Source: Gemmatimonadaceae bacterium (GTDB lineage Bacteria; Gemmatimonadota; Gemmatimonadetes; Gemmatimonadales; Gemmatimonadaceae). Taken from it: a DNA stretch of 64,000 nucleotides. The position numbers and the translations under genes were made by a program. Shown here piece by piece: positions 1 through 64,000 of this stretch. Below the pieces are notes generated by a model, which saw nothing but the letters and a program-made list of their open reading frames with translations, searched no databases and was not told where the DNA came from. Each line of letters starts with the position of its first letter. Position 1 is the stretch's first letter. Location: positions 20,385 to 84,384 of the forward strand of contig DASVXU010000144.1 in NCBI GenBank assembly GCA_036392515.1, in the 5' to 3' direction.

Positions 1-995
1 ACCGACGCGAGCGTGTCGTAGACGTTGCGCGCGATCGCCGCGCGGTCGAGCGCCATCTCGAGCGCGACGCGCACGTTGCGGTCGCCGAGCACCGGATGCG
101 GACGCGCATGGCGCTTCGGGTCGCGCAGGTTGAACTGGAGGAAGGCGTAGTCCACGCCGCCGTACTGCGTCACCTGGAGCTTCGGGTCCTTCTGCGCCTG
201 CGCGAGCTGCTCGCCGCGCAGCACCTCGATGAAGTCCGCCTCGCCGGCGAGCAGCCGCGTGACCGCGGTGTTCGGGTCGGGCGCGATCGAGACCACCACC
301 CGGTCGAGCTTCGGGCGACCACGGAAGTACGTCGTGTCGGCGACGAGCTCGACGAGCTGCGACGGCACCCAGCGCACGAAGCGGAAGGGACCGCTGCCGA
401 TCGGGTTCCGGACGTACGGGTCCGCCTTCAGGTTGGCGCGGTCGACATTCTTCAGCAGGTGCGCGGGGAGGGGGATGACGTTGTACGCCGCAGTGAAGAA
501 CTGGTCGAGCGAGCGGCGATGATACCATGCCACCGCGGTCAGCGAGTCGCGCACCGTGACCGAATCGATCTCGGCGACGTTGGGCGCCTGCGGGGACGCG
601 ACCTTCGGGTCGCGCAGCAGGTCGAAGCCCATCTTCACGTCCTCGGCGCGAACGGGCTTCCCGTCGTGCCAGTGCGCGCGCGGGTCGAGCTCGAAGGCGA
701 TCGAGAGCGAGTCGGGGGACCAGGTCCAGTGGCGCGCGAGGCGCGGCTCGAACCCTTCGTCACCCATCGCGTTCATCTTCGGACCGATCTCGGCGAGCCG
801 CTCGAAGAGCTGGTCGGCGATCATCTTCCCCGTCGCGCTGAGGATGAGCGGCTGGACGAGGAAGTCCGGCTCGCCGGCGGTCGAGATCACGACGGTCCCT
901 CCGACGTCGCCCGCGGCGTTCGAGGCGCGATCCCCGCCACGGCAGGCGGCGAGCGCGAGGAGCAGAGCGGCGGCGGTGACTGAGCGGGTCGTCAT
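1..995 (-). CDS. ABC transporter substrate-binding protein, family 5 (peptide/nickel type); N-terminal part, 3' end runs off the window
   Basis: Absent from the ORF track because it is open at the window edge. My minus-strand translation from the ATG at complement(993-995) reads MTTRSVTAAALLLLALAACRGG (lipoprotein-type signal), then ...VVISTAGEPDFLVQPL...NPIGSGPFRFVRWVPSQ..., typical of family-5 solute-binding proteins. The + ORFs 96..983, 229..522 and 556..1047 are shadow frames. Confidence 0.75.
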   Translation of the reverse strand, partial: MTTRSVTAAALLLALAACRGGDRASNAAGDVGGTVVISTAGEPDFLVQPLILSATGKMIADQLFERLAEIGPKMNAMGDEGFEPRLARHWTWSPDSLSIAFELDPRAHWHDGKPVRAEDVKMGFDLLRDPKVASPQAPNVAEIDSVTVRDSLTAVAWYHRRSLDQFFTAAYNVIPLPAHLLKNVDRANLKADPYVRNPIGSGPFRFVRWVPSQLVELVADTTYFRGRPKLDRVVVSIAPDPNTAVTRLLAGEADFIEVLRGEQLAQAQKDPKLQVTQYGGVDYAFLQFNLRDPKRHARPHPVLGDRNVRVALEMALDRAAIARNVYDTLAS

Positions 996-1077
996 GGGAG
1001 AGCGGGGCAGGTGCGCTGGTGATCGCCGGCCGGCGGCCGACTCATGAAATAACGCGCGACTACCGCTCGCGTCACGG

Positions 1078-1800
1078 CTAGCGGCGCCACGTCCACTCGG
1101 GGTCTGCGTAGCGCCCGCACGCGTCGCGCATCGCGGCGGCGAGCGTCTCGTCGATCGTGAGCTCCTCGACCCGCGCGTCTTCGCGCGCGCGGAGGGAATC
1201 GAGGAAGGCCGCGTTCACCTCCGCCGGCTCTGGTACACGGCCGAGCGCGTCGCGCAGCGTCGCCGGCGGGGGCGGCGGCGGAGCGGGGCTGAGCAGCAGA
1301 GAGGCGACGCTCGTCTGGTCGTCGTCGATCAGGATGGAGCCGTGCTGGAGCAGCGCCTCCTCGTCCCTGTACTGCGCGCTCCCGACGAGCTTCCGTCCGC
1401 CGAGCACGAGCTCTCCCTCGGTCGGCTCCTCGAAGCATGGCGCGAGGGAGGGCGCCGGCGCGCGACCCTCCGCTCCCGCGATCCTGGCGTCCGCGCCGAG
1501 CGAGCGCACCCCCGCGATCAGGATCTCGTTGATCCGCCTGTACGCGTCGCGAAGCGTCGCGCCCAGCGAGAGGGGGGCGGTGACGCTGTAGGTGATCTCG
1601 CGGTGGTGGAGCACCGCGCGCCCTCCGGTGAGCCGCCGGACGACCCCGATCCCAGCGCGCTCGAGCGCCGCTCGGTCGTACTCCCCGTTCGCCGGCTGGT
1701 TGCGCCCGAGCGAGAGGGTCGGCGCGGCCCATCCGTAGACCCTGAAAACGGCCTCGCCGGACCCCGCGGCACGGCGCAGGAGCGCCTCATCGAGGGCCAT
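1078..1800 (-). CDS. Lipoate-protein ligase / octanoyltransferase family protein (catalytic BPL/LPL domain only, about 240 aa)
   Basis: ORF 1078..2040 trimmed to the internal ATG at 1800 ([13 protein letters not shown]...). It has [12 protein letters not shown] and KLVGSAQ motifs of the lipoate/biotin ligase fold. No LplA-type C-terminal domain is present. It is divergent from gcvP and lies close to gcvH. Confidence 0.75.
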
Positions 1801-1805
1801 GTTCT

Positions 1806-1975
1806 CGATCCCGGAGAGAGGGGGTGTGGCGAGAAAGCGCCAGTGCACGGGGGTGGCTGTCGGTGCGTACCGGTTGGTCGGGCGGCCCGCTAAACTTAAG
1901 GCCGGGAACGCGCCGAAGTCGCGCGACCCCGACGATATCGACCATCCGGCGCCGCTCCGGCGGCCCTTCTCGAGG
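1806..1975 (+). promoter_or_regulatory. Candidate glycine-responsive leader (weak glycine-riboswitch resemblance) upstream of gcvP
   Basis: A 180-nt untranslated gap lies before gcvP. It contains GGAGAG (about 1811), a following GGCG-agaaa-CGCC hairpin, CACGGGGGTGG, and later AAGGCCGGGAAC and CGCCGAAG. The match to the GGAGAG...ACCGAAGGGGCAA...CUCAGGCAAAAGGAC consensus is only partial. Confidence 0.25.
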
Positions 1976-1981
1976 CATCGC

Positions 1982-4872
<2,891 letters not shown>

Positions 4873-4876
<4 letters not shown>

Positions 4877-5190
4877 TCGCGCGGCGCGGCGACTCGCTGT
4901 TCGTCGCCGCGCTCGCGGCGTTCGCGCTCGCCGGGTGCGAGAGCCAGAAGCCCGAGGACGCGTGGTGGACGAAGGTGAAGCCGACGAACTACGCGTCGGA
5001 CAGCACCGCCGTCGTCCGGCTCGCGACGCACGCGCTCGGCGATTCGCTGCCGATGCGCGTGGAGAGCATCTCGAAGGCGGAGCACGGCTGGCTGGTGCGC
5101 CTGCTCCCGATGCGCGGTGGTCTTCCCGGGGGTGGGAGCGTCTGGGTCGAGCTCAGCGACTCGTCCGCGACCGTGGTGAAGCGGTACTAG
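4873..5190 (+). CDS. Small lipoprotein, function unknown
   Basis: The last 105 aa of ORF 4417..5190 read [24 protein letters not shown] (lipobox LAGC). The ATG overlaps the gcvP stop (ATGA), which suggests translational coupling. Confidence 0.6.
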
Positions 5191-5204
5191 GAGGGCTTCA
5201 ACAC

Positions 5205-5316
5205 GGCGAGGAGAGAGGAGAGAGGATCCGATAGAGAGAGGAGGGAGGAGAGAGCCGGCCAAAGCGCTCTCTCCTCCCTCCTCTCTTCGTCGGAGTCTCT
5301 CTCCTCTCTCCTCGCC
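5205..5316. repeat. Long GA-rich/CT-rich hairpin element, type A copy 1 (likely bidirectional terminator)
   Basis: The left arm ggcgaggagagaggagagagg...gagggaggagagagc pairs with the right arm gcgctctctcctccctc...ctctctcctctctcctcgcc. It is preceded by CAACACGGCGA and fills the gap between two convergent stops (5190 and 5328). Confidence 0.85.
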
Positions 5317-5327
5317 CTAGACAGCCT

Positions 5328-5717
5328 CTACTGACCAATATGCTTCCTGTACTCCTCCGGTCCGAGCAGCGAGTCGCGCTCGTCGGCGCCGCGGAGACGG
5401 AGCTTGATCATCCAGCCGTCGCCGTAGGGATCGCTGTTCACGAGCGCCGGCTCCTTGTCGAGGCGGTCGTTCACCGCGACGACTTCGCCGGCGAGCGGGC
5501 AGAACAGCTCCGAGACCGCCTTCACTGCTTCGACGGTGCCGAAGACATCGTGCGCGCCGAAGCTCGCGCCGACCTTCGGCAGCTCGACGTAGACGACGTC
5601 CCCGAGCTCGCCCTGCGCGTAGTCCGTGATCCCGATCGCGACGACGTCCGCGTCGCCGGTGTCCTTCACGTACTCGTGGTCCTCGGTGTACAGCAGATCG
5701 CTCGGAATGTCGGCCAC
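5328..5717 (-). CDS. gcvH: Glycine cleavage system H protein
   Basis: 129 aa with the lipoyl-lysine motif VEAVKAVSE, and family-typical length and sequence (DPYGDGWMIKL). Confidence 0.95.
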   Translation of the reverse strand: MADIPSDLLYTEDHEYVKDTGDADVVAIGITDYAQGELGDVVYVELPKVGASFGAHDVFGTVEAVKAVSELFCPLAGEVVAVNDRLDKEPALVNSDPYGDGWMIKLRLRGADERDSLLGPEEYRKHIGQ

Positions 5718-5754
5718 GACGCGCCTCGTCAGAAGGGTGAGAACGGCGCGAAGT

Positions 5755-6405
5755 CTACCCGCGTGGAGGCGCGAGTGTCAAGGAATCGCGGTCGTCGATT
5801 CGCGTCGCCGCTTCGGCGGCGAGCGCGCGCCACACCTCGTCGACGCGATGCTCGAGAGATTCGCGCGTGCCGTCGTTGTCGATCACGAAGTCGGCGCGCG
5901 CGCGCTTGAGGTCAGCGGGCATCTGCTGCGCGATCATCTGCATCGCTTCGGTCTCGCGCAGTCCGCGATCGCGCACGAGCCGCTCGAGCCGCACCGGGCG
6001 CTGCGCGTCCACCAGCACGATCCGGTCGAACCCGTCCGCGAGGTTCGCCTCGAAGAGCAGCGGGATGTCGCAGACGACGACGCGGTCGCCGCGTGCCCGC
6101 GCCTCGGCGACGAGCTCGTCGCGCATCCGAGCCACTTCGGGATGAACGATCGCATTCAGCTCGTGCAGCTCCTCGGGCTGGCCGAAGACGCGGCGCCGGA
6201 GCGCGGCGCGGTCGAGCACTCCATCGGGGGCGAGCACGCCGCTTCCCCAGCGGCGGACGATCGCGTCGTAGCCCCGTGTGCCCACGCGCACGGCCCGGCG
6301 CGCGAGCACGTCCGCGTCGATCAGCGTCGCTCCTCTCGCGACGAGAAGCTTGGCGACCGTCGACTTTCCCGAGGCGATGTTACCGGTGAGCGCGACGAGC
6401 AGCAT
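5755..6405 (-). CDS. coaE: Dephospho-CoA kinase
   Basis: ORF 5755..6588 trimmed to the ATG at 6405 (MLLVALTGNIASGKSTV, P-loop). It also has IDADVLAR and IVHP motifs typical of CoaE. Confidence 0.85.
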   Translation of the reverse strand: MLLVALTGNIASGKSTVAKLLVARGATLIDADVLARRAVRVGTRGYDAIVRRWGSGVLAPDGVLDRAALRRRVFGQPEELHELNAIVHPEVARMRDELVAEARARGDRVVVCDIPLLFEANLADGFDRIVLVDAQRPVRLERLVRDRGLRETEAMQMIAQQMPADLKRARADFVIDNDGTRESLEHRVDEVWRALAAEAATRIDDRDSLTLAPPRG

Positions 6406-6437
6406 GATGGCAGAGCCCTGGCGTGGCGGCATCGCCG

Positions 6438-6465
6438 CATCCGGACGTCCCCATCCGGACGTCCC
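6438..6465. repeat. Perfect tandem duplication of a 14-mer (CATCCGGACGTCCC x2)
   Basis: Read directly in the coaE upstream region. Each unit contains the palindrome GGACGTCC. Confidence 0.8.
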
Positions 6466-6654
6466 ATGGATGGGGTCGAACGAGCGCAATACTAGGACGC
6501 GCGAGCGCGTGCTGTCAACGCGAGCGATCACCAGCGCACACATCTTCGGTGCCAGCCGGGTCGAGAATCCAGAAGCGCCCGCCGCCACGCCGCGCGTGAT
6601 TGTTGCGTGCCGACGGTTCTGCGATCATTCCGCCAACCGCCACTGGAGCATCAC

Positions 6655-6909
6655 ATGCGCGATCCTCGCTCCCTCGGCTTCAACAAGCTCGCCGCTCTCG
6701 GCGCGCTCGCCGTCTGCGGCGGGCTCTTCCTGATTCTCGTGGCGCTGTTCGTCGTCCTGCACCCATACCCGCGTGGCGGGATGGACGGGACGCACTACGC
6801 GCTGACGCTGATGGCGTTCACCGGCCTGCTCGGCGCGATCATCGCCGTCCACCTCGCGTTCGCGCACCAGCTGTGGTACGCGCGCCCGGAGGCGTCAACA
6901 CGGCGATGA
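6655..6909 (+). CDS. Small membrane protein (two predicted TM helices), function unknown
   Basis: ORF 6607..6909. The likely start is MRDPRSLGFNKLAALGALAVCGGLFLILVALFVV, with a second hydrophobic span LTLMAFTGLLGAIIAVHLAF. The last codons and the stop lie inside hairpin element A2. Confidence 0.45.
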   Translation: MRDPRSLGFNKLAALGALAVCGGLFLILVALFVVLHPYPRGGMDGTHYALTLMAFTGLLGAIIAVHLAFAHQLWYARPEASTRR

Positions 6910-7005
6910 GAGACGAGAGAGGCTCCGATGGAGCGATGAGAGATAAGAGGAGGGTAGTCTCTCCTCTGTCCTCTCTTTATCGGAGCCTCTCTCTTCTCTC
7001 CTCGC
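6902..7005. repeat. Long GA-rich/CT-rich hairpin element, type A copy 2
   Basis: It opens with CAACACGGCGA (6896-6906) and ends with TCGGAGCCTCTCTCTTCTCTCCTCGCAGTG. It lies between convergent stops at 6909 and 7016. Confidence 0.85.
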
Positions 7006-7015
7006 AGTGACGAAC

Positions 7016-7630
7016 TCAGAGCAGGCGCCCTTGATCTTCGTCCGCCCGCGGGCACGAATGACAGTGCCGGCAGCGCGCCTGGTACGAGTCGCTCGCGCCG
7101 ACCATGATGGTCGGCGAGTCGTAGCGCGCGGGCTTTCCCTCGATCAGCCGCTGGTTGCGGCTCGCCGGGCCGCCGCAGATCACGCAGATCGCGTGGAGCT
7201 TGTCCACGACCTCCGCGACCGCCATGAGCTGCGGCATCGGTCCGAATGGCTCGCCACGAAAGTCGGTGTCGGTGCCCGCGAGGATCACGCGCCGTCCACG
7301 TGACGCGAGCGAGGTTGCCAGCGCGACTATCCCCGGGTCGAGGAACTGCGCCTCGTCGATCGCGATGACGTGCGCGGTCGGATCGATCCGGCCCGCGATG
7401 GTCGCCGAGCTGTCGATCGGGATCGCCTCGACGGTGCGCCCGTCGTGGCTCGACACCGAGTACAGACCCGCGTAGCGCTCGTCGAGGTGCGACTTGAACA
7501 CCTGCACCCGCTTGCGCGCGATGATCGCCCGCCGCACGCGGCGGATCAGCTCCTCGCTCTTCCCGCTGAACATCACGCCGCAGATGACTTCGATCCATCC
7601 GCCGGCGCTCGTGAAGTACGTGTCGCTCAC
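7016..7630 (-). CDS. tdk: Thymidine kinase
   Basis: 204 aa with P-loop [11 protein letters not shown], the IAIDEAQF motif, and C-terminal zinc-binding cysteines (CVICG...CRHC). Confidence 0.93.
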
Positions 7631-9288
7631 CGCTCCCCACGCTCCTCGCGCGGGCGGCGCGGGCGCATCGTCCGGTCACCACGATCGCCACGCTCGCCAC
7701 GATCGCCACGATCGCTGCGCTCGCCGCGCGCGCCCCGGAACCCGCCCGAGCGCTCGCCACGATCGCCGCGCTCGCCGCGCGGAGGACGATCGCCACGTGG
7801 CGGCCGATCGCCGCGCGGAGCGCGCTCGCGCCCTCCGCCGAAGCCGCGCGCGCCCCCCTCGTCGCGAGGCGGGCGCTCGCGCTCCAGGCGCGCCACGACT
7901 CGCCGTCCCTTGATCGACGCGCCCGTCATCTTCTCCGCGACCGCCGCCGCGTCCGCGCCCACGATCTCGACGAGCGAGTGGGTGTCGTGCACCTCGACCT
8001 TGCCGACGTTCTGCCCGGTGATCCCGGCCGTTCCCGCGATCGCGCCGACGAGATCGCCGGGGCGCACGCCGTCGCGCTCGCCGACCGTCATGAAGATCCG
8101 CGTGCCGCCGCTCGGCCCGGGACCGCCGCGTCCCCCCGACATCACCACGTCCGCACCGGCCGCGGGGCCCGACGCGCGGGCCGCACGCTCCTGCTCGAGC
8201 AGCCGCAGCGCCGCCGCCGCGATCTCGATGCCGTCGTAGGACTCGAGCAGCGGCTCGAGGGCGAGCAGCTCGCGCGCCGCGATCCCCGTCTCGAGGGTCG
8301 CGCGCAGCTCGCCGCGCACCCCCTCCTCGCGCCGCCGCGCCTGTCCGCCGGGGCCAGCGAGCGTGAGCGGGGAGACGCGGCCGCCCGCCGCCAGCGTCCG
8401 CACGAGCTGGATCTGCCGCGGCTGCGCGAGCACGACGATCTGCGGCGCCGTGCTCCCCTCGCCGACCGCTGCACGCAGCTCGGCACCGCCGGCGGGAACG
8501 TCGTACAGCACGACGAGTCCCGCCGCCCCCGACTCGCCGTCGCGCACGACGCGCACCGACGCGTCCTCGCCGCGATAGCCGAGCGCCGCGATCGCGCGGT
8601 TCGCCTCGGCTTCGGACTCGGGAGTGCGCGTCCAGATCACCGCGCTCGCCGGATCCAGCTCGTCGAAGAGCCGCCGCAGGACCACGGCGCGATTCGTCGG
8701 CGAGACCGTGACGTACTGCAGCGCGAGGGGCGCTCCCTCGCCCTCGGCAACCGGCTCGGCGGTGCGGAGCCCGCGGCGGGCGTAGCGCTCCGCGATCTCG
8801 CGCGCCTCGGGACCGAGGCGGCTCGCGACGAGAATGCGCCCCGCTTCCTTCGGCACCTCGGCCATCACCGTCTCGAGCGCCTCGCTCGCGCCGCCGTCGG
8901 TGACCTCGTCCACCCAGGCGAGGACGATCGTGCGCAGCGCGTCGAGCTTGAGCGCGGACGCGCGGATCAGCGCGACGATCTCCTCCACCGACCCGACGAC
9001 GATCTGCGGCTTCCACTCGCGGATGAGACGCGTCGCGCGGCGCGCGCTCGTCGCCGGGACGACGCGGAAGCCGCGCGAGAGCGCGAGCTCGCTGGCGACG
9101 GCCGCGATCATCGCCGCGCCGTCCGCGTCGGCGGCGGCGACGAGGAGCTGGACTTCGCTGCTCGCGGCCTCGATCCGCTCGAGGGCACCGGCGAGGAACT
9201 GCCCCACGGCGCCACGGTCGTGCGGGAGGAGCAGCACCGAGTGCTGGCTGCGGCTGGTCGTCGTGCTGTCCTTCGCGTCCTGTTCCAC
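7627..9288 (-). CDS. DEAD-box-helicase-like protein with degenerate catalytic motifs, a DbpA-type RNA-binding domain and an RG/RGD-rich tail
   Basis: The two-RecA-domain layout is recognisable, but motif I is LLLPHDRG (no GKT lysine), motif II is VDEV, motif III is ASR, and there is no HRIGRTGR. The DbpA-like C-terminal domain reads [23 protein letters not shown]...[14 protein letters not shown]. The tail is (RGD/RGE)n. Its stop overlaps the tdk start by 4 nt. Confidence 0.8.
7630..7885 (-). repeat. Coding low-complexity tandem repeats ([12 protein letters not shown] units) forming the tail of the DEAD-like protein
   Basis: The DNA shows repeated cacgatcgcc / cgctcgcc units. The protein reads [48 protein letters not shown]. 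Confidence 0.7.
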
Positions 9289-9474
9289 GATGTGTCCTGG
9301 CGTTGTGGCGTTCCCGACTCCGTGCTACCGTACTTCGCGAAGCTGGAAGATAGCCCCCCGGGCGGGCGCACTCCACCGTCCGCGCTCGCTCCTTCGATGA
9401 CGCGCGCGGATCCCCGGTGACGTGGAGCGCGTCCGGACCGCTTCACTTCGGCGCATCTCGAGCGGAGAACGACG

Positions 9475-9963
9475 ATGAGCCTCACCGTACAGGTCGAGCC
9501 CGCGCGCGGCACACCCGCCCGCGTCGCCTATCGCTGGGACACCGACACCGACATCCTCAGCGCGCAGCTCGAGGATCGCGCGCCCGACGGGCCGTCGGCG
9601 ACGGTGGAGCTGCAGGGGCACGACGGCTCGTGGGTCATTCTCGACGTGCGCGGCGGGCGTATCCGTGGGGTCGAGGTCGCCGTGTGGCCCGACGTCCGCA
9701 AGCGTCCCGCCCTCACGCCCCCGGCCGCGGAGCCGGGGGACGTCGTGCTCCCGCCGCGCCACGCCGGCGGCGCCTCGGCGATCGACAGCCCGCTGAGCGC
9801 GGAGGTGGACGAGCCGGAGCGCATCTTCCACTTCCGGCTCGGCAGCTCGGCGGAATCGCGCGCGGTCGAGATCGCGTCGGGGCTGCTCGTCGACGTCGAG
9901 CCGACGGGCGCGGTCGCCGGCATCTGGCTCCTCAACGTTCCCCCATTCCCACTCGATCAGTGA
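9475..9963 (+). CDS. Hypothetical protein
   Basis: 162-aa ORF with balanced composition, preceded by GGAG about 7 nt upstream of the ATG. I recognise no family. Its stop overlaps the next start. Confidence 0.5.
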   Translation: MSLTVQVEPARGTPARVAYRWDTDTDILSAQLEDRAPDGPSATVELQGHDGSWVILDVRGGRIRGVEVAVWPDVRKRPALTPPAAEPGDVVLPPRHAGGASAIDSPLSAEVDEPERIFHFRLGSSAESRAVEIASGLLVDVEPTGAVAGIWLLNVPPFPLDQ

Positions 9964-10238
9964 TCACGACCATCGTACTCGTCAGCGTCGAGCCACGGCT
10001 CATCCCGCAGGCCGCCATGAAGCTCGCCGGCTGCGAGGGTGTCGCGGAGGTCTATTCCGTCTCCGGCGAGTGGGACCTCGTCGTGATCGTCCGCGTCCCC
10101 GAGTACGAGCAGATCGCGCGCGTGGTGACGGAGGTCTTCCCGACGATCCCCGGCCTGCTGCGGACGACGACCCTCACCGCCTTCCGCGCCTACTCGAAGA
10201 AGGACCTCGAGCAGGCCTGGGACCTTGGCCTCGAGTAG
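9960..10238 (+). CDS. Stand-alone Lrp/AsnC ligand-binding (RAM) domain protein
   Basis: The GTG start overlaps the upstream stop (GTGA). The sequence VITTIVLVSVEPRLIPQAAMKLAGCEGVAEVYSVSGEWDLVVIVRV...FPTIPGLLRTTT matches the AsnC-type C-terminal domain pattern. Confidence 0.7.
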   Translation: MITTIVLVSVEPRLIPQAAMKLAGCEGVAEVYSVSGEWDLVVIVRVPEYEQIARVVTEVFPTIPGLLRTTTLTAFRAYSKKDLEQAWDLGLE

Positions 10239-10242
10239 GCCA

Positions 10243-10352
10243 CAACACGGCGACAGGTGAGGTGTGAGGAGCTGTGTCGCGTAACTCGTGACACACTTCG
10301 ACGGCCGTCAACGCCGGTCACGAGTCACTGCACACTCGTCCTCACACCTCAC
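10243..10352. repeat. Long hairpin element, type B (GTGAGG/CCTCAC words)
   Basis: It opens with CAACACGGCGA. The arm caggtgaggtgtgaggagctgtgtcgcgtaactcgtgac pairs with gtcacgagtcactgcacactcgtcctcacacctcaccgcc. It lies between convergent stops at 10238 and 10369. Confidence 0.85.
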
Positions 10353-10368
10353 CGCCCGCACGGTCGTT

Positions 10369-11859
10369 TCACTTGTCACTGATCACGACTCGCCGTCCGG
10401 GAGGCAGGACTCCATCGTCCCACACTCGCGTCGTCGCCACCGCGATGCCGCCGGCGGCGACCTCGATCCTGCCTAACGCGAGGCGGCGTGTCGGGGCGCC
10501 GGGAGAGGGCGCGTAGTCGATCGAGAGGTCGTGCGCGCCGGCGGGGAGCGTCACCCGCACCAGCGAGAGCTCGCCCGGGAGGAGCCGCCATTGCCGGGTG
10601 TCGGCGCGCTCCGTGAGGACGTTCAGCGCGTCCGCCGCCCAGCGCGTGACCGTCCCCGCGAGCTCTCCCTTCCTGTCCTCCATCCTGTCGGCGGCGGTCT
10701 TCGCCAGCGCCAGCTTCATCCCGGCTCGCAGCACGCCGCGCGTGAACGACGCGGCGCGCGAGCGGCGAAAGTCCGCCGCGACCGCGTCGCAGAGATCCGC
10801 GCTCATCGCGATCGGCCGCGGCGCCGCCGAGTCCACCACGAGCGATGCGCGCCAGGCCGGATGGTACGGGCGCTGGAGGCTCGTCCAGGCGACGGGAAGC
10901 AGATAGGCGATCTCGCGCGAGTCGTCGTTCATGCGGAGCTCGCGGTCGTCGTGCTCGTCGTGCCAGATGAAACGATCGCGGTCGCTCGCGATCCAGAGCA
11001 TCGCCCGCGCGCTGATCGCGGCGGCCGCGGCGAGCGTCTCCTCGGGCTTGCCGCCGAACTTGTCGAACTCGTCCTGGGTCACGGGGACGAGCACCAGCCG
11101 CGGCACCAGGTGCGCGACGTATCCGTGCTCGACGACGACGATCACGTCGCCCGTCGCGGGCTCGGCGGCCGGCCGCGTCGCGCGCGGGCGCCGTCCCTTC
11201 TTCGGCTCGGGGGGGAAGGGAAGCGCCGAGTCGCCGACGAGCGATCTCGCGACACGGTAGGACACCGCCGCGTCGTTCTTCTCGCCCGCCGCCTCGAATG
11301 CCGCGCCGGCGAGATAGTTCAACAGCGCTCGCGTTCGCGCGTCGACGCTGTCCTTCCGCGAGTCGAAGCTCTCGAGGAGCGCGCTCACCCGCCGCGCCTC
11401 CACCGCGGCGCCCTCGGCGTCCCCGCGTCGCAGGAAGTCGAGCATGCCGTAGTAGTTCATCATCAGCCGCTCGGTGCGCGACGGCTCGTACGGGAGCACG
11501 GCGTCGTTCGTCACCGCCGCCAGGAGATTCTTCGACGCGCTCTTCGTGTACCGGTCGTCGGCGAGCACCGCCGCGCGGTCGAGCGTCACCCCGCTCGTGT
11601 CGAAGCGGCCGGCGTAGTACAGCGCCGATGCCCGGTACAGCGACGCGAGCAGCTCGTCGCGCGGCGCGAAGCGTCCCTTCGCCGACACGAGGCCCAGCGC
11701 GTCCTCGAAGCGCCCGCCGGCGAACGACTGGCGCAGCGCGTAGTCGTCCTGGGTCAGACCCGCGCGCAGCACCTCCGGCGGGAGCGGTGGCCCCGAGTGA
11801 TGATGGAGACACCCGGTCGCCACCAGCGCGCCGACGAGCGCGGCCGCGACACCTCGCAT
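10369..11859 (-). CDS. Large lipoprotein, function unknown (COG3014-like, inference)
   Basis: 496 aa with signal plus lipobox MRGVAAALVGALVATGC and ordinary composition. It is the last gene of a four-lipoprotein cluster. Confidence 0.65.
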   Translation of the reverse strand: MRGVAAALVGALVATGCLHHHSGPPLPPEVLRAGLTQDDYALRQSFAGGRFEDALGLVSAKGRFAPRDELLASLYRASALYYAGRFDTSGVTLDRAAVLADDRYTKSASKNLLAAVTNDAVLPYEPSRTERLMMNYYGMLDFLRRGDAEGAAVEARRVSALLESFDSRKDSVDARTRALLNYLAGAAFEAAGEKNDAAVSYRVARSLVGDSALPFPPEPKKGRRPRATRPAAEPATGDVIVVVEHGYVAHLVPRLVLVPVTQDEFDKFGGKPEETLAAAAAISARAMLWIASDRDRFIWHDEHDDRELRMNDDSREIAYLLPVAWTSLQRPYHPAWRASLVVDSAAPRPIAMSADLCDAVAADFRRSRAASFTRGVLRAGMKLALAKTAADRMEDRKGELAGTVTRWAADALNVLTERADTRQWRLLPGELSLVRVTLPAGAHDLSIDYAPSPGAPTRRLALGRIEVAAGGIAVATTRVWDDGVLPPGRRVVISDK

Positions 11860-11865
11860 CGCCCG

Positions 11866-12687
11866 CTAGTGCTTCTCGAGGACGATGATCCGCTCCTTCG
11901 CGTGCGCGATCGCCTCCGCCTGCTTCGCGTACGCATCGCCGACCGCCTGGATGCGCTCGAGCTCCATCTGGTGCAGGAAGCGCTGGTAGCGCACGATCGC
12001 CTCGATCGGCCGGAGCTGCTTGTCGAGCACCGTCGCGATCCGGTACTCGAGCGTCGGATCGTTAGGCAGGAGGATGCTCGCGCGGTCGTAGCGGGCGAGC
12101 GCCGCGTCGAGGTCGCCGGCGGCGACGAGCATGTCCCCCTCGCGCACGAGCGCCTGCGCCGTCGCCCGCGCCTGCGCGTCGGCCGTCGCGTCGGCGGCGC
12201 GGGCGACGGTGCGGACACCGGTCGGCTCGGCGTAGGCGATCGCCGCGACCTCGCCCTTCTGCACCTGCACGAGCGCGACCGGGGCGACCATGTCGCGCGG
12301 CGTCTGTTCCATCCGCGCCGAGGTGTAGATCGCCGCGTCGCCGGCGCGCCGGATCGACCACGCGGCCGGCGTCGTCCGCGTCGCGGCCATGAGCTGCGTC
12401 TCGCTCATGCCGAGCGTCACCTCGCCGCGCGTCACCGCGGAGCAGACGTCGGGCGCGCAGCCCATCATCGCCGCCGCCATGATCGAGTCTCGCGCGTACA
12501 GCTCGCGCGCCTGCGCCGGGGCCGTGCGGTCACGCGCCGCGGCGACGGTGGAGTCGGCGCTCGGCGCGCGATCCCCCGTGCGGAGGATCGTCACAGGCTG
12601 CGGATCGAGGTGCTGCTGCGTGCACGCGACCGCGGCCAGCGCGAGCAGCGCGGCGGCGCGGGTCATCATCGGGGAGCTCATCGTCAT
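11866..12687 (-). CDS. Lipoprotein with TPR-like C-terminus, function unknown
   Basis: ORF 11866..12765 trimmed to the ATG at 12687 (MTMSSPMMTRAAALLALAAVACT). The C-terminal helical region reads AAGDLDAALARYDRASILLPNDPTLEYRIATVL. Confidence 0.6.
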   Translation of the reverse strand: MTMSSPMMTRAAALLALAAVACTQQHLDPQPVTILRTGDRAPSADSTVAAARDRTAPAQARELYARDSIMAAAMMGCAPDVCSAVTRGEVTLGMSETQLMAATRTTPAAWSIRRAGDAAIYTSARMEQTPRDMVAPVALVQVQKGEVAAIAYAEPTGVRTVARAADATADAQARATAQALVREGDMLVAAGDLDAALARYDRASILLPNDPTLEYRIATVLDKQLRPIEAIVRYQRFLHQMELERIQAVGDAYAKQAEAIAHAKERIIVLEKH

Positions 12688-12697
12688 GCCTCGCGGG

Positions 12698-13318
12698 TCA
12701 CAGTCCGAGACGCTTGCGGAGGATGTACTTCTTGATCTTGTGCTGCCCCATCCAGACCTTCGCATTCGACTCGAGGTCGACGAGCTGCGCGTCCACCTGG
12801 TAGAACACGACCTTCTCCTTCCCCTCGGAGTCCTCGATCGCCTGGATCTCGCCCTGCAGCATGTAGTTGGCGCCGTGCTCGTTCGCCATGCGCGTGCGCG
12901 TCGAGGCGCTCGCGTTCTGCTGCTGGTCGGCGCGCTCGGCGCGGACGTCGCCCCGCTCGGCGGCGCCGGCGACGACCTGCACCGCGCCGGAGGTGGTGAA
13001 GGCGCGCTCGAGATCGTTCACGAAGGTGCCGACGGGGATGTGCTCGTACGTCTTGTTCGTGAAATCACCGACGATGACGGTCGGCGCCGTCCCGCCGTGC
13101 GCGTCGCTGTAGCGGCGGACCCACCCGCCGTCCAGGCTCTGCCTGATCAGCTCGTTGGCCACGAGCCGGGAGTCGGTGTCGTTCCACCGGCCGGAGAGGT
13201 CGGTGACCGTCGCGGGGTCGATGCGGTTGACCTGCTTCGGGGAGCAGGCCGCGCCTAACGCGACGAGCGCGACGAGGGCCATGTGCCCCGCCGCGCCGAG
13301 AACTGTGGATTGCGCCAT
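12698..13318 (-). CDS. Penicillin-binding-protein activator LpoB-like lipoprotein (COG3417 family)
   Basis: The last 206 aa of ORF 12698..13819 carry the lipobox LGAAC. Motifs VIVGDFTNKT, ANYMLQGEI and YQVDAQLVDLESNAKVW resemble the LpoB/YcfM family. Confidence 0.7.
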   Translation of the reverse strand: MAQSTVLGAAGHMALVALVALGAACSPKQVNRIDPATVTDLSGRWNDTDSRLVANELIRQSLDGGWVRRYSDAHGGTAPTVIVGDFTNKTYEHIPVGTFVNDLERAFTTSGAVQVVAGAAERGDVRAERADQQQNASASTRTRMANEHGANYMLQGEIQAIEDSEGKEKVVFYQVDAQLVDLESNAKVWMGQHKIKKYILRKRLGL

Positions 13319-13379
13319 CGAAGACTGCTCCGCTGTGAGGTGTTCGATCGCGTGCCGCGACGACCCGTCCCAGTCGGAG

Positions 13380-14342
13380 TCAGTCGAGGCACCAGTTGGA
13401 CCGGCCGCGATACAGCTCGCTCCACGCGCCGTTCTTGTACTGCAGGAACGCCAAAAAGGTGTCACCGCCGAACCGCCACCCCTCGATCGCCAGCTCCGTC
13501 GTGCCGTCCCCCGCGACGTCGAGGTGGTCCACGAAGCGCTGGAAATCGCCCGTCGCCGCGTCACCGTCCACGACGTGGGTGTAGCCGGGCTTGTAGTCGC
13601 TTCCCACCGCGTCCGCCACGACGAAGACGTGCACGGTGCGCTCGTGCGCGGAGCTCTGCTCGTCCGCGTGCGGGTCGAGCAGCGAGGCCACGATCGTCGG
13701 CGACGAGGAGACTCCCGTCGCCACCGCGGTCGCATGCAGCTCCAACCCGGTGAGCGCCGCTTCCGAAACCCCCGCGCTGCGCGCGACGCGCGTCGCGACC
13801 TCCCGCCCGATGCGATCAACCTCGCTCTGCGCCATGTGCGTCACACCCGCGTCGTGGAGCGGACGCGTGCTGGCGAAGAGCGCGACAGTGTAGCCCGGCC
13901 GCGCCTGCGCGGCGAGCGTCATCGCCGCCTGGGGAATCATGAGGGTGCAGTTGGGCAGTGTATAGAGGGGATCCTTCCCATCCGTCCACATCCCCTGCCG
14001 CACCGTCGCGTGCCCGACCGCGCGCCCGTCGTCATAGACGGTGTACTGCGCACCCGCTTTCCCGTAGAGCGCGTCGAACTGCTTCCACCCGCTCGCCCCC
14101 AGCTCGATCTGCTCGATCGTGCCGTTGCGCAGCACGCCGATCGGGATCATGCGCGGATCGTCCCGCTCCCCGTAGATCTGGAACAGGATATCCGGACGCG
14201 ACGAGAGGTCGAGGCGCGCGGCCGACGGGGCCTGCTCCTCGGATGTCGGCTTCGCCTCGGCGGATCCGCCCGCGAGCTGGCGCGCCTTGTCGCACCCGAG
14301 CGCCAGAATTAGAGTGGTCGCGAGAAGGCGGCCTCGCCTCAT
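13380..14342 (-). CDS. Lipoprotein, function unknown
   Basis: 320 aa with signal plus lipobox MRRGRLLATTLILALGC and non-shadow composition. Confidence 0.6.
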   Translation of the reverse strand: MRRGRLLATTLILALGCDKARQLAGGSAEAKPTSEEQAPSAARLDLSSRPDILFQIYGERDDPRMIPIGVLRNGTIEQIELGASGWKQFDALYGKAGAQYTVYDDGRAVGHATVRQGMWTDGKDPLYTLPNCTLMIPQAAMTLAAQARPGYTVALFASTRPLHDAGVTHMAQSEVDRIGREVATRVARSAGVSEAALTGLELHATAVATGVSSSPTIVASLLDPHADEQSSAHERTVHVFVVADAVGSDYKPGYTHVVDGDAATGDFQRFVDHLDVAGDGTTELAIEGWRFGGDTFLAFLQYKNGAWSELYRGRSNWCLD

Positions 14343-14412
14343 GCGCTCTTCCGGTTGGGGGGACGCCCGATGCCGCCGGGATCTCCATCGCCGGCGAGCG
14401 GGCTCAACTAAC

Positions 14413-15399
14413 GTGTCTCAGCTTCCTACGACAGCCCCCGACGCCGACTTCCGGGCCGTGACGCGCGGCGTCCGCGCCGCGCTTGGTTCTGCCGTCCACA
14501 TACAAGACGCCTCCGCGACGCTCGAGCAACTCGCGCGAACGGATGAGCCCCCTCGGACCGCGCGCGTCCGTCCCCTGGAAGGAGCGCTCTTCACGGCGCG
14601 TCCGGTGCGCGGGCGCCCGGAGCCCGGCTTCGTCGCCTTCCTCGACGGCGTCCAGCAGAGTCGCGTGGTCGCCTACGTCGATGGCGCGCCGATCGTGCAC
14701 GGCACCGCGGGCGCCGCGGTCCGCGAGCGCCGCGACCGCCGCATGTACACCTGGCACCATCGCGTCGAGCATCGCCTCTACGCTCCGCGGCAGCATCTTC
14801 CCGGCGAGGTCTGGGAGCGTCTCACCCCCTTCGCCCCGGTCGATTCCTCCGAGCGTGAAGGGGAGGACGCTTCGGCATCGCGGCACCCGTTCACCACGCT
14901 CGAGCGCGCGGTGCATCTGGTGCAGCGCCATCGCGAGGAGCTCGAGCAGCGGCTCGCCGAACGCTGGTGCGACCACGAGTCCCGCCCGCTCTTCGTGGAC
15001 GGTGGCATCAGCGGAAGCGAGCGGGTCGCGCGCGCCCGCTGCGTCGTCGGCGTCGTGAAGAGCCACCGCACCCTCTACGCGGTCGACGAGGCGATCGGCG
15101 TCGTGCTCCGCCTCGGCCCCGCCGAGCGCACCTCGGTCTTCCTCATCGAGCCGAAGAAGCGCGCCCCGGTCGCGAGCTGGTACCTCCGTCTGCGCGACGC
15201 GAGCGGCCGCGACCCGACCTTCGGCCTCGTGCGCGTGGAGGTGGCGCGCGACCCCAACGAGGACCTCACCGCCCGCGCCGATCAGGTCTCCCGCTGGCTC
15301 CTCGCCGAAGGCACCCCCCTCGCGCTTCCGGACGCGCGCTGGGATCGAATGGCTTACGGGATTCGGGATTCCGAGGAGTTTCTCAGGGCGATCACCTGA
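14413..15399 (+). CDS. nurA: NurA-like nuclease (start uncertain; GTG at 14413 chosen, the ORF opens at 14287)
   Basis: It has acidic DG motifs FLDGVQQS and LFVDGGISG and a C-terminal AYGIRDSEEFLRAI, resembling NurA. It sits immediately upstream of a HerA-like ATPase. The ORF's 5' end would overlap the divergent gene 13380..14342, so I prefer the downstream start. Confidence 0.55.
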   Translation: MSQLPTTAPDADFRAVTRGVRAALGSAVHIQDASATLEQLARTDEPPRTARVRPLEGALFTARPVRGRPEPGFVAFLDGVQQSRVVAYVDGAPIVHGTAGAAVRERRDRRMYTWHHRVEHRLYAPRQHLPGEVWERLTPFAPVDSSEREGEDASASRHPFTTLERAVHLVQRHREELEQRLAERWCDHESRPLFVDGGISGSERVARARCVVGVVKSHRTLYAVDEAIGVVLRLGPAERTSVFLIEPKKRAPVASWYLRLRDASGRDPTFGLVRVEVARDPNEDLTARADQVSRWLLAEGTPLALPDARWDRMAYGIRDSEEFLRAIT

Positions 15400-15634
15400 C
15401 GGCCATGGGGCAGGCGGCTAGTGTCATCACTTCCGGGTCATGAGGCACTCGGCGGAGCGGCCAGAGACGCACCGCCCGAAGGGCACGCCCGCCGAGGGGC
15501 ACATCGCTCGACTGTCACGTGGCGCTCCTGACACGCGCCTCGTGCCAGCGCAGTCATGCCACTCGCCTCGTGCCGCATGGCACCAAGTCCGGTCCGGCGG
15601 TTAGAGTACCTCCAGCCTTCACCCTGAGCCGCTG

Positions 15635-17587
15635 ATGTCCCCTGCCCTCGGACGCGTCGTCGCCACCGAGCGACGCCCGAATACCCCGCACGAGTTCCAC
15701 TTCTGGACCGCGCTCGACTCTCCGGTCGGGATCGGGACCATCGTGCGCGTCGAGGGGACGCAGCCGATCGAGAATCAGCTCCCGCAGATCTACGGCATCG
15801 TGGTCGAGGGGTTCAGCTACACCGACCTGCAGTCGCCGCTGCACGACGTGCTCGGCCACGACGGCTCCCCCGACGGCGCGTCGCTCGCGCCTACCGAGCG
15901 CGCCGAGATCCGGCTCTACACCGCCGCGGTGCTCCGGCAGCTTCCGGAGGAGCCGCTGCAGCCCGTGCCGATGGGGCGCGTCTACCTCGCGACCGACGAG
16001 GACGTCGCGGTCGCGCTGCGGATGGACGGCTACCTCAAGGAAGGCGCGCGCACCGGGATCCCGATCGGCGTCTACCGTGCCGGCGGCACCGACGCGCCGA
16101 TCTTTCTCGACGCGGACTTCCTCCTCGGCCCGGAGGCGGCGCACCTCAACATCACCGGCGTCTCGGGGCTCGCGACCAAGACGAGCGCAGTCGAGTGGCT
16201 GCTCCAGTCCATCTTCACGCACTTTCCTCCGCAGAAGGGATCCGTCGCCGCGGTCTGCTTCAACGTGAAGGGTCCGGACCTCTGCTTCCTCGACCAGCCC
16301 GGGAGCATCGACGAGCGCGACCGGGCGCTCTACGACAAGCTCGGCGTCCCCGCGAAGCCCTTCGAGCGGACGCAGTACTTCGCGCCGTACCACGCGAAGG
16401 GGCACGCGCTCAACACGCTCCGCTCGAACGACGCGCTCGCGTACAACGTCAGTCCCCTCACGTGGGGGCTGCACGAGGTGCTCCAGTACGCCGAGGTCCT
16501 GCTCAACAAGGACGACATCGACGCGAAGGCCGACGCGCTGATCGACTTCATCGCGCGCAACGTCGTCGGGCAGGAGTTCGCCGACCAGATCCTCTCGCGG
16601 GCGCATCGCGTGCAGTCGTTCGCGGATCTCGAGGCCTGGTTCCGCGATCTCCTCCGCGGCATGGAGGCGAAGAACGCCGAGAGCTGGCGGACGCACCACG
16701 TCGCGACCATCCGCAAGGTCCGGAACCGTCTGTCGAACATCTCGACGCGCTGCGCCGGGCTCGTCACCGACGACGGCGCGGTGAGCGACCTCCCCTTCGG
16801 CACCTTCGAGGACCGGACGGTGTACGTGATAGACGTCGCCGGACTCGAGGAGGACGCGCAGGACCTCGTCTTCGCCCGGGTCATCACCAAGCTCCGCGAA
16901 GCGCTCGAGAAGCGCGAGCTCGGCGTCAACCACGTCGTCGTCTTCGTCGATGAGCTCAACAAGTACGCGCCTAACGATGGGCAGGACACCTACGTCCGGA
17001 AGATGCTGCTCGACATCGCCGAGCGCGGCCGCTACCTCGGCCTCGTGCTCTTCGGCGCGCAGCAGTTCCGCTCGCAGGTGCATCGTCGCGTCGTCGGCAA
17101 CGCCGGCAGCGCGCTCTATGGGCGCATGGATGCCGACGAGCTGGCGACGCCCGGCTACGCCGTGCTGAGTCCCGCGACGCGCACCAAGCTCGCGACGCTC
17201 GAGAAGGGACAGCTGATGGTCCGTCATCCGCACTTCACGCAGCCGGTCTTCGTCCGCTTCCCGCGGCCGGCGATCATGCGCGGGCGCGACGGCGCCGAGC
17301 GCTTTCCCCAGGCGGCGACGCCGACGCTCGACCAGGCGATCCTCCGCTCGCTCCGCGCGCTCGACTCCTCGATCACCCTCCAGTGGGTGCAGGACGCGAT
17401 CGGGATCCACGAAGAGCAGGCGATCATCCGCGCGCGCAACGCCACCATCCGCGCCCGTCCCACCGACGTGAAGAGCTACTTCGTCTCGCAGCTTCCCGCG
17501 CTCGTCGCGCCGAGCGCTCCGCGTCCCCGTCCGGCGGGGATCGCGATCCGTTCCACGCCCTTCGACGATCCGTACGGGAACGGTTGA
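15635..17587 (+). CDS. herA: HerA-like hexameric ATPase/translocase
   Basis: The N-terminus is HAS-barrel-like (GRVVATERRPNTPHEFHFW...VGIGTIVRVEG). Walker B is VVVFVDELNKYAP, and there is LVLFGAQQFRSQV...GNAGSALYGRM. The P-loop is atypical (ITGVSGLATKTS). Confidence 0.8.
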   Translation: MSPALGRVVATERRPNTPHEFHFWTALDSPVGIGTIVRVEGTQPIENQLPQIYGIVVEGFSYTDLQSPLHDVLGHDGSPDGASLAPTERAEIRLYTAAVLRQLPEEPLQPVPMGRVYLATDEDVAVALRMDGYLKEGARTGIPIGVYRAGGTDAPIFLDADFLLGPEAAHLNITGVSGLATKTSAVEWLLQSIFTHFPPQKGSVAAVCFNVKGPDLCFLDQPGSIDERDRALYDKLGVPAKPFERTQYFAPYHAKGHALNTLRSNDALAYNVSPLTWGLHEVLQYAEVLLNKDDIDAKADALIDFIARNVVGQEFADQILSRAHRVQSFADLEAWFRDLLRGMEAKNAESWRTHHVATIRKVRNRLSNISTRCAGLVTDDGAVSDLPFGTFEDRTVYVIDVAGLEEDAQDLVFARVITKLREALEKRELGVNHVVVFVDELNKYAPNDGQDTYVRKMLLDIAERGRYLGLVLFGAQQFRSQVHRRVVGNAGSALYGRMDADELATPGYAVLSPATRTKLATLEKGQLMVRHPHFTQPVFVRFPRPAIMRGRDGAERFPQAATPTLDQAILRSLRALDSSITLQWVQDAIGIHEEQAIIRARNATIRARPTDVKSYFVSQLPALVAPSAPRPRPAGIAIRSTPFDDPYGNG

Positions 17588-18441
17588 TGGCGTCGCTCCA
17601 GCGCTCGCTCCAGCTCGGCCTCCTCGCCCTGGGAACCGCCGCTCCGACCATCGCCGCGCAGTCTCCGGCGACGGCGAACGGCGCGGTGCAGCTCGAGGTG
17701 CGTCCGCACGTCGGCGACACCGTCGCGGCGCGCCTCGAGCAGAGCGTCGAGATGACGGGGACGCGGCGCATCGGCGGGCGCGATTCCACGGCGCGCGTGA
17801 TGTCGTCGATGGTGATGCTCGCGCGCACGGTCGTCGAGAGCGTGGCGCCCGACTACTCCGTCGTCATGATGCGCACCGATTCGGTGCAGCTCTCGAGCAC
17901 CGACGATCACGCCGGCGAGATGCGCGCCGAGGCGGAGCGCGCGCTCCGCGGAACGACGTCGCGCCTTCGCCTGCTCCCCGACGGGACGGCGGAAGGGCTC
18001 GACGGATCGATGGGGGTGGACGGTGCCGCGCTGCTGGCGGTGATGCCCGGGACGCTGCCTAACGACCCGGTATCCGTCGGCGGGCGCTGGACGCGCACGA
18101 TGACGATCCCGGCCATGAACGCGGCGAAGGGGGCGGGGCAGGTGAAGACGACCTTCCGCCTCGACTCGGTGACCGCGGGCGGCCGCCTCGCCTGGATCTC
18201 GATGAAGGGGACGCTGCGCCGGGACGAGAGTGCTCCCCTCGCCGGAACGGGGGAGCGCGCCGGGGCGCTCAGCGGTTCGCTCGTCGGCGGGATGACCCTC
18301 GACCGTCGGCGCGGCTGGATCGTCGCGACCTGGACCGACATGACGGTGAAGTCCACCGTCACGACTCCCGGCGCGCCTAACGCCCCGCTGCGCGTCACCG
18401 TCCACGTGATGCAGCGGATGCGCGTCGACGACCGGGAGTGA
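17587..18441 (+). CDS. Secreted protein, function unknown, embedded in the herA-mre11 operon
   Basis: The ATG overlaps the herA stop (TGATG). The signal peptide is MASLQRSLQLGLLALGTAAPTIAAQSP. The composition is beta-rich (Thr/Ser/Val/Met). Confidence 0.65.
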   Translation: MASLQRSLQLGLLALGTAAPTIAAQSPATANGAVQLEVRPHVGDTVAARLEQSVEMTGTRRIGGRDSTARVMSSMVMLARTVVESVAPDYSVVMMRTDSVQLSSTDDHAGEMRAEAERALRGTTSRLRLLPDGTAEGLDGSMGVDGAALLAVMPGTLPNDPVSVGGRWTRTMTIPAMNAAKGAGQVKTTFRLDSVTAGGRLAWISMKGTLRRDESAPLAGTGERAGALSGSLVGGMTLDRRRGWIVATWTDMTVKSTVTTPGAPNAPLRVTVHVMQRMRVDDRE

Positions 18442-18599
18442 CGGGCGCCCCGTCGACGGCCCCGCCCATGCATGGCGGGAGTGCGTGTAGATCGTTATAT
18501 TTCAGGGAGTTACATCCCCGCGCATTACAATTCTGATCCTGGCCCTGGACGTGCACCTCGTCGATTCGCGGTGCGCTCCATGACCGGGCACATGATCTC

Positions 18600-19793
18600 G
18601 TGCGACTCGTCCATCTCAGCGACCTCCATCTCGGCTTCCGCCAGTATCAACGGCTGACTCCCGCTGGCATCAACCAGCGCGAGGCGGACGTCGCGAAGGC
18701 GTTTCGCAACGCGATCGACAAGACCATCGAGCTCGCGCCGCAGCTCGTCGTCGTCGCCGGCGACGTGTTCCACAACGTCCGGCCGACGAACCCGGCGGTC
18801 CTCGTCGCGTTCGGGCAGTTCTCGCGGCTGCGCACGCACCTTCCCGACGCGAAGATCGTCATCGTCGCCGGCAATCACGACACGCCGCGCACCGCGGAGA
18901 CGGGATGCATCCTCCGCCTCTTCGAGGCGCTCGACATCAACGTCGTCGACGCGGCCGCGGAGCGCTTCAGCTTCCCCGAGCTCGAGCTCTCCGTGCTCGC
19001 GGTGCCCGACGTGCCCGGCGCGCGCCCGTCGCTCGTCCCCGACGCGAGCTTCCGCCACAACGTCCTGCTCCTCCACGGCGAGGTCGAGGGAGTGATCCCC
19101 GAGCAGGCGCGCGTCACCGACCGCGCCTCCGTCGCGATCACGAACGAGGAGCTCGGCGCCGCGCGCTGGTCGTACGTCGCGCTCGGCCACTATCACGTCT
19201 ACCGCGAGGTCGCGCCTAACGCGTTCTACTCGGGGTCGATCGACTACACGAGCGCCAACTCCTGGGGCGAGCTCGCGGAGGAGCGCGAGGCGGGGATCGG
19301 CGGGAAGGGGATCGTCGAGCATGACCTGGCGACCGGCACGCACCGCTTCCATCGCCTGCCCACCGTGCGCCGCTGGGTGGATCTGCCGCAGCTCTCGGCG
19401 CGCGGTCTCTCCGCCGCGGAGCTCGACGCCGCCATCCGCCGCTCGGTGGAGGAGTGCGACGGCGGGATCGACGAGCAGGTCGTCCGCATCCTCGCCCGCG
19501 ACGTCCCGCGCCACATCGCGCGCGACCTCGATCAGAAGGCGCTCCGCGAGTACCGGCGGCGCGCGCTGCACTTCCATCTCGACACCCGCCGCCCCGAGAT
19601 CATCCGGCTGCACGGCCACGGCTCCCCCGGGCGCCGTCCGTCGCTCCGCGACGTCGTGCGCGACAAGCTGCGCGGTCGCATCATCGAGTCCGATCTCTCG
19701 CGCGAGGCCCTCGTCGATCTTGGCATCCGCTACCTCGACGAGGTCGAGCGGGCGGAGATCGCGCTGCATCCGGTGAACGAGGGCGTGACGTGA
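18600..19793 (+). CDS. Mre11/SbcD-family nuclease
   Basis: It has the phosphoesterase motifs HLSDLHLG, VVAGDVFH, VAGNHD and ALGHYH. Confidence 0.9.
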   Translation: MRLVHLSDLHLGFRQYQRLTPAGINQREADVAKAFRNAIDKTIELAPQLVVVAGDVFHNVRPTNPAVLVAFGQFSRLRTHLPDAKIVIVAGNHDTPRTAETGCILRLFEALDINVVDAAAERFSFPELELSVLAVPDVPGARPSLVPDASFRHNVLLLHGEVEGVIPEQARVTDRASVAITNEELGAARWSYVALGHYHVYREVAPNAFYSGSIDYTSANSWGELAEEREAGIGGKGIVEHDLATGTHRFHRLPTVRRWVDLPQLSARGLSAAELDAAIRRSVEECDGGIDEQVVRILARDVPRHIARDLDQKALREYRRRALHFHLDTRRPEIIRLHGHGSPGRRPSLRDVVRDKLRGRIIESDLSREALVDLGIRYLDEVERAEIALHPVNEGVT

Positions 19794-22261
19794 GGCTGAA
19801 CTCCCTCCACCTCGTCAACTTCCGGCAGCACGCCGACACGAAGATCGAGTTCGACCTCGGGCTCACGGGGATCATCGGCCCCAACGGCTCCGGGAAGTCC
19901 ACGATCCTCGAGGCGATCGCCTGGGCCCTCTACGGCCAGAGCGCGGCGCGCGGGACGCGCGAGTCGATCCGCTTCGCCCGCGCCGGCGCGCGCGCGCAGG
20001 TGCGCGTCGAGCTGGACTTCGAGCTCGGCGGCCACCGCTATCGCGTCGTGCGCGGGCTCACGAGCGCCGAGCTGTACCTCGACAACTCGGCGGCGCCGAT
20101 CGCCAACTCGCTGACCGGGGTCACCGAGCTGCTGCAGCGCCGGCTCGGGATGAGCCAGCGCGAGTTCTTCAACACGTACTTCACCGGCCAGAAGGAGCTC
20201 GCCGTGATGGCGGCGATGCAGCCGGCGGAGCGCGCGAAGTTCCTCTCGCAGGTGCTCGGCTACGAGAAGCTGAAGCAGGCGCAGGACCTCGTGCGCGAGC
20301 AGCGCGGCCGCATCGTCGCCGAGGCGAACGGACTGCGCGCCGGCATGCCCGACGCCGCGACCGTCGCGCGGATGCTCGAGGAGTCCGGGGCGCGGCTCGC
20401 CGCGGCGCGGCAGCAGCTCGCCGCGGCGGAGCGGCGCACCGCCGCCGCGGACGCGCGCTTCGCCGACATCGGCCCGCGCTTCGAGCGCGCGCAGACGGAG
20501 CGCGAGCAGGCGCAGCGCGTGCGCGAGGATCTCCGCGTCGCGGAGCTCGAGGAGCAGGGGATGGCGCGCGACCTCGATCGCATCGGGCGCGAGCTCGCCG
20601 AGATCGAGGCCGCGCGCGCCGAGCTGGCGCGCGTGCAGGCCGAGGTCGCTCCCCTCGCCGAGATCCACGTCGAGCTGACCCGCCTCGAGGCGCTCGCGCG
20701 CGAGGAGGGGCGTCGCGCCGCCTTGCTCGACGCGGCGCGCGGGCTCGAGGACGAGCTGGCGCGGCTGCGCGAGCGGAAGGCCCGCCTCGACCAGGCGCCG
20801 GTGCTCGAGGAGGAGATCACGCTCGAGCTGGAGAAGAAGCGCCACGAGCTCGAGGACGCGTTAGGCAGGCTCGAGGCGGTGCGCACGGAGTGGGTCCGCG
20901 ACCGGCAGGAGGCGGAGACCAAGCTGCAGGCGCTGCGCGCGCAGTACTCCGAGGCGCGCGACCAGCGCGAGCGGCTCGTCAGGGCCGGCGAGGAGGGCGC
21001 CTGCCCGACCTGCGCCCGTCCCCTCGGGGGCCACTATCGGCAGGTGCTCGAGCTGCTCGACGAGCAGATCGAGACGCTGCGCGTGGACGGCAACTACTAC
21101 CGCAATCGCATCGAGCAGCTCGGCGAGATGCCGGAGCCGGTCAAGGTCGAGGACGAGCGCCGCCGCACCCTCACCCAGGAGACCGGCGCGCTCGAGCGTC
21201 GTCTCGCGAAGTGCCAGCTCGGCGTGCAGGAGCTGTCGATGGTCACGCGCGAGATCTCGGGGAAGGAGCAGCGCATCGCGGGCCTGCGCCGCGACCTCGA
21301 GGCGATCCCCGCCGGCTACGACGCGAAGCGTCACGAGTTCCTGCGCGGCGAGGTCGATCGCCTGGCGCCCCTCGACGCGAAGGCGGCGCGCCTCGACGCG
21401 CAGATCGGGCGCGAGCCGCAGCTCCGCCGCGAGCACGACGCGATCGCCCACCGCCGCACGGGCATCGCGACGACGCTCGCCACCCTCCGCGCGCGCGCGC
21501 AGGCGCTCGGCTTCTCGCAGCCGAGCTTCGAGCAGATGCGCGAGGAGTTCGACGCCGCGCTCGCCGAGCTCCGTGCCGCCGAGCTCGGGGCGATGTCGGC
21601 GCAGGGCGACGTGCAGACCGCGCAGGCGACGTTCACGATGGCCGAGCAGGCGGACGCGGAGCTGAAGCGCACTCGCGACAAGCTCGAGGAGGTGCTTCGC
21701 GCCAAGCGCCTCCACGACGAGCTCGATCGCGCGTACTCCGACATCCGCACCGATCTCAACCTCCAGCTGCGGCCGGAGATCTCGGAGCTCGCGAGCTCCT
21801 TCCTCGTCGAGCTCACCGACGCGCGCTACTCCGAGCTCGAGCTGGACGACCAGTACCGGCTCACCGTGCTCGAGGAGGGAGTGCCGAAGCCCGTCATCTC
21901 CGGCGGCGAGGAGGATCTCGCGAACCTCGTGTTCCGCCTCGCGATCTCCCAGATGATCGCCGAGCGGGCGGGGCAGGAGCTGTCGCTGCTCATCCTCGAC
22001 GAGGTGTTCGGCTCGCTCGACGAGTCGCGCCGGCAGAACGTCGTGGAGCTGCTGCGCCGGCTCGGCGACCGCTTCGAGCAGGTCATCGTCATCACGCACA
22101 TCGAGTCGGTGCGCGAGGGGATGGACCGCGTCATCGAGGTGGGCTACGACGAGACCAACGGCACCTCGCGCGTCGCGGTGACCGACGGCGGTGCCGCGGC
22201 GGCCGGAGGGTCGGTCATCGGACGTATCGGTGCCGACGACTTCGCGGCCGCGTTAGGTTAG
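19790..22261 (+). CDS. Rad50/SbcC-family ATPase
   Basis: The GTG start overlaps the mre11 stop (VRLNSLHLVNF). It has Walker A GPNGSGKST, a long coiled coil with a mid-coil zinc hook CPTC, signature SGGEEDL, Walker B LLILDEVF and H-loop VITH. Confidence 0.9.
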   Translation: MRLNSLHLVNFRQHADTKIEFDLGLTGIIGPNGSGKSTILEAIAWALYGQSAARGTRESIRFARAGARAQVRVELDFELGGHRYRVVRGLTSAELYLDNSAAPIANSLTGVTELLQRRLGMSQREFFNTYFTGQKELAVMAAMQPAERAKFLSQVLGYEKLKQAQDLVREQRGRIVAEANGLRAGMPDAATVARMLEESGARLAAARQQLAAAERRTAAADARFADIGPRFERAQTEREQAQRVREDLRVAELEEQGMARDLDRIGRELAEIEAARAELARVQAEVAPLAEIHVELTRLEALAREEGRRAALLDAARGLEDELARLRERKARLDQAPVLEEEITLELEKKRHELEDALGRLEAVRTEWVRDRQEAETKLQALRAQYSEARDQRERLVRAGEEGACPTCARPLGGHYRQVLELLDEQIETLRVDGNYYRNRIEQLGEMPEPVKVEDERRRTLTQETGALERRLAKCQLGVQELSMVTREISGKEQRIAGLRRDLEAIPAGYDAKRHEFLRGEVDRLAPLDAKAARLDAQIGREPQLRREHDAIAHRRTGIATTLATLRARAQALGFSQPSFEQMREEFDAALAELRAAELGAMSAQGDVQTAQATFTMAEQADAELKRTRDKLEEVLRAKRLHDELDRAYSDIRTDLNLQLRPEISELASSFLVELTDARYSELELDDQYRLTVLEEGVPKPVISGGEEDLANLVFRLAISQMIAERAGQELSLLILDEVFGSLDESRRQNVVELLRRLGDRFEQVIVITHIESVREGMDRVIEVGYDETNGTSRVAVTDGGAAAAGGSVIGRIGADDFAAALG

Positions 22262-22265
22262 TTCC

Positions 22266-23240
22266 ATGGCCACCGCCCGCAGCTGGCGCCGCGGCGTCGA
22301 CGTCAGCGGTCCGCACCCGATCCGCACCGAGGACATCCGTTCGCTGAACGAGGTGTTCAGCGACGCGTTCACCGATCGCTATCGCCGCGACGGCCTCGTC
22401 GGCGTGCGCGTCCCGATGCTCAATCCTTCCGTCTGGCGCTACGCGATCGAGGACGCGGCCGGGGGCGCGATGCTCTGGCGCGACGAGCGCGGCGACATCG
22501 CCGCCTTCAACGTCGCGCACGTGAGCGGCGCCGAAGGGTGGATGGGACCTCTCGCCGTGCGTCCCGACTCCCAGGGGATGGGGCTCGGCAAGCGCATCGT
22601 GCAGGCGGGGATCGACTTCGTGCGCTCGCGTGGCGCGCGCGTCGTCGGGCTCGAGACGATGCCGCGCACGCTCGACAACATCGGCTTCTACTCCCTGCTC
22701 GGCTTCGTGCCCGGCCGTCTCACGCTGACGCTGACCCTCGACGCGGGCGCGGCGGAGCGGACGCCGGTGCTCTACGGGCGGCTGCGCGAGAGCGAGAAGC
22801 GGCCGATGCGCGAGGCGTGCGCGGCGCTCGTGCAGGGGATGCTTCCCGGCTACGACTACAGCCGCGAGATCGAGCTCACCGATTCGCTGGCGCTCGGCGA
22901 CACCGTCCTGCTGCTGCGCGGCTCGCAGGTGGCCGGGTTCGCGATCTGTCACTCGGTGCCGCTCGTCGAAGGACGCACGCGCGAGGAGCTGCGCGTGCTC
23001 AAGCTGGTCCTCGAGCGCGAGTCGGATCTCGAAGAGATGGTGCGCGCCCTCGGCGATGTCGCCCGTCGCAGCGGCACGCGCCGCGTCGCGATCCGCGTCC
23101 AGGGCGAGTACGAGTCCGTCTACCGCCGCGTCATCGCGTTAGGCGGCCGGGTCCGCTGGAGCGATCTGCGCATGTCGCTGGTGGACTTCCAGGAGCGCAT
23201 GCCGCGGACCGGCGTGGTGATCTCGAACTGGGAGATCTGA
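22266..23240 (+). CDS. GNAT-family N-acetyltransferase (two-domain)
   Basis: It has an acetyl-CoA binding pattern (LAVRPDSQGMGLGKRIVQAGIDF). It starts 4 nt after the rad50 stop. Confidence 0.8.
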   Translation: MATARSWRRGVDVSGPHPIRTEDIRSLNEVFSDAFTDRYRRDGLVGVRVPMLNPSVWRYAIEDAAGGAMLWRDERGDIAAFNVAHVSGAEGWMGPLAVRPDSQGMGLGKRIVQAGIDFVRSRGARVVGLETMPRTLDNIGFYSLLGFVPGRLTLTLTLDAGAAERTPVLYGRLRESEKRPMREACAALVQGMLPGYDYSREIELTDSLALGDTVLLLRGSQVAGFAICHSVPLVEGRTREELRVLKLVLERESDLEEMVRALGDVARRSGTRRVAIRVQGEYESVYRRVIALGGRVRWSDLRMSLVDFQERMPRTGVVISNWEI

Positions 23241-23411
23241 ACGGCGACGAGAGAGCGGGGAGTCAGTCCAACGAGAGACCTGTAAGGGGCCGATTCTTTG
23301 AACGAGAGAGGGGACGACCTGCGAACCCGCGGGTTCGTCCCTTCCTCGTTGTCCTTCAACTCGCCAGTCGCTCGTCCCGCTTCGGAGCCTCTCACGTCTC
23401 TCGTCGCAGCG
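23241..23411. repeat. Compound hairpin element, type A copy 4
   Basis: It begins GAACGGCGACGAGAGAG and ends TCGGAGCCTCTCACGTCTCTCGTCGCAGCG. There is an inner hairpin gggacga...gaacccgcgggttc...gtccc. It lies between convergent stops at 23240 and 23462. Confidence 0.8.
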
Positions 23412-23461
23412 TCCGACCCGGGACATCGCGCCCTGTTACGCCCCCGCCCGCTCTCGCGTCT

Positions 23462-23647
23462 CTACTCCGATCGCCGCGACACGGTTCGCTTCGGTCGCGC
23501 GACGATTCCCCAGAGCAGCAGGAAGATTCCGCCGGTGAGCAGACCGTGGAACCATCCCGGCGCTTCGAAGTAGAAGGTGCCCACTGCCCAGAGGACGAGC
23601 ACGACGAGTGCGATCGGGATCGCTGATCCTGTCAGGAAAGTTCGCAT
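23462..23647 (-). CDS. Small membrane protein (lmo0937-like family, inference)
   Basis: ORF 23462..23719, with the likely start at MRTFLTGSAIPIALVVLVLWAVGTFYFEAPGWFHGLLTGGIFLLLWGIVARP. There are two TM helices. Confidence 0.55.
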   Translation of the reverse strand: MRTFLTGSAIPIALVVLVLWAVGTFYFEAPGWFHGLLTGGIFLLLWGIVARPKRTVSRRSE

Positions 23648-23765
23648 TGACGTGATCTGATCTGGTCCGTAGGTTGCGATTGAGAAGGAACGCAGGAGCA
23701 CGAGGGACGGAGAGCTCACTTTTTTGAGCCAACAAGTCCACCGAGTGGGTTCGATAATCTATACT

Positions 23766-23893
23766 GACGTCACGCCTCCAGTGCGGGGGAAGACGGAAGG
23801 TGTGGTGAGGACCTCATACATTCGACTGGGCTTCAAAAAACCTCTTCGTTCCCTTCCCCGTGAGCCCCGCAGCGATGCGGGGCTCGCCTTTTT
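23766..23893 (+). ncRNA. Candidate structured small RNA or leader ending in an intrinsic terminator
   Basis: This is a non-coding AT-richer island. The purine run gggggaagacggaagg can pair with ccttcgttcccttcccc downstream, and a clean terminator follows. I cannot assign it to any known RNA family. Confidence 0.2.
23862..23893 (+). terminator. Rho-independent terminator
   Basis: GAGCCCCGC-agcgat-GCGGGGCTC followed by gccTTTTTg. Confidence 0.7.
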
Positions 23894-24051
23894 GCGGTAG
23901 CTTTGGAACGGTCGCGGCGGCCAGCTCATTGGTTGCCGGTCGCCGGTCTTGGGTGTGCCGTCGCCGTTCCCGCATCCTCGTATCCCGCATCGCGGTCTCG
24001 CCGAACGCAGCGAAGGCCCCCTCGCATCGCTGTTTCCCAGGTACCCGCATC

Positions 24052-24465
24052 ATGCCCGAAGTCACCGTCACGCGTCGCCTCACCTTCAACGCCGCCCATC
24101 GCGTGCATAACCCCGCGCTGAGCGACGCCGAGAACGATGCCCTGTTCGGGAAGTGCAACAACCCGAACTGGCACGGCCACAACTACGTCCTCGAGGTCTC
24201 CGTCACCGGCGAGGTGAGCGAGAAGACCGGATATGTGATGGACCTCGGCGCGCTGAAGCGCCTCGTCAACGAGCGTGTCGTCGACCGGATGGACCACCGC
24301 AACCTGAACGTCGAGGTCGACTTCATGCGCGGCGTCATCCCGACCACCGAGAACATCGTCGTCGCCTGCTGGCGCGTCCTCGAGCCGGCGATCAGGCCGG
24401 CGAGGCTCGCGCGGCTGCGCCTCTGGGAGACCGAGAACAACTATGTCGAATACGAAGGGAAGTAA
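24052..24465 (+). CDS. 6-pyruvoyl-tetrahydropterin synthase (animal-type PTPS motif; QueD superfamily)
   Basis: It contains FGKCNNPNWHGHNY, nearly identical to the catalytic Cys/His block CNNPNGHGHNY of animal PTPS. It also has TTENI and a C-terminal ETENNYVEYEGK. Confidence 0.88.
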   Translation: MPEVTVTRRLTFNAAHRVHNPALSDAENDALFGKCNNPNWHGHNYVLEVSVTGEVSEKTGYVMDLGALKRLVNERVVDRMDHRNLNVEVDFMRGVIPTTENIVVACWRVLEPAIRPARLARLRLWETENNYVEYEGK

Positions 24466-25147
24466 GGAGTCCCGTCGCGCCGTCGACGCGAGCGCTCTGC
24501 GCCCCGATCATCCCGAGACCGACGGCCGCGTGCTCGTCACCGAGGCCGATCGCACCGGCTCCGCCGACGCGCTCTACGACCCGGAGTACTCGCGCATGGT
24601 CGCGAAGCAGCTCGAGCTGCTCGGCGAGGATCCGTCGCGCGAGGGGCTCCTCCGCACGCCCGTCCGCGTCGCGCGCGCGATGCGCTGGATGACGCGCGGC
24701 TACACGCTCGACGTGCAGCGCGTCGTCGGCAACGCCGTGTTCGAGTCGGAGAGCGAGAACATGATCATGGTGCGCGACATCGAGTTCTACTCGCTGTGCG
24801 AGCACCACATGATCCCCTTCTTCGGGCGCGTGCACGTCGCGTACATCCCCGACCGCAAGATCGTCGGCCTCTCCAAGCTGCCGCGGCTCGTCGAGGTCTT
24901 CGCGCGGCGGCTGCAGGTGCAGGAGCGGCTCACCGAGGAGATCGCCTGCGCGGTGGACGACGTGCTCAAGCCCAAGGGGGTCGGCGTCGTCGTCGAGGCG
25001 GCGCACCTCTGCATGATGATGCGCGGCGTCGAGAAGCAGGCCTCGAAGACGATCACCTCGGCGCTGCGCGGGATCTTCCGCTCCGACGCGCGGACGCGCG
25101 ACGAGTTCCTGCGCCTCGCCCACAACGGCAGCGCCAGCGCGCTGTGA
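24443..25147 (+). CDS. folE: GTP cyclohydrolase I
   Basis: It has YSLCEHHMIPFFGRVHVAYIP, GLSKLPR and QVQERLT motifs. It overlaps the PTPS gene by 23 nt. Confidence 0.93.
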   Translation: MSNTKGSKESRRAVDASALRPDHPETDGRVLVTEADRTGSADALYDPEYSRMVAKQLELLGEDPSREGLLRTPVRVARAMRWMTRGYTLDVQRVVGNAVFESESENMIMVRDIEFYSLCEHHMIPFFGRVHVAYIPDRKIVGLSKLPRLVEVFARRLQVQERLTEEIACAVDDVLKPKGVGVVVEAAHLCMMMRGVEKQASKTITSALRGIFRSDARTRDEFLRLAHNGSASAL

Positions 25148-25875
25148 GCGGGGCGCCTTCCGCGGGCGGAAGCGCACTCGGCGGCCGCGTCGCGGTCGTC
25201 ACCGGCGCCTCGCGCGGCATCGGGCTCGCCGTGGCGCGCGCCCTCGCCGGAGCGGGGGCGCGCGTCGCGATGCTCGCCCGCGGTGCCGATGCACTGCGTG
25301 ACGCCGCGCGGCCGTTAGGCGCGGTCGCCGTCCCCTGCGACGTCGGGGACGAGCGCGCGGTCGCGGGCGCGCTCGAGCGCATCGGCGGGGAGCTCGGAGC
25401 CCCGGAGATCCTCGTCAACAACGCCGGCATCTTCCGCCTCGCTCCCGTCGAGCGCACCACCGCCGCCGACCTCCGCGAGACCCTCGAGGTGAACCTCGTC
25501 GCGCCCTTCGTCCTCACGCGCGCGCTCGTCCCCGCGATGCGCGCCGCGGGGCGCGGGCATGTCGTCACCATCGGCTCCATCGCCGACCGCGCGACCTTCC
25601 CGGAGAACGGCGCCTACGCGGCGAGCAAGTTCGGCGCGCGCGCGATGCACCAGGTGCTGCGCGAGGAGCTGCGGGGCAGCGGGGTGCGCGCGACGCTCGT
25701 CTCCCCGGGTCCGGTCGATACGCCGCTCTGGGACGCGATCGGCCCCGACGATCGCGAGGGGTTCACCCCGCGCGCCCGGATGCTCGACGCCGGCGCCGTC
25801 GCCGACGCCGTGCTCTTCGCGGTGACCCGTGAGGCGAGCGTGAACGTGGACGAGCTGCGCCTCTCGCGCGCCTGA
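25144..25875 (+). CDS. Short-chain dehydrogenase/reductase (candidate sepiapterin/pteridine reductase by context)
   Basis: The GTG start overlaps the folE stop. It has TGASRGIG, NNAG and the YAASK catalytic motif. Confidence 0.85.
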   Translation: MSGAPSAGGSALGGRVAVVTGASRGIGLAVARALAGAGARVAMLARGADALRDAARPLGAVAVPCDVGDERAVAGALERIGGELGAPEILVNNAGIFRLAPVERTTAADLRETLEVNLVAPFVLTRALVPAMRAAGRGHVVTIGSIADRATFPENGAYAASKFGARAMHQVLREELRGSGVRATLVSPGPVDTPLWDAIGPDDREGFTPRARMLDAGAVADAVLFAVTREASVNVDELRLSRA

Positions 25876-25878
25876 CGC

Positions 25879-26535
25879 GTGCACTCGGAGATCGTCGACA
25901 CCCTGCGCTGTCTCGGCGCGCACGAGGAGAGCTGGCTCGTCGCCGCCGCCGACGTCACCGAGGACCGGCACATCATGCGCGGGATCCTCGGCTGCCCGAC
26001 CTGCCGCGCGCGCTATCCGATCGAGGACGGGGTCGCGGACTTCACCGGCGGCCGCCCGCGGCACGTCGCCGTCGAGCCGGACGGCCCGCCGCTGGAGGAG
26101 GGCGACGCGCTGAAGCTCGCCGCGATGCTCGACCTCACCGAGGCGGGCGGTTACGTCCTCCTGCTCGGCCGCTGGGCGCGGCTCGCGAGCGCGCTGCGCG
26201 AGATCGTCCCGGTGATGGTGATCGTCGCCAACGCTCCGCCGGACGTCGTCATGGGCGCGGGAGTGTCGGGGGTCCACGTCGGCGATCGCCTCCCTCTCGC
26301 CGCGAGCTCGGCGCGCGGCGCCGCGATCGACGGCGGCAGCGCGGCACTCGCCGAGTCCGCGATCGCCGCGGTGCGATCGGGGGGACGGATCGTCGGCGAG
26401 GCGTCGCTCGAGCCGCCCGTGGACGTCGAGCTGCTCGCGCGCGACGAGCGACACTGGGTCGGAACGCGACGGGGCGGGGGACCGCTCCTGAAGCTGGTAC
26501 GCGGCGGCGCGCCCGCACCGCGAGAGGGTGGATGA
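25879..26535 (+). CDS. Trm112-like zinc-ribbon protein fused to a methyltransferase-like region
   Basis: The N-terminal part reads GILGCPTCRARYPIEDGVADF (Trm112/UPF0434 pattern). The remainder is weakly Rossmann-like, and I did not recognise a clear SAM motif. Confidence 0.5.
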   Translation: MHSEIVDTLRCLGAHEESWLVAAADVTEDRHIMRGILGCPTCRARYPIEDGVADFTGGRPRHVAVEPDGPPLEEGDALKLAAMLDLTEAGGYVLLLGRWARLASALREIVPVMVIVANAPPDVVMGAGVSGVHVGDRLPLAASSARGAAIDGGSAALAESAIAAVRSGGRIVGEASLEPPVDVELLARDERHWVGTRRGGGPLLKLVRGGAPAPREGG

Positions 26536-26583
26536 AGCGCGAAGGGCGCCGGACGAACCGTCCGGCGCCCTTCGCGCTTCATC
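26531..26583. terminator. Perfect hairpin with a stem of about 25 bp between convergent genes
   Basis: gatgaagcgcgaagggcgccggacg-aac-cgtccggcgcccttcgcgcttcatc. It overlaps the stop of 25879..26535. Confidence 0.75.
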
Positions 26584-26592
26584 TCGCCTCTC

Positions 26593-27087
26593 TCAGGGCG
26601 CGACTTTCCCCGCGGCCTCGGCCATCGACTTCTTGTGCCAGATGGAGCTCGGCACGACGGCGGTCGTCCCGTTCGCCGCCGGCGGCGGCGCGAAGACGAG
26701 CGATCCACCCGCGGCGCTGGCGACGATGACGATCGGCTTCCCGGCCGCGAACGACGCGGCGAGCGGACCCTGATCCGCGCTCCCGCCGGTCGGCGTCAGC
26801 GTGAGCAGACCGTCGCCGTAGCCGGTCGTGCCCGAGACCAGCACGTTCGAGCGCGAGGGATACTTCGCGCTGATCGTGAAGGTCGACGGTTGAAGCGAGA
26901 GCTCGACGAGGCTCGCCCCGGCGAACGCGGTCGAGTCGGGGTTCGCGAGCACCCAGTCGCCGTAGATGCTCGTGCTCGAGGGCTCACGGTGCGCCGGCGG
27001 CGCGTCCTTGATGCCGAACGTCTTGCGTATCGTCCCGCAACCCGCGAGCGCCACCACGATGGCGGCCACAGCGGTTACTCTGCGCAT
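26593..27087 (-). CDS. Lipoprotein, function unknown
   Basis: Signal plus lipobox MRRVTAVAAIVVALAGC. 164 aa. Confidence 0.6.
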   Translation of the reverse strand: MRRVTAVAAIVVALAGCGTIRKTFGIKDAPPAHREPSSTSIYGDWVLANPDSTAFAGASLVELSLQPSTFTISAKYPSRSNVLVSGTTGYGDGLLTLTPTGGSADQGPLAASFAAGKPIVIVASAAGGSLVFAPPPAANGTTAVVPSSIWHKKSMAEAAGKVAP

Positions 27088-27141
27088 CGGATCTCCTTGC
27101 CTGTTCGGTCGGGAGAAAATGCAGAGACCGTGCCCGGCTCG

Positions 27142-27219
27142 GGGGAGTACGGGGCTCGGGAGTACGGGAGTACGCAGCTGCCCTCTGGCAGTGCCGTACT
27201 CCCGTACTCTCTACTCCCC
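27142..27219. repeat. Long hairpin element, type C copy 1 (GAGTACGG/CCGTACTC words)
   Basis: ggggagtacggggctcgggagtacgggagtacgcagctgcc pairs with ggcagtgccgtactcccgtactctctactcccc. The right arm supplies the last codons (GE) and the TAG stop of fadD. Confidence 0.85.
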
Positions 27220-29109
27220 TTCGGAGTACATCCCCTCGATCGCGTCCCGGTACCGTTTCTCGACGATCTTCCGCCGCACCTTCAGCGTGGGGGTCATCTC
27301 GCCGTCTTCCAGCGTCAGGTCGCGGTCGAGGAGGGCGATCTTCTTCGGCTGCTCGTAGTTCGCCAGCGAGCCGGTGCGGCCGAACACCTCCTTCTCCATC
27401 TTCGCCTGCACGATCGGCATCGCGATGAGCTGGCGACGATCGTTGTACATCAGATTCTTGATCTTCGCCCACTTCTCGAGCTGCTCGAAGTTCGGCACGA
27501 TCAGCATGCTCGGGAACTTGCGCTTGTCGCCGAGCATGATCGCCTGGCTGACGTACTTGTTCGTCTTCACCATGTTCTCGATCGGCTGCGGCGCCACCTT
27601 CTTCCCGCCCGCCGTCACGATCAGATCCTTCTTGCGATCGGTGATCGCGAGGAAGCCGTCGCGCAGCTCGCCGATGTCCCCCGTGTGGAACCAGCCGTCG
27701 GCGTCGATCGCCTCACGCGTCGCGTCGGGCTTGTTCCAGTAGCCCTTCATCACGTGCGGACCGCGGGTGAGGATCTCCCCGTCGCTCGCGATCGCCACCT
27801 CGACGCCCGGGATCGGCCGCCCGACGGTGCCGAGCCGGAACTCGGAGGGGGTGTTGCAGCAGATCACGGGGGACGTCTCGGTGAGCCCGTATCCCTCGAG
27901 GATCGTCAGCCCCGCGGCGTAGAAGAACTTGTTGATCTCGGGGGAGAGCGGCGCGCCGCCGGAGACGAAGAAGCGCAGCCGGCCCCCGGTGCGCGCCTTG
28001 AGCTTCGAGAAAACCAGCTTCTGCGCGACGCGATACTGCGCGCCGAGGAGCGGATTCGGCCGCCGGCGCGCGAGCACCACGTCCGCCCACTTCTCGGCGG
28101 CACGTCGTGCCCAGAAGAAGATGCGCTTCTTCACCGCGCCGCCCGCGAGCGCGTTGTCGAGCACACGCGCGTACATCTTCTCGTACAGCCGTGGCACGGA
28201 CGCGACGATCGTCGGCCTCACTTCCTGCATGTTGACCGGCACGGTATCCATCGACTCCGCGTATGCGATCGTCGTCCCGGTGTGGAGCATCGTGAAGTGG
28301 CCGACCATCCGCTCGAAGACGTGCGAGAGGGGGAGGAAGCTCAGCGCGAGATTCTCCTCCCCCTCGGGGAAGGCGACCGCCAGCCGGAGCACGGCCGACA
28401 TCACGTTCGAGAAGAAGTTGTCGTGGGTGAGCATCACGCCCTTCGGCTCGCCCGTCGTTCCCGAGGTGTAGATCAGCGTCGCCACGTCGTCCGGCTTCGC
28501 GCGCATCGCTTCGGCGCGGTACGCGGCGAGCGACTCCGCGCTCTCGCCGTCCATCCCGCGCGCCTCGAGGTCGGTGAGCGTCATGTCCGCGCCCTCGGGG
28601 CGCGGCGAGGCGAACGAGATCACGTGCCGCAGTGTCGGGACATCCTTGCGCGCTTCCGCGACCTTCGCCGCCTGCACCGGGGTCGAGACGAACACCGCGG
28701 TCGCGCCGGAGTCGCGCAGGATGTACGCGATCTGGTCCGGCGGCAGGTTCGGGTACAGCGCGACGTCCACGACGCCGGAGGTCAGGCACGCGTAGTCCGC
28801 GATCGCCCACTCCGGCCGGTTCTCGGAGAGGATCCCGACGCGGTCTCCTGGCTGGACGCCAAGCGCGCGCAGCCCGCGGCCGACACGCGCCACGCGCTGG
28901 AGGAGCGTACGGTGGCTGATCGGCGTCCACTGGCCTCCGGTCTTGCAGAGCAGGGCGTCGGGGCGGTCGTACTTCTCGACGGCGTCGTAGAAGAGCTGCG
29001 GGATCGTCCCGGGCTGGCCGACGCGCGGGCCGCCCGAAGTGATCGGGCCGATCGCCGGGGTCGCGGCGACGGCGCCCGCGGGGCGCGACACGGATGAGGT
29101 CTCAGTCAT
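27211..29109 (-). CDS. Long-chain fatty-acid--CoA ligase (AMP-dependent synthetase)
   Basis: It has the AMP-binding signature YTSGTTGEPKGV, plus GWFHTGDIGE and KKDLIVTAGGKKVAP. Confidence 0.9.
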   Translation of the reverse strand: MTETSSVSRPAGAVAATPAIGPITSGGPRVGQPGTIPQLFYDAVEKYDRPDALLCKTGGQWTPISHRTLLQRVARVGRGLRALGVQPGDRVGILSENRPEWAIADYACLTSGVVDVALYPNLPPDQIAYILRDSGATAVFVSTPVQAAKVAEARKDVPTLRHVISFASPRPEGADMTLTDLEARGMDGESAESLAAYRAEAMRAKPDDVATLIYTSGTTGEPKGVMLTHDNFFSNVMSAVLRLAVAFPEGEENLALSFLPLSHVFERMVGHFTMLHTGTTIAYAESMDTVPVNMQEVRPTIVASVPRLYEKMYARVLDNALAGGAVKKRIFFWARRAAEKWADVVLARRRPNPLLGAQYRVAQKLVFSKLKARTGGRLRFFVSGGAPLSPEINKFFYAAGLTILEGYGLTETSPVICCNTPSEFRLGTVGRPIPGVEVAIASDGEILTRGPHVMKGYWNKPDATREAIDADGWFHTGDIGELRDGFLAITDRKKDLIVTAGGKKVAPQPIENMVKTNKYVSQAIMLGDKRKFPSMLIVPNFEQLEKWAKIKNLMYNDRRQLIAMPIVQAKMEKEVFGRTGSLANYEQPKKIALLDRDLTLEDGEMTPTLKVRRKIVEKRYRDAIEGMYSEGE

Positions 29110-29160
29110 GCTCTATCATACGACGAGGGTCGCGGCAGTCGCCAGCGCGGCCCGTCGACG

Positions 29161-30000
29161 CTAGAGCGGGCGGGCCGTCAGGATGACGAGCAACGATACC
29201 GGGCTGCCCGCGACGAGCCCGTTCCTGTAGTAGGCGCGCGCCTCGATCTTCACCGTGTCGCGGACCAGCGAGTCGCCTGGCGCGACTGGCTTCTTGAGGT
29301 CGAAGCGCGAGCGCCGCACGCGGAGCTGTCGCGCGGCGAGCCCGTTCGCGTCGGTGGTGTCCACCGTCGAGCGACGCCTGTCTCCCGCGGTGAGCATCAC
29401 GTACGACGTGTCGGTCACCGCGCTGGCCGGGCTCACGATGCGGAACCGGACCTCGTAGTGCGGCACGACCGTGTCACCGGCGACGCCGTCCGTGTTGTGG
29501 AGGAGCCGCGCCGATACCGCCGGCGTGATCGGGAGCGAATCCGGCGGGAGGAAGCTCAGACGCTGCGTCACGACGCTGTCGACCGCGACGAGGCGATCGG
29601 GCCGCCGCGTGACGTAGAGCGTCTCCGGCACCGACTGCAGCCCGCCGACTTCGGCGTACACGCGGAAGCTCCGCGTCGCGTCGGTCGGCGTCGACGACGC
29701 GACGACTCGTCCGCTGACGGAATCGATCGTGGCCGGCGGCGGCAGCGTGTCGGCCTTGTTCCGCACGAGCCGATAGCGCACCTTCGCGCCGCGGATCGTA
29801 TCGCCCTTCACGTTGAACGCGATCGCCTGCAGCGGCGCGGCAACACCAAGCGAGTCGCGCAACTCGTCGCCGAGCACCACCGACGGCGAGCCCGCGGGCC
29901 GGAGCTCCACCGAGAAGGCGGCGTTCGGATCGGAGGGGAGATCGGTGCACGCCGCGGTCGCGGTCAGCGCGACGGCGAGCGAGATCAGACGTCGGCTCAT
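29161..30000 (-). CDS. Lipoprotein with Ig-like (Big-type) beta-rich body, function unknown
   Basis: The last 279 aa of ORF 29161..30900, starting MSRRLISLAVALTATAAC (lipobox). The start overlaps the parA-like stop by 4 nt. Confidence 0.6.
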   Translation of the reverse strand: MSRRLISLAVALTATAACTDLPSDPNAAFSVELRPAGSPSVVLGDELRDSLGVAAPLQAIAFNVKGDTIRGAKVRYRLVRNKADTLPPPATIDSVSGRVVASSTPTDATRSFRVYAEVGGLQSVPETLYVTRRPDRLVAVDSVVTQRLSFLPPDSLPITPAVSARLLHNTDGVAGDTVVPHYEVRFRIVSPASAVTDTSYVMLTAGDRRRSTVDTTDANGLAARQLRVRRSRFDLKKPVAPGDSLVRDTVKIEARAYYRNGLVAGSPVSLLVILTARPL

Positions 30001-30770
30001 CCCATCCGCTCCCGCAATACGTCCGCCAGATCGAGATACGCTTCGGACGCGGGGTCCTTCGGATCGCGCAGCACCACCGGCTGTCCGGCGGCGGACGCCT
30101 CGACCACGGCGGCGGTGCGCGGCACCTCGCGCTCGAACACCAGATCCTCGGGCAGGCTCGCCCGCACGTACTCGGCGACCCGCTCGCTCATCGGGTTCTG
30201 CGGCTCGTGCATCGTGAGCAGCATCCCCTCGAGCGCCAGCTCCTCGTTCATCGCGACGATGTCCTGCAGCCCGCGCAGGATCTGCGGCGTCGTCTGCAGC
30301 GCCAGTGGCTCGCACTGCAGCGGCACGATCGCGTGCCCGCTCGCCTCGAGCACGCGCCGCACGATCGCGCCGAGTCCCGGCGGAGTGTCGACCACGACGA
30401 GGTCGGCGCGTCCGGCGAGCTCGTCGAACAGCTCGTCGAGGACGCCCGGCGTCGTGATCTGCCGCTGGAAGTCCGCGTGGTCGCCGCGATCCGCGATCCC
30501 GCCCGCGAGGAGCACGCGCAGCGACGCGAGCGGGGTGGGGAGCAGCACCTCCTGCAGCGCGCGGTCTCCCGCGAGATACTCCGTGATCCCCGGCGTCGGC
30601 TGGCCCGGTCGCAGCCCGATCCCGTAGCGCACCGAACCCTGCGGGTCCACGTCGACGAGGATCGTGCGTACCCCGCGGCGTGCGAACGCGGCAGCGAGGT
30701 TCACCGCCGTGGTGGTCTTGCCGACTCCCCCTTTCTGGCTGACGATCGCGAGGACCTTGCCCACGCTCAT
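29997..30770 (-). CDS. ParA/MinD-family ATPase (orphan; no parB seen)
   Basis: ORF trimmed to MSVGKVLAIVSQKGGVGKTTT (deviant Walker A). It also has VVVDTPPG (Walker B). Confidence 0.88.
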   Translation of the reverse strand: MSVGKVLAIVSQKGGVGKTTTAVNLAAAFARRGVRTILVDVDPQGSVRYGIGLRPGQPTPGITEYLAGDRALQEVLLPTPLASLRVLLAGGIADRGDHADFQRQITTPGVLDELFDELAGRADLVVVDTPPGLGAIVRRVLEASGHAIVPLQCEPLALQTTPQILRGLQDIVAMNEELALEGMLLTMHEPQNPMSERVAEYVRASLPEDLVFEREVPRTAAVVEASAAGQPVVLRDPKDPASEAYLDLADVLRERMG

Positions 30771-31216
30771 TCCAGCTCGCTCGCCGAGTCGGCCCCGGAC
30801 TGGATCGCCTCGAGCGTCTCGCGCGCGTGGCGCACCCATCGCCCCGTGTCGACGCCGTCCGGCGGCTGCGAGAGGAATGCCTCGAGGTGGCGCGATGCAC
30901 CCATCGTGTCGCCGCGCTTGAGGAGGAGGAAGGCCAGCCCGTAGTGCGATCCCGACAGCTCGGGGTCCAGCTCCAGCGCGCGCCGGTAGCTGCGGATCGC
31001 CTCCTCGAGTCGTCCAGTCTTCGAGAAGGCGATCGCCATGTTCTGCAGGATCTTCGGGTCGTTCGGGTGGTCCCGCAGCGCGAGCCGGTAGGAGGTCAGC
31101 GCCGCGTCGAAGTCGCCCTGGCGTTCCAGGGCGAGCGCCTCGCTGAGGTAGTCGATGCGCTGGGGCTTCGAGTCGCGCTTCGAGTTACCGCCCGTGAGGC
31201 GGCTCCACCAGGACAT
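30767..31216 (-). CDS. TPR-repeat protein
   Basis: 149 aa with TPR units (ALALERQGDFDAALTSYRLALRDHPNDP and NMAIAFSKTGRLEEAIRSYRRALELDP). Its stop overlaps the parA-like start by 4 nt. Confidence 0.75.
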   Translation of the reverse strand: MSWWSRLTGGNSKRDSKPQRIDYLSEALALERQGDFDAALTSYRLALRDHPNDPKILQNMAIAFSKTGRLEEAIRSYRRALELDPELSGSHYGLAFLLLKRGDTMGASRHLEAFLSQPPDGVDTGRWVRHARETLEAIQSGADSASELE

Positions 31217-31422
31217 GCGGTCGGGTTCGGCGGAAAGGGGAGGGAACCGGGGCTACCGCCCCCCCGGGTGCAACCTGCGCGCCGGTGGCGGCTACCGGCA
31301 GCAAGCTATGAGGCAAACGCGGTCCGAGCAACCACGCCGCGCGGTCGCGCACCGCGTCGCACGAGGCTCGTGACACATCTCGCACTTTCCCGCACCCCCG
31401 CCGAGCCAGTAGGTTCAGGACC

Positions 31423-31965
31423 ATGTCTCCACGTCGCTACACCGTCGATCAGACGAAGGGCGTCCTCGACGTCGAATGGCCTCTGTTCGGCGAGATGGCG
31501 CGCGCGCTGGCGCTCAAGGTCGCGCGCGAATACGACCCGGAGATCATCGTCGGCATCGCGACCTCGGGGGTGATCCCCGGCGCGGTCATCGCGGCGATCC
31601 ACGCGCGCGAGTTCCGCGCGATGACGATCAGCCGTCGCGGCGACGAGGAGGCGGTGCGCGCCACGCCCCACGTGCTCGGCAGCGTCCCGCCCCAGGTGCG
31701 CGGGCGGCGCGTGCTCATCGTCGACGAGACCTGCGACTCGGGCGACACGATCCGCCTCGCGGTCAGCGCCTGCGTCAACGCCGGCGCCACCGAGGTGCGC
31801 ACCGCGGTCTGCTTCCGGACGGGCGCCTACGAGCCAGACTTCCACGCCCTCGCGACCGAGAGCACGATCGTGCTCCCCTGGGACCGCGAGATCCTCATCG
31901 ACGGCGAGCTCGTTCCGAATCCGTTGTACGAGGACGCGCGAAAGGCGCTGTCGCCGTACCGGTAG
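31423..31965 (+). CDS. Phosphoribosyltransferase-family protein
   Basis: It has the PRPP-binding motif VLIVDETCDSGDT. 180 aa. Confidence 0.8.
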   Translation: MSPRRYTVDQTKGVLDVEWPLFGEMARALALKVAREYDPEIIVGIATSGVIPGAVIAAIHAREFRAMTISRRGDEEAVRATPHVLGSVPPQVRGRRVLIVDETCDSGDTIRLAVSACVNAGATEVRTAVCFRTGAYEPDFHALATESTIVLPWDREILIDGELVPNPLYEDARKALSPYR

Positions 31966-32035
31966 GGGTCAGGGGTCGGGGGTGAGCGATCGGCGCTGAC
32001 CCCCGACCCCCGACCCCCGACGGCCGACCCCCGAG
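31965..32035. repeat. Hairpin element, type D (GGGGTC/GACCCC words)
   Basis: ggggtcaggggtcgggggtgagcg-atcg-gcgctgacccccgacccccgaccccc. The right arm carries extra GACCCC units. It lies between convergent stops. Confidence 0.85.
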
Positions 32036-32037
32036 CG

Positions 32038-32586
32038 CTACTCGACCTCGCCTAACGCGACCTCGTACCCCTCGCCGCGGCCCATCGTCTCGTAGACGTG
32101 CTCCATCACTTCCGCGTTCCCGACGAGGAAGCGGCAGCGTGAGGCGCCGGCGGAGCGGCATTCGACCTCGAGCACCGCGAGCGGCGCGTCGGCGATGCGG
32201 CCGAAGAAGTCGGCGAACATCCCGGTCGTGAAGTGGCAGGCCGGATGATCCATCCCGCTCTCCGGATCGGCCTCACCCCAGTCGCGCGAGTCGAGCGTCG
32301 CGACCGCGTTGCGCAGCGACCCGATCGCGACCGAGCCCCATCCCGCCTCGCGGAAGAACGCCGTCGCCAGCTCACCGAAGCGCTCGAGCGGGAGGGACTC
32401 CGGTGCCGGCTCCTTGCGCGCCGTCAGCCAGCCGCGGAACGACGCGAAGAGCGTCTCGCCCCCCGCGTACCCCGCTTCCTGGAGGTATCCCGCCGCCGCC
32501 GCGCCCGCGTCGCGGTAGAGCGCCGCGCGCAGCGCCGCCAGCGCCGGCCGCGGCAACCCGAGCATCCCGTTGTTGACCAGTTCCAT
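32038..32586 (-). CDS. V4R-domain (4-vinyl reductase-like) small-molecule-binding protein
   Basis: ORF 32038..32727 trimmed to MELVNNGMLGLPR. The C-terminal cysteine pattern HPACHFTTGMFADFF...ECRSAGASRCRF is typical of V4R domains. Confidence 0.65.
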   Translation of the reverse strand: MELVNNGMLGLPRPALAALRAALYRDAGAAAAGYLQEAGYAGGETLFASFRGWLTARKEPAPESLPLERFGELATAFFREAGWGSVAIGSLRNAVATLDSRDWGEADPESGMDHPACHFTTGMFADFFGRIADAPLAVLEVECRSAGASRCRFLVGNAEVMEHVYETMGRGEGYEVALGEVE

Positions 32587-32707
32587 GGTGAGTCCGCGGT
32601 CAGAGACCGTTAGTGCCACTCGGTGAGCCGAACCGGTGGTCGTGCGCCGTGCATCGCGTACCGCCGTATCGTTTGACACGCCTTCCGCTCGTTCGCCGGA
32701 ACGTGCA

Positions 32708-34744
32708 TCACCCGCCATCACCAGCACGCCGCACCAGCTCCGCCTCGTCGATCGTCTCGACGCCGAGCTCCCGCGCCTTGTCCAGCTTGCTCCCCGCGTC
32801 CTCGCCGACGACCACGAAGCTCGTCGCCTTCGATACGCCGCTCGTCACGCGACCGCCCGACCGCTCCACCAGCGCCGTCGCTTCGGCGCGCGAGAGGTTC
32901 GGCAGCGTCCCGGTAATGACGACCGTCTTCCCCTTGAGGGCACCGTCAGCGGACACCTGCACCGGCTCCGTGAAGTTCAGCCCCAGCCCGCGCAGCTTCT
33001 CGATCAGCGCGCGCGTGGTCGGATCGGCGAAGTACGAGGACACCGCGTGGGCGATGATCTCACCCACCCCGCGCACTTCGAGAATGTCGTCCGCCGTCGC
33101 GCTCATCAGGCGGTCCATCGTCCCGAAGTGCCGCGCGAGCAGCTGCGCCGACTGCTCCCCGACGTGCCGGATGCCGAGCGCGTTGAGCAGCCGCGAGAGC
33201 GGCAGCTTCTTCGACTCCTCGATCGCCGCCACCAGGTTCTCGGCGCTCTTCTCGGCGAAGCGCTCGAGCTGCACGAGATCATCGACCGTCAGGCGGTAGA
33301 TGTCCGCCGCGTCGTGCACCAGCCCGGCGTCGATCATCTGCTCGATGCGCGCGTAGGAGAGGCCGCGGATGTCCATCGCCCCGCGCGACGCGAAGTGCAC
33401 GAGCCCCTCGAGCTGACGACCGGGACACGCGACGTTGCTGCAGTACAGCGCGACCTCGTCCTCGTCGCGCTCCACCGGCGTTCCGCAGCGCGGGCACTTC
33501 TTCGGCGGCTGGACGACGCGCGGCGGGTTCGCCGGATCGCGCTTCTCCGGCACCGGCCCGATCACCTGCGGGATCACCTCGCCCGCGCGCTTCACCAGCA
33601 CGACGTCGCCGACGCGCAGGTCCTTGTTCCGCACGAGATCGAAGTTGTGCAGCGTCGCCAGCTTCACGATCGCCCCGCCGATCTCCACCGGCTCGAGCAT
33701 CGCGAAGGGGTTGAGCACTCCCGTGCGCCCGACGTTCACCTGGATGTCGAGCAGCCTCGTCTCGGCGATGTCGGGGGCGAACTTCCGCGCGATCGCCCAG
33801 CGCGGCTCGCGGCCGACGACGCCCAGCTCGTCCTGCACTCTCAGATCGTCGACCTTGACCACACCCCCATCGATGGCGAAGTCGAGCGCGGCCCGCGTCT
33901 GGTTCTCGACGCGCGTCGCCCACTCGTGCACCTCGGCGAGCGTCGCGCAGCGCAGCCGGTGCGGCGCGACGGGAATTCCCCACGACGCGAGCAGCTCGAG
34001 CAGCTCCCACTGCGAGCGCACCGGCGGCTGCTCCCCGTCGGGGAGCGCCATCGCGTAGCCGAAGAAGCTGAGCGGACGCGTCGCCGTGATCGCCGGGTCG
34101 AGCTGGCGGAGGCTCCCCGCCGCCGAGTTGCGCGGGTTCGCGTACACCGGCTCCTCGTTCTTCACCCGCTCCGCGTTCATCGCCTCGAAGCCGGAGAAGG
34201 TCATGTAGACCTCGCCGCGGATCTCGAGCAGGGGGGGATGCCCCTTCCCGCGCAGGCGGAGGGGGATCTCGCGGATCGTGCGCAGGTTGGCGGTGACCAC
34301 CTCGCCGACGCTGCCGTTGCCGCGCGTCGCCCCGGTCTCGAGGACGCCATCGCGATAGGTCAGGCTCACCGCGGCGCCGTCGATCTTGAGCTCCGCCGTG
34401 TAGCCACCCGCCACCGCCGCGTCGCCGGCGAGCCGGCGGATCTTCCGCTCCCAGTCGGTGAGCTCATCCTCGTTGAACGCGTTGCCGAGCGAGAGCATCG
34501 GCACGAGGTGCGAGTGCTTCGCGAGCTGCGTCGCCGCCTCCGCGCCCACGCGTTGCGTCGGGGAGTCGGGGGTGCGGAGGATCGGGAACTTCTCTTCCAG
34601 CTCGCGCAGCTCGCGGAAGAGCAGGTCGAACTCGCGGTCGGAGATCGAGGGCCGGTCGAGCACGTAATACTCGTAGTTCGCCTGCTCGATCTGCTGGCGG
34701 AGCGTCTCGGCGCGCGCGGCGGCTTCAGCGGGTGCGTCCGTCAT
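32708..34744 (-). CDS. ligA: NAD-dependent DNA ligase
   Basis: 678 aa with the adenylation motif ELKIDGAAV, the Zn finger CPRCGTPVERDEDEVALYCSNVACP, HhH repeats and a BRCT end (GKTVVITGTL). Confidence 0.96.
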   Translation of the reverse strand: MTDAPAEAAARAETLRQQIEQANYEYYVLDRPSISDREFDLLFRELRELEEKFPILRTPDSPTQRVGAEAATQLAKHSHLVPMLSLGNAFNEDELTDWERKIRRLAGDAAVAGGYTAELKIDGAAVSLTYRDGVLETGATRGNGSVGEVVTANLRTIREIPLRLRGKGHPPLLEIRGEVYMTFSGFEAMNAERVKNEEPVYANPRNSAAGSLRQLDPAITATRPLSFFGYAMALPDGEQPPVRSQWELLELLASWGIPVAPHRLRCATLAEVHEWATRVENQTRAALDFAIDGGVVKVDDLRVQDELGVVGREPRWAIARKFAPDIAETRLLDIQVNVGRTGVLNPFAMLEPVEIGGAIVKLATLHNFDLVRNKDLRVGDVVLVKRAGEVIPQVIGPVPEKRDPANPPRVVQPPKKCPRCGTPVERDEDEVALYCSNVACPGRQLEGLVHFASRGAMDIRGLSYARIEQMIDAGLVHDAADIYRLTVDDLVQLERFAEKSAENLVAAIEESKKLPLSRLLNALGIRHVGEQSAQLLARHFGTMDRLMSATADDILEVRGVGEIIAHAVSSYFADPTTRALIEKLRGLGLNFTEPVQVSADGALKGKTVVITGTLPNLSRAEATALVERSGGRVTSGVSKATSFVVVGEDAGSKLDKARELGVETIDEAELVRRAGDGG

Positions 34745-34761
34745 GGCGCTGAATATACGGT

Positions 34762-34901
34762 CACGACGAGGAGAGAGGAGAGATACCGCGATCGAGAGAG
34801 GAGAGAGGAGAGACGAAAAGACGATGTGGTCACCGCAATCGTCGTTTCGTCTCTCCTCTCTCCTCTCTTCATCGGAGCCTCTCTCGTCTCTCCCCGCAGT
34901 G
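34762..34901. repeat. Long GA-rich/CT-rich hairpin element, type A copy 3
   Basis: cacgacgaggagagaggagag...gagaggagagaggagagacg pairs with cgtctctcctctctcctctc...TCGGAGCCTCTCTCGTCTCTCCCCGCAGTG. It lies between the GAF gene stop and the ligA start. Confidence 0.85.
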
Positions 34902-34907
34902 TCGAAC

Positions 34908-35714
34908 CTATCCCTCCGCTTCCTTGTCCAGCACCTGCATCGTCACCGTCACGAGCCGCTCCAGCTCCTCGTCGCTCGCCTTCGGGAGGAGCGTCTCCGC
35001 CCACATGTGGTCCTCGGTGCGCGTGTAGCGGTCGAGGAGCCGGCGGATGAAGGCGATCATCGCGATGCGCTGCATCTCGCCGCGGCGCTGCGCCTTGTTC
35101 ACGTCCTGCGTGTCGCGGATCAGCGACTCGAAGCGGTACGAGTTGCGGAGCGCCTTCGCCGTCAGCGAGGCGATCACCTGGCAGAAGCGGACGTCGCTGT
35201 CGCTGAAGGGGGCTGCCTCACGCTCGGTGCGGAGGAAGATCGCGCCGATGATCGTCCCCTGGGCACGGATCGGCACGACGACGATCGAGCGTACGTTGCG
35301 CAGGTTGAGCTGGTCGCGCACCCCACGCAGCATCGGGTCGGTCGCCGCGTCGGGGATGAACACCGTCTCCCCGCTGTCGAAGGCGCGCTTCAGCTCCGGG
35401 TAGCGGGAGAGGTCCACGACGAGGTTGCGGATCGTCGGGTCCTCGTAGCTCGCGACGAGCCGGACCTCTTCCTTCTCGCCGCTGAGGAAGATCGAGCAGC
35501 GATCGAGCCCGAAGGACTCGCCGAGCTTTCGCGCGATCGTCTGGAGGATGTCGACGAAGTGCAGCGAGGAGGCGATCTCCTGCTGGATGTCGACGATCGC
35601 TACGAGGTGGTCACGCTCCCGCTGGAGCTCCGCGATCCTCGCCTCGAGGCGCGCTATCTCCGAGTGCTGCGCTGAGGGCGCTGGAGGTGACGTCGGCGTC
35701 GGCGGTTGCTCCAT
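34908..35714 (-). CDS. GAF-domain protein with N-terminal coiled coil
   Basis: 268 aa. The coiled coil EIARLEARIAELQRERDHL is followed by a GAF-like core (LDRCSIFL...VVVPIRAQGTIIGAIFL). Confidence 0.75.
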   Translation of the reverse strand: MEQPPTPTSPPAPSAQHSEIARLEARIAELQRERDHLVAIVDIQQEIASSLHFVDILQTIARKLGESFGLDRCSIFLSGEKEEVRLVASYEDPTIRNLVVDLSRYPELKRAFDSGETVFIPDAATDPMLRGVRDQLNLRNVRSIVVVPIRAQGTIIGAIFLRTEREAAPFSDSDVRFCQVIASLTAKALRNSYRFESLIRDTQDVNKAQRRGEMQRIAMIAFIRRLLDRYTRTEDHMWAETLLPKASDEELERLVTVTMQVLDKEAEG

Positions 35715-36759
35715 CAGGGGGCTCGAGGTGCGCGTTGAATTCGTCGCTGGCGAAGCGGACGACCTTGTTGCGCCCCGTCTCCTTCGCGACGTAGAGCGCG
35801 TCGTCCGCCGTCTTCACCAGCATCTCGTAGTGCGAGATGGCGGGATGCGGCCAACCGGCGACCCCGAAGCTGGCCGTCCGCTTCAGACTGCCGCCGTCGA
35901 AGGTAAAAGTATGCTCCTCGACCGCTTTGCGCACGCGCTCGGCGAACGTCACCCCCGCGTCGAGCACCGTCCCCGGAAGCAGGATGATGAACTCCTCTCC
36001 GCCGTAGCGTCCGATCTTGTCGATCTCGCGCGCCTCGGCCTCGAGGATGCGCGCGAACTGCTTGAGCACCGCGTCCCCCGCCTGGTGCCCGTAGGTGTCG
36101 TTGACGCTCTTGAACTTGTCGAGATCGCACATCACGCACGACAGCGGCTCGTTGAGCCGCATGCTGTGCTCGAACATCTCGTGCAGCCGCTCCTCGATGA
36201 AGCGGCGGTTGCGCAGTCCCGTGAGGCCGTCGGTCTGCGACATGTAGAGCAGCTGCCCGTTGAGCTTCGCGAGCTCGCCGTTGAGCTGCTCCAGCTCGTC
36301 GGTGCGCGCCTCGAGCTCGTCCTGGAGCCGCTTGATGCGCAGCATCGACTTCACGCGCGCGCCGAGCTCCGCGAACTCGATCGGCTTCGTGATGTAGTCG
36401 TCGGCCCCCGCGCCCAGCCCCGCGACCTTGTGCTCCGGCGCGTCGAGGGCGGTCTGCATGATGATCGGGATGAAGGGGAGCGACTTGTTCTCCTTCACGC
36501 GCCGCGCGACCTCGGTCCCGTCGATCGTCGGCATCATGACATCGAGCAGCACGAGGTCGGGGGGATCCTGCTCGATCATGCGCAGGGCTACGTCCCCGTC
36601 GGCCGCGGTGGAGGTGCGATAGCCCCACGCTTCGAGGCGGGTCTGCAGCAGGTCGACGTTGTCCTCGTGGTCGTCGACGATGAGGATGCGCGCCGGGCGC
36701 GCCTCGGTGGTGGGCGGCGCCGACCCGTCCGTGGTCGACGCCAGCTCCTCAGGCGGCAT
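35611..36759 (-). CDS. Response regulator-diguanylate cyclase (REC-GGDEF)
   Basis: The REC domain has LLDVMMP and ITKP. The active site is GGEEF, with an RxxD I-site (REID) five residues upstream. The 3' end overlaps the GAF gene by about 104 nt. Confidence 0.9.
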   Translation of the reverse strand: MPPEELASTTDGSAPPTTEARPARILIVDDHEDNVDLLQTRLEAWGYRTSTAADGDVALRMIEQDPPDLVLLDVMMPTIDGTEVARRVKENKSLPFIPIIMQTALDAPEHKVAGLGAGADDYITKPIEFAELGARVKSMLRIKRLQDELEARTDELEQLNGELAKLNGQLLYMSQTDGLTGLRNRRFIEERLHEMFEHSMRLNEPLSCVMCDLDKFKSVNDTYGHQAGDAVLKQFARILEAEAREIDKIGRYGGEEFIILLPGTVLDAGVTFAERVRKAVEEHTFTFDGGSLKRTASFGVAGWPHPAISHYEMLVKTADDALYVAKETGRNKVVRFASDEFNAHLEPPDGATADADVTSSALSAALGDSAPRGEDRGAPAGA

Positions 36760-37138
36760 TGCCCGTTCCGAGGAAGCGCTGCACCTCGGCCACGACCGCG
36801 CGCGGCTCGCAGGGCTTCGCGAGATAGCCGTCGCAGCCGACCTCCATCGCCTTCTCCCGGTCCGACGCGAGCGCGTGCGCCGTCAGCGCGATGATCGGGA
36901 TCGACCGCGTCTGCGGATCGTGCTTCAGCACCTGCGTCGCCTCCCAGCCGTCGATGATCGGGATGGAGATGTCCATCAGGATCAGGTCGGGGTGCTCGCT
37001 GCGCGCCTTCGAGATCCCCTCCTCGCCGTTCAACGCCTCCGTCACCTTGTAGCCGAAATGGCGGAGAATCGTGGAATAGACGATGCGGTTGTCCTCATTG
37101 TCCTCGACGAGGAGAACGGTCTTCCCATTGGGCGTCAT
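36749..37138 (-). CDS. Single-domain response regulator (CheY-like)
   Basis: ORF trimmed to MTPNGKTVLLVEDNEDN. It has the phospho-acceptor context LILMDISIP, plus ALTAHA and YLAKP. Confidence 0.88.
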   Translation of the reverse strand: MTPNGKTVLLVEDNEDNRIVYSTILRHFGYKVTEALNGEEGISKARSEHPDLILMDISIPIIDGWEATQVLKHDPQTRSIPIIALTAHALASDREKAMEVGCDGYLAKPCEPRAVVAEVQRFLGTGNAA

Positions 37139-37344
37139 GCCAGTCCTCGCGCTGCTCGCGCGCGAGGAGGACGCCTCCCCGCCTGGCTCCGCGAGTGCAG
37201 CAGTGTCGTGTGAGTTCACAGTTGGGTTCCGGGTTGACCGGAGCATACGCGAAAACGTCGCCCGGGAGCTGAGCCGGGGACGCCGAAACGACGAACGACC
37301 TCCCACAAGCAAGATTCTTACCACCCAGAAGAGACCCCCGTCCG

Positions 37345-37797
37345 ATGTCCTACGCACCGAATCCGACCCGTATCCGGTCCGCAACCCGGGAACCCGCCGG
37401 CACCCGAGCCGGGGGACGTGACCGTCTCGCCGCCGCGGACTCGCGCGGGACGCGCGGCCAGCGGGGCTCCGCCCCGTCCGTAGGAACCCGCGCGAGCGCG
37501 CGAGGGAAGCCCTATGACGAGGCGCGCGACTGGGGGAAGATCGCGCTGGTCGCGGGCGGGATCGCCGCCGGGGCCGCGATCGGGGCCGGGCTCGCGCTCC
37601 TCTTCACCGACGAGACCGGGCCGGAGCGGCGCGCCGGCATCGCCAGACGCGCCCGCCGCTTCGGGCATGACGCCGAGCAGCGCTGGGAAGACCTCGCCTT
37701 CGAGCTGAAGGAGGCCGCCCGCACCGCGCGCGACAAGCTCCGCCTCCACCGCGCCCGCAAGCAGGCCGCGGACGACGAGACCGAAGCCGACGACTGA
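37345..37797 (+). CDS. YtxH-like membrane-anchored protein (start uncertain)
   Basis: The TM/Gly-zipper segment is GKIALVAGGIAAGAAIGAGLALLFTDETGPERR, followed by charged helices. The first 50 codons or so are RG-rich and may not be translated. Confidence 0.5.
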   Translation: MSYAPNPTRIRSATREPAGTRAGGRDRLAAADSRGTRGQRGSAPSVGTRASARGKPYDEARDWGKIALVAGGIAAGAAIGAGLALLFTDETGPERRAGIARRARRFGHDAEQRWEDLAFELKEAARTARDKLRLHRARKQAADDETEADD

Positions 37798-37799
37798 CT

Positions 37800-37888
37800 C
37801 CCGGGAGTCCGGGAGTCGGGGAGTACGGGAGTACGCAACTGCCACATGGCCGTGCCGTACTCCCGTACTCCCGTAGCCTTTACTCCCC
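37800..37888. repeat. Long hairpin element, type C copy 2
   Basis: gggagtccgggagtcggggagtacgggagtacgcaactgcc pairs with ggccgtgccgtactcccgtactcccgtagcctttactcccc. The right arm supplies the codons GE plus the TAA stop of gene 37880..38665. Confidence 0.85.
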
Positions 37889-38665
37889 CTTGTTCATGTC
37901 CTTCGCCGCCCGCTCCTTGTAGAAGCGGTCGTTGTAGTCCGTCGCTGGCAGGCTGAGCACCTTCTGGAACTCCTCGCGCGCTCTGGCTTTGTCATCGGTG
38001 TCGCGGTAAATCTCCGCGAGATCGATGTGGTGCGAGATGCGCGCCGGCTCGACGGCGACCGCCTGCTCCATGTACTTCACCGCGTTGCCCCAGCTCGCCG
38101 AGCCGAACACCTGACCACCGAGAATATTCTTCGCGATCCAGCGCGTGGGGCCGTTCAGCCGCATGACCTCCGCGTTCCACATCCCCATCACGTGCAGCGC
38201 ACCAGGGTGCTTGGGGTCCGCCTTCAGCGCGTCGAGCGCATGCTGGCGAACTTCGGTGGCGTACTTCACGCGATCGCGCGGACCGAGCGTCAGCGCCCGC
38301 CGGCCGAGCGCGCGGGCCAGCTGGAAGTGCCCCTCCGCCCCCTGCGCGTCCACCTCGAGCGCGCGCCGCGCGTACTGCTCTCCCTTCGCGAAGAGAGCCT
38401 CGCGCGTGTCCTTGTTCCCCTCGAACTCGCCGACGTCCACCGCGTCGCGCGACGCGCGGTTCAACGCGTCATAGTTCTTCGGGTCCGCGGCGATCGCCGC
38501 CTCGTAGTGCTTGAGCGCGGCCGCGGGGTTCATCGCCGCGTGCAGCGAGTCGCCCATCGCGATGTGCTGGGCCGCGGTCTGCGCCCCCGCGGGGAGCGCC
38601 GCGACGACGGTCGCGAAGGCCAGCGGAAGCAGGTGACGGGACAGGGGACGGGTGACGTTCGGCAT
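37880..38665 (-). CDS. Secreted all-helical TPR-like protein, function unknown
   Basis: ORF trimmed to MPNVTRPLSRHLLPLAFATVVAALPAGAQT (signal peptide). There are repeated helical pairs (ALKHYEAAIAADPKNYDAL...). Confidence 0.6.
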   Translation of the reverse strand: MPNVTRPLSRHLLPLAFATVVAALPAGAQTAAQHIAMGDSLHAAMNPAAALKHYEAAIAADPKNYDALNRASRDAVDVGEFEGNKDTREALFAKGEQYARRALEVDAQGAEGHFQLARALGRRALTLGPRDRVKYATEVRQHALDALKADPKHPGALHVMGMWNAEVMRLNGPTRWIAKNILGGQVFGSASWGNAVKYMEQAVAVEPARISHHIDLAEIYRDTDDKARAREEFQKVLSLPATDYNDRFYKERAAKDMNKGE

Positions 38666-38784
38666 GCGAGCCTCGGGGGGACGCAGGAAGCGCGTGTGAT
38701 TGCTGCGACGGGATGGGCCGCGAAGCTTCGCGGCACGGCCGGGTTCGGCCGCCGTCATCATAGGTCTACCCCGGAGCGCGGTCA

Positions 38785-40119
38785 ATGTTGGCGCAGCGCC
38801 TGATCGAGCGGAAACGCGACGGGGGGCGAATCGAGGCGGGGGAGTGGCGCGCCCTCATGAACGCGTACGCCGCCAGCCACATCCCCGACTATCAGATGGC
38901 CGCGCTCGCGATGGCCATCTTCATTCGCGGCCTCGATCGCGAGGAGACGAGCGCCCTCACCGACGCGATGCTCCGCAGCGGTGCCGCGCTCGACTTCTCC
39001 TCCCTCGGCATGCCGTGCGTCGACAAGCATTCGACGGGCGGCGTCGGCGACAAGGTCTCGCTCGTCCTCGCGCCCCTCGTCGCCGCCTGCGGCGTCGCGG
39101 TTCCGATGATGTCGGGCCGCGGGCTCGGGCACACCGGCGGGACGCTCGACAAGCTCGAGTCGATCGCCGGCTTCCGCACCGACCTCTCCCTCGACGAAGC
39201 GAAGGAGCAGGTCGAGCGCATCGGCTGCGCGCTCATCGGACAGACGGGCGAGATCGCGCCCGCGGACCGCAAGCTCTACGCGCTGCGCGACGCCACCGCT
39301 ACCGTCGAGTCGATCCCCCTCATCTCGGCGAGCATCATGAGCAAGAAGCTCGCGGAGGGGCTCACGGGGCTCGTGCTCGACGTGAAGCGCGGCTCGGGCG
39401 CCTTCCTCCCCGAGCTCGAGCGCGGGCTCGACCTCGCGCGGACGATGATCGAGCTCGGCGCCGACCGCGGCTGCCCCACCGTCGCGCTGGTCACGGCGAT
39501 GGACCGGCCGTTAGGCAGGGCGTGCGGCAACGCCCTCGAGGTCGAGGAGTCGATGCTCGCGCTCAAGGGTGACGGTCCCCCTGACCTCATGGAGGTCACC
39601 TACGCCCTCGGCGCCGAGATGCTCGTCCTCGGCGGCGTCGCGGCGGACATCGACTCGGCGCGCCGCGAGCTCGAGAAGGCGATCGGCACCGGCCGCGCCG
39701 CGGAGAAGATGCAGGAGATAATAGAGGCGCAGGGCGGCAACCCCGGCGTGGTGGACGACCCGGCCGTGCTCCCGCAAGCGTCCCACGTCGAGCTCTTCAC
39801 CGCGCCCCGCCGCGGCTTCGTGGCCAGGGTCGAGCCGCGCGCGATCGGGCGCGGCATCATCGCACTGGGAGGCGGACGCACGAAGATCGAAGACGTCGTG
39901 GATCCCAGCGTCGGCTTCGTCATCACCGCGAAGCCGGGCGACTGGGTCGAGGTCGGGGAGCCCCTCGCGACCGTCTTCGCCAGCGACCGCGCCGGGGTCG
40001 AGTCGGGCCGCTCCACCCTCCGCAGCGCCATCGTCATCGCCGACGAAGCCGACCCGCCGCTGCCTCTGGTCTCGCACCGGGTGACGCAGGCGGGGGTCGA
40101 GCTGTACCAGCAAGACTAG
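38785..40119 (+). CDS. deoA: Thymidine (pyrimidine-nucleoside) phosphorylase
   Basis: 444 aa with DKHSTGGVGDK, MSGRGLGHTGGT and SIMSKK motifs. Confidence 0.93.
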   Translation: MLAQRLIERKRDGGRIEAGEWRALMNAYAASHIPDYQMAALAMAIFIRGLDREETSALTDAMLRSGAALDFSSLGMPCVDKHSTGGVGDKVSLVLAPLVAACGVAVPMMSGRGLGHTGGTLDKLESIAGFRTDLSLDEAKEQVERIGCALIGQTGEIAPADRKLYALRDATATVESIPLISASIMSKKLAEGLTGLVLDVKRGSGAFLPELERGLDLARTMIELGADRGCPTVALVTAMDRPLGRACGNALEVEESMLALKGDGPPDLMEVTYALGAEMLVLGGVAADIDSARRELEKAIGTGRAAEKMQEIIEAQGGNPGVVDDPAVLPQASHVELFTAPRRGFVARVEPRAIGRGIIALGGGRTKIEDVVDPSVGFVITAKPGDWVEVGEPLATVFASDRAGVESGRSTLRSAIVIADEADPPLPLVSHRVTQAGVELYQQD

Positions 40120-40129
40120 AAAAAAATCC

Positions 40130-40182
40130 TTGACAGGCCGGCGGACATGCTAAATACTTAGCATAGTGCTAATTTTTTAGCA
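40130..40182 (+). promoter_or_regulatory. Sigma70-type promoter with two BlaI-type operator dyads
   Basis: TTGACA (40130-40135), a 16-17 nt spacer, then TAAATACT. There are two dyads of the form TGCTAA-N4-TTAGCA: ATGCTAAatacTTAGCAT (40147-40164) and GTGCTAAttttTTAGCAG (40166-40183). They are about 19 bp apart and lie just upstream of the blaI-like gene. Confidence 0.75.
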
Positions 40183-40204
40183 GTCCAACCTGTCCGAGGG
40201 TCGC

Positions 40205-40588
40205 ATGAACGCACTTCCGGAGCTCAGTCGGCGCGAGCGGCAGATCATGAGCGTGATCCACCGCCTCGGCCGCGCTACCGCCGCCGACGTCCTCGCCGAG
40301 CTGCAGGACCCGCCCAGCTACTCCGCGGTGCGCGCGATGTTGCGCATCCTCGAGGAGAAGGGCCAGCTGAAGCACGAGCAGGACGGACCCCGCTACGTCT
40401 ATTCCGCGACCGTTCCCGTCGATCGCGCGGGACGCTCGGCCCTCCGCGACGTCGTCGCCACCTTCTTCGCCGGCTCGGCGGAAGAGGCGGTCGCGACGCT
40501 GATCGACATGAACGAACGGAAGCTCACCGGCGAGGAGCTCGATCGCCTCGCCCGGCTCATCGACCGCGCTCGCGAGGAGGGACGCTGA
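40205..40588 (+). CDS. BlaI/MecI/CopY-family transcriptional repressor
   Basis: 127 aa with a winged-helix N-terminus (LSRRERQIMSVIHRLGRATAADVLAEL). It is typically paired with the following M56 sensor. Confidence 0.9.
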   Translation: MNALPELSRRERQIMSVIHRLGRATAADVLAELQDPPSYSAVRAMLRILEEKGQLKHEQDGPRYVYSATVPVDRAGRSALRDVVATFFAGSAEEAVATLIDMNERKLTGEELDRLARLIDRAREEGR

Positions 40589-40589
40589 C

Positions 40590-43148
40590 ATGTCGAGGAT
40601 CATCGGATTCGCCGGACTGCTGACGTCGTCCTCCCTCGCCTCGACCGCGCTCGACGTCGCGATCAAGGTGGCGGTGCTGCTCGCGCTCGCCGTCGTCGTC
40701 ACGCGCGCGCTGCGCGGTGCGCCGGCGGCGCTTCGTCACTCGATCTGGAGCGCCGCGATCGGTGCCGCGCTGCTCGTTCCGCTCTTCGCGGTCGCCCTCC
40801 CCACGTGGCATCTGCCGATCCCCGGGGCCGACGCCGCGCGTGCGCTGGCCGGCCGCGTCTCGCGCGCCGTGGAGAACGCTCCCGCGCCGGGCGAGCTCTC
40901 GGTCACTCGTGGCCCCGCGACCATCGCGCCCGAAGGCGCGGTGAAGGCGAAGGTACGGGTCGAGGGCGCGACGGATGATTCCCCGACGCTCGCCGCTGCC
41001 GCCGCCGCGGCGTCCGATCCGCCCACGACGGGACGGGTCCACGTGACCGTCGAGTCGCAGCGCGATCGGCTCCCGCTGATGCTCTTCTCCATCTGGGCGG
41101 TCGGCTTCGTCGTCGCGATCGTCCCGCTCTTCATCGGGGCGCTGCAGCTTCGCACGATCGGACGCCGCTCGCGCGACATCGAGAGCGACGCGCTCGACGA
41201 TTTCGCCTCGCGCCTCGCCCGCTCGCTCGGCGTGCGTCGAGTCGTGCGTGTCGTCGAGGGGAGCGGCGGCGAGACGCCGATGACCTGGGGCGTGCTTCAC
41301 CCCGTCGTGCTCGTGCCGCGCGGCTTCGCGGAGTGGCCCGAGTCGCGGCAGCGCGACGTCCTCCTGCACGAGCTCGCGCACGTCGCGCGCTACGACTGCC
41401 TGACGCAGCATCTCGCGCGGGTCGTCTGCGCGCTGCACTGGTACAACCCGCTCGCCTGGATCGCGTCGCGCCGGCTCCGGATCGAGCGCGAGCGTGCCTG
41501 CGACGACCGCGTCCTCCTCGCCGGAGCGCGCGCCTCGGAGTACGCGGACCACATCCTCACCATCGCGCGCACGCTGCGCACCCCCGGTGTGGCCGGCGCC
41601 GCTGCGCTCGCGATGGCGCGGCCCTCGCACCTCGAGGGAAGACTGCTCGCGCTGCTCGACGGCCGGCGCTCGCGCGGCGTGCTGACGCGCCGCCACGCGG
41701 CGGGGATCGGCACGGGCGCACTCGTCGTCGCCGCGGTGCTCGCGACGCTCTCGCCCTGGAGCGCGCGGCGTGCCGACGCGAGCGAGGCGAACGCGCCGCG
41801 CGCCTTCCCACCGGACGTCTATGCCGAGCGCTCGGACACCGACACCGTGCGCGCCACGCCGCGGACGGCGTCGCATGACAGCTCGCGTTCGACCACGCGC
41901 GGCACGCGCGTCGAGACGCTCGATGGCGTGCGCACCGAGGTCGTGAACGGGAAGGCCATCACCTACGGCCCCGGGAGCGAGATCGTCGTCAACACCGAGG
42001 GCGCCAGGTCCGACAAGCCGAGCGAGTTCCGCCTCCCCGGCTGCACCCTCGCCGGGCGTAGATCCTCTTCGGCCACCGTATCCGAGAACGACTCGCACAT
42101 GAAAGCGAGCGTGAAGAACGGCGACTGCGAGATCACCCTCGAGCGTGAGGGGGACATCCGATTCAACGCGAGCTTCACCGACATCGCCGCCGTCGACGCC
42201 GACGGCTGGGTCTCGATCTACGACAAGGGTGGCTCGACGACGCACAAGCTCCGCATCGTCTCCGACAACGGCACGCTCTCGCGCACCTGGTACGTCGACG
42301 GCACCCAGCGCCCGTACGACGCGGACGCGGCGCGCTGGCTCGCGAACGCACTGCAGGAGCTCGACCGCTACACGAACTTCTCGAACGGCGCGCGGATGTC
42401 CGTCATCTACAAGGAGCGCGGAGCCAACGGCGTGCTCGACGAGGTCGCGAAGACGGAGAGCGACTACGGCATGCGCTCCGACATGGAGCGTCTGCTCAAG
42501 CTCACGAAGCTCGATCAGGCGCAGACCGAGCGCGTCCTCGGCTTCGCCCGGAACGACATCAGCGGAGACTACGACAAGTCGCAGCTCCTGCAGCTTCTCC
42601 TCAAGCAGGGGCTCATCACCCCCGCGCTGCAGCCGAAGTTCATCGCGGCGGCGGGGACGATCAGCGGCGACTACGAACGCCGTCAGGTGCTCACGGCGCT
42701 CGTGCAGAGCGGGAAGCTCGGCGTCGAGTCGCAGAACGCCGTGCTCGAGGCGGCCCGCGGCATCAGCGGGGACTACGACATGCGCGAGCTGCTGCTCGAG
42801 GTCGTGAAGGCTCAGGGCCTCTCGAAGGCGACGGCGCCGGCGTTCCTCTCGGCCGCCGGACGCATCAGCTCCGACTACGACATGCGGACGCTGCTCGTGA
42901 CGGTGATGGACGCGCAGCAGAACCTCGATCCATCCATCATCGACAGCTTCCTCGAGCTCGGCGCGAAGCGCATCGACTCGGACTACGACAAGGCGGAGTT
43001 CTTCATCGCCGCCGCGCGTAGCGGCCCGAACACCGAGGCGTCGCGCGAGCGCGTCGCGAAGGCCGCCGAGTCGATCTCGTCGGAGTCGGATTACGGGCGC
43101 GTGCTCTCCTCTCTCCGCAAGCTGAAGAACTCGAGCGGCGGTCGCTGA
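40590..43148 (+). CDS. BlaR1-like M56 peptidase sensor with a large novel extracytoplasmic region
   Basis: It has N-terminal TM helices and the zinc motif HELAHVARYD. The C-terminal region of about 500 aa ends in 6-7 repeats of about 34 aa built around IS(G/S)DY(D/E). Confidence 0.85.
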   Translation: MSRIIGFAGLLTSSSLASTALDVAIKVAVLLALAVVVTRALRGAPAALRHSIWSAAIGAALLVPLFAVALPTWHLPIPGADAARALAGRVSRAVENAPAPGELSVTRGPATIAPEGAVKAKVRVEGATDDSPTLAAAAAAASDPPTTGRVHVTVESQRDRLPLMLFSIWAVGFVVAIVPLFIGALQLRTIGRRSRDIESDALDDFASRLARSLGVRRVVRVVEGSGGETPMTWGVLHPVVLVPRGFAEWPESRQRDVLLHELAHVARYDCLTQHLARVVCALHWYNPLAWIASRRLRIERERACDDRVLLAGARASEYADHILTIARTLRTPGVAGAAALAMARPSHLEGRLLALLDGRRSRGVLTRRHAAGIGTGALVVAAVLATLSPWSARRADASEANAPRAFPPDVYAERSDTDTVRATPRTASHDSSRSTTRGTRVETLDGVRTEVVNGKAITYGPGSEIVVNTEGARSDKPSEFRLPGCTLAGRRSSSATVSENDSHMKASVKNGDCEITLEREGDIRFNASFTDIAAVDADGWVSIYDKGGSTTHKLRIVSDNGTLSRTWYVDGTQRPYDADAARWLANALQELDRYTNFSNGARMSVIYKERGANGVLDEVAKTESDYGMRSDMERLLKLTKLDQAQTERVLGFARNDISGDYDKSQLLQLLLKQGLITPALQPKFIAAAGTISGDYERRQVLTALVQSGKLGVESQNAVLEAARGISGDYDMRELLLEVVKAQGLSKATAPAFLSAAGRISSDYDMRTLLVTVMDAQQNLDPSIIDSFLELGAKRIDSDYDKAEFFIAAARSGPNTEASRERVAKAAESISSESDYGRVLSSLRKLKNSSGGR
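42451..43135 (+). repeat. Coding array of repeats of about 34 aa (ISGDYD-type) in the BlaR1-like protein
   Basis: The units begin ESDYGMR, ISGDYDKS, ISGDYERR, ISGDYDMR, ISSDYDMR, IDSDYDKA and SSESDYGR. They recur every 34-37 residues, each followed by L/V-rich helices and an AA(G/A/R) turn. Confidence 0.7.
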
Positions 43149-43162
43149 CCGCGGAGTCTCAC

Positions 43163-45784
43163 ATGTCGCACCCCACGGCGGCGCGGTCCTTCTGGACCGC
43201 GCCGCGGGCGGAGCCTCGCGCCATGCTCGCCCTGGTCCCGCTCCTCCTCGTCGCCACCACCGTCGGCGCGCAGCCGGTCGTGAAGCGAATGTCCGCCGTC
43301 CGCGTTCCCGCCGGGTCCATCGTCCTCGATGGCCGCCTCGACGAGAGCGTCTGGCGAACCGCGACCGCGACCACCGACTTCGTGCAGAAGCAGCCGCACG
43401 AGGGCGCGCTCCCCACCGAGCGCACGGAGGTCCGCATCGCCTACGACGACGCGGCGCTTTACGTCGGCGCACGGATGTACGCGAAGGATCCCTCGCTCAT
43501 CCAGGCGCCCGTCGGTCGGCGCGATAACATCCGCCAGATGGAGCACCTCGTCGTTTCCCTCGACACGTATCACGATCGGCGCACCGCCTACAGCTTCGCG
43601 ATCACCGCCAGCGGAGTGCGCGGCGACTGGTACCACCCGAGCGACGACGAGGGGGACATGGACATGTCCTTCGATCCCGTCTGGGACGGACGCGCGCAGC
43701 GTGACTCGCTAGGCTGGACCGCGGAGATGCGCATCCCGTTCAACCAGCTCCGCTTCAACGCCGCCGACGTGCAGAGCTGGGGGGTCAACGTCGACCGATG
43801 GATCCCCTCGACGAAGGAAGACATCTTCTGGATCCCGGTACCGAGCAGCGTCACCGCGTGGTCGTCGCGCATGGGGACCCTCGACGGGATCAGCGGCATC
43901 CAGCCCTCGCGTCGCGTCGAGCTGCTGCCGTACGTCGCGAGCGACGCGCGCCACGCCTCCGACCGCGACCTCCGCAACCCCTTCGACGACGGCCGCAACC
44001 TCGGTGCGCGCGTCGGCGGCGACGTGAAGCTCGGGCTGGGCCCGAGCCTTACGCTGCAGGCGACGGTCAATCCCGACTTCGGCCAGGTCGAGGCCGACCC
44101 GTCGGTGGTGAACCTCTCGGCCTACGAGCTGTTCTACGCCGACAAGCGGCCCTTCTTCACCGAGGGATCACAGTACCTGAGAGGAGGCGGAGCGACCTAC
44201 TTCTTCTCGAAGCGGATCGGCGGGCCACCGCGCTCCGCGCTTCTCCCGCGGGCCGACTACGTCGACGCACCGCCCGCGACGACCATCCTCGGCGCGGCGA
44301 AGCTCATCGGTCGGATCGGGAGCGGGCTCTCGATCGGCGCCCTCGCCGCCGCGACCGATCGCGAGGTCGCGGACGGACTGCTCCTCGCCGACAGTGCCGC
44401 GGGTCTTCCCCCGCGCCGCCTCCGCGCGACGGTGCAGCCGCGCGCGAACTACGGTGTGGTGAGGGTCGAGCAGCAGTTCGGCGCCTCGGGCTCGACCATC
44501 GGTGCGATCGTCACCGGCGTGGATCGCGCGATGGGGGATGGGGATCTCCTCGCGACAGTGCTTCCGCGCTCGGCGCTCGCCGGCGCGATCGACTGGAACG
44601 TTCGCCTGCGCGGTGGCGAGTACCGGATCAGCGGAAACGTCGGCGGGAGCCGCGTTGCCGGCGACAGCGGCGCCATCCTCGCGCTCCAGCGAAGCTCCGC
44701 GCGGTACTATCAGCGCCCCGACGCGGGATATCTGCGCGTCGACTCCGGCCGGACGTCGCTCGCCGGCACCGACGCGAGCCTCGGCGTCGAGCGTGTGAAC
44801 GGCCGGCACTGGGTCGGCGGCGTCTTCGTCGGCGCCCGCTCGCCGGGCTTCGAGATCAACGACGCGGGCGCCATGAGCCGCGCCGACCGCAAGTTCGTGG
44901 ATGGCATCCTTTCGTACCGGGAGCGGAAGCCTAACGCGTACTTCCAGAACTACCAGATCACCCTCGAGCCGTTCGCGCAGGTGGACTACGGCGACGTCCG
45001 CAACGCGTCGTTCATCCGCTCCGATGCGCAGCTCACCTGGAAGAACTTCTGGTACACCAATCTCACCGCGTGGCAGGACTTCCCGGGGCAGAGCAACGAG
45101 CTGACGCGCGGCGGGCCGTACATGGAGACGGGCTACTATCGCGTCGGCATCGTGGAGGTCGGCAACAGCTTCGCCTCGCCGACGCGCTGGAGCGGGCGCG
45201 TGTACTACGGGCGCACCACCCTCGGCGAGAAGACGCAGCGATTCAGCGGCAGCTTCGGGCTCCGTCCCGGACCACGGTGGCAGCTGACGATCACTCCCAA
45301 CTATCTCACCTCGCGCGACCCGCGGCAGTACGTGGGTACGAAGATCGGGACCGGCCCCGCCGCGACGTACGGCAACTCCTACCGGTTCGCGACCGTCGAC
45401 TTCCGGGAGTTCACCCTCAGCGGACGGCTCAACTACGCGTTCGGCCCCGATCTCACCCTCGAGACCTTCGCTGAGCCGTACGCGGCGAGCGGCAGCTTCG
45501 CCGGTCTCGGTCAGCTCGTGCGTCCGCGGAGCCACGAGACGGAGGGAATTCCCGGAGACGCGAGCTCGCTCGACTTCAACGAGCGATCCCTCCGCACGAA
45601 CGCGGTGCTTCGCTGGGAGTGGCGACCCGGGAGCCTCTTTTACGCCGTCTGGCAGCGAAGCGGCAGCCGCTCGATGGATCGGTACCGCCCGGTCGATCCG
45701 ACCGATGCGTTCGGGGCGTTTGGTGGCCGCTTTACCAACTTCTTCGCGCTGAAGCTGAGTCTCTGGGTCCCGCTGGGCGGCTAG
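43163..45784 (+). CDS. CBM9-like / DUF5916-type outer-membrane-associated protein
   Basis: There is a signal region (alternative start MLALVPLLLVATTVGAQP at 23 codons in). The N-terminal domain is VPAGSIVLDGRLDESVW...TEVRIAYDDAALYVGARMY...LDTYHDRRTAYSF, followed by a long beta-rich body ending FALKLSLWVPLGG. Confidence 0.7.
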   Translation: MSHPTAARSFWTAPRAEPRAMLALVPLLLVATTVGAQPVVKRMSAVRVPAGSIVLDGRLDESVWRTATATTDFVQKQPHEGALPTERTEVRIAYDDAALYVGARMYAKDPSLIQAPVGRRDNIRQMEHLVVSLDTYHDRRTAYSFAITASGVRGDWYHPSDDEGDMDMSFDPVWDGRAQRDSLGWTAEMRIPFNQLRFNAADVQSWGVNVDRWIPSTKEDIFWIPVPSSVTAWSSRMGTLDGISGIQPSRRVELLPYVASDARHASDRDLRNPFDDGRNLGARVGGDVKLGLGPSLTLQATVNPDFGQVEADPSVVNLSAYELFYADKRPFFTEGSQYLRGGGATYFFSKRIGGPPRSALLPRADYVDAPPATTILGAAKLIGRIGSGLSIGALAAATDREVADGLLLADSAAGLPPRRLRATVQPRANYGVVRVEQQFGASGSTIGAIVTGVDRAMGDGDLLATVLPRSALAGAIDWNVRLRGGEYRISGNVGGSRVAGDSGAILALQRSSARYYQRPDAGYLRVDSGRTSLAGTDASLGVERVNGRHWVGGVFVGARSPGFEINDAGAMSRADRKFVDGILSYRERKPNAYFQNYQITLEPFAQVDYGDVRNASFIRSDAQLTWKNFWYTNLTAWQDFPGQSNELTRGGPYMETGYYRVGIVEVGNSFASPTRWSGRVYYGRTTLGEKTQRFSGSFGLRPGPRWQLTITPNYLTSRDPRQYVGTKIGTGPAATYGNSYRFATVDFREFTLSGRLNYAFGPDLTLETFAEPYAASGSFAGLGQLVRPRSHETEGIPGDASSLDFNERSLRTNAVLRWEWRPGSLFYAVWQRSGSRSMDRYRPVDPTDAFGAFGGRFTNFFALKLSLWVPLGG

Positions 45785-45860
45785 CGTGCATCGTGCAGGG
45801 AACGTTCGGGCGTCGCGCCGCGTAGAGGCGACGCCCCCGCTTCCCTGGAGAGCAGCACCC

Positions 45861-46511
45861 ATGCTGGTCGAGATCTACTCCGACGTCGTCTGTCCGTGGT
45901 GTTACATCGGCGAGCGCCGCTTCGGGAAGGCGCTCGGCTCATTCACCGGAGCCGACGACGTCGAAGTCGTCTTCCGGCCCTTCCAGCTCGATCCCGACGC
46001 GCCCTCGACGCCGAGCCCGTTGCTCGACTCGCTGCGGTCGAAGTTCGGCCCTGGCGCGCGGGCGATGACCGAGCGCGTGACCGACGCCGGGGCAGGGGAG
46101 GGAATCCAGTTCCGGTGGGAGGACGCCATCGCCGTGAACACCCTCACCGCGCACCGTCTCCTCCGTCTCGCCGAGCAGGAGTACGGGACGAGCGTCCAGC
46201 GCGCATTGGCCGAGCGGCTCTTCGAGGCGCACTTCACGCTGGGCGCCAACATCGCGGACCCGGGACTTCTCACGACTCTCGCCGTGGCTGTCGGGATGGA
46301 TCGCGAGCGCGTGGAGCGCTACCTCTCGTCCGACGAGGGACTCGCCGAGACGCTCGACGCGCTGCGCCACGCCCGCGAGCTCGGCATCACCGCCGTGCCT
46401 TCGTTCGTGTTCGACGGCCAGTATCTCGTCGAGGGCGGCCAGCCGGCGGAGACCTTCGTCGCCGTGCTGAACGAGGTCGCCGAGCGGGCGGCGCAGGAGG
46501 GCGCGGCCTGA
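45861..46511 (+). CDS. DsbA-family thiol oxidoreductase (FrnE-like)
   Basis: ORF trimmed to MLVEIYSDVVCPWCYIGE (CPWC active site). Confidence 0.85.
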   Translation: MLVEIYSDVVCPWCYIGERRFGKALGSFTGADDVEVVFRPFQLDPDAPSTPSPLLDSLRSKFGPGARAMTERVTDAGAGEGIQFRWEDAIAVNTLTAHRLLRLAEQEYGTSVQRALAERLFEAHFTLGANIADPGLLTTLAVAVGMDRERVERYLSSDEGLAETLDALRHARELGITAVPSFVFDGQYLVEGGQPAETFVAVLNEVAERAAQEGAA

Positions 46512-46584
46512 GCCCCGCACCCAGCCGGCGTCGCGATCGTCGAGGCTGACCGCGCCCTCGCAGGAAGCGGGTCGACGATCCCGC

Positions 46585-46590
46585 TACAAT
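46585..46590 (+). promoter_or_regulatory. Candidate -10 box (TACAAT) placed for a leaderless transcript of the decarboxylase gene
   Basis: TACAAT ends 6 nt before the ATG at 46597. No convincing -35 element is present. Confidence 0.3.
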
Positions 46591-46596
46591 TAGCGC

Positions 46597-48096
46597 ATGA
46601 CCGACGCATCGAGCAGCGGCGAGCTCACTCTCGATCCCGCCACCGCCGCGGAATGGGACTCCTTCCGCGGACTCGCGCACCGCATGGTGGACGACATGCT
46701 CGCCCACCTCTCGACCCTCCGCGACCAGCCGGCGTGGCGGGAGATGCCCCTCGAGGTGCGCGCCGCGTTCGCCGGCGCGGTGCCGCGCGAGGGGATCGGC
46801 GCCGACGAAGCGTACGCGCGCTTCGTGAGCGACGTGCTCCCCTACCCGAACGGGAATCTCCACCCGCGCTTCTTCGGCTGGGTGCAGGGAAACGGGACGC
46901 CGTTAGGCATGATGGCCGACATGCTCGCCGCCGGCCTTGACGCGCACCTCGCGGGCTTCAACCACGCGCCCGCGCTCGTCGAGCACCAGGTGATCGCCTG
47001 GCTCGCCGGCCTCATGGGAATGCCCGGCGCGAGCGGGCTGCTCGTCAGCGGCGGTACGATGGCGAGCACGCTGGGTCTCGCCGTCGGGCGCGTGTCGAAG
47101 GCGCGCGAGCTCGGGTTCGATGCCCGTGAGCTCGGCATGCAGCGATGGCCCGACGTCGTGCCTCACGGTCCACTCGTCTTCTACGGCTCGCGAGAGACGC
47201 ACGGTTGGGCGCGCAAGGCCGCCGAGCTGCTCGGGCTCGGCGATCGTGCCTTCCGGCGCGTCCCCGTCGATCGCGAGTATCGGATCGATCTCGGCACGCT
47301 CGCCGCGATGCTCGCCGAGGATCGCGCCGCCGGGCTCCTGCCGTTCTGCGTGATCGGCACCGCGGGAACCGTCAACACCGGGGCGTCCGACGACCTCGCG
47401 GCGCTCGCCGACCTGGCCGCGCACGAGAAGCTCTGGTTCCACGTCGACGGAGCGTTCGGCGCGCTCGCGTATCTCTCCGACCAGCTGCGGCCGCAGGTCG
47501 CGGGTCTCGAGCGTGCCGACTCGATCGGCTTCGACCTGCACAAGTGGGGCTACCTCCCCTTCGAGTGCGCCTGCGTCCTGGTCCGCGACCCGGTGCTCCA
47601 TCGCAACGCCTTCGCCACGACGGCGAGCTATCTTGCCGGCACGACGCGCGGCGTCATCGCCGGCGGCCTCCCCTTCGCCGATCGCGGCATCGAGCTCACG
47701 CGTGGCTTCAAGGCGCTCAAGGTGTGGCTCTCGCTCCTGGCCGACGGCGTTGACACGCTCGTCGCGCTCATCGAGCAGAACGTCTCGCAGGTGCGGCACC
47801 TCGTCGCCCGCGTCGAGGCGAGCGAGGAGCTGGAGCTGCTCGCGCCCGCCCCGCTCAACATCGCCTGCTTCCGCTACGCGCCGGCGGGCGTCGACGCGAC
47901 GCGACTCGACGCGATCAACGAGGAGATCCTCCTGCGGCTGCAGGAGCGCGGCATCGCGGTGCCCTCGGGCACGACGCTCGACGGACGCTTCGCGATCCGC
48001 GTCGCGAACACCAACCATCGCGCGCGCACCGAGGACCTCGACGCCGTCGTGGACGGAGTGCTCGAGATCGGGCGCGAGCTCGTTCACCCCGGATGA
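46597..48096 (+). CDS. Group II PLP-dependent decarboxylase (aromatic-amino-acid / glutamate decarboxylase family)
   Basis: 499 aa with the PLP-lysine context SIGFDLHKWGYLP and the HVDGAFG motif. Confidence 0.88.
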   Translation: MTDASSSGELTLDPATAAEWDSFRGLAHRMVDDMLAHLSTLRDQPAWREMPLEVRAAFAGAVPREGIGADEAYARFVSDVLPYPNGNLHPRFFGWVQGNGTPLGMMADMLAAGLDAHLAGFNHAPALVEHQVIAWLAGLMGMPGASGLLVSGGTMASTLGLAVGRVSKARELGFDARELGMQRWPDVVPHGPLVFYGSRETHGWARKAAELLGLGDRAFRRVPVDREYRIDLGTLAAMLAEDRAAGLLPFCVIGTAGTVNTGASDDLAALADLAAHEKLWFHVDGAFGALAYLSDQLRPQVAGLERADSIGFDLHKWGYLPFECACVLVRDPVLHRNAFATTASYLAGTTRGVIAGGLPFADRGIELTRGFKALKVWLSLLADGVDTLVALIEQNVSQVRHLVARVEASEELELLAPAPLNIACFRYAPAGVDATRLDAINEEILLRLQERGIAVPSGTTLDGRFAIRVANTNHRARTEDLDAVVDGVLEIGRELVHPG

Positions 48097-48127
48097 GAAA
48101 GGGGGCCGGGATCCGGCCCCCTCTCCC
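48095..48127. terminator. GC-rich hairpin between convergent genes
   Basis: gagaaaGGGGGCCGG-gat-CCGGCCCCCtctc. Confidence 0.65.
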
Positions 48128-48141
48128 GCCGTGCGACCCGC

Positions 48142-49218
48142 TCAGCGCCCCGTCGTGATCGGCCGCTTCGCCGCGACGCTCATCTGCCCCCGCGCCGTGA
48201 GGCGCGCGCTCTCGATCCCGCGAATGCTCTCGGCCGTCGCGTTGGTCTCGTTGGTCAGCGTCCAGTCGAGCCGGCGCGGGCCGCGATGCAGCACGATGCC
48301 GGGGCCGTCCGGATCGGCGTCCCACTTTCCCTGTGCGACGACACCGCGGCGATTCTTCCAGACGTAGCTGCCGTCCTCGTTCACGCGGAGCGCTTCGGTC
48401 GCGCCCATGTGCGCGTACTCCGTCCAGACGTCCCCGCCGACGACGCGGGAGTTGGCGGCCATCGTCTCGCCGAGCGCCCAGTCGCCGACGAAGAACCTCG
48501 TCCAGTACGGCTGCCTGTCGAGCGCGACGACGCTCCCCCAGTCGATGCAGTCCGTCGCGCTGGACACCTCGAGCGACTGCACGAGGTACTTCTTCGCGCC
48601 GCAGGTCACCGCGCCGCGGCGCGGCGAATCGGTGCCGACCTCGCGCACGAGCCCGCGGCGCCACCCGGTGGACAGGTGGAAGCGCACCGTGTCACCCGCG
48701 CGGAAGCTGCCGAAGGCGGGCCAGTCGCGAGGGCTCGCGCTGATCGGCCGGCCGTCGCGCATCGCCGCGCCGGTCGCGCGCACCGGGCCGCGCGCCTGCG
48801 TGGCGGGCGCGGGAGTCGGTGCGGGCGCCGCGGCGGACGTGCCCACGCGCGAGAGGTAGCGGACGACGTCGTTCGCGCCGTAGCGACGCGCGCGGTCGAG
48901 CGCCGTGAAGCCGTTGGCGTCGGTCATCGACAGATCGGCGCCATGCTCGATCAGGAACTGCACGACCTCGAGGTGGTCCGCGGAGGCGGCGGCCATCAGC
49001 GGCGTGAGTCCCGTCGGCGACAGCTGCCAGTTCACGTCGCCGCCTCCCTGCACGATCAGCCGGATCTCGGGGAGGTCGCCACCGTCCGCGTCGCGAACGA
49101 GCGCTTCGCCCTTGAGTTGTGCGGAGGAATGTGCCCATGGTCCTGACTGGGCGTGGAGCGCGGGGACGAAGAGGGCGAGCGACGCCGCGGCGGACGCGGC
49201 GAGCAGAATACGACGCAT
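48142..49218 (-). CDS. Secreted ankyrin-repeat protein with unknown C-terminal domain
   Basis: ORF trimmed to MRRILLAASAAASLALFVPALHAQ (signal). The ANK units are TPLMAAASADHLEVVQFLIEHGADL and NGFTALDRARRYGANDVVRYL. Confidence 0.75.
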   Translation of the reverse strand: MRRILLAASAAASLALFVPALHAQSGPWAHSSAQLKGEALVRDADGGDLPEIRLIVQGGGDVNWQLSPTGLTPLMAAASADHLEVVQFLIEHGADLSMTDANGFTALDRARRYGANDVVRYLSRVGTSAAAPAPTPAPATQARGPVRATGAAMRDGRPISASPRDWPAFGSFRAGDTVRFHLSTGWRRGLVREVGTDSPRRGAVTCGAKKYLVQSLEVSSATDCIDWGSVVALDRQPYWTRFFVGDWALGETMAANSRVVGGDVWTEYAHMGATEALRVNEDGSYVWKNRRGVVAQGKWDADPDGPGIVLHRGPRRLDWTLTNETNATAESIRGIESARLTARGQMSVAAKRPITTGR

Positions 49219-49262
49219 GGGAGGTCGGCGACTGGTGAGGTGCTGCGGATTCCCGTGAAAGA

Positions 49263-49300
49263 CGATCGGGGGCCGGGATTGCAATCCCGGCCCCCGATCG
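49263..49300. terminator. Perfect 18-bp hairpin downstream of gyrB
   Basis: cgatcgggggccgggatt-gc-aatcccggcccccgatcg. It shares the GGGGGCCGGGAT core with the hairpin at 48095..48127. Confidence 0.65.
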
Positions 49301-49321
49301 AAACGTCGCGTCAGGCTCGCG

Positions 49322-51352
<2,031 letters not shown>

Positions 51353-51439
51353 TCAATCTTCAGCGCGGCTTCTATCCCGTGTAATGGCAACCACTTGCAA
51401 GCGGTCGCGGCAGCGGATCTCGGCGTCGGATCGAACCCG

Positions 51440-52393
51440 CTACTCCACCCGCACCACCGGCGTCTGCAGCGGCGGGAGCGTCGCTTCGATCTCGCGGCGC
51501 TTCGGCTCCAGCCATGGCGGAAGCACGAGCGATTCGCCGAGCGTCTCGGGCGATTCGTCGATCGCGAAGCCCGGTCCGTCCGTCGCCAGCTCGAAGAGCA
51601 CGCCCCCCGGCTCGAGGAAGTAGACGGAGCGGAACCAGAAGCGGTCGATCACGGGCGTCGGCCGGCGATGCGCCTGCTCGACGCGCTCGCGCACGGCCAT
51701 CTCGGCTTCGTCGTCCGGGACGCGCCACGCGATGTGGTGCACGCCGCCCGTCCCCCAGCGCCCGCGCGCCGAGCGCGGCGCTTCCGTGACGTCGATGAAG
51801 CGTCCGGAACCCCCGCCGAGCACGCCGAAGCGGTGCCAGCCATCTTCGTCGCCGAGCTTCGTGAGGCCTAACGTGCCGGTGAGGAACGCCGCCGTCGCGG
51901 CGAGGTCGCGCTCGACGATGCGCATCGAGTGCAATCCGATCACCTGCCGATCGGCGGGAACGGGGCTCTCGTTCCAGGGGGTGAAGTCGCGCGCGTCCGA
52001 TGTCTCGATCAGCGCGATGCGGAGGCCGTGCACGTCCGCGAAGGGAAGCACACGCTCGCCGAACCGCGTGGCGATCGTGTCCGTCCCGATGCCGGCGCGC
52101 CCGAGCCGATGCTGCCAGTACTCGAGCGAGCCGGTGGGGACGGCGAGCCCGACCTCGCTCGCCAGTCCCACTCCCGGCGACACCGGCTCCATGTCGGGCC
52201 ACGGGAAGAACGTGAGGTCGGTACCCGGACTGCCCGCGCCGTCGGCGTAGAACAGGTGGTACGTCCCCGGCACGTCCTGATTCACCGACTTCTTCACGAG
52301 CCGCATCCCGAGCAGCCCCGTGTAGAAGTCCAGATTCTCCTGCGGATCACCCGCGATGCAGGTGACGTGGTGAAGCCCCGTGATCCCGATCAT
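51440..52393 (-). CDS. Ring-cleaving dioxygenase, VOC/glyoxalase superfamily (MhqO-like)
   Basis: 317 aa with duplicated VOC modules (GLHHVTCIAGDPQENLDFY...; GVHHIAWRV). Confidence 0.85.
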   Translation of the reverse strand: MIGITGLHHVTCIAGDPQENLDFYTGLLGMRLVKKSVNQDVPGTYHLFYADGAGSPGTDLTFFPWPDMEPVSPGVGLASEVGLAVPTGSLEYWQHRLGRAGIGTDTIATRFGERVLPFADVHGLRIALIETSDARDFTPWNESPVPADRQVIGLHSMRIVERDLAATAAFLTGTLGLTKLGDEDGWHRFGVLGGGSGRFIDVTEAPRSARGRWGTGGVHHIAWRVPDDEAEMAVRERVEQAHRRPTPVIDRFWFRSVYFLEPGGVLFELATDGPGFAIDESPETLGESLVLPPWLEPKRREIEATLPPLQTPVVRVE

Positions 52394-52403
52394 GGTGCCC
52401 TCG

Positions 52404-52964
52404 TCAGGCGCGAACCGCCTGCGCCTCGATGTGGATCTTGATGTCGTTGCTGACGAGAATCCCGCCCGTCTCGAGCGTCTGGTTCCAGACGAGCCCGAAC
52501 TCGCGGCGATCGATCTTGCCGTCGGCGCTGAAGCTGACGCGCTCGCCGCCCCACGGATCCCGGCCGCGCCCCTCGTAGGTCGCGGTGAGCTTCACCTCAC
52601 GCGTCGTGCCACGGATCGTCAGGTCGCCGATCACGGTGAATCCCTCGCCGGCCTCGGCGCGGGCGCCCTCGATCCGCTTGCTCTTGAAGGTGATGCGCGG
52701 ATGGTTCTCGGCGTCGAGGAAGTCGCCGGAGACGAGGTGGCCGTCGCGCTGCTCGACGCCGGTGTCGATGCTGCCCGCGGCGAAGGAGACGTCGACCGAG
52801 GAGCGCTCGGGGTTCTGCTCGTCGATGCGGATGCTGCCGGTCACGTCCTTCAGCCGTCCCTTGACGGTCGTGATCATCATGTGCTTCGCCGAGAACTCGA
52901 CCGTGGTGTGCGTGGGGTCGATGTTCCAGGTGCTGACGCCGGTCGGCTGGGTGGTGGTCGCCAT
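52404..52964 (-). CDS. YceI-family polyisoprenoid-binding protein
   Basis: 186 aa with WNIDPTHTTVEFSAKHMMITTVKGRL and the RDGHLVSGDFLD pattern. Confidence 0.9.
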   Translation of the reverse strand: MATTTQPTGVSTWNIDPTHTTVEFSAKHMMITTVKGRLKDVTGSIRIDEQNPERSSVDVSFAAGSIDTGVEQRDGHLVSGDFLDAENHPRITFKSKRIEGARAEAGEGFTVIGDLTIRGTTREVKLTATYEGRGRDPWGGERVSFSADGKIDRREFGLVWNQTLETGGILVSNDIKIHIEAQAVRA

Positions 52965-52998
52965 GGTGGTGCTCCTCAGGTGGTGGGTACGGGGTAAG

Positions 52999-53016
52999 TA
53001 TCTTATCAGTGAGATA
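52999..53016. promoter_or_regulatory. Candidate MarR operator upstream of the yceI-dioxygenase operon
   Basis: TATCTTA-tcag-TGAGATA in an AT-rich island. It is a near copy (reverse complement) of the site at 53571. Confidence 0.6.
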
Positions 53017-53031
53017 TAGCGCCTGCTGTCG

Positions 53032-53571
53032 TCATTCCGGTTCCCGCGCCTCGTCCTCCGCGGCTGCGCGGCCGAGCGTCCGCAGCAGCTTCGTCGCCGT
53101 GCGTCGCTCCTCGCGCGTGAGCCCGCCGACCGCGCGTGCGATCGCCGCGGCGTGATCGGGGAAGATGCGCCGGATCAGCGCACGCCCCGCCGTGGTCAGG
53201 ACCGCGTACCGCGCGCGCCGGTCGTTGGGGCAAGCTTCGCGCGCCACGAGCCCCTTCTTCTCGAGCCGGTCGACGAGAAAGGTCGTGCCGCCGCTCGACA
53301 CCAGCACCCGCCGCTGCAGATCCCCCAGCAGGAGCGGCCCCTTGTGGTAGAGCGCCTCGAGGATGCCGAACTCGGCGCTCGAGAGCCCATGCCGCGCGAT
53401 GTCGGCCTCGCTGTGACGGCCGACCGCGGCGTGCGCGCGGGACAGGACGACCCAGAGCTTCAGCTCCTCCGCGTACCGCTCGTCCACCGGCGCCGGCGCG
53501 TGCGCGCCCGTCGCCCGCGGGGAGCGGGGCGCCTGCCGTGCCGGCTTCGGGGAAGGAGTGCGCGTCGTCAT
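53032..53571 (-). CDS. MarR-family transcriptional regulator
   Basis: 179 aa with a winged HTH (LSSAEFGILEALYHKGPLLLGDLQRRVLVSSGGTTFLVDRLEKKGLV). Confidence 0.88.
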   Translation of the reverse strand: MTTRTPSPKPARQAPRSPRATGAHAPAPVDERYAEELKLWVVLSRAHAAVGRHSEADIARHGLSSAEFGILEALYHKGPLLLGDLQRRVLVSSGGTTFLVDRLEKKGLVAREACPNDRRARYAVLTTAGRALIRRIFPDHAAAIARAVGGLTREERRTATKLLRTLGRAAAEDEAREPE

Positions 53572-53588
53572 ATCTCAGTACTAAGATA
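53571..53588. promoter_or_regulatory. Candidate MarR autoregulatory operator
   Basis: TATCTCA-gtac-TAAGATA, abutting the marR start codon. Its reverse complement TATCTTA-gtac-TGAGATA matches the site at 52999. Confidence 0.6.
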
Positions 53589-53622
53589 TATCGGCGGCGC
53601 CGCGACGCAAGGGGGGCCGCCG

Positions 53623-53955
53623 TCAGCGCTGCAGCAGCCAGCGGATCCGCGAGACCGGCTGACGCCCGGGCTTCGCGTTGAGCTGCTTCAGCAGCTCGGG
53701 CTCGAGCAGCGAGAGCTCCGTCATCCATCCGTGCGTCGTCACCGCCACGAACAGCAGCCCGTCCTGCGTCACCGAGAGCGGCTTCGTCACCGCCGCGATC
53801 TGCGGGCCGACGAGCGACTCCCACTCCGGTACCACCGCCGCCTGCTCGACGCGCGGCGCGAGGCCGCTCTTCGCCAGGTAGCTCGCCAGCGCCTCGCCGA
53901 TCGACGCGGTCCTGTGCTGCTTCTCGTCCGGCTTCCGCCGCTCGCGGCGCGTCAT
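53623..53955 (-). CDS. DUF721 (DciA-like) protein
   Basis: The last 110 aa of ORF 53623..55137 start MTRRERRK...IGEALASYLAKSGL. It overlaps the recF stop by 4 nt, the usual position of DUF721. Confidence 0.72.
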   Translation of the reverse strand: MTRRERRKPDEKQHRTASIGEALASYLAKSGLAPRVEQAAVVPEWESLVGPQIAAVTKPLSVTQDGLLFVAVTTHGWMTELSLLEPELLKQLNAKPGRQPVSRIRWLLQR

Positions 53956-55076
53956 GCGGCCCCCGCCCGGATCCACGGCGTCAGCGCGCCGTGCTGCACC
54001 CGCCAACGTGCGAGCCGCGTCAGGCTGGGCGGGATGTCGCTCTCCCGGGGAACGGCGAGGATCGTCTGCCCCGCACCCTCGCCGGCGAAGAGCTCGAGGA
54101 TGCGCGCCGAGCGCCGCGCGTCCAGCTCGGCGAAGGGATCGTCGAGCAGCAGGAGTGGGGCGTTGTCGCGCTCCTGGCGCAGCGTCTCCTGCTCGAGGAC
54201 CCGCAGGGCGATCGCCGCGGTGCGCTGCTGCCCGGCCGAGCCGAAGGTCCGCAGCTCGCGGCCGTCGAGGGTGAGCTCGAGGTCGTCGCGATGCGGGCCG
54301 GCGTGCGTCAGGCCGCGGCGGAGGTCGAGCGAGCGCTTCGATTCGAGCGCGCGCGCGAGCGCGGCCGCGACGTCGTCGTCGCCGCCGTCGAGCGAGGTCG
54401 CGTAGCGCATCACCGCGCTGCCGCGCTCGCCGATCGCCTCGCAGACGCGCGCGAACCGTTCCTGGTGCGCGCGCACCCACGCGACGCGCGCGCTCCAGAT
54501 CCGCGCGCCGTGCTCGGCGAGCGCGGGCTCCCACACCGCGACGCGCGATTCGTCGCGCGCCGATCGGAATCCGTCGCGCAGCGCCGCGTTGCGGCGCGCC
54601 AGCGCGCCGCGGTACGACTGCAGCGCGGTGAGGTACGGGCGCGAGGTGAGCGCGAGGACGACGTCGAGGTATCGGCGACGCTCGCCCGGGCTCCCCGCGA
54701 CGAGCGCCGCGTCGCGCGGCGAGCAGAGCACGGAGGGAAGGGCGCCTAACGCGTCGGACAGCCGCGGCGGCTCCGCGCCGTCGAGCATGACCCGCTTCCG
54801 CTTCGTCGCCCGCTCGAAGCCGGCGCCGATGCCGTGCGCCCCGCGCGCGCCGACCGTCTCTGCGGCGATGTGGAATGCGGGCGCGCCGAAGCGCACGAGG
54901 TCCACATCGCGCGCGCCGCGTGCCGAACGGAGGAGCTGCAGGTAGTACGCGGCCTCGAGGAGGTTGGTCTTGCCGTGCCCGTTCTCCCCGACGACGACCA
55001 TCCCCTCCGGCGGGACCTCGAGCTCGACGCGCTCGAGGTTCCGGAAGTCGCGGACGGCGAGGCGCGCCAGGCGCAT
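53952..55076 (-). CDS. recF: DNA replication and repair protein RecF
   Basis: 374 aa with Walker A GENGHGKTNLLEA, the signature region SAGQQRT and Walker B LLLLDDPFAELD. Confidence 0.93.
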   Translation of the reverse strand: MRLARLAVRDFRNLERVELEVPPEGMVVVGENGHGKTNLLEAAYYLQLLRSARGARDVDLVRFGAPAFHIAAETVGARGAHGIGAGFERATKRKRVMLDGAEPPRLSDALGALPSVLCSPRDAALVAGSPGERRRYLDVVLALTSRPYLTALQSYRGALARRNAALRDGFRSARDESRVAVWEPALAEHGARIWSARVAWVRAHQERFARVCEAIGERGSAVMRYATSLDGGDDDVAAALARALESKRSLDLRRGLTHAGPHRDDLELTLDGRELRTFGSAGQQRTAAIALRVLEQETLRQERDNAPLLLLDDPFAELDARRSARILELFAGEGAGQTILAVPRESDIPPSLTRLARWRVQHGALTPWIRAGAA

Positions 55077-55081
55077 CGAGG

Positions 55082-55882
55082 CTACCGGCCGGTGAAGTTC
55101 GGCGCGCGCTTCTCGAGGAAGGCGCGCGCGCCCTCACGCATGTCGGTCGTCGTCGCGCAGCGGCCGAAGTTCTCCGCCTCGAGCGCGATCGCCTCCTCGA
55201 GGGGGAGGTCGAGCCCGCGATCGACCGTCTCGATCGCCAGCGCGAGCGCGACGGGGCCGTTGGCGATCATCTGTCCCATCATCTTCCGCGTCGCCGCGAT
55301 GAGCTCCGCCGCCGGCACGACGGCGTTCACGAGACCGATGCGCAGCGCCTCCTCCGCGTCGATCGTCTCGCCGGTGAGGATGAGCTGCAGCGCCCGGCCC
55401 TTGCCCACGAGGCGCGGCAGCCGCTGCGTCCCGCCGTAGCCCGGGATGATGCCGAGCTTCACCTCCGGCTGCCCGAGCTTCGCCGCCTCCGAGGCGATCC
55501 GCACGTGGCAGGCGAGCGCCAGCTCGCACCCGCCGCCTAACGCGAAGCCGTTCACCGCCGCGATCACCGGCTTCGGCGACGTCTCGAAGCGACGGAACAC
55601 GTGCTGCCCGTGGTGCGCGAAGCGGCGCGCCTCCTCCTCCGTCAGCGTCGGGAACTGCGAGATGTCCGCGCCGGCCACGAACGCCCGCCCCGCGCCGGTG
55701 ACGATCACCCCCAGCACATCCGCGCTCGCGCGCGCACGGTCGATCGCCTCGCCCAGCCCGGCGAGCGTCGCCCGATCCAGCGCGTTCAGCCTGTCGGGGC
55801 GGTTGACGGTGATCGTCGCGATGCGGTCGGCGACCTCGTAGCTGACCGGGGACGAGGCGGCCGGGGAGGTGGGTGCGGTCAT
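55082..55882 (-). CDS. Enoyl-CoA hydratase (crotonase family)
   Basis: 266 aa with FVAGADI and AAVNGFALGGGCELALACH motifs. Confidence 0.9.
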   Translation of the reverse strand: MTAPTSPAASSPVSYEVADRIATITVNRPDRLNALDRATLAGLGEAIDRARASADVLGVIVTGAGRAFVAGADISQFPTLTEEEARRFAHHGQHVFRRFETSPKPVIAAVNGFALGGGCELALACHVRIASEAAKLGQPEVKLGIIPGYGGTQRLPRLVGKGRALQLILTGETIDAEEALRIGLVNAVVPAAELIAATRKMMGQMIANGPVALALAIETVDRGLDLPLEEAIALEAENFGRCATTTDMREGARAFLEKRAPNFTGR

Positions 55883-55986
55883 CGGTGTTCGGTGCTCGCC
55901 ATGAGGGGGGACGTCGCGGCGGAGGACGCCGGCCGCGAGCCCCGGAATGTAATCCCCGGGACTGCTTTTTGCCTTTCTCGCACGTC

Positions 55987-57018
55987 ATGAGCAGCGCTGC
56001 GCGCGAACGCTGGATCCTCCGCAAGGGCAGTCCCGCCAACGGCTTCCGCTACGAGACGGAAGACGGGAGGGCGGTGCGCGACGCGAAGACCCTCGCGCGC
56101 ATCGACGGCCTGCGCGTGCCGCCGGCGTGGCGCGACGTGCACCTCGCCGCGAGCCCGCGCAATTCCATCCAGGCGTGGGGCTTCGACGCGCGCGGACGCA
56201 AGCAGTACCGGTATCACGAGACCGCCACGAAGCGCGGCGAGCTGCGGAAGTACTATCGCGTGCGACAGCTCGGTCGCGATCTCCCGCGCATCCGACGCGT
56301 CCTCGCGGAACACGAGCGCCGCCGCGGTGCGACGCTCGAGCGCGTCGCCGCCGGCGTCCTCCGGCTGATCGCCGAGCGCTGCTTCCGGCCCGGCAGCGAT
56401 CGCTACGTGAAGGAGAACCGCTCCTTCGGCATCACCACGCTGCGAAAATCGCACGTGGCGATCGAGGGTGACGCGGTCGTCTTCGCGTTTCGTGGGAAGA
56501 GCGGGGTGAAGCAGCGGCATCGCGTCGTCGACCGCGAGGTCGCGCGCTTCGTCCGCACGCTGCTCGACACGCCGGGCACGCGCCTCTTCCGCTACGAGAA
56601 GGACGGCGAGTGGCACGATCTCGACGCGCGAACGCTCAACGACTACCTCCGCGATTCGCTCGGCTTTCCGTACACGGCGAAGGACTTCAGGACCTGGGGC
56701 GGGACGCTGCGTGCCGCGACCGTGCTCGCGGAGATCGGCCCTCCCCGAAGCATGACCGACGGGAAGCGCAACGTGGCCACGGTCATGCGTCTCGTCGCCG
56801 CGGAGCTGGGGAACACGCCGACGATCTGTCGCAAGTCCTACGTGCACCCGGTGATCCTCGAGCGCTACCTGGACGACGGAGAGACCATCGCCGAGCGGCT
56901 CGGCCGCGCCGGCGGAAATGGCCGTGCCCACACGCACACCGCCGAGGAGCGCGCCCTCGTGCGCTTCCTCGACGAGCATTTCCCCGAGCGGCGCAAGCGG
57001 CGACGCGTCGAGGCGTAG
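55987..57018 (+). CDS. DNA topoisomerase IB (poxvirus-like bacterial type)
   Basis: ORF trimmed to MSSAARERWILRKG. It has FRGKSG, TAKDFRTWGGT and the catalytic-tyrosine context CRKSYVHP. Confidence 0.85.
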   Translation: MSSAARERWILRKGSPANGFRYETEDGRAVRDAKTLARIDGLRVPPAWRDVHLAASPRNSIQAWGFDARGRKQYRYHETATKRGELRKYYRVRQLGRDLPRIRRVLAEHERRRGATLERVAAGVLRLIAERCFRPGSDRYVKENRSFGITTLRKSHVAIEGDAVVFAFRGKSGVKQRHRVVDREVARFVRTLLDTPGTRLFRYEKDGEWHDLDARTLNDYLRDSLGFPYTAKDFRTWGGTLRAATVLAEIGPPRSMTDGKRNVATVMRLVAAELGNTPTICRKSYVHPVILERYLDDGETIAERLGRAGGNGRAHTHTAEERALVRFLDEHFPERRKRRRVEA

Positions 57019-57056
57019 CCATTCCAGCCACGGGCGTCGCGGCGTACGTTACGCGC

Positions 57057-58166
57057 GTGCAAGCGTCCACGAGCGAAGCGACTCCCCACGTCATCGAGGC
57101 GGTCCGCTGGTCTCCGCGGGGCGACGCGGTGCGGATCATCGATCAGCGCCGCCTCCCGGCGGAGTACGTCGAGCGGGATCTGCGCACGCTCGACGAGGTG
57201 CGCGAGGCGATCGCGACCCTCGCCGTCCGCGGCGCGCCGGCGATCGGCGTCGCGGGCGCGATGGGGCTCGTGGTCTCGGTGAGCGCGCACGCGGAAGAGC
57301 CGCGCGAGCGCTTCGCGGCACGGCTGCGCGAGCACGCGGCGGCGATCCGCGCGACGCGGCCGACCGCGGTGAACCTCCCGTGGGCGATCGACCGCATGCT
57401 CGCGCGCGCCGCGCTCGAGCGCACGAGCGAGCCCGGCGCGCTGATCGCAGCGCTGCGCGACGAGGCGACGGCGATCCTCGAGGAGGATCGCACGATGTGC
57501 CGCCGGATCGGCGAGCACGGCGAGCGGCTCGTCGCCGAGCAGGCGCGCGTGCTCACACACTGCAACGCCGGCGCGCTCGCGACCGCGGGGATCGGCACCG
57601 CGCTCGCTCCGGTCTACGTCGCCGCCGAGCGGGGACGGAGCGTCGCCGTGTACGCCGACGAGACGCGCCCGCTCCTGCAGGGAAGCCGGCTCACCGCGTG
57701 GGAGCTCGCGCGCGCCGGGATCCCCGTCACCGTGCTGACGGACGGGATGGCGGCATCTCTGATGCGCGCGGGAAAGGTCGATCTCTGCATCGTCGGCGCG
57801 GACCGCATCGCGGCGAACGGTGACACGGCGAACAAGATCGGCACCTACGCGCTCGCCGTCGTCGCGCGGCACCATGACGTGCCCTTCTACGTCGCCGCGC
57901 CCAGCTCGACGATCGACCCGGCGGTGCCTGACGGTGAGGCGATCGTCATCGAACAGCGCAGCGCGGACGAGGTTCGCCGGGGCTTCGGGGTTCTCACCGC
58001 GCCGGAGGATGCGGCCGTATACAATCCGGCCTTCGACGTCACGCCGGCGGCGCTGATCAGCGGCTTCGTCACCGACCGCGGGATCGTGCGGCCACCATAC
58101 GACTTTCACGACTGGATCCCGCCGCTTCGAGCCGCGCGAGGGCACCGGCACGGCACGCGCGGGTAA
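57057..58166 (+). CDS. mtnA: S-methyl-5-thioribose-1-phosphate isomerase
   Basis: GTG start (VQASTSEATPHVIEAV). It belongs to the eIF-2B alpha/beta/delta family, with motifs RGAPAIGVAGA, THCNAGALAT and GADRIAANGDTANKIGTY. Confidence 0.88.
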   Translation: MQASTSEATPHVIEAVRWSPRGDAVRIIDQRRLPAEYVERDLRTLDEVREAIATLAVRGAPAIGVAGAMGLVVSVSAHAEEPRERFAARLREHAAAIRATRPTAVNLPWAIDRMLARAALERTSEPGALIAALRDEATAILEEDRTMCRRIGEHGERLVAEQARVLTHCNAGALATAGIGTALAPVYVAAERGRSVAVYADETRPLLQGSRLTAWELARAGIPVTVLTDGMAASLMRAGKVDLCIVGADRIAANGDTANKIGTYALAVVARHHDVPFYVAAPSSTIDPAVPDGEAIVIEQRSADEVRRGFGVLTAPEDAAVYNPAFDVTPAALISGFVTDRGIVRPPYDFHDWIPPLRAARGHRHGTRG

Positions 58167-59173
58167 TGAGCAGTGGCGACGCGCGGCGCGCGCCGCGCTC
58201 TCATGGGCGCGCGATCCGGGACACGAACGAGGGTGAGGGAGCGACGGTGGTGAAGCAGGCGGACGTGCTCGAGCTGCATCTCGAGCGGCTGGCGGCGTGC
58301 AGGAAGTGTGGGCATCCCGAGCCCATCGTACCGATTCTCTCGCGGGCGCGGCGGCCGCGGGTGATGCTCGTCGGGCAGGCTCCGGGGAAGGTCGAGATCT
58401 CGAGCCGGAAGCCCTTCGCTGGTCGGGCGGGGAAGACGCTCTTCCGGTGGCTGGAGGAGGCGGGTCTGAGCGAGGAGGAAGCGCGCGATCGCATCTATAT
58501 CTCGGCGATGACGCGCTGTTTCCCCGGCCCGCACCCGAGCGGGCGCGGCGATCGGGTCCCCACACGCGACGAGCTGTCGCTGTGTGGATCATGGCTCGAT
58601 GACGAGCTGAAGCTGATCCGGCCAGAGCTGATAATCCCCGTTGGGAAGCTGGCGATCGGCCGCTTCCTTCCCGAGGCGCCACTGGCCGAGGTGGTCGGGA
58701 AGGCGCATCGGGTGGAGCATGTGGGAGGGGAGAGCATCGCGATTCCGCTTCCGCATCCGTCGGGGGCGAGCAGCTGGATCCACGCCCCGGGCCATCGCGC
58801 GCTGGTGTCGAAGGCGTTACGGCTCATCGGCGGTCGGATGCGCGCGCTCGCGGCGGCGGTCATCCTCCTGCTGCTGGCCCCGGCCGCGGCACAGGCCCAG
58901 ACGCGCTCCGACGCCTGGATCGGGGCCGACAAGGTGAAACACTTTTTCATGTCGGCGCTCGTTCAGAGCATGGCCTATTCGGTGGCCCAGGTCACCACGC
59001 GCGCCCCTCGGTCGTCATTACTGTTGAGTGCGTCCGTCGCCAGTGCCGCCGTGGGTATTGGGAAGGAGATGCACGATCGCGGGTCGTACGGACTGTTCAG
59101 CGTCCGCGATCTCGCGTGGGACGCCGCGGGTGCGGGGGCAGCGAGCCTGATGCTCTCCCACACTCGACATTGA
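58166..59173 (+). CDS. Uracil-DNA glycosylase superfamily domain, in frame with a signal-peptide/DUF2279-like membrane domain
   Basis: The N-terminal part has CRKCG, GQAPG and HPSGASSW (UDG family 4/5-like). From the ATG at 58838 it reads MRALAAAVILLLLAPAAAQAQ, then GADKVKHFF...FSVRDLAWDAAG. There is no stop codon between the two parts. Confidence 0.7.
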   Translation: MSSGDARRAPRSHGRAIRDTNEGEGATVVKQADVLELHLERLAACRKCGHPEPIVPILSRARRPRVMLVGQAPGKVEISSRKPFAGRAGKTLFRWLEEAGLSEEEARDRIYISAMTRCFPGPHPSGRGDRVPTRDELSLCGSWLDDELKLIRPELIIPVGKLAIGRFLPEAPLAEVVGKAHRVEHVGGESIAIPLPHPSGASSWIHAPGHRALVSKALRLIGGRMRALAAAVILLLLAPAAAQAQTRSDAWIGADKVKHFFMSALVQSMAYSVAQVTTRAPRSSLLLSASVASAAVGIGKEMHDRGSYGLFSVRDLAWDAAGAGAASLMLSHTRH

Positions 59174-59278
59174 TGGACCAGCAGCACGCCGCCGTTTCCC
59201 GGCGGTGCGTCACGTTCTATATTGTTGACGTTGGTCCGTCGTCGGCGTCGTCTCAATCCAGACCGACCGTCGCCCGAC

Positions 59279-59521
59279 ATGACATCCTCGATCGAGACGT
59301 CCGACAGCTCCGCTGCGAAGCGCACCAGCGGCGGAACCAACCGGCGGAACAACCTCGTGCTGCGCGCCCTCATCGACGAGATGCTGGAGCGGGTGCGAGA
59401 ACTGAACCGGAGCAATGGCGTCTGGACCTCCGACGAGCGCGCGCGCGCCGAAGCGGAGCTGGACGCGATCATGGCGCGAGTCCGTCGCGTGGCCGCACAG
59501 CGTCACGCCGCCGCCAGCTGA
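59279..59521 (+). CDS. Small hypothetical protein (helical, charged)
   Basis: ORF 59222..59521, with the likely start at MTSSIETS. The C-terminal part is an amphipathic helix (LRALIDEMLERVRELNRSNG...AEAELDAIMARVRR). Confidence 0.4.
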   Translation: MTSSIETSDSSAAKRTSGGTNRRNNLVLRALIDEMLERVRELNRSNGVWTSDERARAEAELDAIMARVRRVAAQRHAAAS

Positions 59522-59590
59522 GACTCGTCGCCGTCACCACGGCCGAGCGCTGGTAGTCCCGCTTCACCGTTGGGCGGGAATCGAGGGATC

Positions 59591-60046
59591 GTGAAGGCAC
59601 GAACGAAGTTTCTGATCGGTGGCGCGCTCGTGCTCTGCACGGCTGGCTATCTCATGGCCAGCTCGATCAAGCAGACCGGGGTCTACTACGTCACTCCCTC
59701 CGAGCTGGCGACCCACGTCGCCGCCGACAACAGCTTCCACGACACGGGCGTCAAGCTCGGCGCGCGCGTCGTCCCGGGCACGATCGTCCGCGATCCGGGT
59801 GGGAAGCTCTTCCAGTTCCGCGTCACCGACGGCACGACCACGTACCCGGTGATCTATCGCGGCATCGCACCCGACACCTTCACCGACGGCGTCGACGTCG
59901 TCGTTGAAGGACGCCTCGGGCGCGACGGCACCTTCCACGCGACGACGCTCCTCGCGAAGTGTGCGTCGCGCTATGAGAACGCCCCGCCGGGGCCGGGCCA
60001 GCCCGGCGGACACCCGGCCTCCGTTCCGAAGTCCAGCCAGTCGTGA
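59591..60046 (+). CDS. ccmE: Cytochrome c maturation haem chaperone CcmE, cysteine (CxxxY) variant
   Basis: The ORF opens at 59570 (TTG), and the GTG at 59591 gives VKARTKFLIGGALVL. It has an OB-fold body, with AKCASRYEN in place of the canonical AKHDENY haem-binding motif. Confidence 0.88.
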   Translation: MKARTKFLIGGALVLCTAGYLMASSIKQTGVYYVTPSELATHVAADNSFHDTGVKLGARVVPGTIVRDPGGKLFQFRVTDGTTTYPVIYRGIAPDTFTDGVDVVVEGRLGRDGTFHATTLLAKCASRYENAPPGPGQPGGHPASVPKSSQS

Positions 60047-62079
60047 TCCTCATCGGTGAGCTGTCGCTCTGGGTGGCCGTCGTCATGGCTGCCTGGACGA
60101 CGACCGTTTCCTTCGCCGGCGGCAGGCTGCGTCGCCCGGATCTGATCGCGAGCGGAGAGCGCGGGCTGTACGCGAGCTTCGCGCTCGTGCTGCTCGCATC
60201 GGTCGGGCTGTGGACCGCGCTGCTCACGCACGATTTCTCCCTCGAGTACGTCGCGTCGAACACCAGCCGCAACATGCCGCAGGTGTACGTCTTCGCGGCG
60301 TTCTGGGGCGGGCAGGCGGGATCGATGCTCTTCTGGGCGCTGATCCTCTCGTTCTACGGTACGCTGGCGGTGCTCACGAGCCGCGGCCGGTCGCGCGACC
60401 TGATGCCGTGGGTGACGGGGACGATCGGCGCGGTGCTGCTCTTCTTCCTGCTGACGACCTGTCTCGGCGCCAACCCCTACACGCGGCTGCCCTTCGTCCC
60501 GCTCGACGGGCGCGGGCTGAACCCGCAGCTGCAGAACCCGGGGATGGCGATCCACCCCCCGAACCTCTACCTCGGCTACGTCGCGACGACGATCCCCTTC
60601 GCTTTCGCGATCGGGTCGCTCATCACGCGGCGACTCGACAACGAGTGGCTCGGCGCGGTGCGGCGATGGGCGCTGGTGTCGTGGTTCTTCCTCACCGTCG
60701 GCATCACGTTAGGCATGTGGTGGGCCTACGTCGAGCTCGGGTGGGGCGGCTACTGGGCGTGGGATCCGGTCGAGAACGCCTCCTTCCTCCCCTGGCTGAC
60801 GGGGACGGCGTTCCTGCACTCGATCATGATCCAGGAGAAGCGCGGGATGCTCAAGAAGTGGAACGTCATCCTCGTGGTGGCGACCTTCCTTCTCGCGATC
60901 CTCGGCACCTTCATCACGCGCAGCGGGATCATCTCGAGCGTGCACGCGTTCGCGCAGTCGCCGGTCGGGACCTGGTTCGCGGGCTTCCTCATCGTCGCGA
61001 TCGGGATCACCGCCTTCCTCGTGACGACGCGGCTGCGCGATCTCGACGCGCCGGTGACGCTGGAGAGCGTCGTCAGCCGCGAGGCGGCGTTCCTCTACAA
61101 CAACCTCGTGCTCTGCGGGATCGCATTCTCCGTCCTCTGGGGGACGCTCTTCCCGATCATCAGCGAGTGGGTGCGCGGGACGAAGATCACGGTCGGTCCT
61201 CCGTTCTTCAACGCGGTGAACATCCCGCTCGGCCTCCTGCTGCTCGGGCTGACCGGAGTCGGCCCGCTGATCGCCTGGCGACGGGCGAGCTCGACCAACC
61301 TGAAGCGGCAGTTCGCGGCGCCGTCGATCGCCGGCGCGGCGACGGGGGCGCTCCTGCTCGCCGCGGGGATGCGCGACGCGTACGCGCTGGTGTCGTACAC
61401 GCTCGCCGGCTTCGTCATGGCGACGATCGTCCAGGAGTTCTACAAGGGGACGACCGCGCGGCGCGCGATCCACGGCGAGTCGGTTCCGGTCGCGCTCGTG
61501 CGTCTCGTGGCGCGCAATCGCCGCCGCTACGGCGGCTACATCGTGCACCTCGGCGTGGTCGTGCTCTTCGCGGCGTTCGCCGGTCTCGCCTTCAAGCGCG
61601 AGCTCGACGTCACGCTGCGCCCCGGAGAGAGCTACACCGCGAAGGATCCCTTCGGGCACGAGTGGCGCTTCGTGAGCCAGGGGATCTCGCGCTTCGAGGC
61701 GTCGAACCGCGACGTCGTTGCGATCGGGCTCGACGTCTTCCGCGACGGAAAGCGGATCGGCGTGATGACGAGCGAGCAGCGGCAATACCGTGACAGCCGC
61801 GGCAACCCGACCTTCAATCCGTCGACCGAGGTCGGGATCCATGGCACGCTGAAGGAGGACACCTACGTCGTGCTCGCGGGCGTGACGGGCGACGAGACCG
61901 CCGAGCTCCGGATCAACTTCAACCCGCTCGTGTGGTGGGTGTGGTACGGAGGCGCGATCATGGCGATCGGCGGGCTGATCGTGATGTGGCCGGCGGCCGA
62001 GCGGCGGAAGCCGGCGAGCGGCTACCGCGCGAGCCTCGCGCCGAGCGCCGAGCCGGCGCGCGCGGGAGCGGGGGCATGA
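60043..62079 (+). CDS. ccmF: Cytochrome c-type biogenesis protein CcmF
   Basis: 678 aa, polytopic, with the WWD motif WGGYWAWDPVEN. It overlaps the ccmE stop. Confidence 0.93.
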   Translation: MILIGELSLWVAVVMAAWTTTVSFAGGRLRRPDLIASGERGLYASFALVLLASVGLWTALLTHDFSLEYVASNTSRNMPQVYVFAAFWGGQAGSMLFWALILSFYGTLAVLTSRGRSRDLMPWVTGTIGAVLLFFLLTTCLGANPYTRLPFVPLDGRGLNPQLQNPGMAIHPPNLYLGYVATTIPFAFAIGSLITRRLDNEWLGAVRRWALVSWFFLTVGITLGMWWAYVELGWGGYWAWDPVENASFLPWLTGTAFLHSIMIQEKRGMLKKWNVILVVATFLLAILGTFITRSGIISSVHAFAQSPVGTWFAGFLIVAIGITAFLVTTRLRDLDAPVTLESVVSREAAFLYNNLVLCGIAFSVLWGTLFPIISEWVRGTKITVGPPFFNAVNIPLGLLLLGLTGVGPLIAWRRASSTNLKRQFAAPSIAGAATGALLLAAGMRDAYALVSYTLAGFVMATIVQEFYKGTTARRAIHGESVPVALVRLVARNRRRYGGYIVHLGVVVLFAAFAGLAFKRELDVTLRPGESYTAKDPFGHEWRFVSQGISRFEASNRDVVAIGLDVFRDGKRIGVMTSEQRQYRDSRGNPTFNPSTEVGIHGTLKEDTYVVLAGVTGDETAELRINFNPLVWWVWYGGAIMAIGGLIVMWPAAERRKPASGYRASLAPSAEPARAGAGA

Positions 62080-62726
62080 GACGCGAGCTCTCGCGCCGCG
62101 AGGCGCTCCGCTGGGCGGCCGCTGGCGCCGCGCTGCTCGTCACGCGCGGCCTCGCCGCGCAGTCGGCGTCGACCCGCGACAGCACGGGCACGCCTAACGG
62201 TCCGACCGACGGTGCGTCGGGGTCGAATCTGTTCTCGATGAACCAGGGCGCGGCGCGCACGGTGCATCGGCCGCCGAAGCCGGGCGTCACGAAGCGCATC
62301 AGCGACGACGAGCGCAACGAGACCGAGAAGAAGCTCCGCTGCCAGTGCGGGTGCACCCTCGACATCTACACCTGTCGCACGACGGACTTCGCCTGCGAGG
62401 TGTCGCCGGCGATGCATCGCGACGTCATGGCCCTCGTCGAGGGCGGCTACGACGCGCAGGAGATCATCGACGCCTTCACCCAGACCTACGGGGAGAAGGT
62501 GCTGATGGCGCCGACGAAGAAGGGTTTCAACCTCGTGGGTTGGGGGATGCCCTTCGGTGCGCTGCTCGTCGGCGGGGGAATCCTCACGACGCTCCTCCGG
62601 CGGTGGCACCGTCGCGCGATGAATGTTCGCCCGGTCGCGGCCACGCCGACTCCGATGGCCGGTGTCGACGCGACCGATGAGGAACTGCGCCGGATCGAGG
62701 CCGCGGTACGAGGGGACGAAGGGTGA
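62076..62726 (+). CDS. ccmH: CcmH-like thiol-redox protein (variant CxCxC motif, Tat-like signal)
   Basis: The ATG overlaps the ccmF stop. It starts MRRELSRREALRWAAAGAALLV (twin-arginine-like). LRCQCGC replaces the canonical LRCxxC, and there is a C-terminal TM helix. Confidence 0.8.
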   Translation: MRRELSRREALRWAAAGAALLVTRGLAAQSASTRDSTGTPNGPTDGASGSNLFSMNQGAARTVHRPPKPGVTKRISDDERNETEKKLRCQCGCTLDIYTCRTTDFACEVSPAMHRDVMALVEGGYDAQEIIDAFTQTYGEKVLMAPTKKGFNLVGWGMPFGALLVGGGILTTLLRRWHRRAMNVRPVAATPTPMAGVDATDEELRRIEAAVRGDEG

Positions 62727-63223
62727 TCGCGCTCATCCTCGGCACCCTGCTCGCCATCGCCGCGATGGCCTTCGTGCTCGCGCCGCTCTTCAGCGACGCC
62801 GCGGCAGTGCCGATCGCCGCTCGCGGTCGCGACTCACGCGCCGAAGCGCAGTCGCGCGGCGAGGCAGCTGTCGAGGCGCTGCGCGAGATCGAGTTCGACC
62901 GCGCGACGGGAAAGCTCGCCGACGCGGACTACACGGCGCTCAAGGCGCGCTACACGAAGCAGGCGCTCGCCGCGATGCGCGCCGAGTCGAAGGGCGCGCC
63001 GGTCGACGAATCCGACGTCGAGGCAGCGATCCGTCGCGCGCGGGAAGCGCGCGCCAACGCGCCCGCCTGTCCGCAGCACGGGACGAGGCCGGAAGTGGAC
63101 GCGATCTACTGCTCCGAGTGCGGCTGCTTCCTCGGCGGTGCCTGCGCGCACTGCGGCGCGACACCGAGCGCGCCCGGGGCGCGCTTCTGCGAGAGCTGCG
63201 GGCATCGACTGCTCGCCGCCTGA
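62723..63223 (+). CDS. CcmI N-terminal-like membrane protein fused to a double zinc ribbon
   Basis: The TM start is MIALILGTLLAIAAMAFVLAPLF, followed by a helical region. The C-terminal part has CPQHG...CSECGC...CAHCG...CESCG. Confidence 0.6.
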   Translation: MIALILGTLLAIAAMAFVLAPLFSDAAAVPIAARGRDSRAEAQSRGEAAVEALREIEFDRATGKLADADYTALKARYTKQALAAMRAESKGAPVDESDVEAAIRRAREARANAPACPQHGTRPEVDAIYCSECGCFLGGACAHCGATPSAPGARFCESCGHRLLAA

Positions 63224-63272
63224 ACTGCTGGGTTGGGGGATCAGGCGGTGGGAACCGCGTCAATGCCGTTCC

Positions 63273-64000
63273 TTACGCCTGGCCCCTGACCCCTGCAGTC
63301 CGATCGACGCGGAAACTGCTCGACGATTCGCGGAGTCGCTCGGCGAGCCGCGCGAGCTCCTGAGCCGTCTCGGCGAGCGCGTCGAGTGCGGCGTGCTGTT
63401 CCTGGGCGACGCCCGCCGCCGCGCCAGCGCGTGACGCAGCGTCGCTCGCGACGCTCCGCACCTCGGCGATGACCGCGGAGAGCTCGGCCATCGCCTGACT
63501 CTGGGAGCGTGACACGGTCGCCGCCTCGCCCACGACGTCGGCGAGCCGCCGCGAGCCGTCGAGCACTCCGCCGAGCGCGGCGGTGGCCTCGGTGGCGACC
63601 TCGCCCACGCCGAGCACGCGACCCTCGTTCTCGCCCATCACACGGCTCGCCGCGCCGGCGCGATCGCGGAGCGACTTCATCGTCTCGGCGATCTCGCCGG
63701 CCGCGCGCGCGCTCCCCTCGGCGAGCTTCCGCACCTCGTCCGCGACGACGGCGAAGCCCTTCCCGTGCTCTCCCGCGCGCGCGGCCTCGATCGCCGCGTT
63801 CAGCGCGAGGAGGTTCGTGTTGCGGGCGAGCACCGACACCGTCTCCGCGAACTTGCTGATCCGCGTCGCCGCGTCGACGAGTCCCTCGATCGCCGTCGCC
63901 GACTCGCGCACGCGCTGGCCGACGGCGACGAGGTTTTCCGCGGCGGTGCCGATCGCGTCGCGGCTGCGCCCCCCGGTCTCGAGGAGCGCCTGCGCATTGA
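63273..64000 (-). CDS. Methyl-accepting chemotaxis protein, C-terminal signalling domain (5' part outside the window)
   Basis: It has [37 protein letters not shown] (the highly conserved MCP hairpin). The frame stays open upstream of the listed start through to position 64000. Confidence 0.85.

Follow-up and report, generated by a model that had tools for sequence, protein, structure and literature searches.

Quasi-palindromic repeats built from short tandem words form several dispersed families at gene ends in Gemmatimonadaceae

Introduction

The closest precedents for the long hairpins described here are the inverted GGGAATC heptamer arrays of Xanthomonas, the REP and REPIN elements, and MITEs. 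The MITE-like ERIC/IRU, Neisseria Correia elements and Deinococcus SNRs are imperfect palindromes of 100-200 nt with inverted termini, which sit in transcribed intergenic DNA and may overlap gene ends, supplying stop codons, as the present elements do. Correia elements produce a TA duplication, none of which is seen in the present elements, and we know of no ERIC/IRU, Correia or SNR element that is made of tandem 7-8-nt words.

The elements resemble repeats described in Xanthomonas and E. coli. Xanthomonas genomes contain 70-75 inverted pairs of GGGAATC arrays each (Rehm et al. 2015, PMC4692102). These and the GGGGA(C/T)T (STRR) arrays of Nostoc are, as here, tandem G-rich heptamers with variable unit number, often paired in inverted orientation so that either strand reads the G-rich array before the C-rich one, and their length and sequence vary extensively among close species; a preference for four units has been reported (PMC4692102). 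The present elements differ in using other words, with several word families per genome and octamers in one of them, and the words of the family that we call type A cannot form a three-tetrad G-quadruplex. In every family, moreover, an apex or core is conserved, to which type A adds defined inverted termini, so that what is copied is the whole hairpin and not merely a microsatellite.

REP, BIME and REPIN elements are likewise extragenic hairpins, located at the 3' ends of genes and where genes converge, with several families per genome, lineage-specific sequence at conserved positions, tandemly reiterated units and no target-site duplication (Nunvar et al. 2010, PMC2817692; Bertels and Rainey 2011, PMC3116915). 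P. fluorescens has three REPIN families (PMC3116915). A GT(A/G)G head is the defining feature of REPs, and a 2010 survey placed the associated RAYT transposases in proteobacteria only (PMC2817692). REP elements in 3' UTRs serve as a combined terminator and mRNA stabiliser (bioRxiv 10.64898/2026.03.23.713779), and by analogy a 3'-UTR hairpin role is likely here too. The present elements are without the GT(A/G)G head, their word-array arms are two to three times REP length, no RAYT was found, and the literature found reports neither RAYTs nor REPs for Gemmatimonadota. Intrinsic terminators also place a GC-rich hairpin directly past the stop codon, one hairpin being common to convergent genes, although stems here are 25-64 bp rather than 5-14 bp, no U-tract follows, and identical sequence recurs at many loci.

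Results

Long hairpins at gene ends

The DNA analysed (the window) is a stretch of 64,000 nt with 70% GC from an uncultured Gemmatimonadaceae soil bacterium. A preliminary description had listed eight long imperfect palindromes, here e1 to e8; their sequences were read where reported, and two independent scans placed them at the top of the window's inverted repeats. Seven of the eight fold much better than shuffles (z -5 to -11), the palindrome being degenerate in e4 (23241-23415, minus strand; -82 kcal/mol, z -2.9). Two further elements, at 26514-26600 and 63224-63303, had been overlooked. Long hairpins after genes are confirmed as real, and they fall into at least four families (A, B, C/C' and D), in every one of which a conserved apex or core lies between inverted arms of tandem 7-8-nt G- or purine-rich words; defined inverted termini are an additional feature of type A. 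Period-7/8 arrays account for 12 TRF rows inside the elements, which add up to ~0.9 kb, against 10 in the remaining 63 kb.

As originally noted, six elements lie between convergent stops (e1, e2, e3, e4, e6 and e8, with e4 counted by virtue of a small minus-strand ORF at ~23461-23647), and the genes on either side of e5, and likewise of e7, run in one direction. Of the window's nine convergent gaps, eight hold a long element and the ninth a short hairpin (48097-48125). Words start 0-9 nt past the stop codon or contain it, and the last codons and stop of the neighbouring gene often come from element sequence. The G-rich arm is 5' in all 37 strong hairpins examined, which represent ~11 independent kinds, so that in either convergent transcript the stop codon is followed first by G-rich and then by C-rich words. 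No T-tract was found after any element, and canonical T-tailed terminators are not enriched in the window DNA.

The folds are very stable, as structured small-RNA genes or cis-regulatory RNAs from a known family would be, but we find this reading hardly credible. The elements match no Rfam family at gathering score, and in a permissive run they match only eukaryotic miRNA-precursor models (generic hairpins), far below threshold; being palindromic they have no defined strand, and they lie 0-9 nt from stop codons with no promoter.

Type A, a family with defined termini

All eight elements had been proposed to form one superfamily with shared ends and hypervariable interiors. The shared ends proved to be the terminal inverted repeat of a single family, type A (e1, e2, e4 and e7), one of several, and a single superfamily is not supported. 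The interiors are the opposite of hypervariable, since the canonical type A core of ~55 nt is conserved. The four GAGAGG copies of the window are short or decayed members of a ~178-nt repeat that is present in at least five other Gemmatimonadaceae MAGs. Canonical members have long inverted arms of heptamer words and the termini TTCAACACGGCGA...TCGCCGTGTTGAA on either side of the core; an alignment of 17 full copies gives a consensus of ~178 nt, with the terminal anchors 160-163 nt apart in most, and the copies in the window derive from this form by internal deletion or palindromisation. A profile built from copies in other MAGs and then run on the window gave E-values of 1e-22 (e1), 4e-13 (e2), 9e-9 (e4) and 5e-37 (e7). 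Run on 261 kb of Gemmatimonadaceae DNA it found 32 copies, and any figure for a whole genome is extrapolated from the 64-kb window and fragmented MAGs.

Element e1 (5196-5326; -105 kcal/mol, z -11.0 vs shuffles) is a short, core-less copy whose heptamer words are GGAGAGA; its left terminus is TTCAACACGGCGA, its right one is degenerate, and it occupies the convergent gap between an ORF at 4873-5190(+) and gcvH at 5328-5717(-). The short copy e2 (6895-7013; -78 kcal/mol, z -8.6) has GATGAGA words and the GGCTCCGAT/ATCGGAGCC motif in both arms, and its start encodes the final residues STRR and the TGA stop of ORF 6607-6909(+). The decayed e4 is full-length, matching model positions 14-191 and retaining the closer TCGGAGCCTCTCACGTCTCTCGTCGCAGCG. 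In e7 (34757-34905; -103 kcal/mol, z -10.1), which has GGAGAGA words and lies between the stop of a GAF gene (34908) and the start of ligA (34744), a palindromic copy of the 3' half of the core stands where the 5' half was.

The identical 11-mer CAACACGGCGA does open three copies, as described, and has exactly three occurrences (5199, 6896 and 10243) against 0.06 expected. The closing motif TCGGAGCCTCTC-N3-TCTCTC stands at the three sites first named (6980, 23382 and 34872), with a gap before CGCAG of 2 nt and not 1. A fourth exact match at 6908 on the minus strand is the other arm of e2, e1 has two one-mismatch matches, and within two mismatches the window has 6 matches against 0.07 expected. 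Across 185,579 species genomes the closer has 36 exact matches, 24 of which fall in five Gemmatimonadaceae MAGs, and conservation of the ends thus extends outside the window. The terminus is sometimes tandemly repeated as mini-hairpin units of 36-42 nt, in the manner of BIME arrays. The arms show weak covariation, with 8 compensatory cells distributed over 6 of 50 pairs, so the pairing may reflect recent copying rather than selection. To judge from the sequence, the mirror-repeat purine arms could possibly form H-DNA.

The sharply defined inverted termini (GCTTCAACACGGCGA...TCGCCGTGTTGAAGC), the uniform 160-163 nt between anchors and the multiple copies in several MAGs are what one would expect of classical MITEs, that is, elements left by deletion within a DDE-transposase insertion sequence and moved in trans via their terminal inverted repeats. 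This origin is nevertheless distinctly unlikely: a target-site duplication of 2-5 nt, sought at every boundary offset, is absent from all 17 copies, no terminus pair enclosing a gene-sized segment was seen, no matches were found in viral contigs, and the ends of types B and C are fuzzy, with words decaying outward, rather than inverted termini.

Types B, C/C' and D

The GAGTACGG elements (B), the GGGGTC/GGGGCC elements (C/C') and the GTGAGG elements (D) each make up a dispersed family in its own right, marked by an apex conserved within that family; the shared ends are missing from types B and C. Eight type B copies have an identical apex and differing flanks, six of them being from one metagenome sample. 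That sample also contains contig L053, which is 99.9% identical to the window. Element e5 (27139-27222; -58 kcal/mol, z -5.9; type B profile E = 1.5e-22) has the structure (GGGAGTAC)n - GCAGCTGCC loop GGCAGTGCC - (GTACTCCC)n, and its outermost word GGGGAGTAG (minus strand) supplies the stop of the acyl-CoA ligase gene at 27211-29109(-) together with its final codons. In e8 (37798-37888; -57 kcal/mol, z -7.5; E = 1e-22), also type B, the word variant GGGGAGTAA (minus strand) does the same for the TPR gene at 37880-38665(-), whose C-terminus is unlike that of its ortholog.

The type C element e6 (31962-32041; -56 kcal/mol, z -5.0) is built of GGGGTCA/GACCCCC heptamers, 3 units against 5, bearing out the reported inequality between arms, and unit numbers vary as slippage predicts. 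It lies between PRTase (31423-31965, +) and V4R (32038-32619, -) genes and abuts the TAG stops of both. Seven type C' copies were found by profile search, among them the element at 63224-63303 in a convergent gap (GGGTTGGGGGATCAGGCGGTGGGAACCGCG...GCCGTTCCTTACGCCTGGCCCCTGACCCC; E = 2.8e-20), with others in L001, L051, L054 and L057.

Type D is represented by e3 (10243-10372; -64 kcal/mol, z -7.1), whose arms are GGTGAGGTGTGAGG and whose inner stem is GTGACTCGTGAC...GTCACGAGTCAC; it is bounded on its outer left side by a terminus resembling that of type A (CAACACGGCGA) and on the right by the type D terminus GCCCGCACGGTCGTTTCAC. Membership of type A was rejected, the profile E-value being only 0.04 and an independent second type D copy being present at L050 848-965; the type D alignment took in this copy and the ortholog at L001 1-140. 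The 26514-26600 hairpin (-80.5 kcal/mol, z -11.7) overlaps the ends of both convergent genes and has 42-nt arms that are not clearly word-built.

Turnover at orthologous sites

BLAST alignments to relatives at 85-90% identity end exactly at each element. In relatives with this level of coding identity the orthologous sites are empty or are occupied by another family or by a word array with one arm, a presence/absence and replacement polymorphism, and turnover between close relatives is rapid. A type C' hairpin replaces e1 in L001; the e2 site is empty in L001, where the convergent genes overlap at CTAG; at the e5 site, L057 carries a type C element and L060 nothing; the e6 site is taken by a type C' element in L057 and by a GGAGGCTGTG-type hairpin in L060; and e7 is kept in L061 (94% nucleotide identity) and replaced in L057 and L060. 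The empty sites of e2 and e5 indicate that the elements are not essential at a given site, and these filled-versus-empty comparisons, not being clean at 85-90% identity, may represent insertion or deletion. Directly after the ligA stop, L057 has an 11-unit one-armed (GGGAGTAC) array and L061 one of 5 units, and L057 also has a 21-nt tandem duplication including the stop codon of a gene. The 26514 hairpin keeps its base (GAGAGAGGCG...CCTCTCTC) in relatives with a different apex.

Recurrence and site polymorphism support the earlier suggestion of REP/MITE-like dispersed repeats in preference to one-off terminators. Ordinary bidirectional terminator hairpins evolving in place, with no copying between loci and with convergent similarities, would account for the occupancy of the convergent gaps, for the lack of enrichment of T-tailed terminators and for the changing apex of the 26514 hairpin, yet are very improbable: type A copies of ~178 nt that are almost identical and have a conserved, non-palindromic core stand at unrelated loci and in five MAGs, loci of types B, C' and D have a family-specific apex in common, T-tracts are absent and some sites are empty in relatives. 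As a sole explanation this is contradicted by the dispersal data.

The one-armed ligA arrays bear on another possibility, namely that what is primary is an array of G-rich words that immediately follows the stop on the sense strand and acts through a G-quadruplex, an R-loop or a word-binding protein, with hairpins arising secondarily where arrays face each other. This is the pattern of the Xanthomonas GGGAATC and Nostoc STRR heptamers. The constant 5' position of the G-rich arm makes it sense for both neighbours, words begin at or within 0-9 nt of the stop, and at least one arm of a type B copy usually contains four G-tracts, matching the four-unit preference of heptamer arrays (PMC4692102). 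We nonetheless regard it as unlikely, as e5 and e7 are two-armed although between co-directional genes, the family apex is conserved and travels with both arms, G3 tracts are missing from the type A words GAGAGAT and GGAGAGA, and type C' arms have only two G-tracts each.

Discussion

The best explanation of the whole, which we hold with moderate confidence, is that families A, B, C/C' and D are dispersed, quasi-palindromic, non-coding repeats that are copied and then remodelled in place. Whole elements would be copied to new sites, at or just within gene 3' ends, without target-site duplication, either by a RAYT-like HUH enzyme acting on the single-strand hairpin or by template switching during replication. 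Remodelling would combine slipped-strand gain and loss of words with fold-back (intra-strand template-switch) copying, which together would extend, symmetrise or flip arms; we take the unequal arm units, the one-armed arrays, the 21-nt duplication and the palindromised e7 core as its signs. The outcome would be fast replacement at fixed intergenic positions.

A specific version of this explanation is a REPIN/RAYT system, in which every family would have its own single-copy HUH tyrosine transposase (RAYT), which copies it from folded single-stranded DNA. Long extragenic hairpins of several co-resident families, as with the P. fluorescens REPINs, lineage-specific repertoires at conserved positions, the missing target-site duplication and the BIME-like tandem units of the type A terminus all point this way. 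It remains a doubtful possibility, as the elements are without the GT(A/G)G head, the arms are word arrays rather than REPs of 20-35 nt, and RAYTs were restricted to proteobacteria in the 2010 survey. No mobilising enzyme was found in the incomplete genomes covered: no Y1/HUH gene was seen beside the elements, and there is no transposase beside the clustered copies in L016 or L043.

Whichever route applies, a role of the copied and remodelled repeats in termination or stabilisation is argued by analogy only, as no T-tract follows any element. On that analogy each convergent transcript would end in a very stable hairpin, and the effect is most likely REP-like, the 3'-UTR hairpin limiting read-through and protecting the upstream mRNA.

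Long hairpins at gene 3′ ends

The eight long hairpins at gene 3′ ends, e1 (5196-5326), e2 (6895-7013), e3 (10243-10372), e4 (23241-23415), e5 (27139-27222), e6 (31962-32041), e7 (34757-34905) and e8 (37798-37888), are well supported as a real feature, namely REP/MITE-like dispersed palindromes with heptamer-microsatellite arms. Their sequences match the preliminary description, and they are top-ranked in two independent inverted-repeat scans. Fold energies range from -56 to -105 kcal/mol, with z scores of -5 to -11 against dinucleotide shuffles except for e4, the outlier among the eight at z = -2.9. Tandem arrays of period 7 or 8 are ∼80-fold denser within the elements than in the rest of the window, which is 70.3% GC.

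Two elements had been overlooked, a hairpin at 26514-26600 (-80.5 kcal/mol, z -11.7) and an element at 63224-63303 identified by profile match. This brings the total to ten in the 64-kb window, or ∼1.6% of the sequence. By their arms we refer to e1, e2, e4 and e7 as type A, e5 and e8 as type B, e6 as type C, 63224-63303 as type C′ and e3 as type D.

Genes were mapped by codon-position GC and checked with NCBIfam; ARAGORN found no tRNA in the window. The thymidine kinase and NAD-dependent DNA ligase (ligA) match proteins of "MAG: Gemmatimonadaceae bacterium", the ligase being 100% identical to one on a 112-kb NCBI MAG contig. Protein matches to Gemmatimonadaceae ruled out a haloarchaeal origin, which the GC content had at first suggested. 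As previously noted, six elements (e1, e2, e3, e4, e6 and e8) lie between convergent stops, although e4 counts only with a small membrane-protein ORF at ∼23461-23647(-); the genes flanking e5 and e7 are co-directional. With the two overlooked elements included, eight of the nine convergent gaps are occupied by a long element, and the ninth holds only a short hairpin (48097-48125). A second short GC-rich hairpin at a gene 3′ end (49263-49300), a perfect 38-nt palindrome, shares with it the core GGGGGCCGGGAT, and the two may represent a further small repeat family.

Type A is a defined family

The 11-mer CAACACGGCGA does occur three times in the window, against 0.06 expected, and the closer, the right-end motif of type A, is matched six times at ≤2 mismatches against 0.07 expected. 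These ends recur beyond the window: when the type A query TCGGAGCCTCTCNNNTCTCTC was scanned across one genome per species (185,579 species), 24 of the 36 matches came from five Gemmatimonadaceae MAGs, a single contig carrying as many as three. The MAG copies define a canonical element of ∼178 nt with inverted termini GCTTCAACAC(G/T)GCGA...TCGCCGTGTTGAAGC (variant TATGACAC). Each arm has two blocks of GAGAGAT heptamers separated by the spacer GGCTCCGAT or TACCGCGAT, and between the arms is a conserved, non-palindromic core of ∼55 nt; the anchor-to-anchor distance is 160-163 nt in most copies.

An nhmmer profile built solely from copies outside the window matches e7 (5e-37), e1 (1e-22), e2 (4e-13) and e4 (9e-9, full length on the minus strand), but e3 only at 0.04, and finds 32 matches in 261 kb of Gemmatimonadaceae DNA, a biased set. 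The shared ends are thus the termini of one family. The observation of common ends stands, but the single superfamily built on it does not, types B, C and D being separate. The third copy of the 11-mer, in e3, is explained by a type-A-like terminus that replaces the type D one at its left outer end. Nor are the interiors hypervariable as proposed, since the canonical interior is conserved and the window contains derived forms: e1 and e2 are without a core, in e7 a palindromic copy of the core's 3′ half stands in place of its 5′ half, and e4 is decayed. We also considered inversion of the core as a feature of type A; the two apparent orientations proved to be two subfamilies differing in the arm motif, TACCGCGAT or GGCTCCGAT.

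No type A motif was matched in a scan of viral contigs, and a profile search of ∼55 kb of the nearest sister species did not find the family. In four contigs the left terminus is tandemly repeated ahead of the full element as mini-hairpin units of 36-42 nt (TCAACACGGCGAGGAGCGACGCCGTGCGCTCGGAGT; L035 506-620, L028 5682-5760, L031 5344-5400 and L043 ∼4088-4129). Two contigs of one MAG bin (JAICUE01; L014 and L025) agree across a type A element and to its right but are unrelated to its left, owing either to recombination between copies or to an assembly chimera formed at the repeat.

Other word families

By sequence comparison, types B, C/C′ and D are dispersed families separate from type A. A scan of metagenomes with the type B arm yielded 12 loci, six of them from a single sample. 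All six have the structure (GGGAGTAC)n-GCAACTGCC-loop-GGCAGTGCC-(GTACTCCC)n with differing flanks and unit numbers, and one (L053) matches 5.1 kb of the window at 99.9% identity. Profiles find eight copies of type B and seven of type C′ in the Gemmatimonadaceae DNA examined; types B and C lack defined termini. Type D, represented by e3, aligns both with an independent copy (L050 848-965) and with an ortholog in the syntenic contig L001, and its full terminus is GTGAAACG...GGGCGGTGAGG. Further word-armed hairpins in relatives use GTAAGCG, GCCAGT, CCTCATCCTGCC and GGAGGCTGTG words. Some arm words resemble the terminal bases of IS66 and Tn3, which we regard as coincidence.

Turnover at orthologous sites

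Alignments between the window and syntenic contigs of 85-90% nucleotide identity break at each element and restart beyond it, and both presence/absence and replacement are seen at orthologous sites. In L001, the type A element e1 is replaced by type C′, and the e2 site, also type A in the window, is empty, the convergent genes overlapping at CTAG. In L057, e8 (type B) is replaced by type C′, e7 (type A) by a one-sided (CCTCATCCTGCC)x6 array plus a hairpin, e6 (type C) by type C′ and e5 (type B) by type C. A third contig, L060, does not cover the e1, e2 and e8 sites; it has an unrelated hairpin at e7, a GGAGGCTGTG-type hairpin at e6 and an empty e5 site. Because sites are empty in relatives, none of the copies is essential by itself. 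The type C′ element at L057 4525-4591 provides a fairly clean example: it lies precisely between a TAG stop and the A-run that the window has at 40117-40126, and within it is a 21-nt tandem duplication encompassing the last codons of the gene itself.

A closer relative, L061 (94% nucleotide identity to the window), keeps e7, but the two copies are only ∼85% identical by a by-eye estimate. The marker ATCGGAGCC lies on the ligA-proximal arm in L061 (1-80) and on the distal arm in the window (34757-34830), suggesting that the interior was flipped via recombination between the arms; the L061 contig contains only half of the element. A possible true core flip is confined to this half-element. One-armed, type-B-like octamer arrays directly follow the ligA stop in L057 (12032-12130, (GGGAGTAC/GGGAGCAC)x11) and L061 (2105-2150, (GGGAGTAA/GGGGGTAA)x5), and are absent from the window and L060.

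Away from the gene ends, an array of CGATGCGCGATGC-like words (∼150 nt, L057 13400-13560) occupies the divergent PRTase/TPR promoter region, and is absent from the window and L060. The ligA-V4R spacer of the window (32620-32707), which is unalignable with the relatives, contains a related string of words.

Metagenome contigs frequently end inside elements (L001, L024 and L061 among them) or close to the positions of window elements (L005-L008), as would be expected if the elements are multi-copy and interrupt short-read assembly.

Stop codons and arm polarity

Stop codons lie 0-9 nt from the elements or within them. Thus e2 supplies STRR and a TGA to the ORF at 6607-6909, and two variants of the type B word, GGGGAGTAG and GGGGAGTAA, form the ends of the acyl-CoA ligase gene and the TPR gene. 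The ligase ortholog in L057 is lengthened by nine residues, which a type C arm encodes together with a TGA, and the end of ligA differs among the window, L057, L060 and L061. It follows directly from the sequence of GATGAGA heptamers that three units provide TGA in all three frames. TAG stops are not significantly enriched beside the elements by our estimate (7/17 near, 9/43 elsewhere).

In all 37 hairpins scoring ≥50 bits in the Gemmatimonadaceae DNA examined, representing ∼11 independent kinds, the 5′ arm is the G-rich and purine-rich one. What is regular is that the G-rich arm leads; since a palindrome reads alike on both strands, the G-rich words are the first that each convergent gene meets on its sense strand. 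A replication-strand bias was rejected as the cause of the left-hand purine arms, as the polarity of the palindrome is identical on both strands.

The motif GTATATTC, conserved 8 nt upstream of the ligA ATG (34745-34757, and in the L057, L060 and L061 orthologs), resembles the -10 box for a leaderless ligA transcript; if so, the -35 region would lie inside whichever element occupies the site. An AT-rich inverted repeat (GGACATGCTAAATACTTAGCATAGTGCTAATTTTTTAGCA, 40143-40186), conserved in L057, is probably the operator of the BlaI/Penicillinase_R-type repressor gene downstream (40205-40588).

Comparison with known repeats

REP sequences are imperfect palindromes of ∼20-35 nt with a conserved GT(A/G)G head (PMC2817692). 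The elements resemble them in having many extragenic hairpin-forming copies (ten in 64 kb; the 32 type A matches in 261 kb of biased DNA), but fail the definition because no family has a conserved GTAG or GTGG head, the type A termini being TTCAACACGGCGA or TATGACACGGCGA. Type A alone is MITE-like in its inverted termini (GCTTCAACACGGCGATGAGAG...CTCTCATCGCCGTGTTGAAGC) and uniform small size, but the elements do not fit the MITE definition because no target-site duplication was found. Nor do they fit that of an intrinsic terminator, because they lack a U-tract: a hairpin-plus-T-run scan found no T-tract after any element, and T-tailed terminators are not enriched. The window has no Rfam match at gathering thresholds, and in a permissive run the elements match only miRNA-precursor models, far below threshold.

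Within the first 40 kb only one canonical terminator is convincing, a stem at 23860-23887 followed by CTTTTTG, and it ends a putative small RNA gene at 23720-23895(+). A sigma-70-like TTGAGC...TATACT lies upstream by eye, and the Rfam 6S match is sub-threshold (24.9 against 46.4 bits, E = 0.5).

The closest precedent comes from Xanthomonas (GGGAATC) and Nostoc (STRR), in which G-rich heptamers form arrays. Shared between those arrays and the present elements are tandem G-rich units (by TRF, period 7 in types A and C and 8 in type B), variable unit number (2 to 11 across copies and arms), a stop ≤50 nt away or overlapped, a G-rich coding strand and convergent inverted pairs. The known arrays have GGGNATC or GGGGA(C/T)T units, a preference for four units and the capacity to form G-quadruplexes (PMC4692102). 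In contrast, the words here are GAGAGAT/GGAGAGA, GGGAGTAC, GGGGTCA/GGGGCCA and GGTGAGG; G3 tracts are absent from type A, and type B often has four G-tracts by eye. The elements differ further in that several word families coexist, each family's conserved apex or core moves together with its two arms, and type A ends in defined inverted termini.

Possible modes of spread and function

The preliminary description took the hairpins for probable bidirectional terminators or REP/MITE-like elements. We looked for flanking direct repeats of 2-5 nt in 17 canonical type A copies, at 12 boundary offsets, and found none (P at least 0.69 against permuted flanks). The genes between clustered copies in L016 and L043 are housekeeping ones without a Y1_Tnp domain, and no transposase was found there. 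No pair of type A termini encloses a gene-sized segment in the Gemmatimonadaceae DNA examined, although the absence of such an insertion sequence is weak evidence because MAGs assemble insertion sequences poorly. We infer a spread in two layers. Whole elements would be copied without target-site duplication, either as single-stranded hairpins of the kind that RAYT/HUH enzymes use or by replication template switching, and the words would then slip in place, together with fold-back copying.

By analogy with REP elements, the likely effect would be that of a 3′-UTR hairpin that curbs read-through and shields upstream mRNA. Covariation in the type A arms, examined as a sign of selection for pairing, gives a weak signal. 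We consider it rather improbable that G-rich arrays right after stops, usually paired as a giant hairpin, are a distinct and actively maintained gene-end signal in Gemmatimonadaceae and, by extension, Xanthomonas and Nostoc. Such a signal would stand in for T-tailed intrinsic terminators, either ending transcription in both directions or protecting mRNA in a non-canonical way, by means of a hairpin, G-quadruplex or R-loop. It would be renewed by an activity dedicated to copying or building arrays, which would account for the sequence turning over faster than the genes diverge, with position and polarity retained.

We found no paper describing such repeats in the literature searched under the phylum or genus name. 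The elements join two literatures, those of REP/MITE-type dispersed palindromes and of G-rich heptamer microsatellites near stops in Xanthomonas and cyanobacteria. Because they rewrite protein C-termini, gene 3′ ends in Gemmatimonadaceae MAGs need careful annotation, and the contig breaks are consistent with the elements helping to fragment soil metagenome assemblies of the family. The G-rich 5′ arm in 37 of 37 hairpins, the abutting or supplying of stops and the replacement of one family by another at fixed sites provide handles with which selfish DNA, mutational by-product and gene-end signal may be tested against one another.

Follow-up and report, generated by a model that had tools for sequence, protein, structure and literature searches.

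In some soil members of the Gemmatimonadaceae, among them the cultured Gemmatirosa kalamazoonensis, the 8-mer GCCTAACG/CGTTAGGC exceeds the number of copies predicted from protein coding by 30-50-fold, and it is supported as a lineage-specific genomic word acting on double-stranded DNA. The window, which is the whole 64,000-nt stretch of DNA from an uncultured Gemmatimonadaceae bacterium that was analysed, contains 19 exact copies, with GCCTAACG on the + strand at 12 of them and CGTTAGGC at 7 (Table 1). All lie where a preliminary description of this DNA had placed them, and their number is far above chance, as had been claimed: 100 dinucleotide-preserving shuffles of the window give a mean of 0.88 copies and a maximum of 3. 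Synonymous codons were also shuffled 500 times within each of 43 curated window genes, with protein sequence and per-gene codon counts held constant and the motif's own TTA and CCT codons left in the pool; the mean is then 0.64 and the maximum 3. This codon-aware null had been set beforehand as the refuting test for the word, and with 0.64 expected against 19 observed it does not refute it. The selected-word reading is supported because of this codon-aware excess, the absence of the word from syntenic orthologous DNA of relatives, its origin by substitution, and the copies that are intergenic or overlap stop codons. The core of the earlier account, a selected double-stranded word rather than a protein motif, a codon habit or a mobile element, is upheld by every test that was run.

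The core of the word is sharply bounded at 8 bp. Of 20 CCTAAC sites in the window, 19 belong to the full 8-mer, and AT-rich one-off variants occur 0-1 times each. The single CGTTAGGT reported at 22251 is present, and is no more than chance would provide (at least one copy in 30 of 100 shuffles). A purine follows CGTTAGGC in 17 of 19 copies and a G precedes it in 10 of 19, in agreement with the flanks first described; otherwise the flanks are unrelated and essentially without constraint, and there is therefore no longer element around the word.

Table 1. Copies of the word in the window, with the strand that carries GCCTAACG; hyphens in the reading mark codon boundaries.
Feature	Coordinates	Strand	Reading	Gene	Related sequences
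Motif copy	10471..10478	+	CG-TTA-GGC on - strand (Ala-Leu-Gly)	496-aa hypothetical, 10369-11859	Site kept in L001
Motif copy	12060..12067	-	G-CCT-AAC-G (Pro-Asn, 'LLPNDP')	TPR-containing, 11866-12765 (-)	CGTTCGGA in L001, CGTTAGGG in L004
Motif copy	13253..13260	+	CG-TTA-GGC, in signal peptide/lipobox ('VALGAAC')	LpoB-family lipoprotein (-)	Present in L001, absent from L004
Motif copy	16969..16976	+	G-CCT-AAC-G (Pro-Asn)	HerA-like, 15635-17587 (+)	
Motif copy	18057..18064	+	G-CCT-AAC-G	DUF6263 (+, end 18441)	
Motif copy	18375..18382	+	G-CCT-AAC-G	DUF6263 (+, end 18441), second copy	Kept in L001
Motif copy	19214..19221	+	G-CCT-AAC-G	Mre11-like phosphoesterase, 18600-19793 (+)	
Motif copy	20859..20866	-	CG-TTA-GGC (Leu-Gly)	Rad50/SbcC-like, 19790-22261 (+)	
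One-off variant CGTTAGGT	22251..22258	+		3' end of Rad50-like gene	
Motif copy	23137..23144	-	CG-TTA-GGC	GNAT acetyltransferase, 22266-23240 (+)	Orthologues CTC-GGC, ATG-GGC, TTC-GGC
Motif copy	25313..25320	-	CG-TTA-GGC	Short-chain dehydrogenase, about 25186-25875 (+)	
Motif copy	32050..32057	+	CG-TTA-GGC	V4R-domain, 32038-32727 (-), close to 3' end	
Motif copy	39509..39516	-	CG-TTA-GGC	Pyrimidine-nucleoside phosphorylase (DeoA-like), 38785-40119 (+)	
Motif copy	44929..44936	+	G-CCT-AAC-G	DUF5916, 43163-45784 (+)	
Motif copy	46901..46908	-	CG-TTA-GGC	PLP-dependent decarboxylase, 46597-48096 (+)	Metagenome contig L081 (identical protein): one copy somewhere on contig
Motif copy	51866..51873	+	CG-TTA-GGC	Glyoxalase-family, 51440-52393 (-)	
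Motif copy	54744..54751	+	CG-TTA-GGC	recF, 53952-55076 (-)	
Motif copy	55535..55542	+	CG-TTA-GGC	Enoyl-CoA hydratase, 55082-55882 (-)	
Motif copy	60707..60714	-	CG-TTA-GGC	ccmF, 60043-62079 (+)	
Motif copy	62192..62199	+	G-CCT-AAC-G ('GTPNGP')	CcmH-like (+, end 62726)	

The word had been described as always lying in genes and in only two reading frames. This holds for the window, where all 19 copies are coding (12 as Leu-Gly and 7 as Pro-Asn). In the relatives it fails: the other two stop-free frames account for about 13-20% of in-gene copies, and about 15-25% of all copies lie in non-coding DNA or across a stop codon. The two-frame restriction is strong, at about 87%, and not absolute. TTA is, as claimed, a disfavoured codon. 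No other Leu codon is as rare; high-confidence genes of the window contain TTA 13 times, 9 of these within the motif, and motif-free relatives use it 0.2 times per 1000 codons. Relatives with the same proteins have CTC-GGC or CCG-AAC in place of the motif codons. The tripeptides that the word encodes are enriched in the proteome ([SPTA]LG 1.27-fold, PN[VADEG] 1.5-fold; reverse-order controls about 1).

Orthologous codons show copies originating both by synonymous substitution, as from CCG to CCT, and by replacement of an amino acid, as from Gln-Gly to Leu-Gly. The copy at 19214, common to L001-L004 and L012, arose by synonymous recoding only, from CCG or CCC to CCT, motif-free genomes having GCCGAACG or GCCCAACG there. 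The copy at 20859 needed an amino-acid change, because its motif-free orthologues mostly read CG-CAG-GGC (Gln-Gly). At 16969, orthologues in 80 genomes carry CCG-AGC, CCG-AAC, CCG-GGC and similar codons, and the motif is found only in the window and L001. Conservation at orthologous sites, checked in close genome pairs, is above that of random 8-mers (16 of 21 copies retained, versus about 0.2-0.37); positions turn over at larger distances, rapidly so between clades.

The cultured relative G. kalamazoonensis extends these observations to a complete replicon. Its plasmid 1 (1.106 Mb) carries 778 copies where order-1 and order-2 Markov models expect 15-16, and 532 ORFs of the plasmid hold 396 against 13.7 +/- 4.4 after synonymous shuffling; on plasmid 2, 50 kb contain 20 copies where 0.69 would be expected. 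Copies on plasmid 1 are spaced more regularly than chance would place them (gap CV 0.88; Kolmogorov-Smirnov p = 6e-6), and short gaps are deficient. Non-coding-like DNA is 2.4-fold denser in copies (14.4 versus 6.0 per 10 kb), gene ends are enriched in copies, and the TAA or TAG of the motif is the stop codon of 48 of the 532 ORFs, supplying 24 of the 51 TAA stops. Some intergenic copies lie in strong hairpins between convergent genes. Close copy pairs number 3 inverted and 18 direct. The largest motif-free stretch, 10.9 kb, contains the plasmid's ParB and replication-initiator module, and of the whole plasmid it is the likeliest candidate for foreign DNA. The enrichment of one-off variants falls mainly on the outer positions (GCCTAACA 77, GTCTAACG 35, GGCTAACG 30, ACCTAACG 14).

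Among about 15 related genomes the word is the top 8-mer, at 5-10 copies per 10 kb. In syntenic DNA, motif-positive genomes have 5.1-5.7 copies per 10 kb, compared with 0.02 elsewhere in the family (1.01 Mb from 69 other Gemmatimonadaceae). Every sampled locus with a HerA 81% or more identical to that of the window is motif-positive, density differs 3-fold among close lineages, and presence on the single-gene HerA tree is patchy, so that a determinant must have been lost several times or passed on horizontally. There are also dialects: the word amplified in L080 is GCCTGACG, whose 25 copies in 21 kb compare with an expectation of about 1.4-2.1 and occupy positions specific to that lineage; Clade B additionally contains GCATAACG (9 copies), and in L051 4 of 7 copies are GCCTAACGAGT and 'TAACGAGT' is enriched. 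In motif-positive genomes the one-step neighbours GCCTGACG and GCCTCACG are abundant, 2.6-2.8-fold enriched rather than depleted.

By analogy with the uptake words of Neisseriaceae (DNA uptake sequence, DUS) and Pasteurellaceae (uptake signal sequence, USS), the word may be a self-recognition signal spread by biased DNA uptake, a reading that we place first and hold tentatively. A genome-wide directional process would write the word into any site that can accommodate it. The competence machinery would have a DNA receptor favouring fragments that contain the word, copies gained by mutation would consequently be over-transmitted through transformation and homologous recombination (molecular drive), and copies would build up on both strands of every replicon until balanced by their costs to proteins. 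Support comes from the size of the excess, the lineage restriction, the dialects, the origin and retention of copies, the effects on the proteome, the replicon-scale layout and the motif-free ParB stretch. We infer uptake as the driving step, competence of these bacteria and the receptor itself, and each supporting signature could arise from another genome-wide drive. We know of no naturally transformable member of the phylum Gemmatimonadota, and no competence or DNA-receptor gene was found among the window genes. Literature searches recovered no paper tying Gemmatimonadota to uptake sequences and none describing GCCTAACG, which agrees with the earlier statement that the word has no described role. 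The scarcity of inverted pairs on plasmid 1 counts against this reading, as inverted-repeat pairs in terminators hold a large share of DUS and USS (bioRxiv 10.1101/2025.10.24.684340); the patchy HerA-tree distribution and the rarest-codon frame count against it also. Frame bias and enriched encoded tripeptides are described for USS and DUS (PMC2817400; bioRxiv 10.1101/2025.10.24.684340), where the bias follows preferred codons (PMC2817400). For the word, the frame used most often requires the rarest codon for Leu, which implies either a strong force or another cause of the frame bias.

Possible, though unlikely, is that selection keeps the copies as binding sites for a sequence-specific DNA-binding protein that is abundant and acts genome-wide, whatever the orientation of the site; it might organise the chromosome or nucleoid, for example, or the sites might mark DNA as 'self' for a nuclease or defence system. 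The even spacing that covers the replicon without large gaps, the occurrence of copies on the chromosome-type window and both megaplasmids, the preferential retention between close relatives and the sharp core would all suit such an array. Thousands of sites of tiny effect are nevertheless hard for ordinary selection to keep in the face of strong GC pressure, a population-genetic argument also made for USS, and the array must further contend with rapid positional turnover, the density variation among close lineages and a family most of which is without any such word.

Copies of the cyanobacterial octamer HIP1 were proposed by Elhai to be created and maintained inside the cell by modification and repair. 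A comparable drive here, in which a sequence-specific modification (e.g. 5-methylcytosine) and a mismatch-correcting nuclease would resolve near-cognate heteroduplexes toward the word, is improbable. The excess is similar in size to the 15-300-fold of HIP1 (PMC5861425), the outer-position variants of plasmid 1 are in keeping with it, and the patchy distribution and the one-base alternative word of another lineage recall the 'alternate HIPs', which track methyltransferases (PMC4390886). However, the word is non-palindromic, its near neighbours are not depleted, the even spacing is left without explanation, and no methyltransferase or Vsr-type gene occurs among the window genes. The SMRT methylome of G. 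kalamazoonensis contains only RGATCY, ATGCAC and CCAGN7TCA (PMC3974934); the adenines of the motif are therefore not methylated, and the earlier suggestion of a modification target is disfavoured for m6A and probably m4C, with 5mC still possible.

A polar signal of the Chi or KOPS type, read by RecBCD/AddAB or FtsK and hence oriented with replication, is very improbable, even for a non-palindromic, over-represented 8-bp word in a window with recombination genes. The GC-skew check proposed earlier was run on plasmid 1, a complete replicon with a clear skew maximum and minimum, and its leading strand carries 372 GCCTAACG and 406 CGTTAGGC among 778 copies, with no strand bias; the split is 12:7 in the window and 50:39 at syntenic loci. 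Chi enrichment, moreover, is an order of magnitude smaller than the about 50-fold reached here with the rarest codon. That the word is a coding artefact (the usual encoding of a dipeptide, a repeated protein motif, a TTA translational signal or part of a mobile element), as its confinement to genes and two frames in the window might suggest, is refuted, with almost no probability left to it, by the codon shuffles, the codons of relatives, the use of both strands, the denser non-coding copies and those across stop codons, and the unrelated flanks.

With Chi/KOPS and m6A disfavoured, the candidate readings of the word are DUS-like, HIP1-like and binding-site-array. Chi (GCTGGTGG) and KOPS (GGGNAGGG) resemble it as over-represented non-palindromic octamers and differ in replication-strand skew, which the word lacks. 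HIP1 (GCGATCGC) is likewise an over-represented octamer, with sites conserved beyond expectation, quasi-regular spacing and alternative words in some lineages (PMC5861425, PMC4390886). HIP1 is palindromic, its sites are methylated by orphan methyltransferases, and it shows enrichment in each of the three frames, whereas the word is non-palindromic, without m6A in the published Gemmatirosa methylome and concentrated in one codon phase. Pasteurellaceae USS (AAGTGCGGT or ACAAGCGGT) are comparable in density (about 0.8 per kb in H. influenzae; 0.3-1 per kb for the word), and share many copies within genes, a roughly 2-3-fold non-coding excess, strong frame bias, tripeptide enrichment and even spacing, the last reportedly described for USS by Karlin et al. 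in 1996. USS belong to a different phylum and have AT-rich flanking segments, unlike the word. The DUS of Neisseriaceae (GCCGTCTGAA core) are unrelated in sequence and phylum, have a core of 10-12 bp rather than 8, form the inverted terminator pairs that are rare here, do not share the rarest-codon demand of the most-used frame, and are served by a ComP-type receptor and a competence phenotype, none being known for the hosts of the word. Like the word, DUS are short, non-palindromic and present in thousands of copies on both strands without polarity; they are lineage-specific with one- or two-base dialects, and they lie in genes with a frame bias and enriched encoded peptides while being denser outside genes (PMC2817400; bioRxiv 10.1101/2025.10.24.684340).

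An exact search of the window (64 kb, 70.3% G+C) recovers exactly 19 copies of the 8-mer GCCTAACG or its reverse complement CGTTAGGC, which are all of those reported in the preliminary description. Dinucleotide-preserving shuffles of the same DNA contain 0.88 copies on average and at most 3. The preliminary description had named a codon-aware null beforehand as the test that could refute an excess beyond codon and dipeptide habit; this null, in which synonymous codons are permuted inside each of 43 window genes so that protein sequences and the codon counts of each gene are unchanged, yields a mean of 0.64 copies over 500 shuffles and at most 3 in any of them. The excess in the window is therefore real and is neither a codon nor a dipeptide habit. 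It is also confined to the complete word, as CCTAAC occurs 20 times, 19 of them within the full 8-mer, and the AT-rich one-base variants of GCCTAACG occur 0–1 times each. A pyrimidine precedes GCCTAACG in 17 of the 19 copies, and the flanks otherwise display codon periodicity alone.

All 19 window copies fall inside genes, as judged by translation, GC3 and Pfam searches; 12 are read as CG-TTA-GGC and seven as G-CCT-AAC-G (hyphens separate codons). The earlier statement that the word is always genic and uses only two frames thus holds for the window, but does not extend to plasmid 1 of Gemmatirosa kalamazoonensis KBS708 or to MAGs, where other frames and non-coding copies occur. TTA had been described as disfavoured and is indeed the rarest Leu codon in relatives; the word contains 9 of the 13 TTA codons of window genes.

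The window includes a gene for a 650-aa protein that is termed a "HerA-like ATPase" in some sources, has no Pfam match and is conserved in the family at 73–95% identity. Both in the window and in those loci for which gene calls exist, it is found upstream of a DUF6263 gene and of genes for an Mre11-like phosphoesterase and a Rad50/SbcC-like ATPase (see the table). The cumulative GC skew of the window turns near 55 kb (region ~54–58 kb), from which the window may lie near the chromosomal origin; neither dnaA nor dnaN was seen in it.

Coordinates of genes, repeats, hairpins and word-associated sites in the window and compared loci
Feature	Location	Remarks
HerA-like gene	window 15635-17587 (+)	
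Mre11-like phosphoesterase gene	window 18600-19793	
Rad50/SbcC-like ATPase gene	window 19790-22261	
gyrB and recF	window 49322-55076 (-)	
Bacterial type IB topoisomerase gene	window 55873-57018	
Uracil-DNA glycosylase superfamily gene	window 58166-59173 (+)	adjoins type IB topoisomerase gene
Tandem arrays (GACCCCC)n and (CCGGGAGT)n	window 31998-32034 and 37801-37832	
Short tandem arrays in relatives	L056 1-50, 908-1044; L033 20851-20930; L005 1513-1608	
Further short tandem arrays in relatives	L065 2644-2815; L069 234-600; L009 2569-2712	
Tandem array (CGTTAGGCGCGG)n	L191, plasmid 1 ~1,005,369-1,005,436	12-bp unit; six consecutive copies of the word
Largest word-free stretch of plasmid 1	1,021,207-1,032,069 (L191 21207-32069)	10.9 kb; at cumulative GC-skew minimum
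Hairpin with intergenic copy at tip or in stem	L166 4655-4705	dG -38.7 kcal/mol, z -5.2
Hairpin with intergenic copy at tip or in stem	L019 11972-12016	dG -14.8 kcal/mol, z -3.4
Stop codons within the word, MAG loci	L164 10945; L165 6455; L166 4754; L167 13843	

With the window HerA-like protein as query, 80 syntenic loci (1.18 Mb) were obtained, the closest 95% identical in protein and nearly all titled Gemmatimonadaceae, Gemmatimonadales or Gemmatimonadota. The word is the top-ranked 8-mer in the window and in six of these loci (L001, L002, L004, L019, L026 and L051) and is enriched in two more (L003 and L012), while almost all remaining syntenic loci, up to 22 kb long, have none. Its density is 5.1–5.7 per 10 kb in positive DNA, 0.02 per 10 kb in 69 other family members (1.01 Mb) and 0.07 per 10 kb in more distant metagenome loci (0.74 Mb), the metagenome scan having yielded almost exclusively distant relatives that lack the word. 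Seven loci reached through protein homologues (L161–L167, HerA at least 81% identical to that of the window) are all positive. MAGs that carry the word include JABFXM01, JANMAM01, JBKJQR01, DATEPP01, DASXPH01 and DATFBY01, and sister MAGs that lack it include CAWJXW01 and CAVTOB01. A neighbour-joining tree of HerA places the positives in a clade of close relatives, in another clade that lies within the negatives, and at isolated tips; this points to a patchy distribution, which is provisional because the tree rests on one gene.

Variants of the word also occur. In a Gemmatimonadales MAG (JBBQHX010000013.1, 1-21063; L080), from which GCCTAACG is absent, GCCTGACG/CGTCAGGC is present 25 times in 21 kb, where about 2 copies would be expected, at lineage-specific positions where other genomes differ, in four reading frames and often followed by A. 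Another relative (L057) has 8 copies of GCCTGACG in 17 kb. The three loci of clade B (L012, L019 and L026) contain the one-off word GCATAACG 9 times in 42 kb, whereas negatives have about 0.1 per 10 kb, and in L051 four of the seven copies are extended to GCCTAACGAGT. Other 8-mers that seemed over-represented in relatives proved to be local tandem arrays rather than dispersed words. Short arrays with units of 7–14 bp, mostly 7–8 bp, recur across Gemmatimonadaceae, and the unit differs by lineage (table), relatives having (CCGTTCA)n, (ACCCGACA)n and (CTAGACAG)n.

A cultured carrier, KBS708, allows the word to be followed over a whole replicon. Plasmid 1 (NZ_CP007129.1, 1,106,233 bp, 72.7% G+C) contains 778 copies, split 374 to 404 between the strands, or 7.0 per 10 kb; with 15–16 copies expected in total, the observed-to-expected ratio is 53, and by raw count the word ranks 89th among 26,218 8-mers. 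The 532 ORFs called there carry 396 copies, as compared with 13.7 after synonymous shuffling, and the first 50 kb of plasmid 2 hold 20 against 0.69 expected. Genes on plasmid 1 and in the MAG loci were called by compositional heuristics, except that L163–L167 have the collection's own gene calls. Duplicates account for a few percent of the plasmid 1 copies, owing to a 53-kb tandem duplication (PMC3974934). Several direct pairs lie 7–23 bp apart, in addition to the array in the table.

The copies on plasmid 1 are spaced more evenly than at random (CV of gaps 0.88, Kolmogorov-Smirnov p = 6e-6), with a deficiency of short gaps. The largest word-free stretch encodes ParB and a weak match to a replication initiator (RPA), and is probably the plasmid's origin and partition/maintenance module; in the gap next in size is a SusC/SusD-like pair. 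Cumulative GC skew peaks at ~375 kb and reaches its minimum at ~1,025 kb.

Outside genes the word is more frequent still. Aperiodic DNA, that is, DNA lacking codon periodicity and here taken as non-coding, makes up ~12% of plasmid 1 and contains 14.4 copies per 10 kb versus 6.0 in periodic DNA. Copies outside called ORFs lie no more than 10 nt from an ORF end in 16% of cases, versus 1.7% of random outside positions, and the word supplies the stop codon of 48 of the 532 confidently called ORFs, accounting for 24 of 51 TAA stops (GCC-TAA-CG) and 24 of 114 TAG stops (CGT-TAG-GC). Stop codons fall within the word in MAG loci as well, and independent gene calls in relatives place 9 of 57 copies outside genes or on stop codons. 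Non-coding copies on plasmid 1 show a mild preference for G at -3 and a pyrimidine at -1. There is a small folding shift at the word (MFE -23.2 vs -21.5 kcal/mol), and a few strong hairpins around intergenic copies (two in the table), located after stop codons or between convergent genes, resemble terminators with no obvious T-run. Among the 778 copies, close pairs are inverted in 3 cases and direct in 18.

Within genes, the four stop-free frames are used unequally. On plasmid 1, CG-TTA-GGC accounts for 243 copies (26% of compatible sites), G-CCT-AAC-G for 130 (43%), GC-CTA-ACG for 28 (7%) and C-GTT-AGG-C for 28 (4%), and the ratios in MAGs are similar. Opportunity is not the source of this bias, since contexts for Val-Arg and Leu-Thr are no scarcer than those in use. 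Nor is codon rarity: the frame used most often is the one that requires TTA, although CTA is less rare than TTA and both GTT and AGG are much commoner. Mutational distance fails because a single synonymous change would turn GCCTGACG or GCCTCACG into the word, and they are not converted. Tolerance at position 5 is only weakly supported (a non-significant 1.5-fold increase of GCCT[GC]ACG read as Leu-Thr), and by inspection hidden-stop ("ambush") logic does not discriminate, each stop-free frame having one off-frame stop. Part of the bias may be explained if most copies arise by amino-acid replacement at tolerant positions that accept Pro, Asn, Gly and Ala, which, as small, cheap and loop-friendly residues, would be readily accommodated. 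The order of the frames by occupancy matches that of amino-acid biosynthetic cost in the values reported by Akashi and Gojobori. The same tendency toward cheap residues has been described for DUS and USS (bioRxiv 10.1101/2025.10.24.684340). A second partial contribution could come from the flank preferences of non-coding copies. The bias is real, not absolute, and explained only in part.

Comparison of orthologous sites indicates how copies come and go. At window position 19214, positives read GCCTAACG where negatives read, for example, GCCGAACG, so that CCG is recoded as the rare CCT and the amino acid stays the same; at 20859, CG-TTA-GGC in positives stands opposite CG-CAG-GGC in negatives, replacing Gln with Leu. 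Amino-acid-compatible sites ([SPTA]-Leu-Gly and Pro-Asn-[VADEG]) are occupied at 20–43% in positives and at most 1.5% in negatives, and on plasmid 1 the word contains 234 of the 302 TTA codons. The tripeptides that it encodes are enriched 1.27–1.5-fold, unlike reverse-order controls. Close genome pairs have kept 16 of 21 sites, as compared with a retention of 0.2–0.37 for random 8-mers. Different clades have almost no sites in common, and near relatives differ up to 3-fold in density. The word is therefore continually created and preferentially kept, with no fixed positions.

What process does this remains a matter of graded likelihood. The reading that we favour, albeit tentatively and at less than even odds, is that the word is an uptake word of the DUS/USS kind. 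Biased DNA uptake followed by recombination would spread the word, and because a second copy on one fragment would gain less, such diminishing returns would account for even spacing. This reading is preferred because many genomic signatures of DUS and USS are present and because biased uptake with recombination is, to our knowledge, the only proven mechanism for non-palindromic words of this kind. A fuller version, in which GCCTAACG in some Gemmatimonadaceae and GCCTGACG in at least one lineage are dialects of a DNA-uptake or self-recognition word with a putative receptor, is conceivable, and we advance it with reserve. Against uptake stand the lack of reported competence in the phylum Gemmatimonadota in the literature searched, the failure to find a DNA receptor or competence gene within the 64-kb window, the rarity of terminator pairs, and the need for a driving force strong enough to impose the rarest codon.

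It is unlikely, though worth weighing, that the word forms a non-polar array of binding sites or self-marks. More doubtful is a modification or repair drive like that envisaged for HIP1, as a purely intracellular repair process would not explain even spacing and, unlike HIP1, the word is non-palindromic (GCCTAACG has CGTTAGGC as its reverse complement). The published SMRT methylome of KBS708 lists only the m6A motifs RGATCY, ATGCAC and CCAGN7TCA, each >99% methylated (PMC3974934). None of the three overlaps the word, and the suggestion that it is a modification target accordingly finds no m6A in its favour: an m6A role is disfavoured because only these other motifs appear. SMRT detects 5mC poorly, and the word could be a 5mC target. 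A regular-expression screen of plasmid 1 for DNA methyltransferase motifs, too crude to serve as evidence, gave no match. Mismatch glycosylases could matter for a repair drive; no evidence ties the glycosylase gene of the window to the word. The remaining probability falls to mechanisms not yet imagined.

Other explanations can be set aside. Polar signals of the Chi/KOPS type, raised in the preliminary description, are excluded by the leading strand of plasmid 1, as defined by the two GC-skew extremes, which carries GCCTAACG 372 times and CGTTAGGC 406 times. Codon and dipeptide usage is ruled out by the synonymous shuffles and by the encodings in word-free relatives; a protein motif or translational signal by the codon-aware null, changes at orthologous sites, and non-coding and stop-codon copies; and a longer repeat or mobile element by flanks that show no conservation beyond the pyrimidine before GCCTAACG. 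The null and the unrelated flanks thus uphold the earlier view that neither a protein motif nor a mobile element is involved. What remains is a genome-wide, directional process acting on the double-stranded word.

The earlier remark that no role is described for the word agrees with the literature searched, in which either spelling appears only in primers or oligonucleotides; the paper on the Gemmatirosa genome makes no mention of the word (PMC3974934). An October 2025 survey lists uptake sequences from two proteobacterial families only. The present word is a third, independent case of a hyper-abundant selected word, new in sequence and in phylum, the latter a major one in soil. We know of such words from few groups only, namely DUS in Neisseriaceae, USS in Pasteurellaceae and HIP1 in cyanobacteria. 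If an uptake or self-recognition word, it would be the first such system outside Proteobacteria, in an abundant, mostly uncultured soil phylum, and would imply frequent natural transformation in these bacteria. Because sister lineages that lack the word can act as natural controls, a one-base dialect exists, and KBS708 is a cultured, fully sequenced carrier, it is now testable how words arise and persist (drive versus selection) and whether transformation is sequence-selective in abundant soil bacteria. The word is also a sharp marker for binning and assigning Gemmatimonadaceae contigs, flags foreign DNA in those genomes, and might serve in building genetic tools for the phylum, where no genetic system is known to us.

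The word may be set beside the known uptake systems. With DUS and USS, competent cells favour the uptake of fragments bearing the word, and dedicated DNA receptors serve it, ComP in Neisseria and a predicted ComN in Pasteurellaceae. GCCTAACG is no variant of the known GCCGTCTGAA, AAGTGCGGT or ACAAGCGGT (PMC2817400). Unlike DUS and USS, the word also rarely forms inverted-repeat terminator pairs. Like them, it combines high copy number with occurrence on both strands without polarity, an excess outside genes, a frame bias, enriched encoded tripeptides and lineage dialects differing by one or two bases (GCCTGACG, GCATAACG and the extension GCCTAACGAGT), and it shares with USS the even spacing reported for that word.
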